A stretch of 64,000 nucleotides of DNA from Thermoanaerobaculia bacterium (GTDB lineage Bacteria > Acidobacteriota > Thermoanaerobaculia > Multivoradales > UBA5704): positions 1,255 through 65,254 of the forward strand of contig DATBAW010000161.1 in the NCBI GenBank assembly GCA_036271335.1. The letters run 5' to 3'. The notes beneath the pieces were generated by a model. That model ran no database searches, was not told the origin of the DNA, and worked only from the letters and a program-made list of their open reading frames with translations. Below, piece after piece: positions 1 through 64,000 of the stretch; within the stretch, counting starts at the first letter, position 1, and each line of letters opens with the position of its first letter. The translations under genes were made by a program, and so were the position numbers.

Positions 1-1373
1 AGAAGAACCCGCTGAACTCCCGGCTGGTGAAGAAGGACGGCAAGCTGGTCGAGGAGGTCTACCGCGCCGGCACGCCGGACGGCAAGGTGCCGCCCGGCCT
101 GTACGCCAGGCAGTTGCAGGCGGTCAACCGCGAGCTGGAAGCGGCCGCGAAGGCCGCCGATCCGGGCCTGGCCCAGGTGCTGCGCGCGCTGATCCGCTTC
201 TATCAGACCGGCGACCTCAAGGACTGGCACGACTACAACGTCCTCTGGATCAAGAACGACGAGTCGGTCGACTTCGCCTCCGGCTTCATCGAGGTCTATC
301 GCGACGCCCGCGGCATCAAGGGGTCGTCGCAGATGATCGTGGCGGTGGTCGACCAGCAGCTCGAGCCGCTGATGCGCCAGCTGGCGTCGAACGCCGTCTA
401 TTTCGAGCACAAGGCGCCGTGGGAGGAGCGGTTCAAGAAGCTCGACGTCAAGCCGCCGGTGGGCAAGGCGATCGAGACGCTGATCGCCAGCGGCGATTTC
501 GCCGTCGGGACGATCGGCGACAACCTGCCGAACGAGCAGGACGTCCGCGAGAAGTACGGCACCAAGAGCATCCTGATGTCCTCCTCGGTCAACGCCATCA
601 ACGCCACCCGCGGCGCCAGGGTGGCGATCGAGTTCTCGGACGATCCCGGCGAGGGACCCCTGGTCACCAAATATGGTCCGGTGGCGGACAACCTCCACAC
701 CGCCCTGCACGAGATCATCGGCCACGGCTCGGGCAAGGTGGTGGTGCCCAACGACCCCGCGACCTATCTGCGGGAGTACGCCTCGACCCTCGAGGAGGCG
801 CGGGCGGATCTGGTGGCCTACTGGAACATCTACGATCCGAAGCTGACCGAGCTCGGCGTGGCGGACGTCAAGGAGGTCGGCCGCGAGCTCTACCGCCAGC
901 TCGCGCGGGCGGGCCTGACGCCGCTCCGGAACTACGCCACCGGGGACATCGCCCAGGAGGACCACGACCGTTCGCGGCTGCTCGTCGCCAACTACCTGAT
1001 CGAGGCCGGCGCGCTGGAGAGGGTACAGAAGGACGGCCACTGGTACATCGACGTGAAGGACTACGACAAGGCGCACGAGGCGGTGGGCAAGCTGCTGGCC
1101 GAGATCATGCGGATCAAGGCCACCGGCGACTACGACGGCATCAAGGCGCTGGTCGACAAGTACGGCCTCCACTTCGACCCCGCGGTGCGCGACGACGTCA
1201 TTGCCCGGTATCAGAAGCTCAACCTGCCAATCTACCTCTCGGGCGTCTACTCGCACCTGGAGCCGGTGAAGGACAAGGCTGGCAAGGTGACGGAGATCGG
1301 GATCTCCTATCCGCGCGACTTCCTCGCCCAGCAGCTCGAATGGGCGCGGGAGAACGGGACGCTGGGGTTCTAG
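1..1373 (+). CDS. M49-family (dipeptidyl-peptidase III-like) zinc metallopeptidase, C-terminal part; 5' end lies outside the window
   Basis: Frame 3 is open from nt 3 (no stop before the tracked ORF 27..1373, whose first codon is GTG); stop TAG at 1371-1373. The translation contains HEIIGHGSGK (HExxGH) and, about 28 aa later, EEARADLVA (EExRAD), the paired zinc-binding signatures of bacterial M49 enzymes. The N-terminal part expected for the family is missing. Confidence 0.75.
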   Translation, partial: KNPLNSRLVKKDGKLVEEVYRAGTPDGKVPPGLYARQLQAVNRELEAAAKAADPGLAQVLRALIRFYQTGDLKDWHDYNVLWIKNDESVDFASGFIEVYRDARGIKGSSQMIVAVVDQQLEPLMRQLASNAVYFEHKAPWEERFKKLDVKPPVGKAIETLIASGDFAVGTIGDNLPNEQDVREKYGTKSILMSSSVNAINATRGARVAIEFSDDPGEGPLVTKYGPVADNLHTALHEIIGHGSGKVVVPNDPATYLREYASTLEEARADLVAYWNIYDPKLTELGVADVKEVGRELYRQLARAGLTPLRNYATGDIAQEDHDRSRLLVANYLIEAGALERVQKDGHWYIDVKDYDKAHEAVGKLLAEIMRIKATGDYDGIKALVDKYGLHFDPAVRDDVIARYQKLNLPIYLSGVYSHLEPVKDKAGKVTEIGISYPRDFLAQQLEWARENGTLGF

Positions 1374-1404
1374 GGTCGCCCCCAAGAGACGTCGGACGAA
1401 GGTT

Positions 1405-1475
1405 GTAGGGGCGCAGCATGCTGCGCCCTCGCCGTCGCCGTAACGGGAAAAGGGCGCAGCATGCTGCGCCCCTAC
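1405..1475. repeat. Inverted pair of 24-nt REP-like palindromic elements between convergent genes (possible bidirectional terminator)
   Basis: GTAGGGGCGCAGCATGCTGCGCCC at 1405-1428 and its exact reverse complement GGGCGCAGCATGCTGCGCCCCTAC at 1452-1475, separated by 23 nt. Each copy contains the perfect 20-nt palindrome GGGCGCAGCATGCTGCGCCC. The pair lies between the stop of the + strand M49 gene (1373) and the stop of the - strand glycosyltransferase gene (1502). Confidence 0.85.
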
Positions 1476-1501
1476 AGCTTCAGATTTCTCCTTCAGGGGC
1501 C

Positions 1502-3121
1502 CTACGACCGCCGCCAGCCGTTCACGCCACGCCGGTGCCGAAGCGGCAGGTGGTGCTGAGGTGGACGGCTGGGCGCCGCCCGCAGCCGGGTGGCTTCGAG
1601 ATCGAGGCTCGAGTTGCCGTACAGGGTGTAGGTCTTGCTCTCGGCCAGCACCTCGAAATCGGGGGCGGGCTGGAGGCCGTGGCCGACGCCCGGCAGTCGC
1701 GACAGCAGCGGCATCTCCGGGCTGGCGCCGAACGGCGGTCCGACGTCCGGGCCGTCGACGACGCGGTAGCCGTCCATCGCTTCGAGGATGAAGCGCTCCG
1801 AGTGATAGAGCGGCTTGGCGGCGCGCAGCGTCGTCCCGAGCTCCGCATGGCGGCTGCCCAGCGAGATCAGGAAGCGCTGGGAGTCCGGCATGCGGTCGCG
1901 GACGAGCACCCGCTGGAGCACCCGCGCCTCGCACAGGGCGAGCGGCAGGACGAAGAAGGCGAGGAGAGCGATGCCGCGCCGGGCCGGGGAGATCCGACCC
2001 AGCAGAGCGAGCACCGTGCAGGCGGTCGCCGCGGCGAGCGCCGGATAGAGTGGATCCAGGTACCAGTGGTGGTGGGTCCGCGCCACCGAAAACAGCACCA
2101 GGGGGACCGCGATCCAGAGCAGCAGCAGCGGCATCGCCCGCCGCCCCTTGACGCTCCAGCTTTCCCCCTCGCGCCGCCAGCCGGCGAGGCCGCGAGCCAG
2201 CAAGGCCCCGATCAGCAGCAGCGGCCAGGGGGCGAAACGGTCGAGCAGCGACGTCAGGTAGGTCCAGGTGCCGGTGCTCCCCTTGTCGATCTGCCGCGTC
2301 GAGCGGGCGAAGAGGTCCTCCCCCACCATCCGCTGGAGGAAGTAGGGCGTGCCGTCCACATGCCAGCGGAGCATCGCCCAGGCGCCGACCAGCGCCAGGA
2401 ACAGCGCCGCGCCACCGGCACAGGCGGTTGGGTTGAGGCGTCGCCAGGAGCCCGTCCAGCCGAGGTAGAGCACGGCGACGAGCAGGATCGGCAGGATGGC
2501 GAAGCTCTTGAGCAGGAAACCGATCGCCAGCAGCCCCGCGAAGGCGATCACCCGGCCCGGCGAACCGGCGAGGCGCGGCACCTGGCAGATCGTGAGGAGC
2601 AGCACGAAGGTGAGCGCGGAATCGAGGTCGCCGCTGCGGGCGCCATGGTGGCTGAAAAAGCCGAAGGTGGTCGCCACGATCAGCCCGGCGGCGAGCGCCA
2701 CCCGGCGGTTCAGGGTCCGCCGGCAGAAGGCCATGGTGAGCGCCACGGTGCCGATGGCGAAGAGCGCCGAGGGGAGCCGCAGGGTGAGGGGGGACACGCC
2801 GAACAGGTAGAAGGCGAGCGCCATCGGCCAGTAGCCGAGCGGCGGCTTCAGGTTCCAGTACTCGGGCTGGCCGGCGTAGGTGGTGACGAGGAACGAGCGG
2901 TTCTGCACCATCTCATAGGCGGAGACGCCGTAGCGCGCCTCGTCGGAATCGTCGATCCGGCTCTGCCCCAGCCCCACGAAGACGTTGAAGGCGGTGAACA
3001 GCAGCACGATCAGGACGCAGAGCGCGTACTGCCGCACCGCCAACCGGCCCAGGCGGGCCGCGAAGCCAATGGCGGGAGCGTCGGCGCGGGGAGCCGAAGA
3101 CAAGCGGAGATCGGAAATCAT
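1502..3121 (-). CDS. GT-C fold glycosyltransferase, family 39/83 type (ArnT / PMT-like, polyprenyl-phosphate-sugar dependent)
   Basis: 539-aa ORF with a strongly polytopic hydrophobic profile. An acidic first extracytoplasmic loop (IDDSDEARYGVSAYEM) follows TM1, then KPPLGYWPMA and repeated TM segments, as in ArnT/PMT-type enzymes. The overlapping + strand ORF 1418..3298 is an antisense artefact. Confidence 0.75.
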   Translation of the reverse strand: MISDLRLSSAPRADAPAIGFAARLGRLAVRQYALCVLIVLLFTAFNVFVGLGQSRIDDSDEARYGVSAYEMVQNRSFLVTTYAGQPEYWNLKPPLGYWPMALAFYLFGVSPLTLRLPSALFAIGTVALTMAFCRRTLNRRVALAAGLIVATTFGFFSHHGARSGDLDSALTFVLLLTICQVPRLAGSPGRVIAFAGLLAIGFLLKSFAILPILLVAVLYLGWTGSWRRLNPTACAGGAALFLALVGAWAMLRWHVDGTPYFLQRMVGEDLFARSTRQIDKGSTGTWTYLTSLLDRFAPWPLLLIGALLARGLAGWRREGESWSVKGRRAMPLLLLWIAVPLVLFSVARTHHHWYLDPLYPALAAATACTVLALLGRISPARRGIALLAFFVLPLALCEARVLQRVLVRDRMPDSQRFLISLGSRHAELGTTLRAAKPLYHSERFILEAMDGYRVVDGPDVGPPFGASPEMPLLSRLPGVGHGLQPAPDFEVLAESKTYTLYGNSSLDLEATRLRAAPSRPPQHHLPLRHRRGVNGWRRS

Positions 3122-3255
3122 GGATCGAGCGAACCTATCGAACGGCTGGAGCGTCCCGCCTCGGCGCGGCGATCGCCTTACAACCCTTACAATTCCCCTC
3201 GATCATACTCCTGCCCCGGCCGTCCCTCAAGCGCAATGGGGAGGTGCCGGAGGCG

Positions 3256-3534
3256 TCAGGCCAGGGCGGCCCGATACTTTTCGTGGCGGTCGATGTAGAC
3301 GCGGACGAACCAGCAGGAGGGCACGACCTTGAGGCCGCGCGCCAGGACGTCGTCCAGGGCGTGGCGGACGAGCTCGTCGGCGACCCCGCGTCCCCGGAGC
3401 TCGGGGGGAACGTAGGTGTGGAAGAAGTTGAGCCGCCCCTCGCCGGCAGGCCCGTACTCGCAGACCGACTCGAAGCCGTCGACCACCGCGTAGTACTTGC
3501 CGGCCCCCTCGTCATGCTTCACGTCGATGTCCAT
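3256..3534 (-). CDS. Small GNAT-like N-acetyltransferase domain protein (YjdJ / Acetyltransf_CG type)
   Basis: 92-aa ORF. The pattern ...YAVVDG...L(N)FFHTYVPPELRGRGVADELVRHALDDVLARGLKVVPSCWFVRVYIDRHEKY matches the short single-domain GNAT family (H-T-x-V-P-x-x-L-R-G-x-G-I/V-A ... V-x-P-x-C-x-F-V). Confidence 0.7.
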   Translation of the reverse strand: MDIDVKHDEGAGKYYAVVDGFESVCEYGPAGEGRLNFFHTYVPPELRGRGVADELVRHALDDVLARGLKVVPSCWFVRVYIDRHEKYRAALA

Positions 3535-3604
3535 TCGTCATCCTCCCAGCCATCAGCCTACGGCTATTGCAATCCGCCCGCCAGCCCGGACCGCTCGCCG
3601 GCGC

Positions 3605-3655
3605 CGCTTGAGATATAATTGATTGAGAACATACGGACAGTTAAGACAGGAGGGA
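3605..3655 (+). promoter_or_regulatory. AT-rich promoter island plus ribosome-binding site for the 3660..3935 ORF
   Basis: Perfect TATAAT at 3614-3619 inside the only markedly AT-rich stretch of the left flank (cttgagatataattgattgagaacatac). AGGAGG at 3648-3653 lies 6 nt before the ATG at 3660. No convincing -35 hexamer at 17-nt spacing. Confidence 0.3.
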
Positions 3656-3659
3656 TCCC

Positions 3660-3935
3660 ATGTCGAACAGTATCGTCGAGAACGGCGTGAAGCTGGTGGG
3701 CGAAAGGTTCCTGCCGGGAACCAGTCTGATGATCGACGGCAACATCAAGGGCGGCCTGGCGCACGCGGCCCTCGGAGTCGTGGCACTGGCGACACTCGGC
3801 CCCCTGGGCTGGTTCGCCGTCGCGGCCGACTCCTACGCCAAGTCGGTCACCGGCAAGGGGCTGCTCGATCATCTTTCAGCCGGCGCGCCGGCGAGCCCGC
3901 CGGTCCCGGCGGCGGTCGTGGACGAGGCGGCTTGA
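3660..3935 (+). CDS. Hypothetical small protein (91 aa) with one central hydrophobic segment
   Basis: ATG preceded by a strong AGGAGG RBS. The central segment is GGLAHAALGVVALATLGPLGWFAVAA. No motif I can assign to a family. Confidence 0.55.
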   Translation: MSNSIVENGVKLVGERFLPGTSLMIDGNIKGGLAHAALGVVALATLGPLGWFAVAADSYAKSVTGKGLLDHLSAGAPASPPVPAAVVDEAA

Positions 3936-3955
3936 CGCCCGACCCGAAGCAGAGT

Positions 3956-4030
3956 TGGTATCCCCAACGGGATTCGAACCCGTGTTGCCGCCTTGAAAGG
4001 GCGGAGTCCTGACCACTAGACGATGGGGAC
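3956..4030 (-). tRNA. tRNA-Glu (anticodon UUC), CCA encoded
   Basis: Reverse complement reads GTCCCCATCGTCTAGTGGTCAGGACTCCGCCCTTTCAAGGCGGCAACACGGGTTCGAATCCCGTTGGGGATACCA (75 nt). It has a 7-bp acceptor stem (GTCCCCA/TGGGGAT), an anticodon stem CCGCC/GGCGG with loop CTTTCAA (anticodon TTC), and the T-arm GGGTTCGAATCCC. Confidence 0.95.
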
Positions 4031-4124
4031 CCGGAGGACTTTGGTCGCCGCGAACGCGGCAAACCGGCGCTAAATGTACCACAGGAGGACTCGCGGCCGC
4101 TGGGTCGCGAGCCCTCCGCCTCCG

Positions 4125-6392
4125 CTACAGAACGACCTTCCGGCTCACCAGGGTCATGTCACCATCCTGAATCGGCGAGGCCCAGGCTGGCCGCGCCCGG
4201 AGCAGCGCGGCTCCCGCCGAGGGCAGCCCCCCGGAGCGATCGATCAGATACCAGTCGTGCGGCTGGCTCGCGTCGAGCACCAGATCGAGATCGATCCCCT
4301 CGGCCGACAGCCCCAGGATCTGGAGGATCCGGAAGGGTCCGGACGTATCCGGCAGGGACACCGGGCGGTCCCCCAGCCGCGCCGTTTCGAGCAGGGACGC
4401 CGCCGGAACGAAGACCAGCGTGCTCGTCGCTCCCCTGGGCGAGGCCAGATGAAGGAGGAGATGGCGCTTGCCCCCGGAAGTCTCGTCGTGCACGACGGTG
4501 AGGGTCGGCGGCGCCAGCGTCTGGCCGGGCGCGGGCGCGGCGTAGGACCGGCTCGCCGGCGACGACCAGGGGAAGGCGGGGGCCGGCTGGCCGAAGGAGG
4601 CGGCGCGCAGCACGGCGGGAGGCACCGCCGGCGGCGTGTTGATCAGCCAGCGGGCCTGCCCTGTCCCGGCGTCCTGGTGGAAGGTGAGGTTGAGACGGCT
4701 CGGCGACTCCGGCGAATAGGCCGGCAGGATCACGGCGGCCGCGGCGAAGGCCAGCGCCGCGACCAGCGCGCCGCCGGCGAGGAGCCGCCGTGCTCCCGTC
4801 CCGGCGGTGGCGCCGAGCGGCAGGATCGCCGTCAGGACGATCGCCAGCAGGGTCCCGAGCAGCCAGAGCACCGGGCTCCCCAGGCCGTCGTAGAACAGGA
4901 CCAGGAGGGGAAACCAGATGGCGCCGGCGACGAGGACCGGCACGGCGACCGCCGCGAAGCGCGCGCGGGGCAGGAACAGGCCGGCGAGCCCGGCGGCGAA
5001 GGTGGGGACGATGAGCAGGTAGGACGCCCCGGGCAGCAGGAGCGCGGTGACCAGCCCGAGCAGGCCCCAGACCAGCCAGCCGCCGAGCCACGCGCCGAAG
5101 AACCCGGCGCGCGCGAACCAGCCGGCTGCCGCGACGGCCACCGCCAGCGCCAGCAACCAGAACGCCGCCTGCCCGGGGAACCCGTGGGCGGGCCAGGGCG
5201 CGGTGAGGCCACCCACCAGCCGGATCAGAAACGAGAGGGCGAAACTGGCCACCGCCCCGACGATGACGACGGCCCACCAGGCCAGGAAGCCGCGGAGGAT
5301 CTCGCCCGCCGTCGCCAGCCCGCGCAGACGGACGGCCGCGACGATGACCAGGAGCAGGGCTGCCGCGGCGAGGATCAGCCCCCAGGACGCCGGCCAGCCG
5401 GCGGTCCACAGGCCCAGGACGTCGAAGAAGACGGCCTGCCCGCTATGGGGATGTTCGAGATCCGCGTTGGCCAGCGCCCGCACGGTGGCCAGCGCATTCT
5501 CGCCGTGATGCTGCAAGCTGGCGAGAGAGGCGTTCGCCAGGTTGTCGAGCGGCGTGTGGTATTGCGCCGGATGGCCGATGAACGCGAAGTTGTAGCCGGA
5601 GATGCCACGGCGCTTGAAGACCGAGAAGTCCGTGTCGTTCGGCAGATACTCGTAGAGCGTCGAAAAGATCGAGCTGGTGCGCGGGTGAGGGACGGAGCTG
5701 AACAGGGGGAGCAGCCAGGCGTTGGCCTTGCCCGTCTCGAACATCAGGCTGGGCCCCGACGTGCCGCGAGCCTCCAGATTGACCATCGCCTTGATGCGCG
5801 CGGCTTCCGGGCTCTTGTCCAGGAATCCCCGGGCTCCCAGCAGGCCCCCCTCCTCTCCCTCGTCGAGCAGGAAGACGACCGAGTGGCGGAGCTGCGGCCC
5901 GGCCTTGAGCATGCGGGCGACCTCCAGCGTCGCCGCGACTCCCGCGAGGTCGTCCGAAACGCCGGGTCCCGCCTCGACCGAGTCGTAGTGACTGGCCAGA
6001 AGCACCGCGCTGCCCGGATCCTTCCCCGGCAACTCGGCGACGAGGTTCCGGACCGAGGTGCAGACCCCGTAGTCCAGGCAGACCAGGTCCTGCTCCTCGT
6101 GGACGTCGTAGCCTGCGCTCCGCAGCTCGGCGGCCACCTGCTGGCGGGTCCGCGCCTCGGCGGCGCTCCCCACCGGGTGGGGCGCGCCGTCGCCGGCGAG
6201 GCGGGCCAGGATGGCATGGGCGCGGCCGGCGGAGAACTCCCCCGGCGGCGCGCTCGCCGGCTGTGGCGCCGGTGGCGCCAGCCGCACGATGGCCAGGCCC
6301 AGCATCAGGAGCAGCAGGATCAGGATGCCGGGCAGCGCCCAGCCGGCTGCCGGTTCGGTCGTTTCCCGCGCGCGACTACGGTCGTTGATCAT
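4125..6392 (-). CDS. Membrane-embedded M28-family zinc aminopeptidase (N-terminal anchor + M28 domain + multi-TM C-terminal region)
   Basis: 755-aa ORF with an N-terminal TM segment (WALPGILILLLLMLGLAIV). M28 signatures are present: LLASHYDSVEAGPGVSDDLAGVA (H-x-D, D), VVFLLDEGEEGGLLGARGF (EE) and VNLEARG. About 8-9 hydrophobic helices follow between residues ~330 and 560. The ATG lies 13 nt after the stop of the upstream hydroxylase gene, with AAGGGA in front. Confidence 0.8.
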   Translation of the reverse strand: MINDRSRARETTEPAAGWALPGILILLLLMLGLAIVRLAPPAPQPASAPPGEFSAGRAHAILARLAGDGAPHPVGSAAEARTRQQVAAELRSAGYDVHEEQDLVCLDYGVCTSVRNLVAELPGKDPGSAVLLASHYDSVEAGPGVSDDLAGVAATLEVARMLKAGPQLRHSVVFLLDEGEEGGLLGARGFLDKSPEAARIKAMVNLEARGTSGPSLMFETGKANAWLLPLFSSVPHPRTSSIFSTLYEYLPNDTDFSVFKRRGISGYNFAFIGHPAQYHTPLDNLANASLASLQHHGENALATVRALANADLEHPHSGQAVFFDVLGLWTAGWPASWGLILAAAALLLVIVAAVRLRGLATAGEILRGFLAWWAVVIVGAVASFALSFLIRLVGGLTAPWPAHGFPGQAAFWLLALAVAVAAAGWFARAGFFGAWLGGWLVWGLLGLVTALLLPGASYLLIVPTFAAGLAGLFLPRARFAAVAVPVLVAGAIWFPLLVLFYDGLGSPVLWLLGTLLAIVLTAILPLGATAGTGARRLLAGGALVAALAFAAAAVILPAYSPESPSRLNLTFHQDAGTGQARWLINTPPAVPPAVLRAASFGQPAPAFPWSSPASRSYAAPAPGQTLAPPTLTVVHDETSGGKRHLLLHLASPRGATSTLVFVPAASLLETARLGDRPVSLPDTSGPFRILQILGLSAEGIDLDLVLDASQPHDWYLIDRSGGLPSAGAALLRARPAWASPIQDGDMTLVSRKVVL

Positions 6393-6405
6393 GGAATCCC
6401 TTCTG

Positions 6406-7998
6406 TCACGAGACCAGGATCTCCTTCTCGCCGAACAGCCGCTCCGCCAGGATGCCCCGGCTCCTGCACTCCTCGATCAAGCGGTTGGAGGCGACGATCG
6501 GATTCGACTGGTCGGTATATTTGACGCTCATCACGTAGTTGAGCCAGGGCTCCTGGCCCATGGCGTAGACGTAGACTTCCTTGCAGTGGAACCGCTCGAT
6601 GATCGACCAGCCGCGCTCGTAGTTCGAGCCGGCCAGACGGCGGCTCTGGTCCATCTTGCGATCCAGCGGCTGGGTGAGCAGCGGGCCGTAGACCCAGCTT
6701 AAGGGGGCGCCGTCGCACTCCATGCCCAGAAACAGCACGTCGATATCGCCGACGATCTCGTGGATGCGGTCGTAGAGCTGCGGGTCGATGTTGCAGGAAT
6801 CGGCGGCGAACATCAGGGAGTATTCGCCGAAGCGGCAGAGGTATGCCAGCTTGGTCCGGATGTTCAGGTCGGCGTGCTCGCCGAGGAAGGGGAGGCCGGT
6901 GATCGAGCAGTCTCCGGACGTGAGGGTCTCCATCTCGTCGAGCTCGATGACGTTCTGGAAACCGATCCTCTGCAGCATCAGGCGCAGGGACGGATCCTGC
7001 AGCGCGCCGCCGCCATTGCGGGGGACCACGATGTTGCGGACCTTGTGCCGCAGCTGGAGCATCGTCTCGATGAGGATGTGATCCTGATGGTTGTGGGTGA
7101 TCAGGACGTAGTCGATCACCTCCGGCAGGTCGTCGTAGGTATAGCGCGAGATGTTGTTCTCGTAGGTGTAGCTGAGCACCGGATCGAGCAGGATGTTGAC
7201 CTTGCCGATCTCGAGCAGGATGCAGGCGTGGCCGAAGTAGCGCCAGCGCATCCCCGAGCCCTCGTACGCGGGATAGGAGCGCGGGCGCTCGGGGGTGAGG
7301 AAGGTGCCGAAGGTCTCATCGAGCTCGTCGGGGAGCTCGAGCGCCTCCTTGATCTCCGCGAAGGTCCGGGGCTCCGTCTTCATCCGGAAGAGCTGGTCGA
7401 TCCCCCCGTGCGAGAAAGGGATCCGCAGATGGACGTCGCCGGCCTCGGGAAGCCGGGGCGTGCTCAGCACGAACGGCCGGTCGTCCTGATTGATCAGCGA
7501 CAGGGCCAGCGACTGGGTGGACGGATCGTAGTACCGGCTCTGGTAGAGCAGGGGCTCGATGAAGCGGAACGAGGGGTGGTTGTTCAGGTCGTAGACCAGC
7601 TCCACATAACCCCGCAGGGCCTCGGGGATCTCACTGTAGAGCGGCTCCATCGAGTAGCCCTTCGCCTTGCTCCGCAGGATCTCGTCGAGCCGGTTGATCG
7701 CGCCGGCGAGCTCGAGCAGCTGCGCCCGGGTCTGCTCGGTGCGCGCGATGAGCTCCTGGATCTCGTTCACGCGCACCGATTTGTAATCGATGAACGGTCC
7801 GCCCAGCATCGCGGGATTCTTCACCGCCGCGGCATGGACCTGCGGCGCCCGGATGTAGGACTTCATGATCGAGAGATGGCGGCCGATGATGTTCATCGCC
7901 GCCGTCGCGGGAGACACCAGGTGGGCCCAGGCGTACCAGGAATCGATCAGCGGCTCCATGACGACGTTCGACTTGAGATAGAGCGGTTCTGCGGACAT
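6406..7998 (-). CDS. CmlA-like non-heme diiron beta-hydroxylase (N-terminal domain + metallo-beta-lactamase fold), expected to act on carrier-tethered amino acids
   Basis: The ORF track gives 6406..8073 (TTG start). I prefer the ATG at 7998 (MSAEPLYLK...) because GGGAGAG lies 7 nt upstream and this gives 530 aa. HxHxDH motif in VLITHNHQDHI, with downstream acidic/His candidates (FLGEHAD, FAADSC, FLGMECDG). A ~250-aa N-terminal extension precedes the MBL fold, the layout of the CmlA family rather than of plain MBL hydrolases. Location is directly downstream of the NRPS operon. Confidence 0.6.
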   Translation of the reverse strand: MSAEPLYLKSNVVMEPLIDSWYAWAHLVSPATAAMNIIGRHLSIMKSYIRAPQVHAAAVKNPAMLGGPFIDYKSVRVNEIQELIARTEQTRAQLLELAGAINRLDEILRSKAKGYSMEPLYSEIPEALRGYVELVYDLNNHPSFRFIEPLLYQSRYYDPSTQSLALSLINQDDRPFVLSTPRLPEAGDVHLRIPFSHGGIDQLFRMKTEPRTFAEIKEALELPDELDETFGTFLTPERPRSYPAYEGSGMRWRYFGHACILLEIGKVNILLDPVLSYTYENNISRYTYDDLPEVIDYVLITHNHQDHILIETMLQLRHKVRNIVVPRNGGGALQDPSLRLMLQRIGFQNVIELDEMETLTSGDCSITGLPFLGEHADLNIRTKLAYLCRFGEYSLMFAADSCNIDPQLYDRIHEIVGDIDVLFLGMECDGAPLSWVYGPLLTQPLDRKMDQSRRLAGSNYERGWSIIERFHCKEVYVYAMGQEPWLNYVMSVKYTDQSNPIVASNRLIEECRSRGILAERLFGEKEILVS

Positions 7999-8075
7999 CT
8001 TGCTGCTCTCCCACTTGTGCTCCAGCGCGTCGATCCAGCCGCGCGGGATGATCTTTAGAAACCGGCATGTCAAGG

Positions 8076-8098
8076 GGGCGGCTCCGCCGGAGCCGCCC
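8076..8098 (-). terminator. GC-rich hairpin after the M13 peptidase gene (weak intrinsic-terminator candidate)
   Basis: gggcggctcc (8076-8085) pairs perfectly with ggagccgccc (8089-8098) across a 3-nt loop, 12 nt after the TGA at 8110-8112. No clear U-tract follows on the transcribed strand, hence low confidence. Confidence 0.3.
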
Positions 8099-8109
8099 TA
8101 CGGGTGATC

Positions 8110-10170
8110 TCACCAGACGCGGCAGGCGTTCTCGCGCACCATCGGCGACTTGGCGGGACAGTTGAAGGCTTTCTGGAATTCGGGCATGTTCGAGACGACG
8201 CCGTTCACCCGGTAGCGGCCGGGCGAGTGGGGATCGGTCTGGGCGCGCACCTTCGCGCTCTGGTCGGTGATGCTCTCGCACCAGATCTCCCCCCAGCCCA
8301 GGAAGAAGCGCTGCTCGGGGGTGAAGCCGTCCCGCGGCGCCTCCGGCGAGCCCTTGAGGGTGTCCTCGAGCGCCATCAGGGCGATGCGCACGCCGCCGTT
8401 GTCGGCGGAGTTCTCGCCGAGGGTGAGGCGGCCGTTCAGATGCACCTCACCGCCGGCGACGGTGAACCCCGAGTATTCGTCGGCGAGGCAGGAGGCGCGC
8501 TTCTCGAACTCCTTGCCGTCCGCCTCCGTCCACCAGTCGGCGAGGTTCCCCTTGGCATCGAACTTCCGCCCCTGATCGTCGAAGCCGTGGGTCAGCTCGT
8601 GACCGATGGCGGCGCCGATCGCGCCGAAGTTCACGGCATCGTCCATCGACTTGTCGAAGAAGGGAGGCTGCAGGATGCCGGCCGGGAAGTTGACGTTGTT
8701 CTCGTACGGGTTGTAGCCCGCGTTCACCGTCGGAGGCGTCATTCCCCACTCCGAGGTATCGACCTTGCGGCCGATCTTCGCACGGTCGCGCGTTGCTTCG
8801 AACTCCGAGGTGCGCTCGCTGTTGCCGAGGGCGTCGCCGCGCACGATCTTCACCGGGGAGTAATCCCGCCAGTGATCGGGATAGCCGATCTTGTTGGCGA
8901 TGGCGACGCGCTTCTCGAGGGCCCGCTTCTTGGTCTCGTCCGTCATCCAGGAGAGGTCGCGGATGTCGCGGTCGAGCGCGCTCTCGAGCGCGACCACCAT
9001 CTTCGACATGCGCTCCTTCCCCTCGGCCCCGAAGTTGGTCTCGACGTAGCGCTGGCCCAGGGCCTCGCCGAGCTCCCGGTCGGTGAATTCGACGCAGCGC
9101 TTCCAGCGCGGCCGGAGCTCCTTGGTGCCGTTGAGGGTCTTGTCGTAGAAATTGAAGTTCTCGTTGACGAAGGCCGCGGGGAGCAGCGGCGCGGCGTCGC
9201 GGACCGTCTGCCAGCGCAGGTAGGCCTTCCAGTCGTCGAGGCTGTGCGCGGCGAGGAGCTGGTCCATCCCCTTGAAGAAATCCGGCCAGGCGACGTTGAG
9301 ATCGGCGAAGGCGGGAGCGCCGCTGGCCTTGAAGAAAGCGGCCCAGTCGAAATCGGGCGCCAGCGCGGCGAGCTCCTTGGGGGTCAGCTGGTGATCGAGA
9401 TTCGCGGGATCCCGCCGCTTGACGCGGTCGAGCGAGACCTTGGCGAGGCCGGTCTCGATGTCGAGCACGGTCTGGGCGTCCCGGGCCGAGGCTTCCTTGG
9501 GCTCGCCCATCAGCTCGAACATCTTCTGGACGTGGAGAGGGAACTGCTTGCGCACGTCGGCGAACCGCGCCTCGTCCTGGAGGTAGTAGTCGCGGTCGGG
9601 CAGCGAGAGCCCCCCCTGGTCGAGCACCGCCTTGTCGACGCTGGCATCCTTGAAGCCGGGCTGGGCACCGAAACGGAAGAGGGCGGAGACGCCATCCGCC
9701 TGCGCGCGGGCGAGGACCGGCGCGATGTCGCGCTTCGATTTCATGCCGGCGATCCGGTCGAGCTGGGGCTTGAGCGGAGCGAGCCCCTTCGCCTCGATGG
9801 CGGCTTCATCCATGCAGCTCGCGTAGAAGTCGCCGATCTTCTGATCGATCGGCGAGCGCTTCGGATCGTCCTTGGCGGCCGCTTGCAGCAGATCCCGGAG
9901 CTCGTACTGGTTGCGCTCCGACAGCTCGGAGAGGCGGCCCCAGCGGGAGCGATCGGGCGGCACCGGGTTCTTGGCGATCCAGGGGCCACAGGTGAACTGA
10001 TAGAAGTCGTCGCAGGGATTCACCGAGCGGTCGAGCGCCGTGGCGTCGAAGTGCGGCAGGGCCTTGGGCATGTCCGGGGCGGCGGGAGCCGGACCCTGCG
10101 CGAAGGCGGCCAGGGCAGTTCCCGCGGCGAGCACGGCGGACAGCAGATGAGGGCGGAGGGTATGGGGCAT
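8110..10170 (-). CDS. Secreted M13-family zinc metalloendopeptidase (neprilysin / PepO / endothelin-converting-enzyme-like)
   Basis: True start is the ATG at 10170 (MPHTLRPHLLSAVLAAGTALAAFAQGP..., Sec-type signal peptide), preceded by AGGAGA. The tracked 994-aa ORF (to 11094) is an out-of-frame run-on into the NRPS gene. HELTHGFD (HExxH), GENSADNGG (GENxADxGG) and VNAGYNPYENNVNFPAGILQPPFF (the NAYY-type motif) are M13 hallmarks. 686 aa. Confidence 0.9.
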   Translation of the reverse strand: MPHTLRPHLLSAVLAAGTALAAFAQGPAPAAPDMPKALPHFDATALDRSVNPCDDFYQFTCGPWIAKNPVPPDRSRWGRLSELSERNQYELRDLLQAAAKDDPKRSPIDQKIGDFYASCMDEAAIEAKGLAPLKPQLDRIAGMKSKRDIAPVLARAQADGVSALFRFGAQPGFKDASVDKAVLDQGGLSLPDRDYYLQDEARFADVRKQFPLHVQKMFELMGEPKEASARDAQTVLDIETGLAKVSLDRVKRRDPANLDHQLTPKELAALAPDFDWAAFFKASGAPAFADLNVAWPDFFKGMDQLLAAHSLDDWKAYLRWQTVRDAAPLLPAAFVNENFNFYDKTLNGTKELRPRWKRCVEFTDRELGEALGQRYVETNFGAEGKERMSKMVVALESALDRDIRDLSWMTDETKKRALEKRVAIANKIGYPDHWRDYSPVKIVRGDALGNSERTSEFEATRDRAKIGRKVDTSEWGMTPPTVNAGYNPYENNVNFPAGILQPPFFDKSMDDAVNFGAIGAAIGHELTHGFDDQGRKFDAKGNLADWWTEADGKEFEKRASCLADEYSGFTVAGGEVHLNGRLTLGENSADNGGVRIALMALEDTLKGSPEAPRDGFTPEQRFFLGWGEIWCESITDQSAKVRAQTDPHSPGRYRVNGVVSNMPEFQKAFNCPAKSPMVRENACRVW

Positions 10171-10178
10171 CGGCTCTC

Positions 10179-13100
10179 CTATCGGATGGGAGATAAGGTT
10201 TCGTCGGGGGAGTCTACCTCCAACAGCCCGCGCAGGACGTCGGCCATGACCTCCACGCCCATCGTCAGGATCGTCCGGTGGGAGCCGGGGATCTCGAAGA
10301 TCCGCAGCCGGTCGCCCAGCAGGGCGCCCCAGCCCAGCGTGGGGTCTTCGTTCTCTCCGGTCACGTGGGCGTCGGCGCGGAAGAGGCAGAGCGTGCCGCC
10401 ATAGGGGAGCGACGGGTAGGCGGAGAGGCACCGCCGGTTGGCGCGGAAGCGCTCGAACAGATGGCGCAGGTCGGCCAGACCGAGGCTCTCCGACAGCAGG
10501 CCGGCCCGGCGGCCGAGGTCGAGGGCTATGCTGAGCGCGGCGTCGGTGTCGAGCGTGCCGGCGTCGATGTCGGGGAGCTGGAGGTCTGGCGGGATCTTGA
10601 GGTCGCCGCGGTAGAGCTGCTCCAGAGAGCCGACGAAGATGGTCACCATCTCGGCGTCGGTCAGCTCGGCCTCGCCGGTCCAGCGCGCGGGCGCCGAGGC
10701 GTCGATCACCACCAGGAGCTCGACCGTCTCCCCCTGCGCTTCCAGCTGGCGCGCCATCTCGTAGGCCACGATGCCGCCCATCGACCAGCCGCCGATCCGG
10801 TAGGGGCCCTCGGGCTGCGCCCCGCGGACGGCGGCGACGTAGAGCGTCGACATCTGCACCAGGTCCGAGAGGGGGGGATCGGGTGACTGCAGACCGTAGA
10901 ACGGCTGATCGGCGCCCAGCTGGCGCGCCAGCTCGCGGTAGGCGACCACCTCCCCACCCACCGGGTGGACGCAGAAGAACGGCCGGTGGCCGGGCGCGCC
11001 CCTCTGGAGCGGTACCAGCACGCCGCGCCCGGCCTGGAACTGACCGGCCTCGACGGGATCGACGAAGGGACCGTCCTCCGCCTCCAGCCGCCACACGGCC
11101 GCGGCAAAGCGCTCGCGCACGAAGGCGGCGAGGCCGGCCACGGTGGGATGGTCGAAGATCGCCACCACCTCGACCAGCTCGCGCAGGGCCTCCTGGAGGC
11201 GGTGGACGAAGATGGCGCTGGTGATCGAGGTGCCGCCGAGCTCGAAGAAGTCTTCGCCGACGCCGATCTCGCGGTCGGCCGGCAGCCCCAGGAGGTTGTG
11301 GAAAAGTCCGGCGAGGAATCTCTCCAGCGGGTCGCGCGGCAGGACGCGCTCGGAGGCCGTCGCGGCGCCCGCCTCCGGAGCCGGCAGCGCCCGGCGGTCG
11401 ATCTTGCCGTTCTCCGTCAGCGGCAGGGACTGCAGGAAGACGAAGGCGGCCGGCACCATGTAGTCCGGCAGCCGCTCGGCCAGCGCGCGCCGCAGAAGCG
11501 CCGCGTCGTCGCCGTCCGTCGCGACGTAGGCCACCAGGCGGCGCTCGCCGCCGTGGCCGTCCTCGCGCGCCAGCACCACGGCCTCGCGGACTCCGGCCTG
11601 CGCGGCCAGCACGGCCTCGATCTCCCCCAGCTCGATGCGGAAGCCGCGGACTTTGACTTGGTTGTCGATGCGGCCGAGGTACTCGAGATCGCCGCCGGCC
11701 AGCCGCCGGGCCAGGTCGCCCGAGCGGTAGAGGCGGGCGCCGGACGTGGCGGCGAAGGGGTCGGGGATGAAGCGCTCGGCGGTGAGCTCGGGCCGGCCGA
11801 GATACCCCTGCGCGAGGCCGGCGCCGCCGACGTGCATCTCGCCGGGGACGCCGATCGGCAGTGGCTGGAGACGGCCGTCGAGCAGGTGGACGGCGAGGTC
11901 CGGGATGGGCTCGCCGATCAGGCTGCCGCCGCCGAGGTCCGCCGCCCGCACCGGCCGGTAGGTGACGTGGATGGTGGTCTCGGTGATGCCGTACATGTTG
12001 ATCAGCCGCGGGCTCTCGTCGCCATGGCGGGCGAACCAGGGGGCGAGGCTCGCCGGCTCCAGTGCCTCGCCGCCGAAGACCACGCAGCGCAGGGCGAGGT
12101 CAGGGGGCGCGCCGGCGAGCACGGCCTCCTCCGCCCAGAGGAGCTGGCGGAAAGCGGACGGGGTCTGGTTGAGGACGGTGACCCGCTCGTCGCGCAGCAG
12201 GCGGTAGAAATCTTCCGGCGCGCGGGTCACCCGGAAGGGCACCACCACCAGCCGGCCGCCGTGGAGCAGGGCGCCCCAGATCTCCCACACCGAGAAGTCG
12301 AAGGCGTAGGAGTGGAAGAGGGTCCAGACGTCGTCCGCGCCGAAGCCGAACCAGGGATCGGTCGTGGTGAACAGGCGGTCGACGTTGGCGTGCGTCACCA
12401 CCACCCCCTTCGGCCGGCCCGTCGAGCCCGAGGTGTAGATGACGTAGGCCGGGAGATCCGCATCGGCCGCGGTCTCCAGGCGCTCGTCGCTCCGGAGCTC
12501 GATGGCGTCGCGCTCGGCATCGAGGTGGACGGTGCGGACGGCCGCCGCCGGCAGGTCCGCCGCGTGCTCCCCCACCGTCACCAGCAGCGAGACGCCGCTG
12601 TCCGCCAGGGAGAAGGCGAGGCGCTCGGCCGGGTAGGCGGGATCGAGCGGCACGTAGGCGGCGCCCGCCTTGAGCGTGGCGAGGAGGGCGACGACCATCT
12701 CCACGGAGCGCTCCAGCAGGAGGGCGACGCGGTCGCCCGGCCACACGCCGGCCACCTGGAGGTGGCGGGCGAGCCGGTTGGCGCGGCGGTCGAGCTCGCC
12801 GTAGGTCAACCGCTCCTCTTGCCAGGAGAGCGCCGGGGCCTCGGGCGCGCGGTCCACCTGGGCCTCGAAGCGGCGGTGCAGGGCGAGGCGAGCGGCGGCG
12901 GCGGCGGGAGCCGGGTTCCACTCGGTTAGGAGCTGGTGGCGCTCCGCCGCGGTCAGCAGCGGCAAATCGGCGAGATGCTGCGCCGGCTCGTCGGTCCAGG
13001 CCGCGAGCAGGGTGGTGAAGTGGCCGGCCAGGCGGGCGATGGTGGCGGCGTCGAAGAGGTCGGTATCGTAGAGAAAGACGCCGGCGATCGCGCCGCCCGC

Positions 13101-16100
13101 CTCGAACAGGTTGACCACCAGGTCGAACTTGGCGGTCTCGACGCCGGCGTCGAACGGCGTCAGCGCGAGCCCCGGCAGCTCGAGGGCGCCGCCGCCGGCG
13201 GCCGCCTGGAGCTGGAAGGTCACCCGCAGCAGCGGCGGCCGGTGCGGGTTGCGCGGCAGACCGAGCTCGTCCACCAGCCGCTCGAAGGGAACGTCCTGGT
13301 GCGAGAGCGCGCCGAGCACGGCGTCGCGGCAGCGGGCGAGGAGGACCGGCAGATCGGGGTCTCCCGCCAGGTCGCCGCGCAGGACGAGGGTGTTGACGAA
13401 GAAGCCGATCAGCCCCTCGATCTCGCGGCGCGAGCGGCTGGCGACCGGCATCCCCACCGGCAGCTCGACCGCGCCGGTCTCCCGATGGAGCAGAGCGGCG
13501 AAGGCGGCGAGGAGGGCCATGAACAGGGTGGCATCCCCCTCACGGGCGCGGCGGTTGAGCCGCTCCACGGCCGCGGCCGGCAGGTCCCAGAGGCGGCTGC
13601 CGCCGCGGCCGGAGGGAGCCGGGGGACGCGGGCGGTCGGTGGGGAGCTCGAGCGGCGCGAGGCCGGCGAGCTGACGCCGCCAGTAGGCGAGCTGCTCGTC
13701 CAGCACCGCGCCGCGCAGCCACTCCCGCTGCCAGACGGCGTAGTCGGCGTACTGCACCGGCAGCCCGACGAGCGGCGACGGCCGCCCCTCCACAAGCGCC
13801 GCGTAGAGGCGGGTCAGCTCGGGGACGAACACCGCGGCGAGCGACCAGCCGTCGGCGGCGACGTGGTGGGTGCTCCAGAGCGCCACGTGCTCCTCCGGCG
13901 CCAGTCGCACGAGGAGCGAGCGCAGCAGTGGACCGCGCTCGAGATCGAACGGCCGCGCCCCCTCCGCCGCGACGACCCGCCGCGCTTCATCGACTCGCCG
14001 TTCCTCCGGCAGGCCCGTGAGGTCGACCACCGGCTGCGCCAGCGGCGCCGGCGCCTGGATCTCCTGCACGGCGCCGGTGGCTGTGGTGCGGAAGGTGGTG
14101 CGCAGCGCCTCGTGGCGGCGGCGGATCTCGGTGAGGGCGGCGGCGAGGGCCGCGGCATCCAGCCGGCCAGCGAGCCGCAGCGCGCCCATCATGTTGTAGA
14201 CCGGGCTCTCCGGCTCCAGGAGCTGCAGGAACCAGAGCCGCTCCTGCGCGAAGGAGAGCGGCAGCGGGCGATCGCGCGGGACGGGAACGACCGGCGGCGC
14301 CAGGGCCGCGCCGCCGGCGGCCTGCCTCGCGGCCTCGATCCGCGCCGCCAGGCCGGAGATCGTGGGTGCCTCGAAGACCGTCCGCAGCGGCAGCTCGACG
14401 GCGAAGGCCGCGCGGAGGCGGGAGATCAACTGGGTGGCCAGCAGGGAGTGGCCCCCCAGCTCGAAGAAGTTGTCGTTGACGCCGACGCGGTCGAGGCGCA
14501 GCAGCTCCGCCCAGACTGCGGCGAGCCGCTCCTCCACCGGTCCCCGGGGGAGCGCGGTGGCCGCCACCTGCCGGCGCGGCGCCGGCAGCGCCCGCCGGTC
14601 GAGCTTGCCGTTGGGGGTGAGCGGCAGCGCCGGCAGCTCGACGAAGACGGCCGGCACCATGTAGTCGGGGAGGCGGCCGGCGAGGAGGGAGCGCAGCCGG
14701 GCGGCGAGCTCCGGCGCCGCGCCGGGCGCCGCAACGACGTACGCCGCGAGGTAGCGGTCGCCGCTCTCGTCACGGACCACGACCGCCGCCGCCCGCACCC
14801 CTTCCAGGCGGACGAGAGCGGCCTCGATCTCCGCCGGCTCGACGCGGAATCCGCGGATCTTGATCTGGCGGTCGGCGCGCCCGGCGTATTTCACGTCGCC
14901 GTCCGGCTCGTAGCGCCCGAGGTCGCCCGTGCGGTAGAGGCGGCCGCCGGACGTACCGGGATCGGGGGCGAAGCGCTCGGCCGTGGCGGCGCCGTCGCGC
15001 AGGTAGCCGAGCGCCAGGTATGGCGTGCGGATGGCGATCTCGCCCAGCTCGCCGACGCCGGCCGGCCGGCCGGCCGCCCCGAGCACCAGGAGATCCACGC
15101 CGTCGATGCCACGGCCCAGCGGGACCTGGGAGGCGACCTCCTCCCCCACCACTTTCCACCCCATGGCCTGCGGCGTCTCGGTGGCGCCGTAGAAATTGAC
15201 CAGGCGGGCGCGCGGCGCGAGCTGCCGCAGGGCCGCCACGTCGCCGGCGGTCAGCGCATCGCCCCCCGAGCAGACCAGCCGCAGGGCGGCCAGGGGCGAC
15301 GCCTCACCGGTCGCCAGCAGCCGCGCCATCGGCGGCGTCAGATGGCAGACGGTGACCTCCTCGCGGCCGAGCCAGGCCGCGAGCCACCCGGGCTCGGCGA
15401 TCCGCTCCGGCGCCGGCACCCGCAGCTCGCCGCCGACCCAGAGCGGCGCGAAGACGTCGCGCAGCAGCGGGTCGTGCGCCAGGCCGGAGAGCAGGCTGAA
15501 GCGGTCGTCCGCCCCCAGGCCGAAGGTCTGCGCGTGCCAGCCCAGGAAGTGCGACAGGGGCCGGTGGGAGCCCACGATCCCCTTGGGTTCGCCCGTGGAG
15601 CCCGAGGTGAAGGCGATCCAGGCTGGAGCGTCGGGATCGACCGCGACGCAGGGCGCCTCCGGGTCCGCGGGGAGCCCGGGTCCCTCCAGCTCCCAGCCGG
15701 GGACGGCGGCGAGAGCGGCGGCCACCTCGGCAGGGACCTCGGCGGCGCCCGGCACGGCGACCCAGGCGCGGGGGCGGGCCTGCTCGATCACGGCCGCCAG
15801 CCGGGCCGGCGGATAAGCGGGATCGAGGATGACGAAAGCGGCTCCCGCCCGCAGCACGCCGAGCAGGGCCGCCGCCAGGGGAGCGGCCCGGTGTGCCCAG
15901 ACGGCGACCGGCTCGCCGGCGCCGACGCCGGCGGCCAGGAGCCGCCATGCCAGCCGCCCGCTCGCCGCATCGAGATCTCCCCAGGTCCAGGCACCGACGG
16001 CGTCGGTGGCCGCCGGGCGGCCGGGGTGCCGGCGGGCGTGAGCGAGGAAGCGCTCGTGGATGCTCTCCTCCCAGACCGGGGGGAGCGGCCGGGCGGGATC

Positions 16101-19100
16101 GGGAAGGATCCTGGCGGCCTCTGCGGTCACCAGGGAGATCGCCGCGATCCGTCCGTCCGGGTCCGCGGCGATGCTCTCCAGCACTGCCCGGTACTGCCGC
16201 AGCAGCTCCGCCATGCGTGGAGGATCGAACAGGTCGGCGTTGTAGACCAGAGTGCCCTCGATCTTCCCTCCCTCCTCGGCGACGTAGAGGGTGAGGTCGA
16301 ACTTCGACTCCGGCGCCGGCGCCGGCCCCCACTCGATCTCCAGGTCCGGCAGACGCTCCCCTTCAGGAGGGAAATTCAGCATGTTAAAGAAGACCTGGAA
16401 CAGCGGCGTACGCGACAGGTCCCGCTCCGGCTTCAGCTCGGCCAGCAGGGCCTCGAAGGGGACGTCCTGGTGCTCGTAGGAGCCGAGCGCCGTCTCGCGG
16501 ACCCGGGCGAGCAGCTCGCGGAAGGTCGGGTTGCCTGAGAGATCGGTGCGCAGGGCCAGCGTGTTGAGGAAGAAGCCGATCAGCCCCTCGGTCTCGGCGT
16601 CGCGGCGCCCGGCAACCGGTGAGCCCACCACGATCTCCCCTTGGCCGGCGAGGCGCGAGAGCAGGGCCTTGAACGCGGCGAGCAGAGTCATGAACGGGCT
16701 CGCTCCCCCCTCCCTCGACAGACGCCGGAGCGCGCCCGTCGTCGCCTCCGGAAGAGAGAAGTCGAGACTGCCGCCGCGGAACGTCTGGACGGCCGGGCGC
16801 GGGCGGTCGGTGGGCAGGTCGAGCGGCGGCAGCTCGCCGCCGAGCTTGCCGCGCCAGTAGGCGAGCTGCGCCTCCAGGGCATCGCCGGTCAGCCAGTCGC
16901 GCTGCCAGCGGGCGAAGTCTCCATACTGGATCGGCAGCGGCGGCAGCGGCGAGGGCCGGCCGGCGAGAAAGGCGCCGTAGAGGGCGATCAGCTCGCGGTT
17001 CATCACCCCGTTGGACCAGCCGTCCGAAACGATGTGGTGGACGTCGAGCAGGAAGAGGTGGAGGTCCGGCGCGAGGCGCAGCAGCGAGGTGCGTACCAGC
17101 GGCCCGGTCTCCAGGTTGAACGGGGCCGTCAGGGAACCGAGCGCCACGCGGCCGGCCTCGGCCTCGCGGATCACCGTCGCCAGCGCCGAGAGATCGACCA
17201 CCGGCAGTGGGACCCACAGGCTGGGGAGCGTCGGCTGGACCGGCCGGCCATCGATCTCGACGAACGTGGCGCGCAGGGCCTCGTGCCGGTCGACGATGGC
17301 GTTGACCGCCCGCTCCAGGGCGCGCGGGTCCAGACGCCCCCGCAGGCGCAGGGACGAGCCCATGTTGAACGCGATATTGCCCGGTTCCATGCGGTCGAGG
17401 AACCAGAGGCGCTCCTGGCCGAAGGAGAGCGGCGCGGGCTCTCCCGCCGGCCGCGGCCGCAGCGGCGGCGGTCCGGCCGCGACCAGGGGGGCTCCGGCGC
17501 GCTCCGCCGCCAGCGCCTGCTCGATCCAGGCCGCCAGCACGGAGACCCTGGGGGACTCGAAGACGGCGCGCAAGGGGATCTCGACGCCGCAGCTCTCGCG
17601 GACGCGGGCGACCAGCTGGGTGGCCAGCAACGAATGGCCGCCGAGCTCGAAGAAATCGTCGTCGCGCCCCACCTGCTCGACCCCCAGCACTTCCCGCCAG
17701 AGCGTCGCCATCGCCTCCTCGGCGGCGGTTCGCGGCGGCTCCCCGGCGCCCCCGGCGCGCTGGAGGTCGGGCGCCGGCAGCGCCGCGCGGTCCACCTTGC
17801 CGTTCGGGGTCTGCGGCAGGGCGTCGAGGGCGACGAAGTAGGACGGCACCATGTAATCCGGCAGCTCGGCCTGAAGGGCGCGCCGCACCGCCGGCACCAG
17901 GAGCCGTTCCCGCTTGCCACGCAGGGGCTCGTTGGCGTAGGCGCTCCACGGCAGCGGCTCCCCTGCGCCCTCGACCGCGGTCTCAGCCTCCCCGCGGGCG
18001 ATCTGTCCGGCGATCTCCCGCCGCAGCTCGCCGACGGTCCAGCCCGCAGCCTCGGCGACCGGCAGGAGCGCGAGCGCCGCTGATTCCTCGGCGAGGCGGG
18101 TACGCATGGCCGGCGTCAGAGGACCCCGGATCGCTCCCGGCAGAGCGGGCACGGTTCCGTCGCCACCGACGAGCAGGACGGCGTCGTAGCGGAAGCGGGT
18201 CAGCTCGTTGGTGCGGTCCCCCGGCTTGGGAAGAAGCAGGGCGCCGCTGACCTCGGGCAGTGCCGCCGCCAGGGCGGGGAAGAGGGCCGGTGAGAGCAGC
18301 AGCTCCTCCTCGTCGCGGACCCGCCGCTCGACCCGCCGGCGCAACGCCGCGGCGCTCCCCGCGTCGGGCGAGCGAAACAGCTCGACAGAGGCGTGGAGGG
18401 CGTCGAGCAGCTCGAGGTTGCGCACGTCGCCGACGAACACCGCCCCACCCGGCCGCACCGCCCGCACGGCCCCCTCCAGCACGCGCAGCAGGTAGTGGAC
18501 GTCGGGGAAATACTGGACGATCGAGTTGAGGACGACCAGATCGAAGCTCCCCGGCTCGACGCCCGTCCAGTCGTCCGCCGTGGCCTGCACCAGCTCCACC
18601 TGCGGCAGGTCGAGGCCGGCGGCAGCGATCCGGTGGCGTAGGTTGTCGAGGACGACGCCCGAGAAGTCGACCGCCCGGTAGCGCTCGGTGTGCGGCGCCA
18701 CGCGGAAGAGCAGGAGGCCGGTGCCGCACCCCACCTCGACGACACGGCGGGGGTCGAGCGCCAGGATGCGCTCGACCGTCGAATCCACCCACTCGCGCAT
18801 CTCCACGGCGGGGATCGGCTGGCCCGTGTAGGTGCTGTTCCATCCCTCGATGTCGAAGGTGGGGTCCGCCGCCTCGCTCCTGCCGTAGGTCTCGTCGTAG
18901 AGGGTCTGCCAGTGGGCGACGTAATCGGAGATCTCGGCCGAGCCGGCGGCCTCCGCCGCCTCGGCGCCGGAGCGCCAGACGACCCACGCCGCGAGCTGCG
19001 GGCCGGCGGCCAGACCCTCGACCAGATCGACGGCGGCCTCGCGCACGGCAGGGTGGCGCAGCAGGGCACCCTCGATCTCTCCAAGCTCGATCCGGAAACC

Positions 19101-22100
19101 CCGCACCTTGACCTGGGAGTCGACGCGGCCGAGGAAGTCGAGGTTGCCGTCCGCCAGGAAGCGGACGAGATCGCCGGTTCGATACAGGCGCTCGCCATCG
19201 CCTGCGAAGGGGTCGGGGATGAAGCGCTCGGCGGTGAGATCCGCGCCGTTCAGATAACCGCGGGCAAGGCCGGCACCCCCGAGCAGAAGCTCGCCCGGAG
19301 TGCCGATCGGAACCGGCGCGAGCCGCGGGTCGACCACGTGGACGCGCAGCCCGGTGATCGGCCGGCCGATCACCGGCGGGCGCGGCAGCCGCTCGTCCGG
19401 CGGCGCGACCAGGGCGAAGGTCGCCACCACGCTGGACTCCGTCGGCCCGTAGTGGTTGACGACGGCAAACGGCAGCGCGCCGCGCGGGACGCGCTGCAAC
19501 CGGTCACCGCCGGTGAGCAGGGCGCGCAGCCGGATCTCCGGCGGCAGCAATCCCGTCTCCGTCCTCTCGAGGACCTGCTCGGCCAGCGGCGTCGGCAGGA
19601 AGCAGAGCGTAATCCCCTCGGCCGCCAGCCAGCCCAGGAGGCGGTCGGGCATCAACCGCACGTCGTCGTCGGGGATGTGCAGGCTGGCACCCGCCGCCAG
19701 GGTGGGCCAGATCTCCCACACCGAGGCGTCGAAGGCCGGCGAGGCGACCAGCGTGGCACGGTCGCGGGAGGTCATGCCGTAAGTCCGCAGGTGCCAGCGC
19801 ACCAGGTTGGCCAGACCCGCGTGCGGCACCTGCACGCCCTTGGGGCGCCCGGTCGACCCGGACGTGTAGATGACGTAGGCGAGGTCCCCGGGGCGCACCG
19901 ACACCGGCGCCAGGAACGGCTCCGCGGCGGACACGGCGTCGAGGTCGAGCCGGTGCACGCCGCCCCCCACCCAGAGGGACGCGCCCGGGCCACGGGCGAG
20001 CAGCACTTCCATGCCGCTCTCGCGGGCCACGAAGGCGAGCCGCTCCCGCGGCGTATCGGGATCGAGCGGCAGGTAGGCGCCGCCGGCCAGCAGGACCGCC
20101 AGGGCGCCGACGACGAGCTCGGGCGACCGCTCGGCGCACAGGCCGACCGGGTGCTCACCAGGCTGCCCGCGGCCCACGCCGAGGCTCCGCAGCTCGCCGG
20201 CGAGACGGGCGGCACGATCGAGCAGCTCGCCATAGGTCAGCGTCCGGCCCCCCGCGACCACGGCCGGCGACGACGGCGAGGCCGCAGCCCTGGCGGCCAC
20301 TTCGCCGGCGATCCCGCCGGTGAGCTCGCCGGCGCCGCCCGACGCCGAGGGCCACTCGTGGAGGAGCTGGTGGCGCTCGGCCGGCAACAGGAGTGGCAGC
20401 TCCGCGAGGGGGAGGCCGGGATCGGCGACCACGCCGCGGAGCAGGAGCTCCAGGTGTGCCGCCAACCGCTGGATGGTGGCGGGGTCGAAGAGGTCGGTGC
20501 TGTAGACGAAAGCCATCGCCACCCCGCCCGCCGTCTCCAGGGCGAACAGCTCGAGGTCGAAGCGCACCGTGGCGATGTCGACCTCGACGGGAGCGACCGT
20601 GAGCCCGGGGAGCTCGGCACCACCGCCGCCAGCGGCGTTCTGCAGGGCGAAGGCGACCTGGAAGAGCGGGTTGAGGGCGAGGTGGCGGTCCGGGCTCAGC
20701 TCCTCCACCAGCCGCTCGAAGGGGAGATCCTGGTGGGCGAAGGCCTCCAGCGTCGACCGCCGGACGCGGGCCAGCAGATCGTCGAAAGTGGGCTCGCCGG
20801 AGAGGTCCCCGCGCATGACCAGGGTGTTGACGAAGAAGCCGATCAGCGGCTCGATCTCCCCCCGGTTGCGGTTGGCGATCGGCGACCCCACCGCCAGGTC
20901 CTCCTGGCCGCTGAGGCGCCAGAGGAGCGCCTGGAAGGCGGCGAGGAGAACCATGAACAGGGTCCCTTCGTGCCGGCGGGCCAGCCGCGACAGCTCACCC
21001 GAAAGCCCGGCGTCGAGCGCCGCGGTCACCCGTGCGCCCCGGTAGGAGGGTGCGGCAGGGCGCGGCCGGTCGGTCCGCAGGTCGATGGTGGCGGGAGCGC
21101 CGGCCAGCCGCTGCCGCCAGTAGGAGAGCTGGCGCTCCAGCTCCTCCGCCACCAGCCAGCCGCGCTGCCAGACCGCGAAGTCGGAGTATTGCAAGGGAAG
21201 ATCGGGGAGCGGCGACGGATGGCCCGCCATGGCGGCGGCGTAGAGCCCGGTGATCTCCCGGACGAGCACGCCCATCGACCAGTCGTCGGAGACGATGTGG
21301 TGCATGGCCAGCAGCAGCACGTGATCGGTCGGCTCCAGGTGCAGTAGCGAGGCGCGCAGGACCGGGCCGCGCTCGAGGTCGAACGGCAGCAGCGAGTCCT
21401 CCAGGGCGAGGCGGCGCGCCTCGGGGAGCCGCCGTTCCGCGGCCAGCGCGGCGAGGTCGACGAGCGGCAGGGTCCAGCGCTCCGCCGGCGCGACGACCTG
21501 CACCGGCCGGCCGTCGCGCTCGCGGAAGGTGGTGCGCAGCGCGCCATGGCGGCGGACCACCTCGCCGAGGACGGCCGCGAGCAGCGCCGGGGAGGCCGCG
21601 CCGCTGATGCGCAGGGCCTGCGGGATGGTGTAGGCCGCATTCCCCGGCTGCAGGCGATCGAGGAACCAGAGCCGCTCCTGGGCGAAGGAGAGCGGCACCG
21701 CCTTGCCCTCCCAGTCGCCGAGCCTGGTGGGGCCCCGGCCGACGAGCGCACCGGTGCCCAGGGCGGGCGCCACGAAGCGGCCCGCCAGCTCCGCGAGGAC
21801 CGGCGCTTCGAAGATCGCCTGCAAGGGGATCTCGACGCCGAGCGCCGTCTTGAGACGGGAGACCAGGCGGGTGGCGGCGAGCGAGTGGCCGCCGAGCGCG
21901 AAGAAATTGTCGTTCCTGCCGACCGTCTCGATGCCGAGGATCTCCTTCCAGATCTGGGCGATCCGCTCCTCGACCGGCGTCTGCGGCGGCTCGGCCTCGC
22001 GCTCCGCCTCGCCCTCCGGCCGCAGCAGCTCCAGGGCGCGGCGGTCCACCTTGCCATTCGGCGTCAGCGGCAACCGGGAGAGGACGGAGAACGCCGCCGG

Positions 22101-25100
22101 GATCAGATGGGCCGGCAGCCGCGCCGCCAGGAACGCGCGCAGCTCGTCCGGCGCCGGCGCGGCCGCCCCCTCCGCGGCGACGACGCAGGCGAGCAGCGCA
22201 TTGCCGGCGGGGGTCCGGCGCGCCACCACCACGGCGTCGCGGAGCTCCGGATGGGTGGCGAGGACGGCCTCGATCTCCCCCGGCTCGACGCGGAAGCCGC
22301 GGACCTTGATCTGCTGGTCGGCGCGGCCGCCGAATTGCAGCTCGCCGCCGGCCGTCCAGCGGACGAGGTCGCCGGTGCGATAGACCCTTCCCCCTGCCTC
22401 GCCGCTCCAGACATCAGGGAGGAAGCGCTCCGCCGTCAGGGCGGTCCGCCCGAGATAGCCGCGAGCGACGCCGGCGCCGCCGATCAGCAGCTCCCCCCAG
22501 ACGCCGGCCGGCACCAGGGCGAGATCGCGGTCGACGACGTGGAGCCGGGTGCCGGCGAGGGGCCGGCCCAGGGAGACCGGATCCCCCTCGCCCCACCCCT
22601 CGAGGTCGGCGAAGGTCGAGGAGACCGTCGTCTCCGTCGGCCCGTAGGCATTCAGCAGCCGGACCCTGCCGCCGGTGCCGCGGAGCCAGTCGGCGAGACG
22701 GCGGGGCTGCACCTCCTCGCCGCCGATCACCGCCAGACGGACCGCCGGCGGCAGCGTGGAGCTCCCCTCCCCCAGCGCCGCCGCGAGCTCGTGCCAGAAG
22801 GCCGTCGGCAGGCCGAGCACCGTGATCTCCTGGCGCTCCACCTCGGCCACGAAGGTGGGGATCGAGCCGGCCGCCGCGTCCGAGCGCAGAGCCAGGAGCG
22901 ACCCGACGGCGAGCGGGCACCAGATCTCGTCGACGCTGGTGTCGAAGCCCAGCGCGGAGAACTGGAGCGCGCGGTCCTCCGGCCTCAGGGCGTACATCCC
23001 GACCACCGCCTGCACGTAGGTGGAGATCGCGCGGTGGGATACCGCCACCCCCTTCGGCCGTCCGGTCGAGCCCGAGGTGTAGATGACATAGGCGGTCGCC
23101 AGGGGATCGAGCGCGAGATCGAGCGTGCCCTCCGGGCCCTCCATGCCGGCGCCGTCGAGCGCGACGAAGCGCGCCGGGCTGGCTGGCAGGCGGCTGCGCA
23201 GCCGCTCCTGTGCCAGCAGCACCAGGGCTCCGGAGTCCTCCAGCAGCAGGGAAATCCGTTCGGCGGGGTACTCCGGATCGACCGGCACGTAGGCGCCTCC
23301 CGCCTTGAGGATGGCGAGCATGCCGACCACGAGGTCGGCGGAGCGGCCGGCGGCGATCGCCACCCGCACCTCGGGACCGACGCCGGCGCTCCGCAGCCGG
23401 CGCGCCAGGCGGCTGGCGCGGCGGTCGAGCTCGCCGTAGGTCAGGCTCACTCCCGCGGCATCGAGCAGCGCCTGGGCCGTCGGCGCGGCGGCCGCGCGCT
23501 CCTCGACGAGCCGGTGCAGAGGGACGTCCCACGACCCGGAGCTCCGCGTGTCGTTCCACTCCCAGAGCAGCTGCGCCCGCTCCGGCGCGGCGAGGAGAGG
23601 CAGCGCGGAGAGCGGCCTGCCAGCGACGTCCATGACCTCCTGAAAGAGGATCTCCAGCCGGCCGGCCAGCCGCCGGATGGTCGCCGGATCGAACAGGTCC
23701 GCGTTGTAGAGCACCAGGGCATGGAGGGCATCCGCCCCCTCCATGAAGCTCAGCTCGAGGTCGAAGGGTGTGCTCGCCGTCCCGGAATCGACCGGCTCCA
23801 GGGAGAGGCCGGGGAGATCCAGCCGCCCCAGCGGCGCGTTCTGCAGGATGCAGAGGACCTGGAAGAGCGGGGTCACCGCCAGCCGGCGCTCCGGCTGCAG
23901 CTCCTCGACCAGACGCTCGAAGGGGAGATCCTGGTGAGCATAGGCCTCCAGGGTCGTCTGCCGCGCTTGCGCCAGCACCTCGCGGAAGGAGGGGTCCCCC
24001 GCGAGATCGCCGCGCAGCACCAGGGTATTGACGAAAAAGCCGATCAGCGGCTCGATCTCGCCCCGGTTGCGGTTGGCGACCGGCGAGCCGATGGTGATGT
24101 CCGTCTGGCCACTGAGGCGCCGCAGGAGCGCCTGGAGGGCCGCCAGCAGCACCATGAACAGGCTCGCTTCGTGGGTTTGAGCGAAGCGCGGCAGCCGCCG
24201 CGAGAGCTCGCCACCGAAGGTGACCAGCAGCCTCCCGGCGTTACGGCTCGGCGCCGACGGACGGGGCCGGTCGGTGGGCAGCTCGAGCACGGCCGGCGAG
24301 CCGGCCAGCCGCAGCCGCCAGTAAGCGAGCTGCCGCTCCAGCGCCTCGCCCTGGAACCAGCTCCGTTGCCAGACCGCGAAGTCGGCGTACTGGATCAGGA
24401 GCTCCGGCAGCGGCGACGGGGCGCCGGCCAGGGCGGCGCCATAGAGGGCCGAGATCTCGCGCACCAGCACACCGATCGACCAGCCGTCGGCGACGATGTG
24501 GTGGATGTCGAGGAGCAGGATGTGCTCCGCCGGCGCCAGGCGGACCAGCGTGGGGCGGAAGAGCGGCCCTCGCTCGAGGTCAAAAGGGCGGAGAGCCGTC
24601 GCGCGGGCCAGCTCCTGGGCCGCCGCCTCCCGGCGCTCCACCGGCAGGCCGGCGAGGTCGACCGTGGGGAGCCGCAGGAAGGAGGGGGCCGCGATGACCT
24701 GGACCGGCTCGCCCTCTCGCTCGTCGAACGTCGTGCGCAAGGCCTCGTGACGGCGCACCACCTCCGCCAGAACCGCCCGCAGGACGGCCGGCGACAGCGC
24801 GCCGGTCAGACGCAGGGCCAGGGGCAGAATGTAGGTGGCGCTGTCCGGCTCCAGGCGGTCGAAGAACCAGAGGCGGGTCTGGGCGAAGGAGAGGGGGGCC
24901 ACCGCCAGGCCCAGCCGCGCCATCGCCAGCGGCGCGGCGGTCTCCTGCTTCGCCGCGTCCGCCTGACGGGCGAAATCGGCGAGCCCGGAGGCCTCGAACA
25001 GGGTGCGCACGGGGAGGTCGAGACCGAGGCGGCTGCGGACGCGGGAGAGGATCTGCACCGCCATCAGCGAGTGGCCGCCGAGCTCGAAGAAATCGTCCCG

Positions 25101-28100
25101 CCGCCCCACCCGTTCCAGACCCAGGACCTCGCACCAGATCGCGGCGATCTCCCGCTCGGTGGCGGTAGCGGGAGGAACATGGCCACCGGCCGTCTCGCCC
25201 ACCTGCGGCGCGAAGGCGCGGCCGGCGAGGGCGCGGCGATCCAGCTTGCCGCTCGGCGTCAGCGGCAGGGCGGCGAGCTCGACGAAGGCGGCGGGCATCA
25301 TAGGCGCCGGCAGGCGGGCCTTGAGCGCCTCGCGCAGCCCGGCCTCAGCGCTTTCGCCGTTGTCCCAGACGACGTAGGCCACCAGGCGCAGGCCCCCCGG
25401 CGGGTCCTGCCGCGCCACCACTGCCGCCTCGCGCACCCCCGGGTAGGCGACGACCGCCGCCTCGACCTCGCCCGGCTCGACGCGGTAGCCGCGCACCTTG
25501 ATCTGGGCATCGGTCCGCCCGAGGTACTCGAGATCGCCCGCCGCCGTCCAGCGCGCCAGATCGCCCGTCCGATAGAGTCGGGCTCCGCTCTCCGCGCCGC
25601 TGGCGTCAGGGACGAAACGCTCGGCGGTGAGATCCGGCCGCCGGTAGTAGCCGCGGGCGAGGCCGACGCCGCCGATCCGCAGCTCTCCCGGCACGCCGGC
25701 CGGCACCGACCGACCACCTCGATCGAGGAGGTGGATGCGCTGGTTGGCGACCGGGCGGCCGATCGGCGGCAGCACCGGCCAGCGGCCGGGCTCGCCCTGC
25801 AGCACGAAGGCGGTGACGACGTGGGTCTCGGTCGGCCCGTACTCATTGAACAGACGGGCGCCCTGGCGGAAGAGGCTGGCGACCGCCGGGGTGACCCAGA
25901 GCTGCTCACCGGCGGTGATCAGCTCGCGCAACGCCGGCGCCTGACGGTCCTGCTCGCGGGCGACCTCGGCGAGCTGCTGCAGGGAGACGAACGGCTGGAA
26001 GAGCCGCTCGATCTGCCGCTCGACCAGGAAGTCGAGCAGCGCCGCGGGATCGCGCCGGAGCTCCTCCGGCATCATCACCAGCGTGCCCCCGGATGCCCAG
26101 GTCGAGAACAGCTCCTCGAAGGAGACATCGAAGCCCAGCGGCGAGAACTGAAGTACCCGCAAGCCGCGGTCCGGCCGCGCCAGGCAGGCCCAGCCGGCGA
26201 GGTTGACCAGGGCCCGGTGGGTCATCGCCACCCCCTTGGGCCGCCCCGTGGAGCCGGAGGTGTAGAGGATGTAGGCGAGGCTCTCGGGGGACGGGGGGAG
26301 CGCCAGGACGGCCGGCGGCACCCCCGCGGCGGCGCCGGTCGCCGGCTCGCCCAGCGGAGCGCCGCCACCGTCGAGGACGACGACGTCGAGGCCGTCCAGA
26401 AGCCCCGGCGGCAGCCCAGCGAGCGCGCCCTCCTCGGCGAGCGCGAGCGTCGGCGCCGCATCACCGATCATCAGCGCCAGTCGCTCCGCCGGGTAGGAGG
26501 GATCGAGCGGCAGGCAGGCGCCCCCTGCCTGGAGGACTGCCAGCACGCTCACCGATAGCGCGAGAGAACGGCCAACCCAGAGCGCCACCGGCACGTCGGG
26601 GCCGACGCCGGCACCGCGCAGCCGCGCAGCCAGCCGTGCCGCACGCTCCACCAGCTCACCGTAGGTCAGGCTCTCGTCCCCGTGCTCGACGGCGACGACA
26701 GCGGCGTCGAGCGCCGCCTGTCGCGCCACGATCCCATGCACCAGCTCCGCGCCTGGCAGCGCCCGCCGGGTATCGTTCCACTCGTGAACGAGCTGCTGGC
26801 GCTCGCCCGCGGAGAGCAGCGGCACCTCCGCGGCCGGCAGGTCGGGGTCGGCCATCAATCCGCGCAGCAGGCTCTCCAGGTGGGCGGCGAGGCGCCTCGG
26901 GGTCGGTGCGTCGAACAGCTCGGTGCTGTAGACGATCTCCGCCACCATTCCCTCGCCGCGCTCCCAGAAGCCCACCTCGAGATCGAACTGTGCCACCTGC
27001 GTCTCGAACTCCACCGGAGACAGCGTCAGGCCCGGGAGCTCCATGGCGCCCATCGGGGCGTTCTGGACGGCGAACAGGACCCGGAACAGCGGGTTCACCG
27101 ACAGGCGACGCTCCGGCCGCAGCTCCTCGACGAGTTGCTCGAAGGGGAGGTCCTGGTGGGCGTAAGCCTCCAGGGTGGTCCGCCGCGCCCGCGCCACCAG
27201 GTCGCGCAGGACGGGCTCGCCGGAGAGGTCGCCGCGCATGACCAGGGTATTGACGAAGAAGCCGATCAGCGGCTCGATCTCCGCGCGGGTGCGGTTGGCG
27301 ATCGGCGAGCCGACGGCCAGATCCTCGGACCCGCTCAGCCGGCCGAGCAGCGCCTGAAAACCGGCGAGGAGAACCATGAACGGGGTCGCCTCGTGCCGGC
27401 GGGCGACCAGCGCCACCTCGCGCGCGAAACCGGCGTCGAGGTGGACGTGGAAACGCGCGCCGCCGTGGGTCCGCACCGCCGGCAGCGGCCGGTCGGTGGG
27501 CAGCTCGAGGGTCGCCGGCATCCCCGCCAGCTTCTCCCGCCAGTAGGCGAGCTGGCGCTGCAGCACCTCGCCACGGAACCAGCCGCGCTGCCAGAGCGCG
27601 AAGTCGGCGTATTGGATCGGCAGTTCCGGGAGCGGCGACGGCGCGCCGGCGACGACGGCGGCATAGAGCGCCGTGATCTCGCGGACGAGCACCCCCATCG
27701 ACCAGCCATCAGAGATGACGTGGTGCATGTTGAGCAGCAGGGCGTGATCGGCGGCCGCCAGGCGCAGGAGGGTGGCGCGCAGGAGCGGTCCGCGCGCGAG
27801 GTCGAAGCCGCGGTCGGATTCCTCCTGGGCGAGGCGGCGCGCGCGGTCCATGCGGAGCTCGGCCGGCAGGGCCGAGAGGTCGACCAGCGGCAGGGTCCAG
27901 CCCCCAGCGGCGGCAACCTCCTGGACCGGCTGGCCGGCCGCTTCGTGGAAGGTGGTGCGCAGGGCCTCGTGCCGGCGCACCACCTCGCCGAGCAGCGCCG
28001 CGAGGATGCCCGGCGAGGTTTCCCCCATGATCCGAAGCGCCAGCGGGATGTTGTACGCCGTCAGGCCCGGCTCCAGGCGATCGATGAACCAGAGGCGCTC

Positions 28101-28274
28101 CTGGGCGAAGGAGAGCGGCAGCGGCCCCGCGTCGGCAGGCCGGCGCGGGATGCGGTCGGGAGGCGCGGCGGCGCGCTCCTTCTCCTTGCGCCGGCGGATC
28201 TGCTCGAACAGGAGCGCCCGCTGCTCGCGCGACAGCCCAGCGAGGCGATCCTGGGGGGATACGGGGTCGGTCAT
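10179..28274 (-). CDS. NRPS-F, terminal subunit: C-A-T | C-A-T | C-A(nMT)-T | C-A-T | C-A-T-TE (6031 aa)
   Basis: C-domain His motifs: MHHVISDGWS 27699-27728, HHIVADGWS ~24478-24510, MHHIVSDDWS 21276-21305, VHHIVSDGWS ~17010-17045, THHVAADGWS ~13841-13875. A3 motifs (Y/F)TSGSTG(R/E)PKG: 26232-26264, ~23048-23095, ~19835-19885, ~15578-15625, ~12405-12450. Carrier Ser codons: 25068-25070, 21882-21884, 17631-17633, 14445-14447, 11226-11228. TE GWSMGG Ser at 10782-10784. The ATG overlaps the upstream stop (ATGA 28271-28274). Confidence 0.95.
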   Translation of the reverse strand: MTDPVSPQDRLAGLSREQRALLFEQIRRRKEKERAAAPPDRIPRRPADAGPLPLSFAQERLWFIDRLEPGLTAYNIPLALRIMGETSPGILAALLGEVVRRHEALRTTFHEAAGQPVQEVAAAGGWTLPLVDLSALPAELRMDRARRLAQEESDRGFDLARGPLLRATLLRLAAADHALLLNMHHVISDGWSMGVLVREITALYAAVVAGAPSPLPELPIQYADFALWQRGWFRGEVLQRQLAYWREKLAGMPATLELPTDRPLPAVRTHGGARFHVHLDAGFAREVALVARRHEATPFMVLLAGFQALLGRLSGSEDLAVGSPIANRTRAEIEPLIGFFVNTLVMRGDLSGEPVLRDLVARARRTTLEAYAHQDLPFEQLVEELRPERRLSVNPLFRVLFAVQNAPMGAMELPGLTLSPVEFETQVAQFDLEVGFWERGEGMVAEIVYSTELFDAPTPRRLAAHLESLLRGLMADPDLPAAEVPLLSAGERQQLVHEWNDTRRALPGAELVHGIVARQAALDAAVVAVEHGDESLTYGELVERAARLAARLRGAGVGPDVPVALWVGRSLALSVSVLAVLQAGGACLPLDPSYPAERLALMIGDAAPTLALAEEGALAGLPPGLLDGLDVVVLDGGGAPLGEPATGAAAGVPPAVLALPPSPESLAYILYTSGSTGRPKGVAMTHRALVNLAGWACLARPDRGLRVLQFSPLGFDVSFEELFSTWASGGTLVMMPEELRRDPAALLDFLVERQIERLFQPFVSLQQLAEVAREQDRQAPALRELITAGEQLWVTPAVASLFRQGARLFNEYGPTETHVVTAFVLQGEPGRWPVLPPIGRPVANQRIHLLDRGGRSVPAGVPGELRIGGVGLARGYYRRPDLTAERFVPDASGAESGARLYRTGDLARWTAAGDLEYLGRTDAQIKVRGYRVEPGEVEAAVVAYPGVREAAVVARQDPPGGLRLVAYVVWDNGESAEAGLREALKARLPAPMMPAAFVELAALPLTPSGKLDRRALAGRAFAPQVGETAGGHVPPATATEREIAAIWCEVLGLERVGRRDDFFELGGHSLMAVQILSRVRSRLGLDLPVRTLFEASGLADFARQADAAKQETAAPLAMARLGLAVAPLSFAQTRLWFFDRLEPDSATYILPLALRLTGALSPAVLRAVLAEVVRRHEALRTTFDEREGEPVQVIAAPSFLRLPTVDLAGLPVERREAAAQELARATALRPFDLERGPLFRPTLVRLAPAEHILLLDIHHIVADGWSIGVLVREISALYGAALAGAPSPLPELLIQYADFAVWQRSWFQGEALERQLAYWRLRLAGSPAVLELPTDRPRPSAPSRNAGRLLVTFGGELSRRLPRFAQTHEASLFMVLLAALQALLRRLSGQTDITIGSPVANRNRGEIEPLIGFFVNTLVLRGDLAGDPSFREVLAQARQTTLEAYAHQDLPFERLVEELQPERRLAVTPLFQVLCILQNAPLGRLDLPGLSLEPVDSGTASTPFDLELSFMEGADALHALVLYNADLFDPATIRRLAGRLEILFQEVMDVAGRPLSALPLLAAPERAQLLWEWNDTRSSGSWDVPLHRLVEERAAAAPTAQALLDAAGVSLTYGELDRRASRLARRLRSAGVGPEVRVAIAAGRSADLVVGMLAILKAGGAYVPVDPEYPAERISLLLEDSGALVLLAQERLRSRLPASPARFVALDGAGMEGPEGTLDLALDPLATAYVIYTSGSTGRPKGVAVSHRAISTYVQAVVGMYALRPEDRALQFSALGFDTSVDEIWCPLAVGSLLALRSDAAAGSIPTFVAEVERQEITVLGLPTAFWHELAAALGEGSSTLPPAVRLAVIGGEEVQPRRLADWLRGTGGRVRLLNAYGPTETTVSSTFADLEGWGEGDPVSLGRPLAGTRLHVVDRDLALVPAGVWGELLIGGAGVARGYLGRTALTAERFLPDVWSGEAGGRVYRTGDLVRWTAGGELQFGGRADQQIKVRGFRVEPGEIEAVLATHPELRDAVVVARRTPAGNALLACVVAAEGAAAPAPDELRAFLAARLPAHLIPAAFSVLSRLPLTPNGKVDRRALELLRPEGEAEREAEPPQTPVEERIAQIWKEILGIETVGRNDNFFALGGHSLAATRLVSRLKTALGVEIPLQAIFEAPVLAELAGRFVAPALGTGALVGRGPTRLGDWEGKAVPLSFAQERLWFLDRLQPGNAAYTIPQALRISGAASPALLAAVLGEVVRRHGALRTTFRERDGRPVQVVAPAERWTLPLVDLAALAAERRLPEARRLALEDSLLPFDLERGPVLRASLLHLEPTDHVLLLAMHHIVSDDWSMGVLVREITGLYAAAMAGHPSPLPDLPLQYSDFAVWQRGWLVAEELERQLSYWRQRLAGAPATIDLRTDRPRPAAPSYRGARVTAALDAGLSGELSRLARRHEGTLFMVLLAAFQALLWRLSGQEDLAVGSPIANRNRGEIEPLIGFFVNTLVMRGDLSGEPTFDDLLARVRRSTLEAFAHQDLPFERLVEELSPDRHLALNPLFQVAFALQNAAGGGGAELPGLTVAPVEVDIATVRFDLELFALETAGGVAMAFVYSTDLFDPATIQRLAAHLELLLRGVVADPGLPLAELPLLLPAERHQLLHEWPSASGGAGELTGGIAGEVAARAAASPSSPAVVAGGRTLTYGELLDRAARLAGELRSLGVGRGQPGEHPVGLCAERSPELVVGALAVLLAGGAYLPLDPDTPRERLAFVARESGMEVLLARGPGASLWVGGGVHRLDLDAVSAAEPFLAPVSVRPGDLAYVIYTSGSTGRPKGVQVPHAGLANLVRWHLRTYGMTSRDRATLVASPAFDASVWEIWPTLAAGASLHIPDDDVRLMPDRLLGWLAAEGITLCFLPTPLAEQVLERTETGLLPPEIRLRALLTGGDRLQRVPRGALPFAVVNHYGPTESSVVATFALVAPPDERLPRPPVIGRPITGLRVHVVDPRLAPVPIGTPGELLLGGAGLARGYLNGADLTAERFIPDPFAGDGERLYRTGDLVRFLADGNLDFLGRVDSQVKVRGFRIELGEIEGALLRHPAVREAAVDLVEGLAAGPQLAAWVVWRSGAEAAEAAGSAEISDYVAHWQTLYDETYGRSEAADPTFDIEGWNSTYTGQPIPAVEMREWVDSTVERILALDPRRVVEVGCGTGLLLFRVAPHTERYRAVDFSGVVLDNLRHRIAAAGLDLPQVELVQATADDWTGVEPGSFDLVVLNSIVQYFPDVHYLLRVLEGAVRAVRPGGAVFVGDVRNLELLDALHASVELFRSPDAGSAAALRRRVERRVRDEEELLLSPALFPALAAALPEVSGALLLPKPGDRTNELTRFRYDAVLLVGGDGTVPALPGAIRGPLTPAMRTRLAEESAALALLPVAEAAGWTVGELRREIAGQIARGEAETAVEGAGEPLPWSAYANEPLRGKRERLLVPAVRRALQAELPDYMVPSYFVALDALPQTPNGKVDRAALPAPDLQRAGGAGEPPRTAAEEAMATLWREVLGVEQVGRDDDFFELGGHSLLATQLVARVRESCGVEIPLRAVFESPRVSVLAAWIEQALAAERAGAPLVAAGPPPLRPRPAGEPAPLSFGQERLWFLDRMEPGNIAFNMGSSLRLRGRLDPRALERAVNAIVDRHEALRATFVEIDGRPVQPTLPSLWVPLPVVDLSALATVIREAEAGRVALGSLTAPFNLETGPLVRTSLLRLAPDLHLFLLDVHHIVSDGWSNGVMNRELIALYGAFLAGRPSPLPPLPIQYGDFARWQRDWLTGDALEAQLAYWRGKLGGELPPLDLPTDRPRPAVQTFRGGSLDFSLPEATTGALRRLSREGGASPFMTLLAAFKALLSRLAGQGEIVVGSPVAGRRDAETEGLIGFFLNTLALRTDLSGNPTFRELLARVRETALGSYEHQDVPFEALLAELKPERDLSRTPLFQVFFNMLNFPPEGERLPDLEIEWGPAPAPESKFDLTLYVAEEGGKIEGTLVYNADLFDPPRMAELLRQYRAVLESIAADPDGRIAAISLVTAEAARILPDPARPLPPVWEESIHERFLAHARRHPGRPAATDAVGAWTWGDLDAASGRLAWRLLAAGVGAGEPVAVWAHRAAPLAAALLGVLRAGAAFVILDPAYPPARLAAVIEQARPRAWVAVPGAAEVPAEVAAALAAVPGWELEGPGLPADPEAPCVAVDPDAPAWIAFTSGSTGEPKGIVGSHRPLSHFLGWHAQTFGLGADDRFSLLSGLAHDPLLRDVFAPLWVGGELRVPAPERIAEPGWLAAWLGREEVTVCHLTPPMARLLATGEASPLAALRLVCSGGDALTAGDVAALRQLAPRARLVNFYGATETPQAMGWKVVGEEVASQVPLGRGIDGVDLLVLGAAGRPAGVGELGEIAIRTPYLALGYLRDGAATAERFAPDPGTSGGRLYRTGDLGRYEPDGDVKYAGRADRQIKIRGFRVEPAEIEAALVRLEGVRAAAVVVRDESGDRYLAAYVVAAPGAAPELAARLRSLLAGRLPDYMVPAVFVELPALPLTPNGKLDRRALPAPRRQVAATALPRGPVEERLAAVWAELLRLDRVGVNDNFFELGGHSLLATQLISRLRAAFAVELPLRTVFEAPTISGLAARIEAARQAAGGAALAPPVVPVPRDRPLPLSFAQERLWFLQLLEPESPVYNMMGALRLAGRLDAAALAAALTEIRRRHEALRTTFRTTATGAVQEIQAPAPLAQPVVDLTGLPEERRVDEARRVVAAEGARPFDLERGPLLRSLLVRLAPEEHVALWSTHHVAADGWSLAAVFVPELTRLYAALVEGRPSPLVGLPVQYADYAVWQREWLRGAVLDEQLAYWRRQLAGLAPLELPTDRPRPPAPSGRGGSRLWDLPAAAVERLNRRAREGDATLFMALLAAFAALLHRETGAVELPVGMPVASRSRREIEGLIGFFVNTLVLRGDLAGDPDLPVLLARCRDAVLGALSHQDVPFERLVDELGLPRNPHRPPLLRVTFQLQAAAGGGALELPGLALTPFDAGVETAKFDLVVNLFEAGGAIAGVFLYDTDLFDAATIARLAGHFTTLLAAWTDEPAQHLADLPLLTAAERHQLLTEWNPAPAAAAARLALHRRFEAQVDRAPEAPALSWQEERLTYGELDRRANRLARHLQVAGVWPGDRVALLLERSVEMVVALLATLKAGAAYVPLDPAYPAERLAFSLADSGVSLLVTVGEHAADLPAAAVRTVHLDAERDAIELRSDERLETAADADLPAYVIYTSGSTGRPKGVVVTHANVDRLFTTTDPWFGFGADDVWTLFHSYAFDFSVWEIWGALLHGGRLVVVPFRVTRAPEDFYRLLRDERVTVLNQTPSAFRQLLWAEEAVLAGAPPDLALRCVVFGGEALEPASLAPWFARHGDESPRLINMYGITETTIHVTYRPVRAADLGGGSLIGEPIPDLAVHLLDGRLQPLPIGVPGEMHVGGAGLAQGYLGRPELTAERFIPDPFAATSGARLYRSGDLARRLAGGDLEYLGRIDNQVKVRGFRIELGEIEAVLAAQAGVREAVVLAREDGHGGERRLVAYVATDGDDAALLRRALAERLPDYMVPAAFVFLQSLPLTENGKIDRRALPAPEAGAATASERVLPRDPLERFLAGLFHNLLGLPADREIGVGEDFFELGGTSITSAIFVHRLQEALRELVEVVAIFDHPTVAGLAAFVRERFAAAVWRLEAEDGPFVDPVEAGQFQAGRGVLVPLQRGAPGHRPFFCVHPVGGEVVAYRELARQLGADQPFYGLQSPDPPLSDLVQMSTLYVAAVRGAQPEGPYRIGGWSMGGIVAYEMARQLEAQGETVELLVVIDASAPARWTGEAELTDAEMVTIFVGSLEQLYRGDLKIPPDLQLPDIDAGTLDTDAALSIALDLGRRAGLLSESLGLADLRHLFERFRANRRCLSAYPSLPYGGTLCLFRADAHVTGENEDPTLGWGALLGDRLRIFEIPGSHRTILTMGVEVMADVLRGLLEVDSPDETLSPIR
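10182..11030 (-). other. Type I thioesterase (TE) release domain of NRPS-F
   Basis: RPFFCVHPVGGEVVAYRELA ... YRIGGWSMGGIVAYEMARQL (GxSxG, Ser codon 10782-10784) at the extreme C-terminus after the last carrier domain. Boundaries approximate. Confidence 0.85.
17950..18940 (-). other. N-methyltransferase domain inserted in the A domain of NRPS-F module 3 (interrupted A domain)
   Basis: About 330 aa inserted between the A8-like region and the A9/A10 region (...[26 protein letters not shown]). SAM motif [13 protein letters not shown] (~18705-18745) and [15 protein letters not shown] (~18181-18215; N-MT core motif NELSxYRYxAV). Boundaries approximate. Confidence 0.8.
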
Positions 28275-31200
28275 CGCGCGTCCTCCTCTCGGCTCGCCGC
28301 GGCGAGCATCTCCTGGAGCTCCTCTGGGGACATGCTCGCGACCCCTTCCAAGCCATTCATGGTGCGCAGCGCCTCGTCGAGCAGGCCGTCGTCCACCTCC
28401 GCAAGCTCGCGCTCGACGATGAGGTCCGCCAGCTCTCCCAGGTCATGCGCATCGAAAACCATCTGTAGTGTCACCGGCAGGCCATGCCCCTGGTGCAGCC
28501 GGGAGACCAGCTGGGTCGCCAGCAGCGAGTGGCCGCCGAGCTCGAAGAAGTTGTCCCGCAGGCCCACGCGGTCGAGGCCCAGCAGCTCGCCGGTGACCGC
28601 GGCGAGCAGCTCCTCCAGCGGCGTCGCCGGCGCCACCCACTCACCCGCCGGCTCGGCCGGGCGGTCGGGCGAGGGGAGGGCGGAGCGGTCGACCTTGCCG
28701 TTGGCGGTGAGCGGCAGGGCTGCGAGCAGCACGAAGGCGGACGGCACCATGTAGTCCGGCAGCTCGGCTTCCAGGAAACGTCGCAGCTCGGGCGCCAGCC
28801 GCCGCTCCTGGTCGGCGCGCAACGGGTCGTTGGCGTAGGCACTCCAGGGCGGCTCCGCAGCGCCCTCTGCCCTCGGCGCGAGCCCAGCCTCCACTGCCGC
28901 TCCGCGCCGCCGGAGCAGGGCGTCGAAACGGCCGTCGACGCCGCCCGCAGCGGACCAGGTCAGATCGGCGTCGTAGCCGAGGCGGTCAGCGAGCACCCAG
29001 AGGTCCTCCGGATTCACCCAGTCGTGGCGGCGGACGCGGGTCTCGATCTCCTCACGCATCTCGGCGACGGTCTCCATCTCGCGGCCGGCGAGGAGGTCGA
29101 GAGCCGCGGCCTCGCCGGCCAGCCGGGAGTTGGGGATGCCGGCGAGGGCCACGGCGGTGGGACCCGCGGCCAGCCGCCGCTCCACCTCCGCCAGAGAGGC
29201 AACCGACTCCCAGGGGACGCGCTGGATCTCACCTTCGGGCCTGACGACCGCGCGCGAGCCGACATGGAGGATGACGTCGTAGCGGAAGCGGGTCAGCTCG
29301 TTGGCCTGGCGCCCCCGTTTGAGCAACACCTGGACATGCCGGATCGCCGGGAGCCGGCGGGCCAGGGCAAGAAAGAGGGCGGGATCGATAACCAGCTCCT
29401 CCTCCTCGGCGGCGCGGCGCCCCACCCGGCGCGCCAGCTCGGCCGCCGGCAGCGATCCCGAGGTGCGGTGCAGCTGCACCGAGGCGTGAAACGCCTCGAG
29501 CAGGGGGAGGCTGCGTACGTCGCCCACGAACACGGAGCCGCCGGGCGCTACCGCCGCCACCGCTCCCTCCAGCACCCGCACCAGATAGTCGACCCCGGGG
29601 AAGTACTGGATGACCGAGTTGAGCACCACCAGGTCGAACTCTCCCGGCCGCACCTGCGACCAGTCGTCGGCGAGCCCCTGCGCCAGCTCGACCTGCGGCA
29701 GCCGGCGGCGGTCGAGCTCGGCGTCCACCTGTGCCAGCGCCACCGCCGAGAAATCCATGCCGCGGTAGCGCTCCGTCGCGCCGGCGACGCGGAACAGCAG
29801 CAGGCCGGTGCCGCACCCGACCTCCAGCACCCGCCGGTGCGGCAGGGCGAGCAGCCGGCCGACGGTGCCGTCCAGCCACTCGCGCATCTCCGCCGCTGGG
29901 ATCGGCTCGCCGGTGTAGCTGCTGTTCCACCCCTGGAGGTTGAAGCCGGCGTTGCCGCGGGACGAGAGGGGCGCCCCCTGCGCGTAGGTCTGGTTGTACA
30001 GCTCGCGCCACTGCTCGACGTGGCGCCGGTCCAGGCCGTCGCCGGCCGCCTCCGCCGGCCGCGGTACCACGTAGGCGACCAGACGGGTACCAGCCGGTCC
30101 GCCGTCGTCCCGTGCCGCCACCACCGCCGCGCCGACCCCGGGATGGCGGCTGAGCGCGCTCTCGATCTCCCCCAGCTCGATGCGGAAGCCGCGCAGCTTC
30201 ACCTGGCCGTCGCGCCGGCCAAGGAACTCGATGCGGCCGTCGGCGCGGAAGCGCGCGACGTCGCCGGTCCGGTACAGGCGCTCGCCGCCCCCTGCGAAGG
30301 GGTCGGGCACGAATCGCTCGGCGGTGAGATCCGGCCGCCCGAGGTAGCCGCGCGAGAGTCCCTGGCCACCGGCGAGCAGCTCGCCCCAAATGCCGGTGGG
30401 AACGGGCCGCAGGTCGGCGCCCACGATGTGGACCTGGGTGTTGCCGATCGGCCGCCCCAACGGCACGGTGGCACCCACCTGCTCCGGCGCGGTCATCGGG
30501 AAGCAGCAGGTGAAGGTCGTCCCTTCGGTCGGGCCGTAGCCGTTGATCAGAGTGAGGCCGGGGAGCCCCTCGAGGGCGCGTCGGACGTGCGGCGGCGACA
30601 GCACGTCGCCGCCGGCCAACAGCTGCCTCAGCGGGCGCAGCGCCTCGAGCCGGTCCTCCACCATCGGATGGAAGAGCCCTGCCGTCAGCCAGAGCGAGGT
30701 CACCCCGAAGCGCGCGATCGCCTCCCCCAGATCCTCCATCGAGGGACGACGAGGAGGGAAGACCGCCACCCGGCCGCCGTTGAGCAGCGGCGCCCAGAGC
30801 TCCAGGGTCGAGGCGTCGAAGGAGATCGGCGCCAGTTGCAGGAAGACCTGATCGGCGCCGAGGTCGGCGAAGCCGCTCGCGCGCACCAGCCGCACGATGT
30901 TGCGGTGGCTGACGCCCACCCCTTTCGGGCGGCCGGTCGAACCGGAGGTGTACATCACATAGGCGAGCGCGTCCTGTGGCGCGCCGGCGGGCTCCGGCCC
31001 GGCCGTGGCCCCTTCAGCATCGCTGAGATCCGCGGGATCGGCCGTCAGCTCGACGACCGTCGTTCCCTGCAACTCCGCCGGCAGCTCGGCGAGCAGCTCC
31101 GGCTGGCCGAGGAGCAGGCGCGACCCGGAATCGGCGAGCATCCAGGCCAGCCGCTCGGCCGGGTAGGAGGGATCGAGCGGGACGTAGGCGCCGCCAGCCT

Positions 31201-34200
31201 TGAGAATGGCGAGAAGTCCCACGATCATCGCTGGCGAGCGCTGCGCCAGCAGGGCGACGCGGACCTCGGGGCCGACGCCGGCCGCCACCAGCCGGCGCGC
31301 CAGCCGCGTGGAGCGGCGGTCGAGGTCGGCGTAGGTGAGCTCACCCTCCTCGGAGGAAACGGCGATGGCGTCCGGCCGGCGCCGCGCCTGCTCGCCGAAC
31401 AGGGAGGCGAGGTCGCCGCCGGGGATCGTCGCCGCCGTATCGCTCCAGTCGACCACCAGCTGGTGACGCTCGGGAGGCGCGAGCAGCGCCAGCTCCGACA
31501 GGCGCTGCATGGGCGCCGCGAGGACGGCTGCCAGCAAAGCGTCGAGGTGGGTCTCCAGCCGTGCGATCGTCGCCGGATCGAACAGATCGGTGCTGTAGGT
31601 GAGCTGGACCACGAGCCCTTCCGCCGCCTCGGTGAAGAAGATCTCGAGGTCGAAGCGGGTGGACGGAAACCCGAACTCGGCGGCGGCGAAGCTCACGCCG
31701 GGGAGCTCGATGGCGCGCCGCGGCGCGTTCTGCACCGCGAACATGACCTGGAAGAGCGGGTTGTGCGACAGCCGCCGCTCCGGGCGCAGCTCCTCCACCA
31801 GCCGCTCGAAGGGGAGATCCTGGTGCGAGTAGGCCTCCAGCGCCGCGCGCCGGGAGCGAGCCACCAGCTCGCTGAACGCCGGATCCCCCGCGAGGTCGCC
31901 GCGCAGGATCAGGCTGTTGACGAAGAAACCGATCATCGGCTCGATCTCGGCGCGGGTGCGGTTGGCGATCGGCGAACCGACGACGATATCGTCCTGGCCG
32001 GCGTAGCGCCCGAGCAGCGTCTGGATTGCCGCCAGCAGGACCATGAACAGGGTGGCGTCCTGCTGCCGCGCGAAGCGCTCCAGAGCGCGCGCGGTGAGGC
32101 CGCTGATCCAGTGCATGCGGGTGGCGCCGCGGAAGCTCTGGACCGGCGGCCGCGGACGGTCGGTCGGCAGGTCGAGGACCGGCGCGCCGGTCAACCGCTG
32201 ACGCCAGTAGGCGAGCTGCCGATCGAGGACCTCGCCACGCAGCCACCCCCGCTGCCAGAGCGCGAAGTCGGCGTACTGGACGGCCAGCTCGGGGAGCGGC
32301 GAGACCCTGCCGGTGAGCGCCACCGGGTAAAGCGCGGTGATCTCCTCGATGATCACACCCGCCGACCAGCCGTCGGCGGCAATATGGTGGACGACGAGCA
32401 GCAGCGCATGGTCGAGCGGCCCGAGGCGGACGGCCTGGGCGCGCAGCACCGGATCGCGCTCGAGGTCGAAGGGTCGAGCGATCACCTCATCGGCGAGCCG
32501 CCGGGCCTCCGGCCCCTTGTGGTCTGCCGGCAAACAGGAGAGATCGATCAAGGGGAGAGCGACGCGGCCGGCCGGCGCAATCACCTGCGCCGGCCGCTCG
32601 CCGCGCGCGACATAGGTGGTACGCAGCGCCTCGTGACGGCGGACCATCTCGGCGAGCGCCGCCGCCAGGGCGGGCAGAGAGAGCTCCCCACGGGCGGCGA
32701 GCGCCAGCGGAATATGGTATCCGGCGTTGCCCGGCGCCAGGCGGTCGAGGAACCAGAGGCGCTCCTGGGCGAAGGAGAGGGGGAGGTCCCCCTCCCGTGG
32801 GGCGGCGAACAGGGGCGGGGCAGCGGCGAAATCCTCCGCGGCCAGGATGCGGTCGAGCTCCGCCGCGAGCTCGCCCACGGTCGGCGCCTGGAACAGCGTC
32901 GCCACCGGGATATCGACGTTGAGAGCCTTGCGCAGCCGGGCCGCCACCTGAGTCGCCAGCAGGGAGTGCCCACCCAGCGCGAAGAAGTTGGCCGACCGCG
33001 AGACCGCCGGCAGCGCCAGAACCTCACACCAGATCCCCGCCACCAGCTCCTCGGCCGGTGTGCGCGGCGGCGCGCCGGTGTCCTCTACGGCTATCGCGTC
33101 GAGCGCCGCCTCCGGCGCCGGCAACCGCGGGCGGTCGAGCTTGCCGTGCGCCGTCAGCGGCAGCATCGCGAGCCGCACGAACGCCGACGGCACCATGTAG
33201 GCCGGCAGGCGGGCCGCGAGGTGATCCCGCAGCAGGGACGCGGACGGGGAGCCCTCCCCTTCCAGCCCCTCCGGAACGAAATACGCCACCAGCCGCTTCT
33301 CCCCGTGGGCGTCGGCGAGCGCCACCACCGCCGCCTCGAGCACCCCCGGATAGGCGGCGAGTTGGACCTCGATCTCGCCAGGCTCGATGCGGAAGCCGCG
33401 GACCTTGACCTGGAGGTCGGTACGGCCGAGGAACTCGAGCCGGCCGTCCGCCCGGTGGCGGACGAGGTCGCCGGTCCGGTAGTAGCGCCGGCCGTCCCGC
33501 TCGACGAACCTCTCCGCCGTCAGCTCGGGGTGGCGGAGGTAGCCCCGGGCCACCACCGGGCCGCCGATCCAGAGCTCACCGGGCGCCGTCAGGGGCGCAT
33601 CCCCCCAACGGTCGATCACCCGCATCTCGGCGCCTGCAAAGGGACGGCCGATCGGGGTCCCCTCCGGACGCGCGTCCGGCGGCAGGGCGTGATAGGTGCA
33701 GACGATCGCCGCCTCGGTCGGCCCATAGAGGACGACGACCTCCGCCGCGGGGAAGACCGCGCGCAGCTCGGCCAGCAGATCGGGCGGTACCAGGTCGCCG
33801 CCGGTGAACAGCGTCCGCACGCCGCCGAGGTGCTCCGTGCCGGCGCTGCGCGCCGCGGCGGCGACCTGTCGCATCAGGCTGGGAACGGCGTGGAACCGAG
33901 TCGCCCGCGCCACCGCTGCCAGCAGTGCAGCCGGCTCCAGGATCTCCTCCTGGCCGAGGATCTCGCAGGCGCCGCCGGCGAGCAGGGGCGCCCAGAGCTC
34001 GAGCAGCGCGATGTCGAAGGAGAAGCGGGCGACCTCGGTCATGCGGTCGTCCGCCGTGAAGCCGAAGCGGTCGACGAACGCGCCCAGCGTGGCGGCGAGG
34101 CTACCGTGCTCTACCATCACCGCCTTCGGCAGACCGGTCGTCCCCGAGGTGTAGATCAGGTAGGCGAGATCGCGGGAAGCGGGGAGGCACTCGGCCCCAC

Positions 34201-36127
34201 CGCTCGCCGGTGCCGGCTCGGCGGGGGCCGCGAGATCGAGGGCGCACGCCCCGACCGGCAGAGCCAAGCCAAGGGGACCGCGGTGGATCACGGCCGCCGG
34301 CTCGGCGGCCGCCAGCAGGGCCGCCAAGCGTTCGGCCGGCGCCGTCGGATCGAGCGGCAGGCAGGCGCCGCCGGCCTTCCAGACGGCGAGCAACGCGACC
34401 GGCAGGTCCGCCGTGCGGTCGAGCAGCAGGGCCACCCGCGACTCCGTTCTCACGCCGCTGGCGCGCAGACGGCCGGCCAGCGCACCGGCACGGCCGTCGA
34501 GCTCGCCGAAGCTGAGCGTCTCGCCGGCCACGGTGAGAGCTAGGGCGTCCGGGGTGAGGGCAGCCTGGGCAGCGAAGCGCGCCGGCACCGTCCAGTCCGG
34601 AACCCGATCGCCGAGGCCGGCAGCGCCGCTCCATTCGGCGAGCGCCTGGTGGCGGGCCGCGGGGGCAAGCACCGGCAGGGCCGAGAGGGGGAGGTCCGGA
34701 TCGGCCGTCATCGCCGCGGCCTGGAGGAGGAGGAGCTCGCAGAGGCGCTCGACGGAGGCGGGGTCGAACAGATCGGCGTCATATTCGAGTGCGCCCGCCA
34801 AGCTCTTGCCGTCGTCGAACAGCGACAGCATCAGGTCGTAGCGGGCGATACCGTCGTAGGCGTCGACCGTCTCGAAGGTGACGCTGGCGAGATCCGCGTT
34901 CCTTTCCTGGGTGTCGAGGACCTGGACGAGGGTCTGGATCACCGGCTGCCGGCTGGTGTCGCGCGGCGGCTGAATCGCCTCCACCAGCTTGCCGAAGGGG
35001 AGGTCCTGATGCGCGTAGGCGCCGAGCGCCGACTGGCGGACGCGCGCCAGCAGCTCGCGGCAGGCAGGGTCACCGGCGAGGTCGAGCGGGAAGGCGACCT
35101 GGGTCAGGAAAGTGCCGATCACCGGCTGGATCTCGGGCCGGTTGCGGTTGGCGTTGTTGGCGCCGAGGACCAGCTTCTCCTGGCCGGAGCAGCGGTGAAG
35201 GAGAGCCGCGGTGGCGGCGAGCACGATCATGAACAGGGTGGCTCCCTCCTGGCGCGCGAGGGTCCGCAGCCCCTCCGACAGCTGGCGGGAGGCACGCAGG
35301 CGCCGCTGCCCGCCGCGCATCCGCATCACCGCCGGACGCGGCCGGTCGGTGGGGAGGTCGAGCGCCAGTGGGTAGCCGTCCAGCCGCTCACGCCACCAAG
35401 CCACCAGATCGTCGAGCACCTCGCCCTGGAGCCACTCGCGCTGCCAGACCGCGAAGTCCGAGTACTGGACGGGTGGCTCCGGCAGCACCACTGCCGTGCC
35501 CGCCGCGCCGGCGATGTAGAGGGCGCCGAGCTCGGCCCAAACGATCTGGAAAGAGAGGTAGTCGACCACCAGGTGGTGCGCCGTCAGCAGGCAGACATGG
35601 TCCTGCGGTTCGAGGCGGAGCAGGATGGTACGCACCAGCGGCCCGCGCTCGAGGTCGAAGGGCTCGGCGGAGTCGAGGCCGACCAGCCGCTGTGCCTCGG
35701 CCCAGCGCCGGCCGCCATCCAGCCCTGAAAGGTCGACGCAGGCGAGCCGCTGTCGCCTCGCCGCCGCCACCCGCTGCACGGCGCCGCCGCCGACCTCCGG
35801 AAAGGTGGTCCGCCATGCAGCGTGGCGGCGCACGATCTCGTCGAGCGCCCGCTCCACCACCGGCAGCGAGAGAGGCCCGCGCATGCGGCTCGCCGCCGCG
35901 ATGTTGAGCCCCGCCCCACTCGGCCGGAGCTGCTCCATGAACCAGTAGCGCTCCTGGTCGAGGGAGAGCGGCCAATCGCCCTCGCCGGTGACGCCACTCG
36001 CCCGTCGGACCGGCGGTGGCACCGCCGGCTGCCGGACGCGCGCGGCCCGCCGCTGCTGCTCGCGCAGCTTTTCGAACAGGGCCCGCTGTTCCGGGGTGAG
36101 GGCGGAGATCCGGCCGTCGAGACTCAT
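28271..36127 (-). CDS. NRPS-E: C-A-T | C-A(nMT)-T (2618 aa)
   Basis: Head C motif AHHLVVDY at 35558-35581; second [11 protein letters not shown] ~32362-32392. A3 motifs [11 protein letters not shown] ~34118-34170 and [11 protein letters not shown] ~30918-30965. Carrier Ser codons 32963-32965 and 28526-28528. ATGA overlaps at both ends (36124-36127, 28271-28274). Confidence 0.95.
28845..30035 (-). other. N-methyltransferase domain inserted in the A domain of NRPS-E module 2 (interrupted A domain)
   Basis: About 395 aa inserted before ...[29 protein letters not shown] motif [13 protein letters not shown] (~29790-29835) and [16 protein letters not shown] (~29270-29310). Paralogous to the insert at 17950-18940. 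Boundaries approximate. Confidence 0.8.
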
Positions 36128-39100
36128 ACAGCTCCTTCTTCCGTGAGCGACTCTCCATCGAGCAGAGCCTGCAGGTCCTGGTCCGAGAGGTCACCGATGT
36201 CAGCCAGCACCTGGGAGACGAGGCGATCCGCCAGGTCGCGCAGGTCGGTGGCGTCGAACACCATCTGCAACGGCATTTCGATGCCGTGGCGGTCCCGCAG
36301 GCGCGCCGCCAGCTGGGTAGCGAGCAGCGAGTGCCCCCCGAGGTCGAAAAAGTTGTCGCGCATGCCCACCCGCTCGAGGCCCAGCACCTCGGCGCACGCC
36401 GTAGCGAGGTGCTCCTCGACCGGGGTCGCCGGGGCCAGGTACTCCTTCGCCCGGGCGGCGGCAGGATCGGGATCGGGGAGCGCCCGCCGGTCCAGCTTGC
36501 CGTTCGCGGTCAACGGCAGCCGGTCGAGGAGCACGAACGCCGCCGGGATCATCGGCTCCGGCAGAACGGCGGCAAGGTACCGCCGCAGTGCCGCCGCATC
36601 GAGCCCCTCCACCGGCTCGACGGTGACGTAGGCGGCCAGCCGCCGGTCGCCGCCTGCGGCCGGCCGGGCGACGACCACCGCCGTACGCACCTGGGGGTGA
36701 CGGGCGAGCGCCGCCTCGATCTCCCCCAGCTCGACGCGGAAGCCGCGGATCTTGATCTGCCCGTCGCGGCGGCCGAGGAACTCCAGCACGCCGTCCGGCC
36801 GCCAGCGGACGAGATCCCCCGTCCGGTAGAGGCGGCCGCCCGGCGCCGCGGCGAACGGATCGGGGACGAACCGCTCGGCGGAAAGGGCCGGGTGGCCGAG
36901 ATATCCCCGCGCCACCCCTTCTCCGCCCGCGAAAAGCTCCGCCCAGACCCCCACGGGCACCGGTAGCAGGTCGCCGTCGAGCACATGGACGCGCGTGCCC
37001 CGGATCGGCGTGCCGATCGGCACCGTCGTCGCCAGCCGCTCGTCGGCCAGATCCGCCGCGGTCATCGCATGGCAGGTTGTGAAGGTGGTGTTCTCGGTCG
37101 GGCCATAGCCGTTGATCAGCGTGCAGCCGGGAAGCCCCTCCAGCGCGCGGTGGACGACCGCGGGCGCCAGCACGTCGCCGCCGGCCAGCAGCTGGCGCAA
37201 CGGGCGCAGCGCCTCTAGCCGCTCCTGCACCATCTGATGGAAGAGCCCCGCGGTCAGCCAGAGCGTGGTCACCCGATGGTGGGCGATCGCCGTTGCCAAC
37301 TCGTCGAGCGCCGGGCGGCGGCCGGGGAAGACCGCCAGGCGGCCGCCGTTGAGCAACGACCCCCAGATCTCGAAGGTCGAGGCGTCGAAGGCCACGTTGC
37401 CGAGTTGCAGGACCGTCTCTCCAGCGCCCAGGGCGGCGCAACCGGCGGTCGCCAGGTGCGCGACGTTGCCGTGGGTCACCTCTACCCCCTTCGGCTCCCC
37501 GGTCGAGCCCGAGGTATAAATCACGTAGGCCAGCTGCTGGGGAGAGATCTCGGGGAGATCCGCCGGCTCGCCGTCCGGCCTGTCGGCACCATTCAGATCG
37601 ACGAGGACGGCCCCGGCGTCAGCCAGAAGGAAGCGCCGCCGCTCCGCAGGCAGCTCGGGATCGAGGGGGAGGTAGGCGCAGCCGGCCTGGAGGATGCCCA
37701 GCAGGACGGGGATGAGGGCGACCGAGCGTTCGGCCGCGACAACGATCCGCGACTCCGGCCCTGCCCCCCCGCGGAGCAGCCGGCCGGCCACCCGACGGGC
37801 ACGGCGATCGAGCTCGGCATAGGTGATTTCCTCGTCGCCGCAGACAACGGCCACGGCCTCCGGCGTGCGCGCCACCTGAGCTGCGAAGAGGGAGGGGACG
37901 GTCTTGGTGGCCTCACCGCCGGCACCGCTCCACTCGACCGTCACCTGGTGGCGCTCGGCCGTGGAGAGGAAGGGTTGGCGGACCGGCAGCTCCTCGGGAT
38001 CGGTGACGAAACCCTCCAGGTGGGTCTCCAGGTGGGCCAGCAGACGTTGGACCGTGGCCGGGTCGAAGCGGCGGTCGGCGATGAGCCGAAGGCTGAGATC
38101 GCCGCGCGCCACCACCGTCAGGGTGAGCGGATAATTGGTGCGCTCGGTGAGGGCGACGCCGTCGAGCCGCAACCCGGTCAGCCGGTCGGAGTCGGCCGGT
38201 TTGAAGGGATAGTTCTCGAACGCCAGGAGGCTGGCGAACAGCGGCTCGCCCGCCGGCAGGTCGACAAGCTTCTGGATCTCGGCCAGCGGCGTCCATTCGT
38301 GCTGGCGCAGCTCGCTCTGGGCCGCCTGGAGGCGCGGCAGCCAGGCGGCCACCGGCTCGGCCACCGACACCTCCACCCGCACCGGCACCGTGTTGATGAA
38401 CAACCCCACCATCGTCTCGACTCCCGGGAGCTCGGGGGGGCGACCGGAGACCACTGCGCCGAAGACGACGTCAGACGCCTGTGCGTAGCGCGCGAGCAGG
38501 AGCGCCCAGGCCCCCTGCACCAACGTGTTGAGGGTTACCCGCAGGCGTTGAGCCAGCGCCTCCAGATCGCGGGTGAGCGGCGCCGGCAGCACGGCCGTCC
38601 ACTCGTGATAGTCCTCAGGGCGTCCGCCAGGCGTACGGTCGAAGGGCGCCGGGCGGTCGAACGGAACCGGGGTGGGCGCCGTGAAGCCCGCCAGCAGGCG
38701 CCGCCAGTAGCTCACCGCCTCGGTCTCGTCGCGAGTCGCCAGCCAGGCGATGTAGTCGCGGTAGGGGCGCGGCGTCGGCAGCGAGGCCTCGCCGCCGCCA
38801 ACCGCCGCCGAGTACAGCGTGAGCACCTCGTTGAGCAGGAGCGGAAAACACCAGCCATCGAACAGGATGTGGTGCGTGCTCCAGACCAACCGGCGCTCCG
38901 CCTCGCCCGTACGCACGACGGCGAGCCGCAGCAGGGGCGCTCGGCTGAGGTCGAAGCCGCGCGCGCGGTCGGCGGCCAGGAGCGCGCGCCAGCGCGTCTC
39001 TACGTCCGCGGCGGGAAGGGTCTGCCAATCCTCGACGGTAAAGGGCACCTCGGCGGCGCGCCGCACGAGCTGCAACGGCCGCTCGACCCCCTGCCAGAGG

Positions 39101-42100
39101 AAGCCGGTACGCAGTGCCGAATGACGCTCGACGGCCCGCTGCCAGGCGGCGGCGAAGGCGGCCTCATCCAGCGCCCCGGAAAGCCGGGCGGTGAGCTGCT
39201 CGAAGTAGAGGTCGGCACCGGCACCGGCGAGCTGACTGTGGAAGAGCATTCCGGCCTGCATCGGAACCAGGGGATAGAGGTCCTCGACGGTGCGGTCGTC
39301 GCCCAGCAGCCGGTCGAGCGCCTCCTGATCAAGGCCGGCGAGCGGGACGTCGGAAGGGGTGAGCCCACCCGCTTCCGGCGACCGGCAGTGGTCGACCAGC
39401 GCCGCGATCTCGGCGACGAAGCCGCTCGCCAGCCGCTCGGCAGTGGCCGGGAAGTGGCGCTCCGGATCGTAGGTCCAGCTCACGCGCAGCAGGCCGTCGA
39501 GCACTAGCGCGTCGATCGCGAAGCAGGGGCCTCCTCCCGCTACCTCCCCCGCGGTGCCACGGACCGCCTCGGGGGCAAAGGAGAAGAGGTCGCCCTCCCC
39601 CGCCGCCGCGTCGAGCCGGCCTAGATAGTTGAAGGAGACCTGCGGCGAGGCGAAGCCTTCGGCTCCCTCCTGGGCGGCGAGATAGCGCAGCAGGCCGAAG
39701 CCCAGGCCGCGCCGGGGCACCGCCCGCAACCCTTCCTTGACCGCCCGGATAGCATCCCTGGGGCTATCTCCAGGCGGCAGCGTCAGGGCGACCGGGAAGA
39801 TCGTGGTGAACCAGCCGACGGTGCGCGACAGGTCGACATCCGGGAAGATCTCCTCCCGCCCATGCCCTTCGAGGTCGACCAGCAGCGTGCGCTCGCCCGT
39901 CCAGGTGGCGAAGGCACGGGCGAGCGCGGCCAGCAGCAGGTCATTGACCTGGGTGCGGTAGACCTTCGGCACCTCCTGGAGGAGCGCCCGGGTCTCCTCG
40001 AATCCCAGCTCGACGGCAAAGGTCGCACGGGCACCACCACCGCCCGGCAGGTCGCGCGGCAGCGGCGGCAGGGCGGCAGGGAGCGCCAGCCACCGCGCGA
40101 GCTCGGCCGCGATCTCCGGCGAGCGGGCGAAGCCGGTGAGGAGCTCCGCCCAGCGCTTCCAGGAAGTGGTCTTCGCCGGCAGCGCGAGCCCCCGGTAAGC
40201 GGCGGTGAGATCCTCCAGCAGCACGCGCCAGGAGACGCCGTCGACCACCAGGTGGTGAGCGGTGAGGAGCAGGCGGTCCCCCCCCTGGCCAGCGCTCCGG
40301 TGGAACAGGGCGGCGGTGAACAGGGGGCCCCGCGCAAGGTCGAGCCCGGACTGGAGCTGCTCGGCGGCCGCTTCGAGAGCGGCGCCGGACCGGTCCGGCG
40401 ACAGGAGGGTGAGGTCGATCTCGATCAGCGGTAGCGATGCCGCGGGCGCGTGGACCTGCCGCCAGCCCTCGCCGTCCCGCAGGAAGCGCAGACGCAGCGC
40501 GTCGTGGTGGGCGGCGACGTGGGCGAGGGCGGCCGCGAAGGGGGCGCCGGCGAGCCGCTCGTGAGGGACCAGCAGCACCGCCTGGTTGAACCGCCCGGGC
40601 GTCCGCCGTCCCTCGTCGAAGAAGCGACGCTGGATCGGCGTCAGCGGTGCCTCTCCCTGGACGGCCCCCTGATCCTCCTCCGGACCCGCCCCGCCGCCAG
40701 CAACGGCGGCCAGCTCGGCGACCGTCTGATGCTCGAAGAGCTGCCGGGGGGTGAACAGGAGACCCTCGCGCCGAGCCCGCGCCACGATCTGGATGCTGAG
40801 GATCGAATCGCCGCCGAGCTGGAAGAAGTTGTCGTGGATCCCCACCCGTTCGATGCCGAGCACCTCGCGCCAGATCGCAGCCAACCGCTCCTCCTTCAGG
40901 TCGCGGGGGAGGGCGGCGCCGGCGGCCGCGCGCACCGGCGGCCGGGGCGCGGGGAGCGCCCTGCGGTCCACCTTGCCGTTGGCGTTGAGCGGCAGCGCGG
41001 CAAGCGGCACGAAGAACGTGGGGACCATCGGCTCCGGCAGGCGGGAGCGGAGGAAGGCGCGGAGGGCCTCCGGCTCCGGCAGGGCATCGCCGGCCACGTA
41101 GGCCACCAGTTGGTTCTCCCGGCCGGTCACCGCGCGCGCCACCACCACCGCCTCCCGCACCGCTGGATGGGCGACGAGGGCCGCCTCGATCTCCCCCGGC
41201 TCGATGCGGAAGCCGCGCACCTTGATCTGGTGGTCGATGCGGCCGAAGAACTCCAGCAGGCCGTCCGGCCGCCAGCGGACCAGGTCCCCCGTGCGGTAGA
41301 GCCGCCCCCCCACCGCGGCAGCGAACGGATCGGGGATGAACCGCTCGGCGGTCAGAGCCGGGCGGTTCAGATAGCCGCGGGCGACACCGTCGCCGCCGGT
41401 GAGCAACTCCCCCCAGACGCCTACCGGCACCGGCCACAAGCCGGTGTCGAGCACGTGGACGGTCGTGCCCTGGATCGGCCGGCCGATCGGCACCGTGGTG
41501 TCCCATCCGTCGGCGTCCCGCATCGGGAAGCAAGTGGTGAAGGTCGCGTTCTCCGTGGGGCCGTAACCGTTGACCACCGTGCACCCCGGCAGGCCGGCCA
41601 GGGCCTGCCGCACGTGCGACGGCGACAGCACATCTCCACCGGCGAGCAGCTGGCGCAGGGGGCGCAACCCCTCCAACCCCTCGCTCACCATCTGGTGGAA
41701 GAGGCCCGAGGTCAGCCAGAGCGAGGTCACCCCGTAGCGGTCGATCGCGTTCGCCAACTCGTCGAGCCCCGGGCGATGGCCGGGGAAGAGCGCGAGGCGG
41801 CCGCCGTTGAGAAGCGGCGCCCAGGTCTCGAACACCGCGACGTCGAAGGCAAGGTTGCCGAGTTGCAAAAAGGTCTCATCCGACCCCATGGCCGCCCAGC
41901 GGGCCTCGCGCACCAGGCGCACCACGTTGCCGTGGGTCACCGCCACCCCTTTCGGCTGGCCGGTCGAGCCCGAGGTGTACATCACATAGGCGAGCTGGCT
42001 GGCGTCGACCGCGGGGAGCGGCACCTCCCCATCACCCTCGTCCTCCGGATCGAGCAGGTCGAGCGGGACGGCGCCGGCGTCGGCGAGCAGGAACTGCCGC

Positions 42101-43905
42101 CGCTCCGCCGGCAGATCCGGATCGAGGGGGAGGTAGGCGCAGCCGGCCTGCAGGATGCCGAGCAGGCCGGGGACCAGGGCGATCGAGCGCTCGGCCGCGA
42201 TGGCGATCCGCGACTCGGGCGCGACGCCCAGCCGGCGCAGCCGGCCGGCCACCCGGCGGGCCTGGCGGGCGAGCTCGGCATAGGTCAGCGACGCGTCGCC
42301 GCAGACCACGGCGACCGCATCCGGCGCGCGGATGGCCTGCGCGGCAAAGAGGCCGTGGATCGTCGGGGCGACGGGAGGGGCGAGGGCGGTGTCGTTCCAC
42401 TCAGCCGCCAGTTGGTGACGCTCCGCCGCGGAGAGGACCGGCAGCTCCGACAGGTGCTGGTCCGGATCGGAGACTGCCGCTACGGCCAGGAGCAGGAAAC
42501 GCTCGACGCGACGGATGGTGGTGGCGGCATCGAACAGGTCGGCATCGTATTCGAGCCCTCCTTGCAGTTGGTCGGGGTACTCGAACACCGTCAGCATCAG
42601 GTCGTAGCGGGCCTTACCGTCCCAGGCGTCGAGCGGCTCGGAGACGAACTCACTGCTCGCCGCGGGAGATTGGGCGGAATACTGGGAGGAATACTGGACG
42701 TCGAGCACCTGGACGAGGGTCTGGATCAGCGGCTGGCGGCTGGGATCGCGCTCGAGGCCGATCGCCTGGACGAGCTGGCCGAACGGCAGATCCTGGTGGG
42801 CGTAGGAGCCGAGCGCCGACTGGCGGACGCGCGCGATCAGCTCGCGGAGCGTGGGATCGCCGGCGAGATCGATGGGGAACGGCACCTGGGTAAGGAAGCA
42901 GCCGAGCACCGGCTCGATCTCCGGCCGGTTGCGATTGGCATTGTTGGCACCGAGGACCAGCCGCTCCTGGCCGGAATCGCGGCAGAGGAGGCCGGCAGTC
43001 AGCGTCAGCACGAGCATGAACAGGGTCGCTCGCTCCTGGCGGGCGAGGCTCCGCAGTCCGTCCGCCAGCTCGGCGGAGGTGGTGAAGGCACGACGGCCGC
43101 CGCGCATACGGAGGGTTGCCGGCCGGGGTCGGTCGGTCGGCAGGTCGAGGTCTACCGGGAAACCGGCCAGCCGCTCGCGCCACCAGGAGGTCAGCTCGTC
43201 GAGGACCTCGCCCTGGAGCCAATCGCGCTGCCAGAGGGTGAAGTCCGGATATTGCACCGGTGGCGGCGGCAGCGCCGGCCGCTCGCCGCGGGCGAGGGCG
43301 TCGTAGACGGCCGTCAGCTCCCCCCAGACGATCTGCGACGAGATCCAGTCGGTCACCAAATGGTGGACGGTGAGCAGGCAGACGTGGTCCTCGGCCGCCA
43401 GGCGCACCAGGCTGGCGCGCACCAGCGGGCCGCACTCGAGGTCGAAGGGGGCCGCCGACTCCTCCATCACCAGGCGCAGGATCTCGCTCTCGCGGCGCGC
43501 CGCCGGCAGGCCGCCGAGATCGATCCGCCGGAGCGGCAGGGGACGGGGGGCGACCACCCGTTGCACGGGCCGGCCGTCGACGGTGGGGAAGATCGTCCGC
43601 CAGGCGGCGTGCCGGCGCACGATCGTGGCGAGCGCCGCCTCGATCCGCTCGGCTGCGAGACGGCCACGCATGCGGGTAACTGCCGCGATGTTGAGGCCCG
43701 CGCCGCCCGGATAGAGCTGCTCCATGAACCAGTAGCGCTCCTGGTCGAACGACAGCGGCCAGTCTCCCTCCGCAGTGGCACCGCTCACCCGCGGCACCGG
43801 CGGCGGCTTGAGCAGGCGCCCGGCCCTCTGCTGCTTCTGGCGGAGCGCCTCGAACAGGGCCCGCTGCTCGGGAGCGAGGGCGGCGAGACGGTCGATGACG
43901 CTCAT
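36124..43905 (-). CDS. NRPS-D: C-A-T-E | C(DCL-type)-A-T (2593 aa)
   Basis: Head C motif VHHLVTDW 43345-43368; A3 YTSGSTGQPKG ~41947-41985. The carrier has an E-partner-type GGDSILSIQ signature (Ser 40804-40806). E domain PLTPIQRRFF ... AHHLVVDGVSWRVL (~40225-40265). Next C begins DLYPLVPMQAGMLFH and has THHILFDGWC (~38845-38880), as expected downstream of an E domain. A3 ~37485-37525; carrier Ser 36328-36330. Confidence 0.95.
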   Translation of the reverse strand: MSVIDRLAALAPEQRALFEALRQKQQRAGRLLKPPPVPRVSGATAEGDWPLSFDQERYWFMEQLYPGGAGLNIAAVTRMRGRLAAERIEAALATIVRRHAAWRTIFPTVDGRPVQRVVAPRPLPLRRIDLGGLPAARRESEILRLVMEESAAPFDLECGPLVRASLVRLAAEDHVCLLTVHHLVTDWISSQIVWGELTAVYDALARGERPALPPPPVQYPDFTLWQRDWLQGEVLDELTSWWRERLAGFPVDLDLPTDRPRPATLRMRGGRRAFTTSAELADGLRSLARQERATLFMLVLTLTAGLLCRDSGQERLVLGANNANRNRPEIEPVLGCFLTQVPFPIDLAGDPTLRELIARVRQSALGSYAHQDLPFGQLVQAIGLERDPSRQPLIQTLVQVLDVQYSSQYSAQSPAASSEFVSEPLDAWDGKARYDLMLTVFEYPDQLQGGLEYDADLFDAATTIRRVERFLLLAVAAVSDPDQHLSELPVLSAAERHQLAAEWNDTALAPPVAPTIHGLFAAQAIRAPDAVAVVCGDASLTYAELARQARRVAGRLRRLGVAPESRIAIAAERSIALVPGLLGILQAGCAYLPLDPDLPAERRQFLLADAGAVPLDLLDPEDEGDGEVPLPAVDASQLAYVMYTSGSTGQPKGVAVTHGNVVRLVREARWAAMGSDETFLQLGNLAFDVAVFETWAPLLNGGRLALFPGHRPGLDELANAIDRYGVTSLWLTSGLFHQMVSEGLEGLRPLRQLLAGGDVLSPSHVRQALAGLPGCTVVNGYGPTENATFTTCFPMRDADGWDTTVPIGRPIQGTTVHVLDTGLWPVPVGVWGELLTGGDGVARGYLNRPALTAERFIPDPFAAAVGGRLYRTGDLVRWRPDGLLEFFGRIDHQIKVRGFRIEPGEIEAALVAHPAVREAVVVARAVTGRENQLVAYVAGDALPEPEALRAFLRSRLPEPMVPTFFVPLAALPLNANGKVDRRALPAPRPPVRAAAGAALPRDLKEERLAAIWREVLGIERVGIHDNFFQLGGDSILSIQIVARARREGLLFTPRQLFEHQTVAELAAVAGGGAGPEEDQGAVQGEAPLTPIQRRFFDEGRRTPGRFNQAVLLVPHERLAGAPFAAALAHVAAHHDALRLRFLRDGEGWRQVHAPAASLPLIEIDLTLLSPDRSGAALEAAAEQLQSGLDLARGPLFTAALFHRSAGQGGDRLLLTAHHLVVDGVSWRVLLEDLTAAYRGLALPAKTTSWKRWAELLTGFARSPEIAAELARWLALPAALPPLPRDLPGGGGARATFAVELGFEETRALLQEVPKVYRTQVNDLLLAALARAFATWTGERTLLVDLEGHGREEIFPDVDLSRTVGWFTTIFPVALTLPPGDSPRDAIRAVKEGLRAVPRRGLGFGLLRYLAAQEGAEGFASPQVSFNYLGRLDAAAGEGDLFSFAPEAVRGTAGEVAGGGPCFAIDALVLDGLLRVSWTYDPERHFPATAERLASGFVAEIAALVDHCRSPEAGGLTPSDVPLAGLDQEALDRLLGDDRTVEDLYPLVPMQAGMLFHSQLAGAGADLYFEQLTARLSGALDEAAFAAAWQRAVERHSALRTGFLWQGVERPLQLVRRAAEVPFTVEDWQTLPAADVETRWRALLAADRARGFDLSRAPLLRLAVVRTGEAERRLVWSTHHILFDGWCFPLLLNEVLTLYSAAVGGGEASLPTPRPYRDYIAWLATRDETEAVSYWRRLLAGFTAPTPVPFDRPAPFDRTPGGRPEDYHEWTAVLPAPLTRDLEALAQRLRVTLNTLVQGAWALLLARYAQASDVVFGAVVSGRPPELPGVETMVGLFINTVPVRVEVSVAEPVAAWLPRLQAAQSELRQHEWTPLAEIQKLVDLPAGEPLFASLLAFENYPFKPADSDRLTGLRLDGVALTERTNYPLTLTVVARGDLSLRLIADRRFDPATVQRLLAHLETHLEGFVTDPEELPVRQPFLSTAERHQVTVEWSGAGGEATKTVPSLFAAQVARTPEAVAVVCGDEEITYAELDRRARRVAGRLLRGGAGPESRIVVAAERSVALIPVLLGILQAGCAYLPLDPELPAERRRFLLADAGAVLVDLNGADRPDGEPADLPEISPQQLAYVIYTSGSTGEPKGVEVTHGNVAHLATAGCAALGAGETVLQLGNVAFDASTFEIWGSLLNGGRLAVFPGRRPALDELATAIAHHRVTTLWLTAGLFHQMVQERLEALRPLRQLLAGGDVLAPAVVHRALEGLPGCTLINGYGPTENTTFTTCHAMTAADLADERLATTVPIGTPIRGTRVHVLDGDLLPVPVGVWAELFAGGEGVARGYLGHPALSAERFVPDPFAAAPGGRLYRTGDLVRWRPDGVLEFLGRRDGQIKIRGFRVELGEIEAALARHPQVRTAVVVARPAAGGDRRLAAYVTVEPVEGLDAAALRRYLAAVLPEPMIPAAFVLLDRLPLTANGKLDRRALPDPDPAAARAKEYLAPATPVEEHLATACAEVLGLERVGMRDNFFDLGGHSLLATQLAARLRDRHGIEMPLQMVFDATDLRDLADRLVSQVLADIGDLSDQDLQALLDGESLTEEGAV
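39330..40655 (-). other. Epimerization (E) domain, the only one in the window
   Basis: PLTPIQRRFFDE..., HHLVVDGVSWRVLLEDL, ...FNYLG. It is preceded by a GGDSI-type carrier and followed by a C domain with the MQxGMLFH/HHILFDGW signature. Boundaries approximate. Confidence 0.8.
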
Positions 43906-45386
43906 GCGGCCTCCGGGAACGACGCGAGCGAAGGGAGCTGCGACAGCCGCACCTCGGGGCTGGCGACGACGCAGTCGACGATCCGGCGGAACAGGCCGAG
44001 CCAGCGCTCGACGGTCGCGCGGTCGAGAATGTCGGCGTTGAACTCCACGGGTCCGGTGAAACCCAGGTCGTCGTAGTCATAGAGGCCGAACATCAGGTCC
44101 CACCGCGAGTTGCCGTCGAAGAGCGGCACCGCCTCCGAGTCGACGTCCTCGCCGCCGCCGTGGCTCTGGCCAGCGAGGACGAGGAGCAGCACCTGCACCA
44201 CCGGATTGCGGGCCGGATCGGGCTCCGGCTCCAGGACGTCGACCAGCTTGTCGAACGGCATGTTCTGGTGGGTATAGGCAGCGAGAGAGGACCTCTTCAC
44301 TCGGGCCAGCAATTCGCGGAACGTCGGATCGCCGCCAAGATCGACGGCGAACGGTACCTGGGTCAGAAACTGCCCCAGCATCGGCTCCAATTCCGGCCGC
44401 GGACGATTGGCGCTGTTCGAGCCGACGACCAGCTTTTCGCGGCCGGTGAGGCGGAAGAGCAGCGCGTCGACGACGGCGAGCAGGGCCATGAAGGTCGTCA
44501 CCCCCTCGCGCCGGGCGAGGGCCCGCAGACGGTGCGCGGGCTCGGGGCCGGAGCTGAAGGGGATCATGCCGCCGCGCTGGCTCTGCGCGGGCGGGCGGAT
44601 GCGATCACCGGGAAGATCGAGCACGAGCGGAAACCCGGCAAGCTCGCGGCGCCAGAACTCCGTGTAGTCGTCGAGCGCCTCGCCGCTCCACCACTCGCGC
44701 TCCCAGACCGCGTAATCGGGGAACTGCAGCGCCGGCTCGGGGTAGGGGCTCGGAGCGCCGACGCGGGCCGCCTCGTAGAGTCCCATCAGCTCCTGGAAGG
44801 CGATCTGGAACGTGATCCAGTCGGTCGCGATGTGATGCACGGTGAGCAGGCAGAGGTGCTCCAACTCGTCGGTGCGGACGAGAGCGGCGCGCACCAGCGG
44901 CCCGTGCTCGAGGTCGAAGACCGCGCGGGTGCGGTCGAAAAGATCGCGGCGCCCTTCGGTCTCGCGACGCTCCACCGGCAGGGCCGTGAGGTCGATCACG
45001 GCGAAATCGACATCCGCCACGTCGCCGGCCACCCGCTGAACCGGCCGGCCATCGACCACCGGGAAGGTCGCTCGCCAGGCGGCATGGCGGCGGATGATCT
45101 CGCGCAAGGCCGCGATCAGCGCCGGCACCCGGATCTCACCGTGCATGCGGCTGGCGGCGTCGACGTTCCAGGAGACCAGCCCCGGGTTCTCGCGGTGCAT
45201 GCGCCAGAGCCTCTCCTGGTCGATCGCCAGCGGCCAGTCGCCGGCCGCGGTGGGACCGGTGACCCGGGGGACCGCCGGCGGCAGGAGGAGCTTGGCGGCC
45301 GCGCTCTCTTGCTGCCGGCGACGCAGCGCCTCGAACAGGGCGCGCTGCTCCGGAGTGAGCGCCGAGAGGCGCTCGGTGACGCTCAA
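43902..45386 (-). CDS. Free-standing condensation (C) domain protein, 494 aa, no A or T domain
   Basis: Start assigned to TTG at 45384-45386 (TTGA overlap with the PKS stop; GGGAG 7 nt upstream). With this start the N-terminus (L/M)[24 protein letters not shown] aligns with the N-termini of NRPS-D ([25 protein letters not shown]) and NRPS-E ([25 protein letters not shown]). The tracked 700-aa ORF (to 46004) is a run-on overlapping the PKS. Active-site motif VHHIATDW at 44817-44840. The stop overlaps the NRPS-D ATG (ATGA 43902-43905). Confidence 0.85.
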   Translation of the reverse strand: MSVTERLSALTPEQRALFEALRRRQQESAAAKLLLPPAVPRVTGPTAAGDWPLAIDQERLWRMHRENPGLVSWNVDAASRMHGEIRVPALIAALREIIRRHAAWRATFPVVDGRPVQRVAGDVADVDFAVIDLTALPVERRETEGRRDLFDRTRAVFDLEHGPLVRAALVRTDELEHLCLLTVHHIATDWITFQIAFQELMGLYEAARVGAPSPYPEPALQFPDYAVWEREWWSGEALDDYTEFWRRELAGFPLVLDLPGDRIRPPAQSQRGGMIPFSSGPEPAHRLRALARREGVTTFMALLAVVDALLFRLTGREKLVVGSNSANRPRPELEPMLGQFLTQVPFAVDLGGDPTFRELLARVKRSSLAAYTHQNMPFDKLVDVLEPEPDPARNPVVQVLLLVLAGQSHGGGEDVDSEAVPLFDGNSRWDLMFGLYDYDDLGFTGPVEFNADILDRATVERWLGLFRRIVDCVVASPEVRLSQLPSLASFPEAA

Positions 45387-48300
45387 AGGGCCGCTCCCAT
45401 CTCGGCCAGCCTGAGAGCCGCCTCGTCGGGCGATAGCCCCTCGATGAGGGCCAGAAGCGCTTCGAGATCCTCGGCGCTCTCCTCGCCCTTGGCGCGGCCG
45501 ATCAGCTTCGCCAGCTCGACGATCGTGGGCGCCTCGAACAGCGCCGTCACCGGCAGATCGGCCTCGAACAGGGTGCGGATCTGGGTGACCATCTGGATCG
45601 CCAGCAGGGAGTGGCCACCGAGCTCGAGGAAGCTGTCCTCGACGCCGATCGGCGCGATCCCGAACAGCTCTTCCCAGAGGCCGGCGAGCCGGCTCTCGCG
45701 CTCGTTGCGCGGCTCGACGTAGGCGGCGCCGAGCCCCCCCGGCCGCTCCGCTTTCTCGCCGCGATGCAGCGGCGCCATCTGGGCGAACAGGCTCTCGGCG
45801 GTGATGGAGTCGGTCTCGGCGATCATCGCCGGCAGATCGCGCGACGCCACGATCACCTGCGGCAGAGGGGAGGCGAGCAAGCGGTGCAACGCCTCGCCGC
45901 TCCGTCCGGCAGTGACGCCCCAGGCGGCGACGTTCTTCTGGATCTCCTCCGGCTGCAGGCCGCCGCCGGCGCCAGCCGCCGCGGCGATCAGCCACCCCTC
46001 CCACTGGTAAGGGTCCCAGTGCGCGGCAACGGTGAAGGGGCCCTCACCGCCGGCCCGCCGGCGGGCCACGGCGTCGAGAAAGGCGCCGGCGGCGGCGATG
46101 TCGACCTGGCCAAGGCCGCCGGTGAACGCCAGGGTGGAGGACATCAGCAGCACGAAGGCGGGGGGCTCAGGGTCGGAGTCGAAGGCCGCCAGCCAGGCTT
46201 CGGCGCCCAGCGCCGCAGGGTCGATGGCGGCGCGCAGGGCCTCGGCGGTCTTGAGCTGGATCAACCCGCCGGTGAACGCCCCCGCGGTGTGGAACGCTCC
46301 CTGGAGTGGACCGAGGGCGGCGCGGACCTGGGCCAGCGCCGTCGCGGCGCCTCCCGGCTCGGCGCGGACCAGCAGCAGCCGTTCGCGCTCCTCCGCCCCG
46401 AGTCCAGAGAGCCGACGGACCGCCGTGCCGAGCACGTCAGCTCCCGGCGGTACCGCCGGCAGGCCCTCCCAGCCGTCCCAGCGCTCGGGCGGTGGGAACT
46501 GCGGCGGCACCACCAGCGCAACCCGCGCATCCAGGGTCCGCAACAGCCGCTCGGCGAGGAGCACGCCGGCCCCATGAACGCCGTCGGTGATCAGGTAGGC
46601 GCCGCCCGGGACCAGGCGCGAGGCCGCCGTCTCCCCCAGGCGCACCCGCTCGAAGGAGCGCACCCAGCGCCGCCGGCCCCGAAAAGCGACCGCGACGTCG
46701 GCCGGGCCACCTGCGACCAGCGACGCTTCGGCCAGGAGCTGGTCGATCAGCCGTTCCTCCGCGGCCGAGCCGGCGGCGACGGGGACGACGTCGATGGCGG
46801 CGCAGGTCAGCCGCGAGGACTCCTGGTGGATCACCTTGACGGCGCCGAGGACGGTGGCCTTGCCCGGGTGGACCGGATCGCCGTCTGTCACGTCGTGCAG
46901 GCCGTCAGCCACCATGGCGAGATGCACCGGCGAGCTTTCGCCGCCGATGGCGGTGACCGCCTGCTCGAAAAGGATCAGACTGAGCAGCCCGCTCGTCTGC
47001 GCCGGCGCGAAGCCGGGGTCGGCGCCGGTCACGCCCCAGAGGTGGAGGACCCTGCCGGGAAGCTCGCCAGCGGTCCGCAGGTGCTGAAGAAGGCTGTCGT
47101 AGTCCTGACGCCGGTCGGGGTCGACGGTGAAGGCCTCGCCGTCGGCCTGGAACCCGGTACCGGCCGCGACGGTCGAGACGGGAAGCCCCTCGCGCCGCAG
47201 CCGCGCGGCAATCCGCTCGCCCAGGCCGCCGCGGTCGAGGAAGATCAGCCAGCCGCCCGTCAGGGACACGTCTCGCGCGAGCGGCGCCTGCTTCCAGGCC
47301 GGTGCCCAGAACCAGTCCGCGAGATCGGCCTGCGCCGCCGCGACAGGAGAAGCCGCAGCCGTCACGGAGCCCATGGCCGGCGGCTCGATCCAGCAGCGCT
47401 GGCGCTCGAAGGGATAGGTCGGCAGAGGCACTCGTCGCCGGCGCTCACCGGCATACAGCGCGTCCGGGTCGAAGGGCACACCGGCTACCCAGAGCCGGCC
47501 GAGGGCGTCGAGCAGAAGCGCGAGGTCCGATCCCTCCTCGCTCGCCCGCCGCAGGGTGCCGACCGCGATCCGCCCTGCTCCCCCCTCCGGTTGCTGGCGC
47601 ACCAGGGTGGCGAGCGTTCCCCCGGGACCGACCTCGACCATCACGCGGTCGGGATCGCGCAGCAGCTCGGCAAGCCCTTCGGCGAAGCGCACCGGCTGCA
47701 CCATGTGGCGCGCCCAGTAGCCGGGATCCTGGAGGTCGGCGGCGGTGATCCAGGTGCCGGTGACGTTCGACAGGTAGGGGATTTTCGGTGCCCCCACTCG
47801 CGCCGTGCCGGCGAGCGCGGTCAACGTCGCCGCGGCCGGCTCCAGCATCGGCGTGTGGAAGGCGTGGGTGGTGGTAAGTCGCAGGCAGGTCACTCCCCGC
47901 CCGCCGAGCTGACGCTCGAGCTCCGCCACCTCGTCCTCGGGACCGGCGGCGACAGAGAAGTGTGGCCCGTTGGTAGCGGCGACGGCGAGCGCTCCCTTGA
48001 GCAGCGGCCGCAGGTCGGCCTCGGGGAGCGGCACGGCGAGCATCGCCCCGCCCGGGAGCTCCTGGATCAGCTTCGCCCGCCGCGCCACCAGGGCGAGAGC
48101 GTCCGCGAGCGAAATCGCCCCCGACAGGCAGGCGGCGACATACTCTCCCAGGCTGTAGCCGATCATCGCCTGCGGCTGGATCCCCCAGCCCATCAGCAGC
48201 CGGGCGAGCGCATATTCGACGACGAAAAGGATGGGCTGCGCGTGCTCGGTACGGGCGAGGCGGCGGGACGCCTCGTCCCCAGGCTCGGCGCCGCGGCGGA

Positions 48301-50087
48301 GCATGGCGCGCAGATCGGTCTTCCGCTCGGCCCCCGACTCGCCCGCAGGGCGCGGCGCCGCCGAAAGCAGGAGCTCGCGGACGTCGGCTCCCAGGTGCGC
48401 CCGCAGGATCTCCGCGCAGCGGTCCACCTCGATCGCGAACGCCGGCTCGGCATCGTAGAGCTCGCGCCCCATGTCCACATAGTGGTCGCCGAGACCGGGA
48501 AAGAGGAAGACCACCGGCCGCTGGCCGCCACCGGAGACGCCGGTGACGCCGCGCCCGTCCCGCAGCGAAGCGACGGCGTCCGCGACGTCTCTGCAGACCA
48601 GGGCCCGGCGGTGGCTGAACGCCTTGCGTCCCACCTGCAAGGTAAACGCGGCGTCGGCCAGATCGAGGTCCCCGGCCTCCAGCCGGCCGGTCAGCCGGTC
48701 CGCCTGCGTGGCGAGCGCCGTCGGCGTGCGCGCCGAGAGGGTCAGCAGCTGCCACGGACGCGACGGACCGGAAGGTTGCTGTGTTGGCGGCTCCTCCAGC
48801 ACGACATGGACGTTGGTGCCGCCGAGACCGAACGAGCTGACTCCCGCGCGGCGGGGAGAGAGGTCCACCGGCCAGGGTGTCGCTGCGGTCGGCACATAGA
48901 AGGGCCCGAAGTCCACCTGCGGATTGGGACGCGCGAAACCGACGCTGGGGGGGATCGTGCCATGGCGCAGCGCCAGGACGGTCTTGATCAATCCGGCCGC
49001 GCCGGCCGCGGCGTTCAGGTGGCCGAGGTTGCTCTTGACCGATCCCAGCGCGCAGGGGCCGCCGCCATGCCCGGCCTGAGTGAAGGCCTGGCGCAGGGCC
49101 GAGACCTCGATCGGATCGCCGAGAGCGGTGGCGCTGCCGTGCCCCTCGACGTACCCGAGGGTGTCCGGCTCGATCCCGGACATGAGCAGGGCCTCGGCAA
49201 TCACCTCGGCCTGCCCCTCGATGCTGGGAGCAGTGAACCCCACCTTGGCCGAGCCGTCGTTGTTGGCCGCCGAACCGAGGATGACGGCGTGGACGGTGTC
49301 CCCCGAAGCCAGGGCGTCCGCCAGACGCTTGAGCACCACGACGCCCGCCCCCGTCCCCGGCACCGAGCCGCCGGCCCCGGCGTCGAAGGACCGGCAGTGG
49401 CCGTCTGGCGAGGAGATGCTCCCCTCCTGGTAGAGGTACCCCTCGGCGACCGGCGCGCTGATCGACACGCCGCCGGCGACCGCGAGATCGGACTCGCCGG
49501 CGAGCAGGCTCTGGCAGGCCATGTGGACGGCCATCAGGGCGGTCGAGCAGGCGGTCTGCACCAGGGTGCTCGGGCCACGCAGGTTCAGCTTGTAGGAGAG
49601 CCGGGTGGCGGCGAAGTCGCGGTCGTTGAGGATCAGCACCTGGAGAGTACCGGCCTTCCGCAGCTCCTCGACGTTCGGCAGCAGGTTCGACAGCAGGTAC
49701 GAGCTGGTACCCGAGCCGACGAACACCGCCGCGCGGGCGCCGCCGCGCTCGGGATCGCAGCCGGCGTCCTCCAGCGCCTCCCAGGCGCACTCGAGCAGCA
49801 CCCGGTGCTGGGGATCCATCAGCTCGGCCTCGCGGGGCGTGAAGCCGAAGAAGGCGGGCTCGAACAGCTCGACGCCCGCGGCCACCCCCTTGGCGCGCAC
49901 GTAGGCGGGATCGCCCACCAGCGCGGGATCGGCTCCCGCCGCGATCAGCTCCTCCGCGCTGAAGAAGGAGATGGACTCGACGCCGTCGCGGAGGTTCCGC
50001 CAGAGCTCGTCGACCGAGCCGGCGCCGGGAAACCGGCCGGACATGCCGACGACGGCGATGCCCTGGGCCGGGGAGGTCTCAATGGAA

Positions 50088-50095
<8 letters not shown>
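45383..50095 (-). CDS. Type I PKS module: KS-AT-KR*(inactive)-carrier (1570 aa)
   Basis: KS: GIAVVGMSGRFPGA, TACSTAL (Cys 49547-49549), EGHGSATALGDPIE, KSNLGHLNAAAG. AT: GYSLGE (Ser 48152-48154) and HAFH (~47846-47866). KR-like region 46000-47330. Carrier [12 protein letters not shown] (Ser 45608-45610). The ATG at 50095 overlaps the NRPS-A stop (ATGACTGA). Confidence 0.95.
45480..45700 (-). other. Carrier domain of the PKS module with a PCP-type GGHSL signature
   Basis: [44 protein letters not shown]; Ser codon 45608-45610. Boundaries approximate. Confidence 0.8.
46000..46615 (-). other. KR catalytic subdomain with degenerate cofactor and catalytic motifs (KR0)
   Basis: The Rossmann motif reads YLITDGVHGAG (46565-46597) instead of the GxGxxG-type LITGGTGxLG. 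The Lys position reads P-A-A-L-G-A (Ala codon 46214-46216). The Tyr/Asn motif reads GQVDIAAAG (Ile codon 46097-46099) instead of GQxxYAAAN. The Ser (MSS) is retained. A psi-KR-like structural subdomain lies upstream (~46620-47330). Confidence 0.7.
47400..48520 (-). other. Acyltransferase (AT) domain, malonyl-type motif
   Basis: VVFLFPGLGDHYVDMG, GYSLGEYVAA (Ser 48152-48154), HAFHTPM (HAFH is associated with malonyl-CoA selection). Boundaries approximate and include the post-AT linker. Confidence 0.8.
48790..50070 (-). other. Ketosynthase (KS) domain, Cys-His-His triad intact
   Basis: Cys in VQTACSTALMAVHMA (49547-49549), His in VEGHGSATALGDP and KSNLGHLNAAAG; ends GGTNVHVVLEE (~48791-48823). 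Confidence 0.85.

Positions 50096-64000
<13,905 letters not shown>

Follow-up and report, generated by a model that had tools for sequence, protein, structure and literature searches.

Tandem arrays of carrier domains are represented by the triple ACPs of CurA/JamE and MmpB and by the PUFA synthases; these are PKS/FAS carriers, and they usually serve trans-acting beta-branching enzymes or a higher flux. The peptidases of ClbP/XcnG prodrug activation and the D-stereospecific resistance peptidases are serine enzymes (S12) that recognise N-acyl-D-Asn or D-residues, and to our knowledge no such NRPS-linked role is documented for the M13 family. In the jamaicamide pathway, JamQ has been proposed to form the pyrrolinone ring (PMC2799420; PMC13643306). 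The Thermoanaerobaculia include lineages reported to be unusually rich in biosynthetic gene clusters, with more than 3 clusters per Mb in, for example, the family UBA5704 (order Multivoradales) (PMC12818350), and our literature search found no description of a product from this class.

The locus described here is a real, intact NRPS-PKS cluster of ~70 kb from an uncultured soil acidobacterium. Judging from its domains and from related loci, the window (the whole stretch of 64,000 nucleotides that was analysed) probably covers the greater part of a FAAL-primed hybrid NRPS-PKS cluster of uncultured soil Thermoanaerobaculia (Acidobacteriota), an orphan that is likely to be functional. No characterised product and no cluster of the same order was found among the known systems, which were compared by description. 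Identity with the source clusters of erutacidin or trigintamicin was considered and rejected, since the paper concerned links neither lineage nor architecture.

Architecture and integrity of the cluster

Six NRPS-PKS genes (A to F), all on the minus strand, extend from position 10179 to past 64000 with no internal stops in the open reading frame listing (Table 1). Domains were called by Pfam on module-sized pieces, with E-values from 1e-12 to 1e-153, and the window totals 13 A, 14 C, one E and 17 T domains. Genes A to C have the order T, C-A-T-T-T and three C-A-T modules, then KS-AT-KR-T, then a lone C; genes D and E read C-A-T-E, C-A-T and C-A-T, C-A(MT)-T (E by TIGR01720), and gene F reads C-A-T, C-A-T, C-A(MT)-T, C-A-T, C-A-T-TE. 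The repeated C-A-T modules carry the core motifs of modular NRPSs (HHxxxD, A3/A8/A10 and GGxS). Gene D opens with a C domain of its own directly after the lone C, and two consecutive C domains would not be needed in a simple collinear line.

Table 1 Features of the cluster and of the genes downstream of it (positions in the window)
Feature	Position	Strand	Evidence
Gene A, 5' end cut by window; T of module 1, modules 2-5	50088..64000 (reading frame 50088..63992+, open at window edge)	-	Pfam, ORF
Triple tandem T domains, module 2	59904..60791	-	Pfam PP-binding, 3 stretches
Gene B, KS-AT-KR0-T, C-terminal docking-like tail	45383..50095	-	Pfam, NCBIfam, active sites
Degenerate KR of gene B, structural and catalytic subdomains	46016..47320	-	weak Pfam KR, 52 bits; KR prefix domain (NCBIfam)
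Gene C, free-standing C, 494 aa, TTG start	43902..45386	-	Pfam 4.7e-73
Gene D, C-A-T-E, C-A-T, modules 7 and 8	36124..43905	-	Pfam
E domain of gene D	39226-40638	-	TIGR01720 1.5e-35, motifs
Gene E, C-A-T, C-A(MT)-T, modules 9 and 10	28271..36127	-	Pfam
Methyltransferase of gene E	~29498-29863	-	Pfam
Gene F, 6031 aa, modules 11-15	10179..28274	-	Pfam
Methyltransferase of gene F	~18402-18797	-	Pfam
TE of gene F, GWSMG	~10182-10982	-	Pfam, TE motifs
M13 (neprilysin/PepO-type) zinc endopeptidase, signal peptide, HELTH	8110..10170	-	Pfam 6.8e-124 / 1.4e-72
CmlA-type diiron beta-hydroxylase	6406..8073	-	PF18456 (CmlA_N) 2e-97, 230/232 positions; Lactamase_B_2 4e-13
M28 peptidase, N-terminal membrane anchor	4125..6392	-	Pfam 1.1e-43

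The reading frames and Pfam calls bear out the six consecutive genes and the domain string given in an earlier sequence-only reading. The in-window yield it had predicted, 13 amino acids and one malonate-derived unit with two N-methylations and one D-residue, agrees with the 13 A domains, the single malonyl-specific PKS module (HAFH), the two A-embedded methyltransferases and the one E domain, which is followed, as expected of a D-donor junction, by a C with HHILFDGWC. By its motifs (HHLVVDGVSW, EGHGRE, RTVGWFT and FNYLG), the second Condensation-family stretch of gene D is this epimerisation domain. Dual condensation/epimerisation domains are defined by the extended motif HH[I/L]xxxxGD; the six proteins were scanned for it without a match, and such domains were rejected.

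Each of the three consecutive T domains in module 2 retains the GGHS serine. The copies of the T repeat at 59918, 60272 and 60584 share 61-64% identity with the reference T copy of their repeat family. The triplet is shared with a close relative (P0001/L025). A contig scan with patterns from the T-T-T region, which were generic T-domain words, returned 79 loci, all of them ~50% single-T matches and none a family member.

Read directly, the gene A/B overlap is ATGACTGA at 50095-50088, the B/C overlap is TTGA at 45386-45383, and ATGA overlaps lie at 43905-43902 (C/D), 36127-36124 (D/E) and 28274-28271 (E/F), all where they had been placed before, and the M13 ATG at 10170 does follow the TE-gene stop (TAG, 10181-10179) after a spacer of 8 nt. 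A Shine-Dalgarno-like run of the AGGA/GGAG type, judged by eye, lies 8-13 nt 5' of each start. The B/C overlap (GTGA or TTGA) is kept in 10 of 12 orthologous loci, and the C/D overlap (ATGA or GTGA) is seen in those 10 loci where the frame of the lone C is uninterrupted. The overlapping stop and start codons and internal Shine-Dalgarno-like sites of a translationally coupled operon are thus present and kept in orthologues; the overlaps claimed for every junction stand, but coupling itself is only implied by overlaps and motifs. Stop/start overlaps of 4-8 nt are the normal state of high-GC operons, and the junctions are therefore not a distinguishing feature. A promoter and terminator scan of positions 1-12000 gave weak consensus matches only, with no convincing terminator seen between the TE gene and the M13 gene.

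Module-to-module DNA repeats within the cluster reach only 60-86% identity in a repeat comparison, so that a collapsed or chimeric assembly is not suggested. An assembly artefact or frameshift was rejected, every reading frame being intact and no repeat exceeding 86%; the frameshifts or misassembly named beforehand as grounds for doubt did not appear, as judged from the window sequence.

The PKS module and the free-standing C domain across the family

The cluster belongs to a family found in at least 12 MAGs of uncultured soil Thermoanaerobaculia (Acidobacteriota), originating from Danish soils, Californian soils and a global catalogue. The block of gene A module 5, gene B and gene C is syntenic across the family, and the modules that flank it on either side are exchanged from one relative to another; by this comparison, KS-AT-KR0-T and the free-standing C are the conserved core of the family.

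Gene B encodes a modular type I PKS module with KS, AT and carrier active sites in place: the KS Cys/His/His (TACST, EGHGS, KSNLGH), the AT motifs GYSLGE and HAFH (malonyl type) and the LGGHS of the T domain are kept in 9 sequences. Its KR has TDGVHGAG in place of TGGxGxLG, Ala in place of Lys, Ile in place of Tyr and Gly in place of Asn. Loss of Tyr, Asn, Lys and the NADPH motif is common to all nine family members compared (the window and 8 orthologues), and the domain, previously called dead and lacking what an active ketoreductase needs, is therefore a KR0.

The lone C has a 16-residue N-terminal head and the motif HHIATDWITF, without a carrier or a C-terminal tail. Its orthologues in the 12 MAGs show 58-86% identity (73-86% in 11 of the 12 loci). 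In a protein search with the lone C, the best 150 matches by summed score were all giant multi-C synthetases, with no free-standing C proteins among them. It is conceivable, though unlikely, that this protein is catalytically inert, a structural or docking adaptor or the remnant of a lost module: its motif deviates from HHxxxDGWS, the canonical Gly-Trp-Ser being missing, it has neither carrier nor docking tail, and it duplicates the first C of gene D. However, both His and the Asp are retained, 11 orthologues show the motif without any change, and conservation in most relatives is highest in the lone C, above its neighbours. Genes D and E and their orthologues have the variant form HHxxxD[WFMLY][ILV][ST]F in their first C as well, which in gene E has to be an active domain, and among 376 scanned C domains of soil NRPSs about one in three has another residue in place of the Gly. 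The variant motif is therefore no proof of inactivity and was rejected as a sign of it.

Predicted route of the chain and product

The reading frame of gene A runs off the window, so the loading end lies beyond 64000 as had been expected. A homologue search with the 5' part of gene A found one close relative, P0001 (90%), which led to the locus L025, where amino acid identity to gene A is 83-89% (83% over the first 315 residues of the window). On the 5' side of the shared part, L025 encodes FAAL (AMP-binding + DIP2-like)-T and C-A-T (Pfam; NF004509 fatty-acid--AMP ligase 7.7e-131). We infer that FAAL-T and one C-A-T also lie just past 64000 here, and a lipopeptide of 14 amino acids and one malonate is predicted because L025 has this 5' end.

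Stachelhaus codes were extracted against the GrsA reference (DAWTIAAICK reproduced) and compared with known codes. A residue was reached for 7 of the 14 A codes, the rest being six of the 13 in the window and that of module 1, read from the relative. We tentatively take gene A to specify Val (on the triple carrier), Thr, a Pro-like residue and one residue without assignment, and genes D to F to specify, with X for no assignment, D-Val-like, Val, X, N-Me-Val, X, X, N-Me-Leu, X and Thr.

In the proposed route, the fatty acyl-AMP ligase and carrier with one C-A-T past 64000 would start the lipopeptide and gene A would add four further residues. Gene B would then extend the peptidyl chain by one malonate and, because its KR is dead, leave the 3-oxo group in place, which would give an internal 4-amino-3-oxoacyl ("statone-like") unit. 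The free-standing C may serve the PKS carrier in trans, jointly with the first C of gene D, after which genes D, E and F would take the chain and add nine more residues, and the terminal thioesterase would free the product, possibly via cyclisation. The domain order agrees with the collinear assembly line proposed earlier, but strict collinearity across the free-standing C goes beyond that order, and a single line of 15 extension modules through it is our working model. The N-terminal head of gene D is the same as in genes E and F, and related C-terminal tails occur on genes B, D and E with none on the lone C; transfer of the chain from gene B to gene D fits this distribution. Pfam matched no TubC_N-type docking domain on the heads of genes C to F.

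By analogy with jamaicamide, the cluster might instead consist of two lines, in which a JamQ-like lone C cyclises a PKS-bound 4-acylamino-3-oxoacyl thioester to an N-acyl pyrrolidine-2,4-dione (tetramate/pyrrolinone), so that a lipopentapeptide and a separate nonapeptide from genes D to F would be made. The succession of an amino-acid NRPS module (gene A module 5), a KS-AT-carrier protein without a working KR and, directly after it, a free-standing condensation-family protein is that of JamO/JamP/JamQ, the likeness being drawn from the arrangement; retention of the 3-oxo group through the dead KR is what such chemistry needs, and gene B and the lone C form a conserved core with both flanks swapped among relatives. 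We nevertheless regard two lines as improbable. A JamQ-like protein would act last, whereas the gene after the lone C is an NRPS gene with a docking head in 12 of 12 loci, joined to it by a 4-nt overlap in the 10 loci with intact frames, and here nine more NRPS modules and a TE follow downstream with overlapping start and stop codons; jamQ is transcribed divergently, while gene C lies inside the operon. A chain that departed at the lone C would leave the docking-type head of gene D, as in genes E and F, without a partner. With 66% identity to the first, elongating C of gene E, the opening C of gene D does not resemble a dedicated starter C, and the role of JamQ is itself a proposed one. We therefore retain the single line through the lone C as the preferred reading.

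Downstream genes and comparison with known systems

The M13 gene lies directly after the TE gene in five of six relatives (L026, L027, L028, L029/L030, L031), and the genes on its far side differ in each of these. It might be, together with the M28 gene, an ordinary housekeeping neighbour; the cluster would then stop with the TE gene, and the close spacing would be incidental. Homologues of the M13 protein are very common in Thermoanaerobaculia metagenomes (65-96% identity among the best 120 of 8000 matches, E<=1e-30), one of 71% identity in L032 does not adjoin an NRPS, and an M49 peptidase gene in opposite orientation lies ~7-8 kb past the M13 gene both in the window and in L028, which hints at a shared chromosomal backbone. 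We consider this explanation the less probable one, since in the five relatives the upstream neighbour is always a TE-ending NRPS while the downstream one always differs, and the spacer is just 8 nt, with a Shine-Dalgarno-like AGGAG. We take the secreted M13 peptidase to be a conserved companion of the cluster, probably in processing or immunity.

The next gene has the CmlA_N domain and metallo-beta-lactamase fold of a CmlA-type beta-hydroxylase and is likely a tailoring enzyme, which would probably beta-hydroxylate a carrier-bound residue. According to an L026 alignment and the start of the Pfam match, its true start is probably ATG 7998, which lies ~110 nt after the M13 stop and leaves that junction uncoupled. 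The M28 gene begins 13 nt past the hydroxylase stop, and its membership in the cluster is uncertain. A 98% identical CmlA orthologue, and likewise an M28 gene, stand beside the cluster in the closest relative, L026, only; four relatives at a greater distance have neither of them next to M13. Of the coupled peptidases named in the sequence-only reading, M13 holds its place tight to the TE gene, but the gene next to it encodes the beta-hydroxylase, and M28 and hydroxylase recur only in L026.

A bolder reading, which we put forward as a long shot, is that the KR0 PKS module and the free-standing C form a dedicated device that installs and passes on an internal 4-amino-3-oxoacyl (statone-type ketone) unit midway along a long lipopeptide, the hydrate of the ketone mimicking a peptidase transition state, that the co-inherited, secreted M13 enzyme is the cognate partner of the product (immunity enzyme, resistant target copy or maturase), and that the triple carrier serves the trans-acting CmlA hydroxylase. 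If true, acidobacterial lipopeptides would have a functional logic of a new kind, and the stand-alone C would have a role that is new as well. Tractable questions for enzymology are offered by the triple carrier, the dead KR and the lone C, and the family is a reasonable target for heterologous expression or synthetic-bioinformatic peptides, because it is widespread in soils and diversifies by module swaps around a fixed PKS and lone-C core.

Like ClbP/XcnG, the cluster has a secreted peptidase directly after the synthetase genes and conserved with them, but the enzyme is an M13 zinc endopeptidase with HELTH and not an S12 peptidase, and neither an E nor a dual C/E domain stands beside the first modules, as an N-acyl-D-Asn leader module would require. 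The hydroxylase shares with CmlA of the chloramphenicol pathway the full-length CmlA_N and metallo-beta-lactamase fold and a gene position adjoining an NRPS, although here the gene is confined to the window and its closest relative and is not family-wide. Tandem ACP arrays likewise consist of two or three near-identical carriers, each with its phosphopantetheine serine, whereas the array here belongs to an NRPS, its T domains standing behind an A domain whose code is of the Val type; the CmlA-type hydroxylase is a candidate partner. The architecture, described earlier as unfamiliar, is unusual in detail, but there is a precedent for each element, be it the tandem carriers, the KR0 or the stand-alone C behind a PKS module. 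Assembly-line biosynthesis as currently understood is unchallenged by the cluster, which is a new, slightly odd example of a very well known type of system. It has in common with FAAL-primed hybrid NRPS-PKS lipopeptide lines the C-A-T modules, one KS-AT-KR-T, A-embedded methyltransferases, an E with a D-donor-type C, a terminal TE, genes on one strand with overlapping junctions and, in a close relative, FAAL-T; it differs from them in its host, an uncultured acidobacterial class, in the triple carrier within an NRPS module, in the conserved dead KR, and in the free-standing C followed directly by another C.

Gene organization, loading end and predicted residues

Six consecutive minus-strand genes (A to F) were each found to be an uninterrupted open reading frame (ORF), and Pfam searches of module-sized pieces reproduced exactly the domain string of the sequence-only reading. 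The overlaps and the M13 spacing that it described also stood when every junction was read directly: ATGACTGA at 50095-50088 (A/B), TTGA at 45386-45383 (B/C), ATGA at each of C/D, D/E and E/F, and the gene F stop TAG followed after 8 nt by the M13 peptidase ATG at 10170. By eye, an AGGA/GGAG-type run lies upstream of every start. The overlapping junctions are conserved in relatives, but such overlaps are the rule in high-GC operons, and the coupling singled out earlier is no special feature of this cluster. The start of gene C, which encodes a lone condensation (C) protein, is on alignment evidence a TTG, preferred over a longer GTG ORF from 46004 because its first residues align with the starts of genes D and E and with the GTG/TTG starts of orthologues. 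The internal repeats at DNA level are those to be expected of successive modules (60-86% identity), and near-identical copies were not found within the window, so that there is no sign of the misassembly considered earlier. Antisense ORFs of great length, up to 3704 aa, oppose the synthetase genes, e.g. at 51288-62402 (+), along with other long plus-strand ORFs; they are a by-product of the ~73% G+C of the window.

Coordinates of synthetase genes, shared N-terminal heads, downstream genes and upstream domains of the relative locus L025
Feature	Locus	Position	Strand	Remarks
Gene A	window	50088 to beyond 64000	-	m1 T, modules m2-m5
Gene B	window	45383-50095	-	KS-AT-KR-T
Gene C	window	43902-45386	-	lone C
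Gene D	window	36124-43905	-	m7-m8
Gene E	window	28271-36127	-	m9-m10
Gene F	window	10179-28274	-	m11-m15, 6031 aa
Head of gene C	window	45251-45386
Head of gene D	window	43770-43905
Head of gene E	window	35992-36127
Head of gene F	window	28139-28274
CmlA-type diiron beta-hydroxylase	window	6406-8073	-	CmlA_N 2e-97, metallo-beta-lactamase fold
M28 peptidase	window	4125-6392	-	13 nt after hydroxylase
PMT_2-type glycosyltransferase-like gene	window	1502-3121	-
M49 peptidase, partial	window	27-1373	+
AMP-binding, DIP2-like, PP-binding	L025	4054-6093		Pfam; best non-composite NCBIfam match fatty-acid--AMP ligase, 7.7e-131
One C-A-T module	L025	6094-9264		upstream of aligned region

Residues 1-1380 of gene A, used as query, retrieved a sole close relative, P0001 (90%), which sits on a 363-kb ENA nanopore contig (locus L025). 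Its gene calls break the synthetase at frameshifts, and two Pfam-less antisense ORFs, L025:4522-7020 and 7153-9993 (-), were called as genes where the frameshifts broke the real synthetase. By tblastn, window residues 10-315 matched L025:8992-9900 at 83% and residues 301-4622 matched this locus at 84-89%. By comparison with its upstream domains, the line in the window would start with a fatty acyl-AMP ligase, a carrier (T) and one module just beyond 64000, and the full line would join an acyl group, five amino acids, a malonate unit and nine amino acids.

Stachelhaus codes were extracted with GrsA as the reference, and DAWTIAAICK was reproduced from it. We tentatively take m2 (DAFWLGGTFK), m7 (DVFWLGGTFK), m8 (DAFWLGGTFK) and m10 (DALWLGGTFK) to be of Val type, m3 (DFWNIGMVHK) and m15 (DFWNVGMIHK) to be Thr, m4 (DVQFMAHVAK) to be Pro-like and m13 (DAWFLGHVVK) to be of Leu type, and no residue was read from m5 (DLYNFAFVWK), m9 (DILHFGLIVK), m11 (DVEFIAEVVK), m12 (DTDGVGAVSK), m14 (DPRHCGFQAK) or module 1 of the L025 relative (DVFCNGATYK). 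The epimerization (E) domain behind the single D-residue proposed earlier is genuine by TIGR01720 and motifs, and the C domain that follows it carries the D-donor-like motif HHILFDGWC. A motif match for dual C/E domains was absent from the six proteins scanned. Both expected methyltransferases were recovered by Pfam, each embedded in an A domain at the usual N-methyltransferase position, where it separates the core from the C-terminal subdomain. The TE shows GWSMG together with a distal His.

The three tandem T domains of gene A are intact (61-64% DNA identity to the T copy taken as reference for their repeat family) and conserved in P0001/L025, where the loss of a carrier is excluded by the aligned lengths. 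P0083, a more distant soil homologue (ENA protein, 53% to gene A), has a T-T didomain following a module with an A domain like that of module 1 of the L025 relative; tandem carriers thus recur elsewhere, and at differing positions, in related soil synthetases.

A conserved core of PKS module and lone condensation protein

In nine family members the PKS module of gene B keeps the Cys/His/His of its KS, a malonyl-type AT (GYSLGE and HAFH) and the carrier serine. The AT active site reads GYSLGE, not the usual GHSxG, in 9/9 members (window ~48134-48151; gene B residues 644-649). The KR retains the two-subdomain layout, with a KR prefix domain and a weak 52-bit Pfam match, and was rightly called dead: all nine sequences have lost the NADPH motif TGGxGxLG (TDGVHGAG here), the catalytic Lys (Ala here), the Tyr (Ile here, Leu or Val in relatives) and the Asn (Gly here). 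KR inactivity is an old and conserved condition, so that the 3-oxo group should persist in the product.

Orthologues of the lone C (58-86% identity) were found in 12 species-representative genomes, all metagenome-assembled soil Acidobacteriota/Thermoanaerobaculia, including Microflora Danica, the SMAG catalogue and a Hopland MAG; the best matches after these, at 34-37%, are to ordinary NRPS C domains from actinomycetes and Nostoc. The block formed by the last module of gene A, the PKS gene and the lone C is syntenic in 12/12 loci. Among the segments compared the lone C is the most conserved in most relatives (73-86% in 11/12 loci), with 62-84% for the PKS and 41-80% for flanking modules. The module before the PKS is only ~41% identical in two loci, and the gene after the lone C is ~52% identical and without an E domain in eight loci, and 73-77% with an E domain in three. 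On these comparisons the core is fixed, and the family evolves by exchanging the modules around it. In L026, the closest relative by flanks (M13 96%, CmlA 98%, M28 90%), the last two NRPS modules (L026:2646-9878, vs. window 10182-17474) are 72-73% identical to the terminal module of the window and the penultimate one resembles that module, not m14, a sign that modules are rapidly replaced or duplicated between strains that are nearly identical.

The lone C and the first C domains of D and E form one clade (48-66% mutually, ~40% to in-cis C domains). In place of HHxxxDGWS, the lone C has HHIATDWITF and the first C of D HHLVTDWISS, and the first C of E is also variant; the closest solved structures, teixobactin Txo2 and Txo1 C domains, have canonical motifs. 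An HMM from the window C domains yielded 376 C domains in 1.6 Mb of fetched loci, and about a third of these soil domains have another residue in place of the Gly, so that loss of the Gly is not diagnostic. The pattern HHxxxD[WFMLY][ILV][ST]F is confined in this set to the present acidobacterial family and to protein-N-terminal C domains, most copies of which also carry the shared head by pattern detection. The lone C motif, HH(I/T)(A/V)TDWITF, is invariant in 11 orthologues. The first C of E is the sole C domain between modules 8 and 9 and must be active, so the variant motif is by this reasoning compatible with catalysis. Proteins C to F share related heads of ~45 residues ahead of their first C, without a match to Pfam TubC_N, and the C-termini of B, D and E are related acidic tails with (D/E)L(E/Q)ALL...SP(D/E)E. 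The lone C has the head, and lacks tail and carrier. Heads and tails look like a docking system with little obvious pair specificity.

Peptidases and other downstream genes

Peptidases of families M49, M28 and M13 and the PMT_2-type gene all lie within 10 kb downstream of the TE. The gene after M13, formerly read as a coupled peptidase, is by Pfam the CmlA-type hydroxylase. Alignment with its L026 orthologue and the Pfam domain start indicate that its true start is probably the ATG at 7998, the listed TTG being too far upstream; the resulting gap of ~110 nt after the M13 stop leaves this junction uncoupled.

The M13 protein carries both a signal peptide and HELTH; a JGI soil metagenome encodes a homologue with 96% identity to it. 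M13 could be a bystander, since its homologues are abundant in Thermoanaerobaculia and the region has an M49 peptidase at its edge in two genomes. Nevertheless, M13 follows a TE-ending synthetase in 5/6 relatives (71-96%; L026, L027, L028, from the same genome as L001, L029/L030, and L031, with an IS element inserted between the two), while the genes on its far side differ every time in these five, which favours, though not conclusively, M13 as part of the cluster. The sixth, L032 (71% M13), has no NRPS alongside. The terminal C-A-T-TE module is 70-76% identical in L026-L029, and CmlA and M28 genes lie beside M13 only in L026 among the relatives examined. In L028, too, an M49 gene is found ~8 kb from M13, oriented relative to it as in the window. 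The L032 homologue adjoins tyrosinase, SCO1/SenC, nitroreductase and YcaO/ThiF genes (L032:10149-18091), which may be a different, RiPP-like biosynthetic locus. The terminal synthetase region of L031 (L031:1-7644) looks fragmented, with a DDE transposase and a DUF559 gene between TE and M13, and represents either a decaying cluster copy or nanopore frameshifts.

Comparison with known systems

In the simplest reading, the lone C and gene D would both dock on B, a PKS module expected to be dimeric, and the chain would then continue into D; we regard such a single line as likely. The rival reading, with two products, draws on jamaicamide biosynthesis, in which the proposed catalyst of N-acyl pyrrolinone ring formation is JamQ, a stand-alone C-like protein that comes after a non-reducing PKS module (PMC2799420; PMC13643306). 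Here the lone C likewise follows a PKS module with an inactive KR, and the retained ketone is what pyrrolinone chemistry needs. However, a headed NRPS gene follows the lone C in 12/12 loci, with a stop/start overlap in the 10 loci with an intact lone-C frame, and the first C of D is closely paralogous to an elongating C, so that a JamQ-like release at this point seems unlikely. A role for the triple T in serving the trans-acting CmlA hydroxylase is plausible by analogy with those tandem ACPs that serve trans enzymes. That the retained ketone and M13 have linked functions, the product being a protease-directed statone-like lipopeptide and M13 its cognate peptidase, is an improbable conjecture.

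The class Thermoanaerobaculia takes in the order Multivoradales, whose family UBA5704 has lately been highlighted for having more than 3 biosynthetic clusters per Mb (PMC12818350). No genome identical to the window was found, nor, in full-text literature searches, a characterised non-ribosomal peptide from Thermoanaerobaculia. Precedents exist for all elements of the cluster, which operates in the same way as other modular NRPS-PKS lines. What is new is the host lineage and the absence of a known product, the M13 companion, and the conserved combination of a PKS module with an inactive KR, a free-standing C and a headed C.

Follow-up and report, generated by a model that had tools for sequence, protein, structure and literature searches.

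What can a free-standing condensation (C) domain do between a PKS and an NRPS when the NRPS begins with a C domain of its own? The question is raised by a window of 64,000 nucleotides, the whole stretch of DNA that was analysed, in which two C domains follow a PKS carrier ahead of a single acceptor module. The features concerned are the following.

43902 to 45386, minus strand: gene of the free-standing C-domain protein, here called Cfree (494 aa, TTG start), translated without stops.
45383 to 45386, minus strand: TTGA, in which the stop of the PKS gene overlaps the start of Cfree, read in the sequence; overlaps or near-abutments are found in orthologous loci.
43902 to 43905, minus strand: ATGA, in which the stop of Cfree overlaps the start of NRPS-D, read in the sequence; ATGA, GTGA or TTGA in most orthologous loci.
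42415 to 43905, minus strand: head C domain of NRPS-D (HHLVTDW), a Cfree paralogue which keeps the canonical patch, with F at +3 and L at +7.

The first-pass annotation had described a free-standing C domain of 494 aa with VHHIATDW at 44817-44840, translationally coupled on both sides, and translation together with Pfam confirms the domain. The coupling is read directly from the minus strand: 45383-45386 is TTGA, so the TTG start of Cfree overlaps the TGA of the PKS gene, and 43902-43905 is ATGA, so the ATG of NRPS-D overlaps the TGA of Cfree. Pfam finds one domain only, PF00668 (Condensation), which spans residues 50-487 and scores 246.9 bits where the cut-off is 30.6, and the polypeptide ends after this domain without an A-T of its own. 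A search against NCBIfam gave only generic NRPS models, all far under their cut-offs, and no named family. The AF2 model (mean pLDDT 80, pTM 0.79) has canonical C domains as its top Foldseek matches, with TM 0.75-0.79; X domains are also among the matches. Profile match, HHxxxD motif and two-lobed fold all place Cfree in the CAT-like superfamily.

The downstream gene NRPS-D (43905..36124, minus strand) is C-A-T-E-C-A-T. Its head C domain had already been called a paralogue of Cfree and is the closest one in the window (476 bits in phmmer, 48.5% identity); the internal C domains of the window have 35-41% identity to Cfree. Cfree stands in mid-line, with at least four NRPS modules and the PKS before it and a terminating T-TE far downstream, and related assembly lines start with FAAL-ACP; it is part of a giant lipopeptide assembly line. 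The window also contains a gene for a CmlA-like β-hydroxylase.

Is Cfree a real gene with a maintained function? The comparison covered 51 non-redundant related loci from Thermoanaerobaculia, Holophagales and other Acidobacteriota. Cfree is conserved in about 50 uncultured Acidobacteria, and more than 110 free-standing homologues have 60-86% identity to it; an HMMER search of 50%-identity representatives was dominated by multi-module megasynthases, for which several C matches are summed, and is uninformative about distant free-standing relatives. The common order is KS-AT-(dead KR)-carrier, then Cfree, then C-A-T and so on: a PKS carrier lies directly upstream of the Cfree homologue in 47 of 50 assessable loci, and a C domain (C-A-T) directly downstream in 44 of 48. 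The loci vary in how the downstream NRPS is built, in which kind of head C domain it has and in the specificity code of A1. At the homologous start 19 loci have ATG, 14 TTG and 12 GTG, and this codon mostly overlaps the neighbouring stop. The dN/dS values are 0.19-0.28 for Cfree, 0.23-0.36 for KS and 0.35-0.60 for the head C domain; purifying selection on Cfree is about as strong as on KS. The possibility, left by the first-pass annotation, that a frameshift conceals a real fusion to the PKS or to NRPS-D fails in view of the conserved gene order and the start codons of the related loci; together with the dN/dS values this rules out a sequencing, frameshift or pseudogene artefact. The intact His-His-x-x-x-Asp core had been held against a simple pseudogene, and conservation and dN/dS back that argument.

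In a neighbour-joining (NJ) tree the Cfree family (FREE) is recovered as a clade in 200/200 bootstraps, and its sister group, also in 200/200, consists of head C domains only. The placement in a C-domain phylogeny that the first-pass annotation had proposed thus puts the FREE clade among LCL-like head C domains; with bootstraps, Cfree groups with LCL and not with DCL, E or Cy domains. The ranking of PDB entries against Cfree has the same order: LCL at 1e-71 to 1e-39, DCL (TycB1, SrfA-C) at about 1e-18 to 1e-16 and Cy at 1e-10, where the LCL and DCL labels are those we take these entries to have. Some relatives carry a homologous A-domain stub of about 120 aa, which suggests that Cfree derives from a C-A head. 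Judged from these sequences, its origin is an NRPS head of the LCL-like branch, comprising the C domain and the beginning of the A domain. A recent duplication of an A domain of the same locus was rejected as the source of the stub: the stubs have 37-48% identity to all A domains, and their own downstream A1 is not closer. Being equally distant from all A domains, they point to an old event, for which a partial tandem duplication and a module truncation look the same.

With such an origin one might regard Cfree as a functionless, decaying relic of a lost module; it has neither an A nor a T domain of its own, and the stub would be a further remnant. This is hardly credible for a protein whose motifs stay invariant over 51 or more loci from different species, and which is held at the low dN/dS given above, conserved in its translational coupling and independently fused to its PKS partner. 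The suggestion in the first-pass annotation of a module remnant kept as an adaptor therefore stands as regards origin (A stub, nesting among head C domains) and falls as regards a passive or decaying relic.

The PKS module before Cfree is its constant partner.

45383 to 50095, minus strand: PKS module KS-AT(malonyl, HAFH)-KR0-carrier-docking helix (Pfam; motifs in 39 orthologues).
46016 to 46603, minus strand: KR-like domain without catalytic Lys, Tyr and GxGxxG (Pfam KR, only 52 bits).
45386 to 45691, minus strand: PKS carrier domain (GGHSL, PCP-like; Pfam PP-binding, residues 1469-1532) and conserved C-terminal helix EDLEALLALIEGLSPDEAA.
45297 to 45386, minus strand: N-terminal helix of Cfree, a putative docking element, by alignment common to the NRPS-D and NRPS-E heads.

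Among the 39 orthologues the position of the KR lysine holds A, R, L, Q, E or N and never K, that of the tyrosine I, L, V, A, H or E and never Y, and the glycine motif is degenerate in 39/39. The KR is dead in every one, so the β-keto group is always retained. The N-terminus of Cfree forms helices at residues 3-8 and 12-30 in the AF2 model. Three relatives are natural fusions: KS-AT-KR-T-C (locus L032), KS-AT-T-C (L039) and, in one ORF, KS-AT-T-C-C-A (L031). The N-terminal helix is cleanly deleted in each of them, the C-terminal helix of the PKS survives as a linker, and in L031 and L039 the KR is altogether absent. An apparent C-C fusion in L005 was left out of this count, since the long-read assembly concerned is full of frameshifts.

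Which of the two C domains meets the acceptor carrier can be approached through helix α1.

45189 to 45221, minus strand: helix α1 with the C1 motif, D56-QERLWRMHR-E66 (residues compared site by site among the FREE, head-C, LCL, DCL and E clades).

In FscG C3 the acceptor carrier is contacted by W2579, L2580 and V2584, at +2, +3 and +7 of α1 counted from the C1 Arg (PMC8097023). This residue, a gate of the acceptor tunnel, is Arg in LCL and Gly in DCL domains (PMC8097023). The register was set from this rule, the conserved Trp at +2 and chain-offset arithmetic, and the argument is a motif-register mapping onto one solved complex (FscG C3, 7KVW). The C1 Arg (R59) is present in 23/24 members of the Cfree family, and Gly stands there in 10/10 DCL domains of the same loci. 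The contact positions of Cfree are charged and not hydrophobic: +3 is R62 and +7 is E66, and H64 between them is invariant. In the family +3 is R or Q in 22/24 tree members and 107/113 homologues, and +7 is E or D in 20/24 and 104/113. The same two positions are F or L in all 28 head-type sisters and hydrophobic in each of the 62 remaining LCL-like domains; head and LCL domains together have F/L at +3 and L/I/V at +7, and DCL domains have F or Y. E domains (n=41) have small or polar residues there, and so does VibH (verified against 1L5A). The docking surface for an acceptor carrier thus appears to have been lost and remodelled in the Cfree family, in which case Cfree probably processes the polyketide intermediate rather than forming a peptide bond. 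Only the NRPS-D head C domain keeps the canonical acceptor patch, and this largely resolves the paradox of two C domains for one acceptor.

The opposite division of labour has to be considered here. Cfree, specialised for β-ketoacyl donors after losing its A-T, could perform a canonical condensation in trans and join the PKS chain to the T1-bound amino acid, with the head C domain left as no more than a structural partner of A1. Descent from a C-A unit directly after the PKS (the A stub), the retained catalytic motifs, C1 Arg and C5 and C7 motifs, and the faster evolution of the head C domain (dN/dS 0.35-0.60) fit this idea. It does not explain why both hydrophobic α1 contacts are charged in essentially every Cfree member and kept, together with HHxxxD, in the head C domains, nor does it sit well with the highly variable acceptor specificity downstream; moreover, in the T-C-C-A order T1 could get to Cfree only by passing its own C domain. 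We therefore find it improbable.

The active site of Cfree is complete, with two substitutions.

44817 to 44840, minus strand: active-site C3 motif VHHIATDW, residues 183-190, with Trp instead of the usual Gly (sequence).
44697 to 44723, minus strand: C4 motif F222-PDYAVWE-R230, with family-specific E229 instead of Gln (clade-specific residue scan).

Across 25 diverse members of the family H184, H185, T188, D189 and W190 do not vary, HHxxTDW is found in all related loci, and the seven core motif regions are all without variation in the family. The C4 position holds E in 24/24 FREE members; Q stands there in 28/28 of the head-type sisters and in 62/62 of the remaining LCL-like domains. The acceptor-side motifs (C1 Arg, FLTQVPF in C5, RNP in C7) are almost as in the condensation-competent sisters, which leaves room for an acceptor of some kind. 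The side chains next to the PKS unit give no lead: the specificity codes of the downstream A1 are highly diverse across the related loci and those of the upstream A domains often, not always, Cys-like (DLY[DNS]L[SA][LF]VWK). A conserved upstream or downstream amino acid is ruled out by these varied codes, and a side-chain-specific reaction is unlikely.

Our model is that Cfree is a functional, catalytically competent in-line partner of the KS-AT-KR0-carrier PKS, which acts on the β-keto intermediate with no carrier-bound acceptor; we give it about an even chance of being right. Of the options in the first-pass annotation a non-canonical role on this intermediate fits best, in view of the KR dead in 39/39, the three fusions to the PKS carrier and the lost acceptor patch. 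We infer that Cfree takes the PKS carrier at its donor side, that it is catalytic and what type of reaction it performs. Cfree, lacking an acceptor carrier, would take the place of an E domain, with a carrier before it and the next module's C domain behind it (T-C*-C-A-T). Its donor side would receive the PKS carrier loaded with a peptidyl-γ-amino-β-ketoacyl thioester, and the His-His-Asp centre with E229 and H64 would process or gate the bound intermediate, after which the actual condensation with the T1-bound amino acid would fall to the NRPS-D head C domain. The reactions to be considered are base-catalysed ones on a 2-acylamino-ketone or β-keto thioester: Cγ epimerisation, oxazole-type cyclodehydration or control of enolisation. 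A bolder and more tentative idea is that Cfree represents a new functional subtype of the C superfamily for in-line, acceptor-free tailoring of γ-acylamino-β-keto thioesters, with chemistry new to HHxxxD C domains (Cγ epimerisation or Robinson-Gabriel-type oxazole cyclodehydration).

The acceptor could also be soluble, in keeping with the trans substrate that the first-pass annotation listed as an option; R or Q at +3, H at +5 and Glu at the C4 position, which Cfree has in common with VibH, would suit a soluble nucleophile just as well as the model above. As in VibH, CroK or Bamb_5915, Cfree would then join the PKS-bound chain to an amine, an alcohol or water, and a truncated or branched product (e.g. 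a β-ketoamide, or a methyl ketone after decarboxylation) would compete with onward transfer or replace it. Cfree is free-standing and has lost the patch for an acceptor carrier, and its α1 W-R/Q-x-H and Glu229 match VibH residues (1L5A). One locus, L051, has no NRPS within 10 kb downstream and could have a chain-terminating role, but its PKS is broken by frameshifts, so the locus may be degraded or mis-assembled. The other loci speak against off-loading: 44/48 run on into C-A-T, usually with translational coupling, the line of the window ends in T-TE, and the T-C-C-A order within the single L031 polypeptide would be an odd off-loading position. Since the family is also LCL-like by sequence, and not VibH- or starter-like, we regard this explanation as rather unlikely.

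Somewhat less likely still is a non-catalytic adaptor or scaffold which bridges the dimeric PKS to the monomeric NRPS or, like an X domain, recruits a trans enzyme. The N-terminal helix of Cfree is nearly identical to those of the downstream NRPS heads, the docking helix of the PKS is conserved and the acceptor patch is lost; the CmlA-like hydroxylase would be a candidate for recruitment, and the Foldseek matches to X domains point the same way. Against this, HHxxTDW and all core motifs have stayed invariant while the family diverged to about 55% identity, at a dN/dS as low as that of KS. To our knowledge the recruiter domains described so far have degenerate catalytic motifs.

In annotation a C domain is usually taken to make peptide bonds, and an 'extra' one is often dismissed as a relic. 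Here an orphan C domain is a conserved and selected partner of a PKS module across a lineage of uncultured soil Acidobacteria. If Cfree serves for tailoring or gating, the products predicted for these large lipopeptide clusters would change, C classifiers would gain a subtype with the diagnostic residues HHxxTDW, α1 R/Q..E/D and AVWE, and a natural part for engineering PKS-to-NRPS junctions would become available. For biochemical work the T-C and T-C-C-A fusions that occur in nature can be used as they are.

A search of the literature on stand-alone or tandem C domains beside PKS modules and on acidobacterial NRPS-PKS products found no precedent and no product assignment in the collection of papers searched. 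Three known subtypes do not accommodate Cfree: Cy domains have DxxxxD where Cfree has HHIATD (EpoB Cy only 1.4e-10), starter C domains open the assembly line with an acyl-CoA or acyl-ACP donor and do not stand in mid-line, and dehydrating modAA domains are distant (AmbE 7R9X only 1.6e-15) and take a β-hydroxy amino-acyl donor, while the donor here is a malonyl-extended β-keto chain.

The LCL domains TycC6 (2JGP), Txo2 (6P1J) and FscG C3 (7KVW) share the fold and are the closest relatives in sequence, with phmmer E-values of 2e-71 to 6e-39 and Foldseek TM of about 0.75-0.79 for the LCL structures. Cfree resembles them in the HHxxxD centre, the LCL-typical C1 Arg and all seven motif regions. It differs in having no A-T of its own, Trp for Gly in HHxxxDG, Glu for Gln in C4, charged α1 contacts and a separate clade. 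E domains resemble Cfree in following a carrier and preceding the next module's C domain, in having no acceptor carrier, in the polar or small residues at α1 +3 and +7 and in HHxxxD. However, Cfree has only 23.6% identity to the E domain of the window, lies outside the E/DCL branch and lacks the E-specific EGHGRE-type motif (the aligned segment is GSNSANR), and the C domain after Cfree is not of the DCL type, unlike the setting of an E domain. That Cfree is unrelated in sequence to E and Cy domains and lacks the second catalytic motifs of both counts against our model.

VibH (1L5A), the vibriobactin amide synthase, is likewise a free-standing C protein without a carrier-bound acceptor, and in the alignment with Cfree it has Q, H and A at +3, +5 and +7, with a Glu opposite E229. 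It acylates a soluble polyamine, ends a branch of its pathway and belongs to another C clade, whereas Cfree stands in-line between megasynthases; VibH was not among the 50 PDB matches to Cfree at E<=1e-3. The X domains (4TX2/4TX3, 8.4e-46) are also extra C-like domains without A-T after a carrier. In glycopeptide NRPSs they recruit P450 enzymes and have a degenerate catalytic motif, while HHxxTDW is invariant in Cfree. Bamb_5915 (6CGO) of the enacyloxin PKS is a stand-alone C protein which acts on a PKS-derived thioester, with weak similarity (5e-14). It docks through an N-terminal β-hairpin domain and terminates its pathway; Cfree, unlike it, has a single N-terminal helix and the line goes on after it. 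By analogy only, the Cy1-Cy2 pair of VibF shows tandem C-family domains before one A-T which divide condensation and processing between them. These are DxxxxD heterocyclisation domains working on Thr, whereas Cfree and the head C domain are both HHxxxD and face a polyketide-extended donor.

Every large gene of the window is encoded on the minus strand, and the genes of the assembly line follow each other in this order:

63992..50088, minus: partial NRPS with at least four modules
50095..45383, minus: PKS, KS-AT-KR-carrier
45386..43902, minus: Cfree, the ORF of 494 aa coding for the free-standing condensation (C) domain
43905..36124, minus: NRPS-D, C-A-T-E-C-A-T
36127..28271, minus: NRPS-E, C-A-T-C-A(MT)-T
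28274..10179, minus: NRPS-F, five modules, terminal T-TE

The sole Pfam match of Cfree is Condensation (246.9 bits, residues 50-487). The first-pass annotation had described the active-site motif VHHIATDW, overlaps with both neighbouring genes and a paralogous C domain at the head, i.e. the N-terminus, of NRPS-D. All of this was recovered: the motif is encoded precisely at 44817-44840, the overlaps are TTGA at 45383-45386 (PKS/Cfree) and ATGA at 43902-43905 (Cfree/NRPS-D), and the head C domain of NRPS-D is the closest paralogue of Cfree in the window (48.5% identity, 476 bits). The identity is 47.8% to the NRPS-E head C domain, 35-41% to the internal C domains, 25.7% to the C domain after the E domain and 23.6% to the E domain itself.

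Several other features of the window should be recorded. The first complete module of the partial NRPS contains three tandem carrier (PP-binding) domains, T-T-T, at 59868-60830 (minus strand); carrier runs after an A domain are also found in some related loci, e.g., L016. Methyltransferase domains are located inside the A domains of NRPS-E module 2 (28928-30040, minus) and NRPS-F module 3 (17895-18962, minus), and the T-TE end of NRPS-F is at 10182-11381. Downstream of the assembly line and on the same strand is a gene for a CmlA-like diiron non-heme β-hydroxylase (6406-8073, minus; CmlA_N and metallo-β-lactamase fold); the substrates of such hydroxylases are carrier-bound amino acids. The 3' end of the cluster is flanked by genes for M13 (~8110-10170, minus), M28 (4125-6392, minus) and M49 (27-1373, plus) peptidases and a PMT_2-type glycosyltransferase-like protein (1502-3121, minus), which may have a role in maturation or resistance. 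Antisense ORFs of up to 3704 aa opposite the NRPS genes, e.g., 51288-62402 and 28484-34543 (both plus), were taken for the usual artefact of GC-rich DNA and not counted as genes.

More than 110 free-standing homologues of about 480-500 aa and 60-86% identity were found by protein search, mostly in Thermoanaerobaculia MAGs; some of them are longer, ~600-610 aa, and include an AMP-binding fragment. Scanning one genome per species gave 51 non-redundant loci in Thermoanaerobaculia, Holophagales and other Acidobacteriota, and the domains of all 51 were mapped with the window's own domains as queries. A KS-AT-KR-carrier PKS ends directly upstream of Cfree in 47 of 50 assessable loci, and an NRPS starting with C-A-T begins directly downstream in 44 of 48. 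Start codons are ATG (19 loci), TTG (14) and GTG (12), and stop/start overlaps around Cfree are the rule, which supports the TTG start in the window and rules out a sequencing frameshift as the cause of the separate ORF. The downstream NRPS varies in architecture (C-A-T-E-C... or C-A-T-C...), in its head-C motif (HHLVTDW/F, HHIVSDL/M/Q or the canonical HHIVADG) and in the specificity codes of its first A domain, which are very diverse. Since the PKS and Cfree persist through this variation, these two form the constant unit.

The exceptions to the gene order are gene insertions and one truncation. In relatives, genes have been inserted at either boundary of Cfree: one for a ~1200-aa VWA-domain protein separates the PKS from Cfree in L027 (6161-9946) and L055 (2290-5844), and 3' of Cfree are found DUF5674 and TPR genes in L021 (11478-15217) and a TPR/NACHT gene in L029 (11608-14340). 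In the Holophagales MAG locus L051 (10001-21440) the genes after Cfree are those for HypF and a PolX-type polymerase, frameshifts break up the PKS, and no NRPS was found within 10 kb downstream of Cfree; either the cluster is degraded or mis-assembled, or the line ends with Cfree here.

In three loci the PKS and Cfree are joined in one ORF, which reads KS-AT-KR-T-C in L032, KS-AT-T-C in L039 and ...KS-AT-T-C-C-A... in L031. The docking helix of the PKS is kept as a linker and the N-terminal helix of Cfree is removed in frame; these are real fusions and not frameshift artefacts. By them Cfree is physically located after the PKS carrier and before the head C domain.

The 39 orthologous PKSs have intact KS Cys and His motifs, the malonyl motif HAFH in the AT, a PCP-like GGHSL carrier motif instead of an ACP-type one, and a conserved C-terminal helix, EDLEALLALVEGLSPEEAA. 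The AT (PKS 45383-50095, minus) has GYSLGEY in place of the usual GHSxG, with Tyr for His in 38 of the 39. The KR-like domain has a degenerate glycine-rich motif, and neither Lys nor Tyr was ever found in these 39 PKSs at the positions expected to be catalytic in a type I KR; L031 and L039 have no KR region at all. The PKS partner is therefore predicted always to leave the β-keto group, the carrier intermediate being a peptidyl-γ-amino-β-ketoacyl thioester.

Is Cfree a functional protein? Pairwise dN/dS values (NG86, window against ten orthologues) are 0.19-0.28 for Cfree, against 0.23-0.36 in the KS and 0.35-0.60 in the head C domain that follows; in DNA so GC-rich the absolute values are rough and it is the ranking which counts. 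In an alignment of 25 members whose identity falls to 60%, invariant residues occur in each of the seven core motif regions; examples are D56 Q57 E58 R59, R100 H101, H184 H185 T188 D189 W190, P223 D224 W228 E229 R230, F340 L341 P345 F346 and D424-L431. The first-pass annotation had argued from the intact motif against a pseudogene, and with this the dN/dS values agree. That Cfree is a relic is rejected by the low dN/dS and the invariant core residues, and we consider it scarcely credible.

The first-pass annotation had suggested a C-domain phylogeny; 126 C-like domains, taken from the window and from 23 loci, were placed in a neighbour-joining tree with 200 bootstraps. Cfree sequences form one clade (200/200), its sister consists only of head C domains (200/200), and both fall among the LCL-like domains, apart from the clade of the post-E (DCL) domains. 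By descent Cfree belongs to the LCL-like branch of the C-domain superfamily. The best matches among solved structures are the Txo2 and Txo1 C domains, TycC6 and DhbF, with DCL, modAA, Cy and E-type structures matching much worse, and the AF2 model (pLDDT 80) has the canonical C fold. Cfree and the head C domains have in common the variants DQER, RHAAWR, HHxxxD[W/Y/F] and FLTQVPF and the N-terminal helix. The head C domains of NRPS-D (42415-43905, minus) and NRPS-E (34652-36127, minus) make up an LCL subgroup of their own, with HHxxxD[W/Y] without Gly, DQER, RHAAWR, FLTQVPF and a near-identical N-terminal helix, (L/I)(S/A)AL(T/A)PEQRALFE.

Mutually homologous adenylation stubs of 118-125 aa with motifs A1-A2 occur in five loci (L002/L030, L038, L042, L044), scattered over one half of the Cfree tree. 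This indicates that the ancestor was a C-A... head and that the stub was lost repeatedly; this head arose either through truncation of a module or through partial tandem duplication of the 5' end of the NRPS gene. The proposal that Cfree is a module remnant kept as an adaptor is thus supported as history, by the stubs and the C-A ancestry, but not as a description of present function. With the catalytic residues invariant, we find a non-catalytic adaptor or recruiter rather improbable.

In FscG PCP2-C3 complexes the acceptor carrier sits on a hydrophobic patch of W2579, L2580 and V2584 (helix α1) and A2907 and V2908, and R2577, which is Arg in most LCL domains and Gly in DCL, gates the tunnel (PMC8097023). 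R2577 is the Arg of motif C1, R59 of Cfree; the register was fixed by the Arg/Gly rule, which holds here, the invariant Trp at +2 and chain-offset arithmetic.

Residues of helix α1, counted from the C1 Arg
+3: Cfree R/Q (22/24 tree members, 107/113 homologues); head-type sisters F (27/28); other LCL-like F/L/V/Y (62/62); DCL F (10/10)
+5: Cfree invariant His; head-type sisters mostly Glu (20/28); other LCL-like mostly Asp (54/62); DCL mostly Ser (8/11)
+7: Cfree E/D (20/24 tree members, 104/113 homologues); head-type sisters L (28/28); other LCL-like L/I/M/V (62/62); DCL Y (10/11)

Besides, E229 of the Cfree family (AVWE) replaces a Gln (AVWQ) invariant in 90/90 head and LCL domains. The head C domain of NRPS-D retains the canonical patch and is therefore equipped for T1, the first carrier of NRPS-D. 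The puzzle raised at first, two C domains for one acceptor, is largely resolved in that this domain keeps the patch and Cfree has lost it. Condensation in trans by Cfree onto T1 would fit its intact catalytic centre; with its patch gone it is very unlikely.

In the E domains of related loci (n=41), position +3 is A/E/D/G/T and position +7 is mostly polar. VibH, whose α1 is FWQRHLA (sequence identical to 1L5A), has Q at +3, H at +5 and A at +7, and a Glu aligned with E229. By these residues, E domains and VibH, both without an acceptor carrier, share the loss of the patch with Cfree. Like VibH, Cfree might use a nucleophile which is not carrier-bound, leading to release or branching; the residues speak for this and the clade and pathway position against it, and we hold it to be unlikely.

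With moderate confidence we favour Cfree as an in-line, E-like processing or gating domain for the β-keto intermediate. We regard the following as established: Cfree and the PKS form a cassette and are fused in some loci; Cfree is under selection and descends from an NRPS head; it has kept its catalytic centre and lost the acceptor-carrier patch; and the β-keto intermediate is obligatory. The PKS carrier would enter Cfree at the donor side, Cfree would process or gate the intermediate, and the head C domain would then condense it with the amino acid on T1. Candidate reactions of the His base on a 2-acylamino-ketone or β-keto thioester are Cγ epimerisation, cyclodehydration to an oxazole-type ring and control of enolisation.

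No named family for Cfree was found in NCBIfam and no described precedent for the arrangement in the searchable literature. Cfree is a widespread, well-supported and so far uncharacterised C-domain subtype, and the natural fusion constructs make the question of its chemistry directly testable. A canonical LCL domain has its own A-T and the acceptor-carrier patch, whereas Cfree is without both, and its intact catalytic motif sets it apart from X domains. The likeness to VibH is confined to a few diagnostic residues and does not extend to clade or to place in the pathway. Cfree takes the same place in T-C-C as the E domain in T-E-C, and is thus like the E domain in position but unlike it in sequence.
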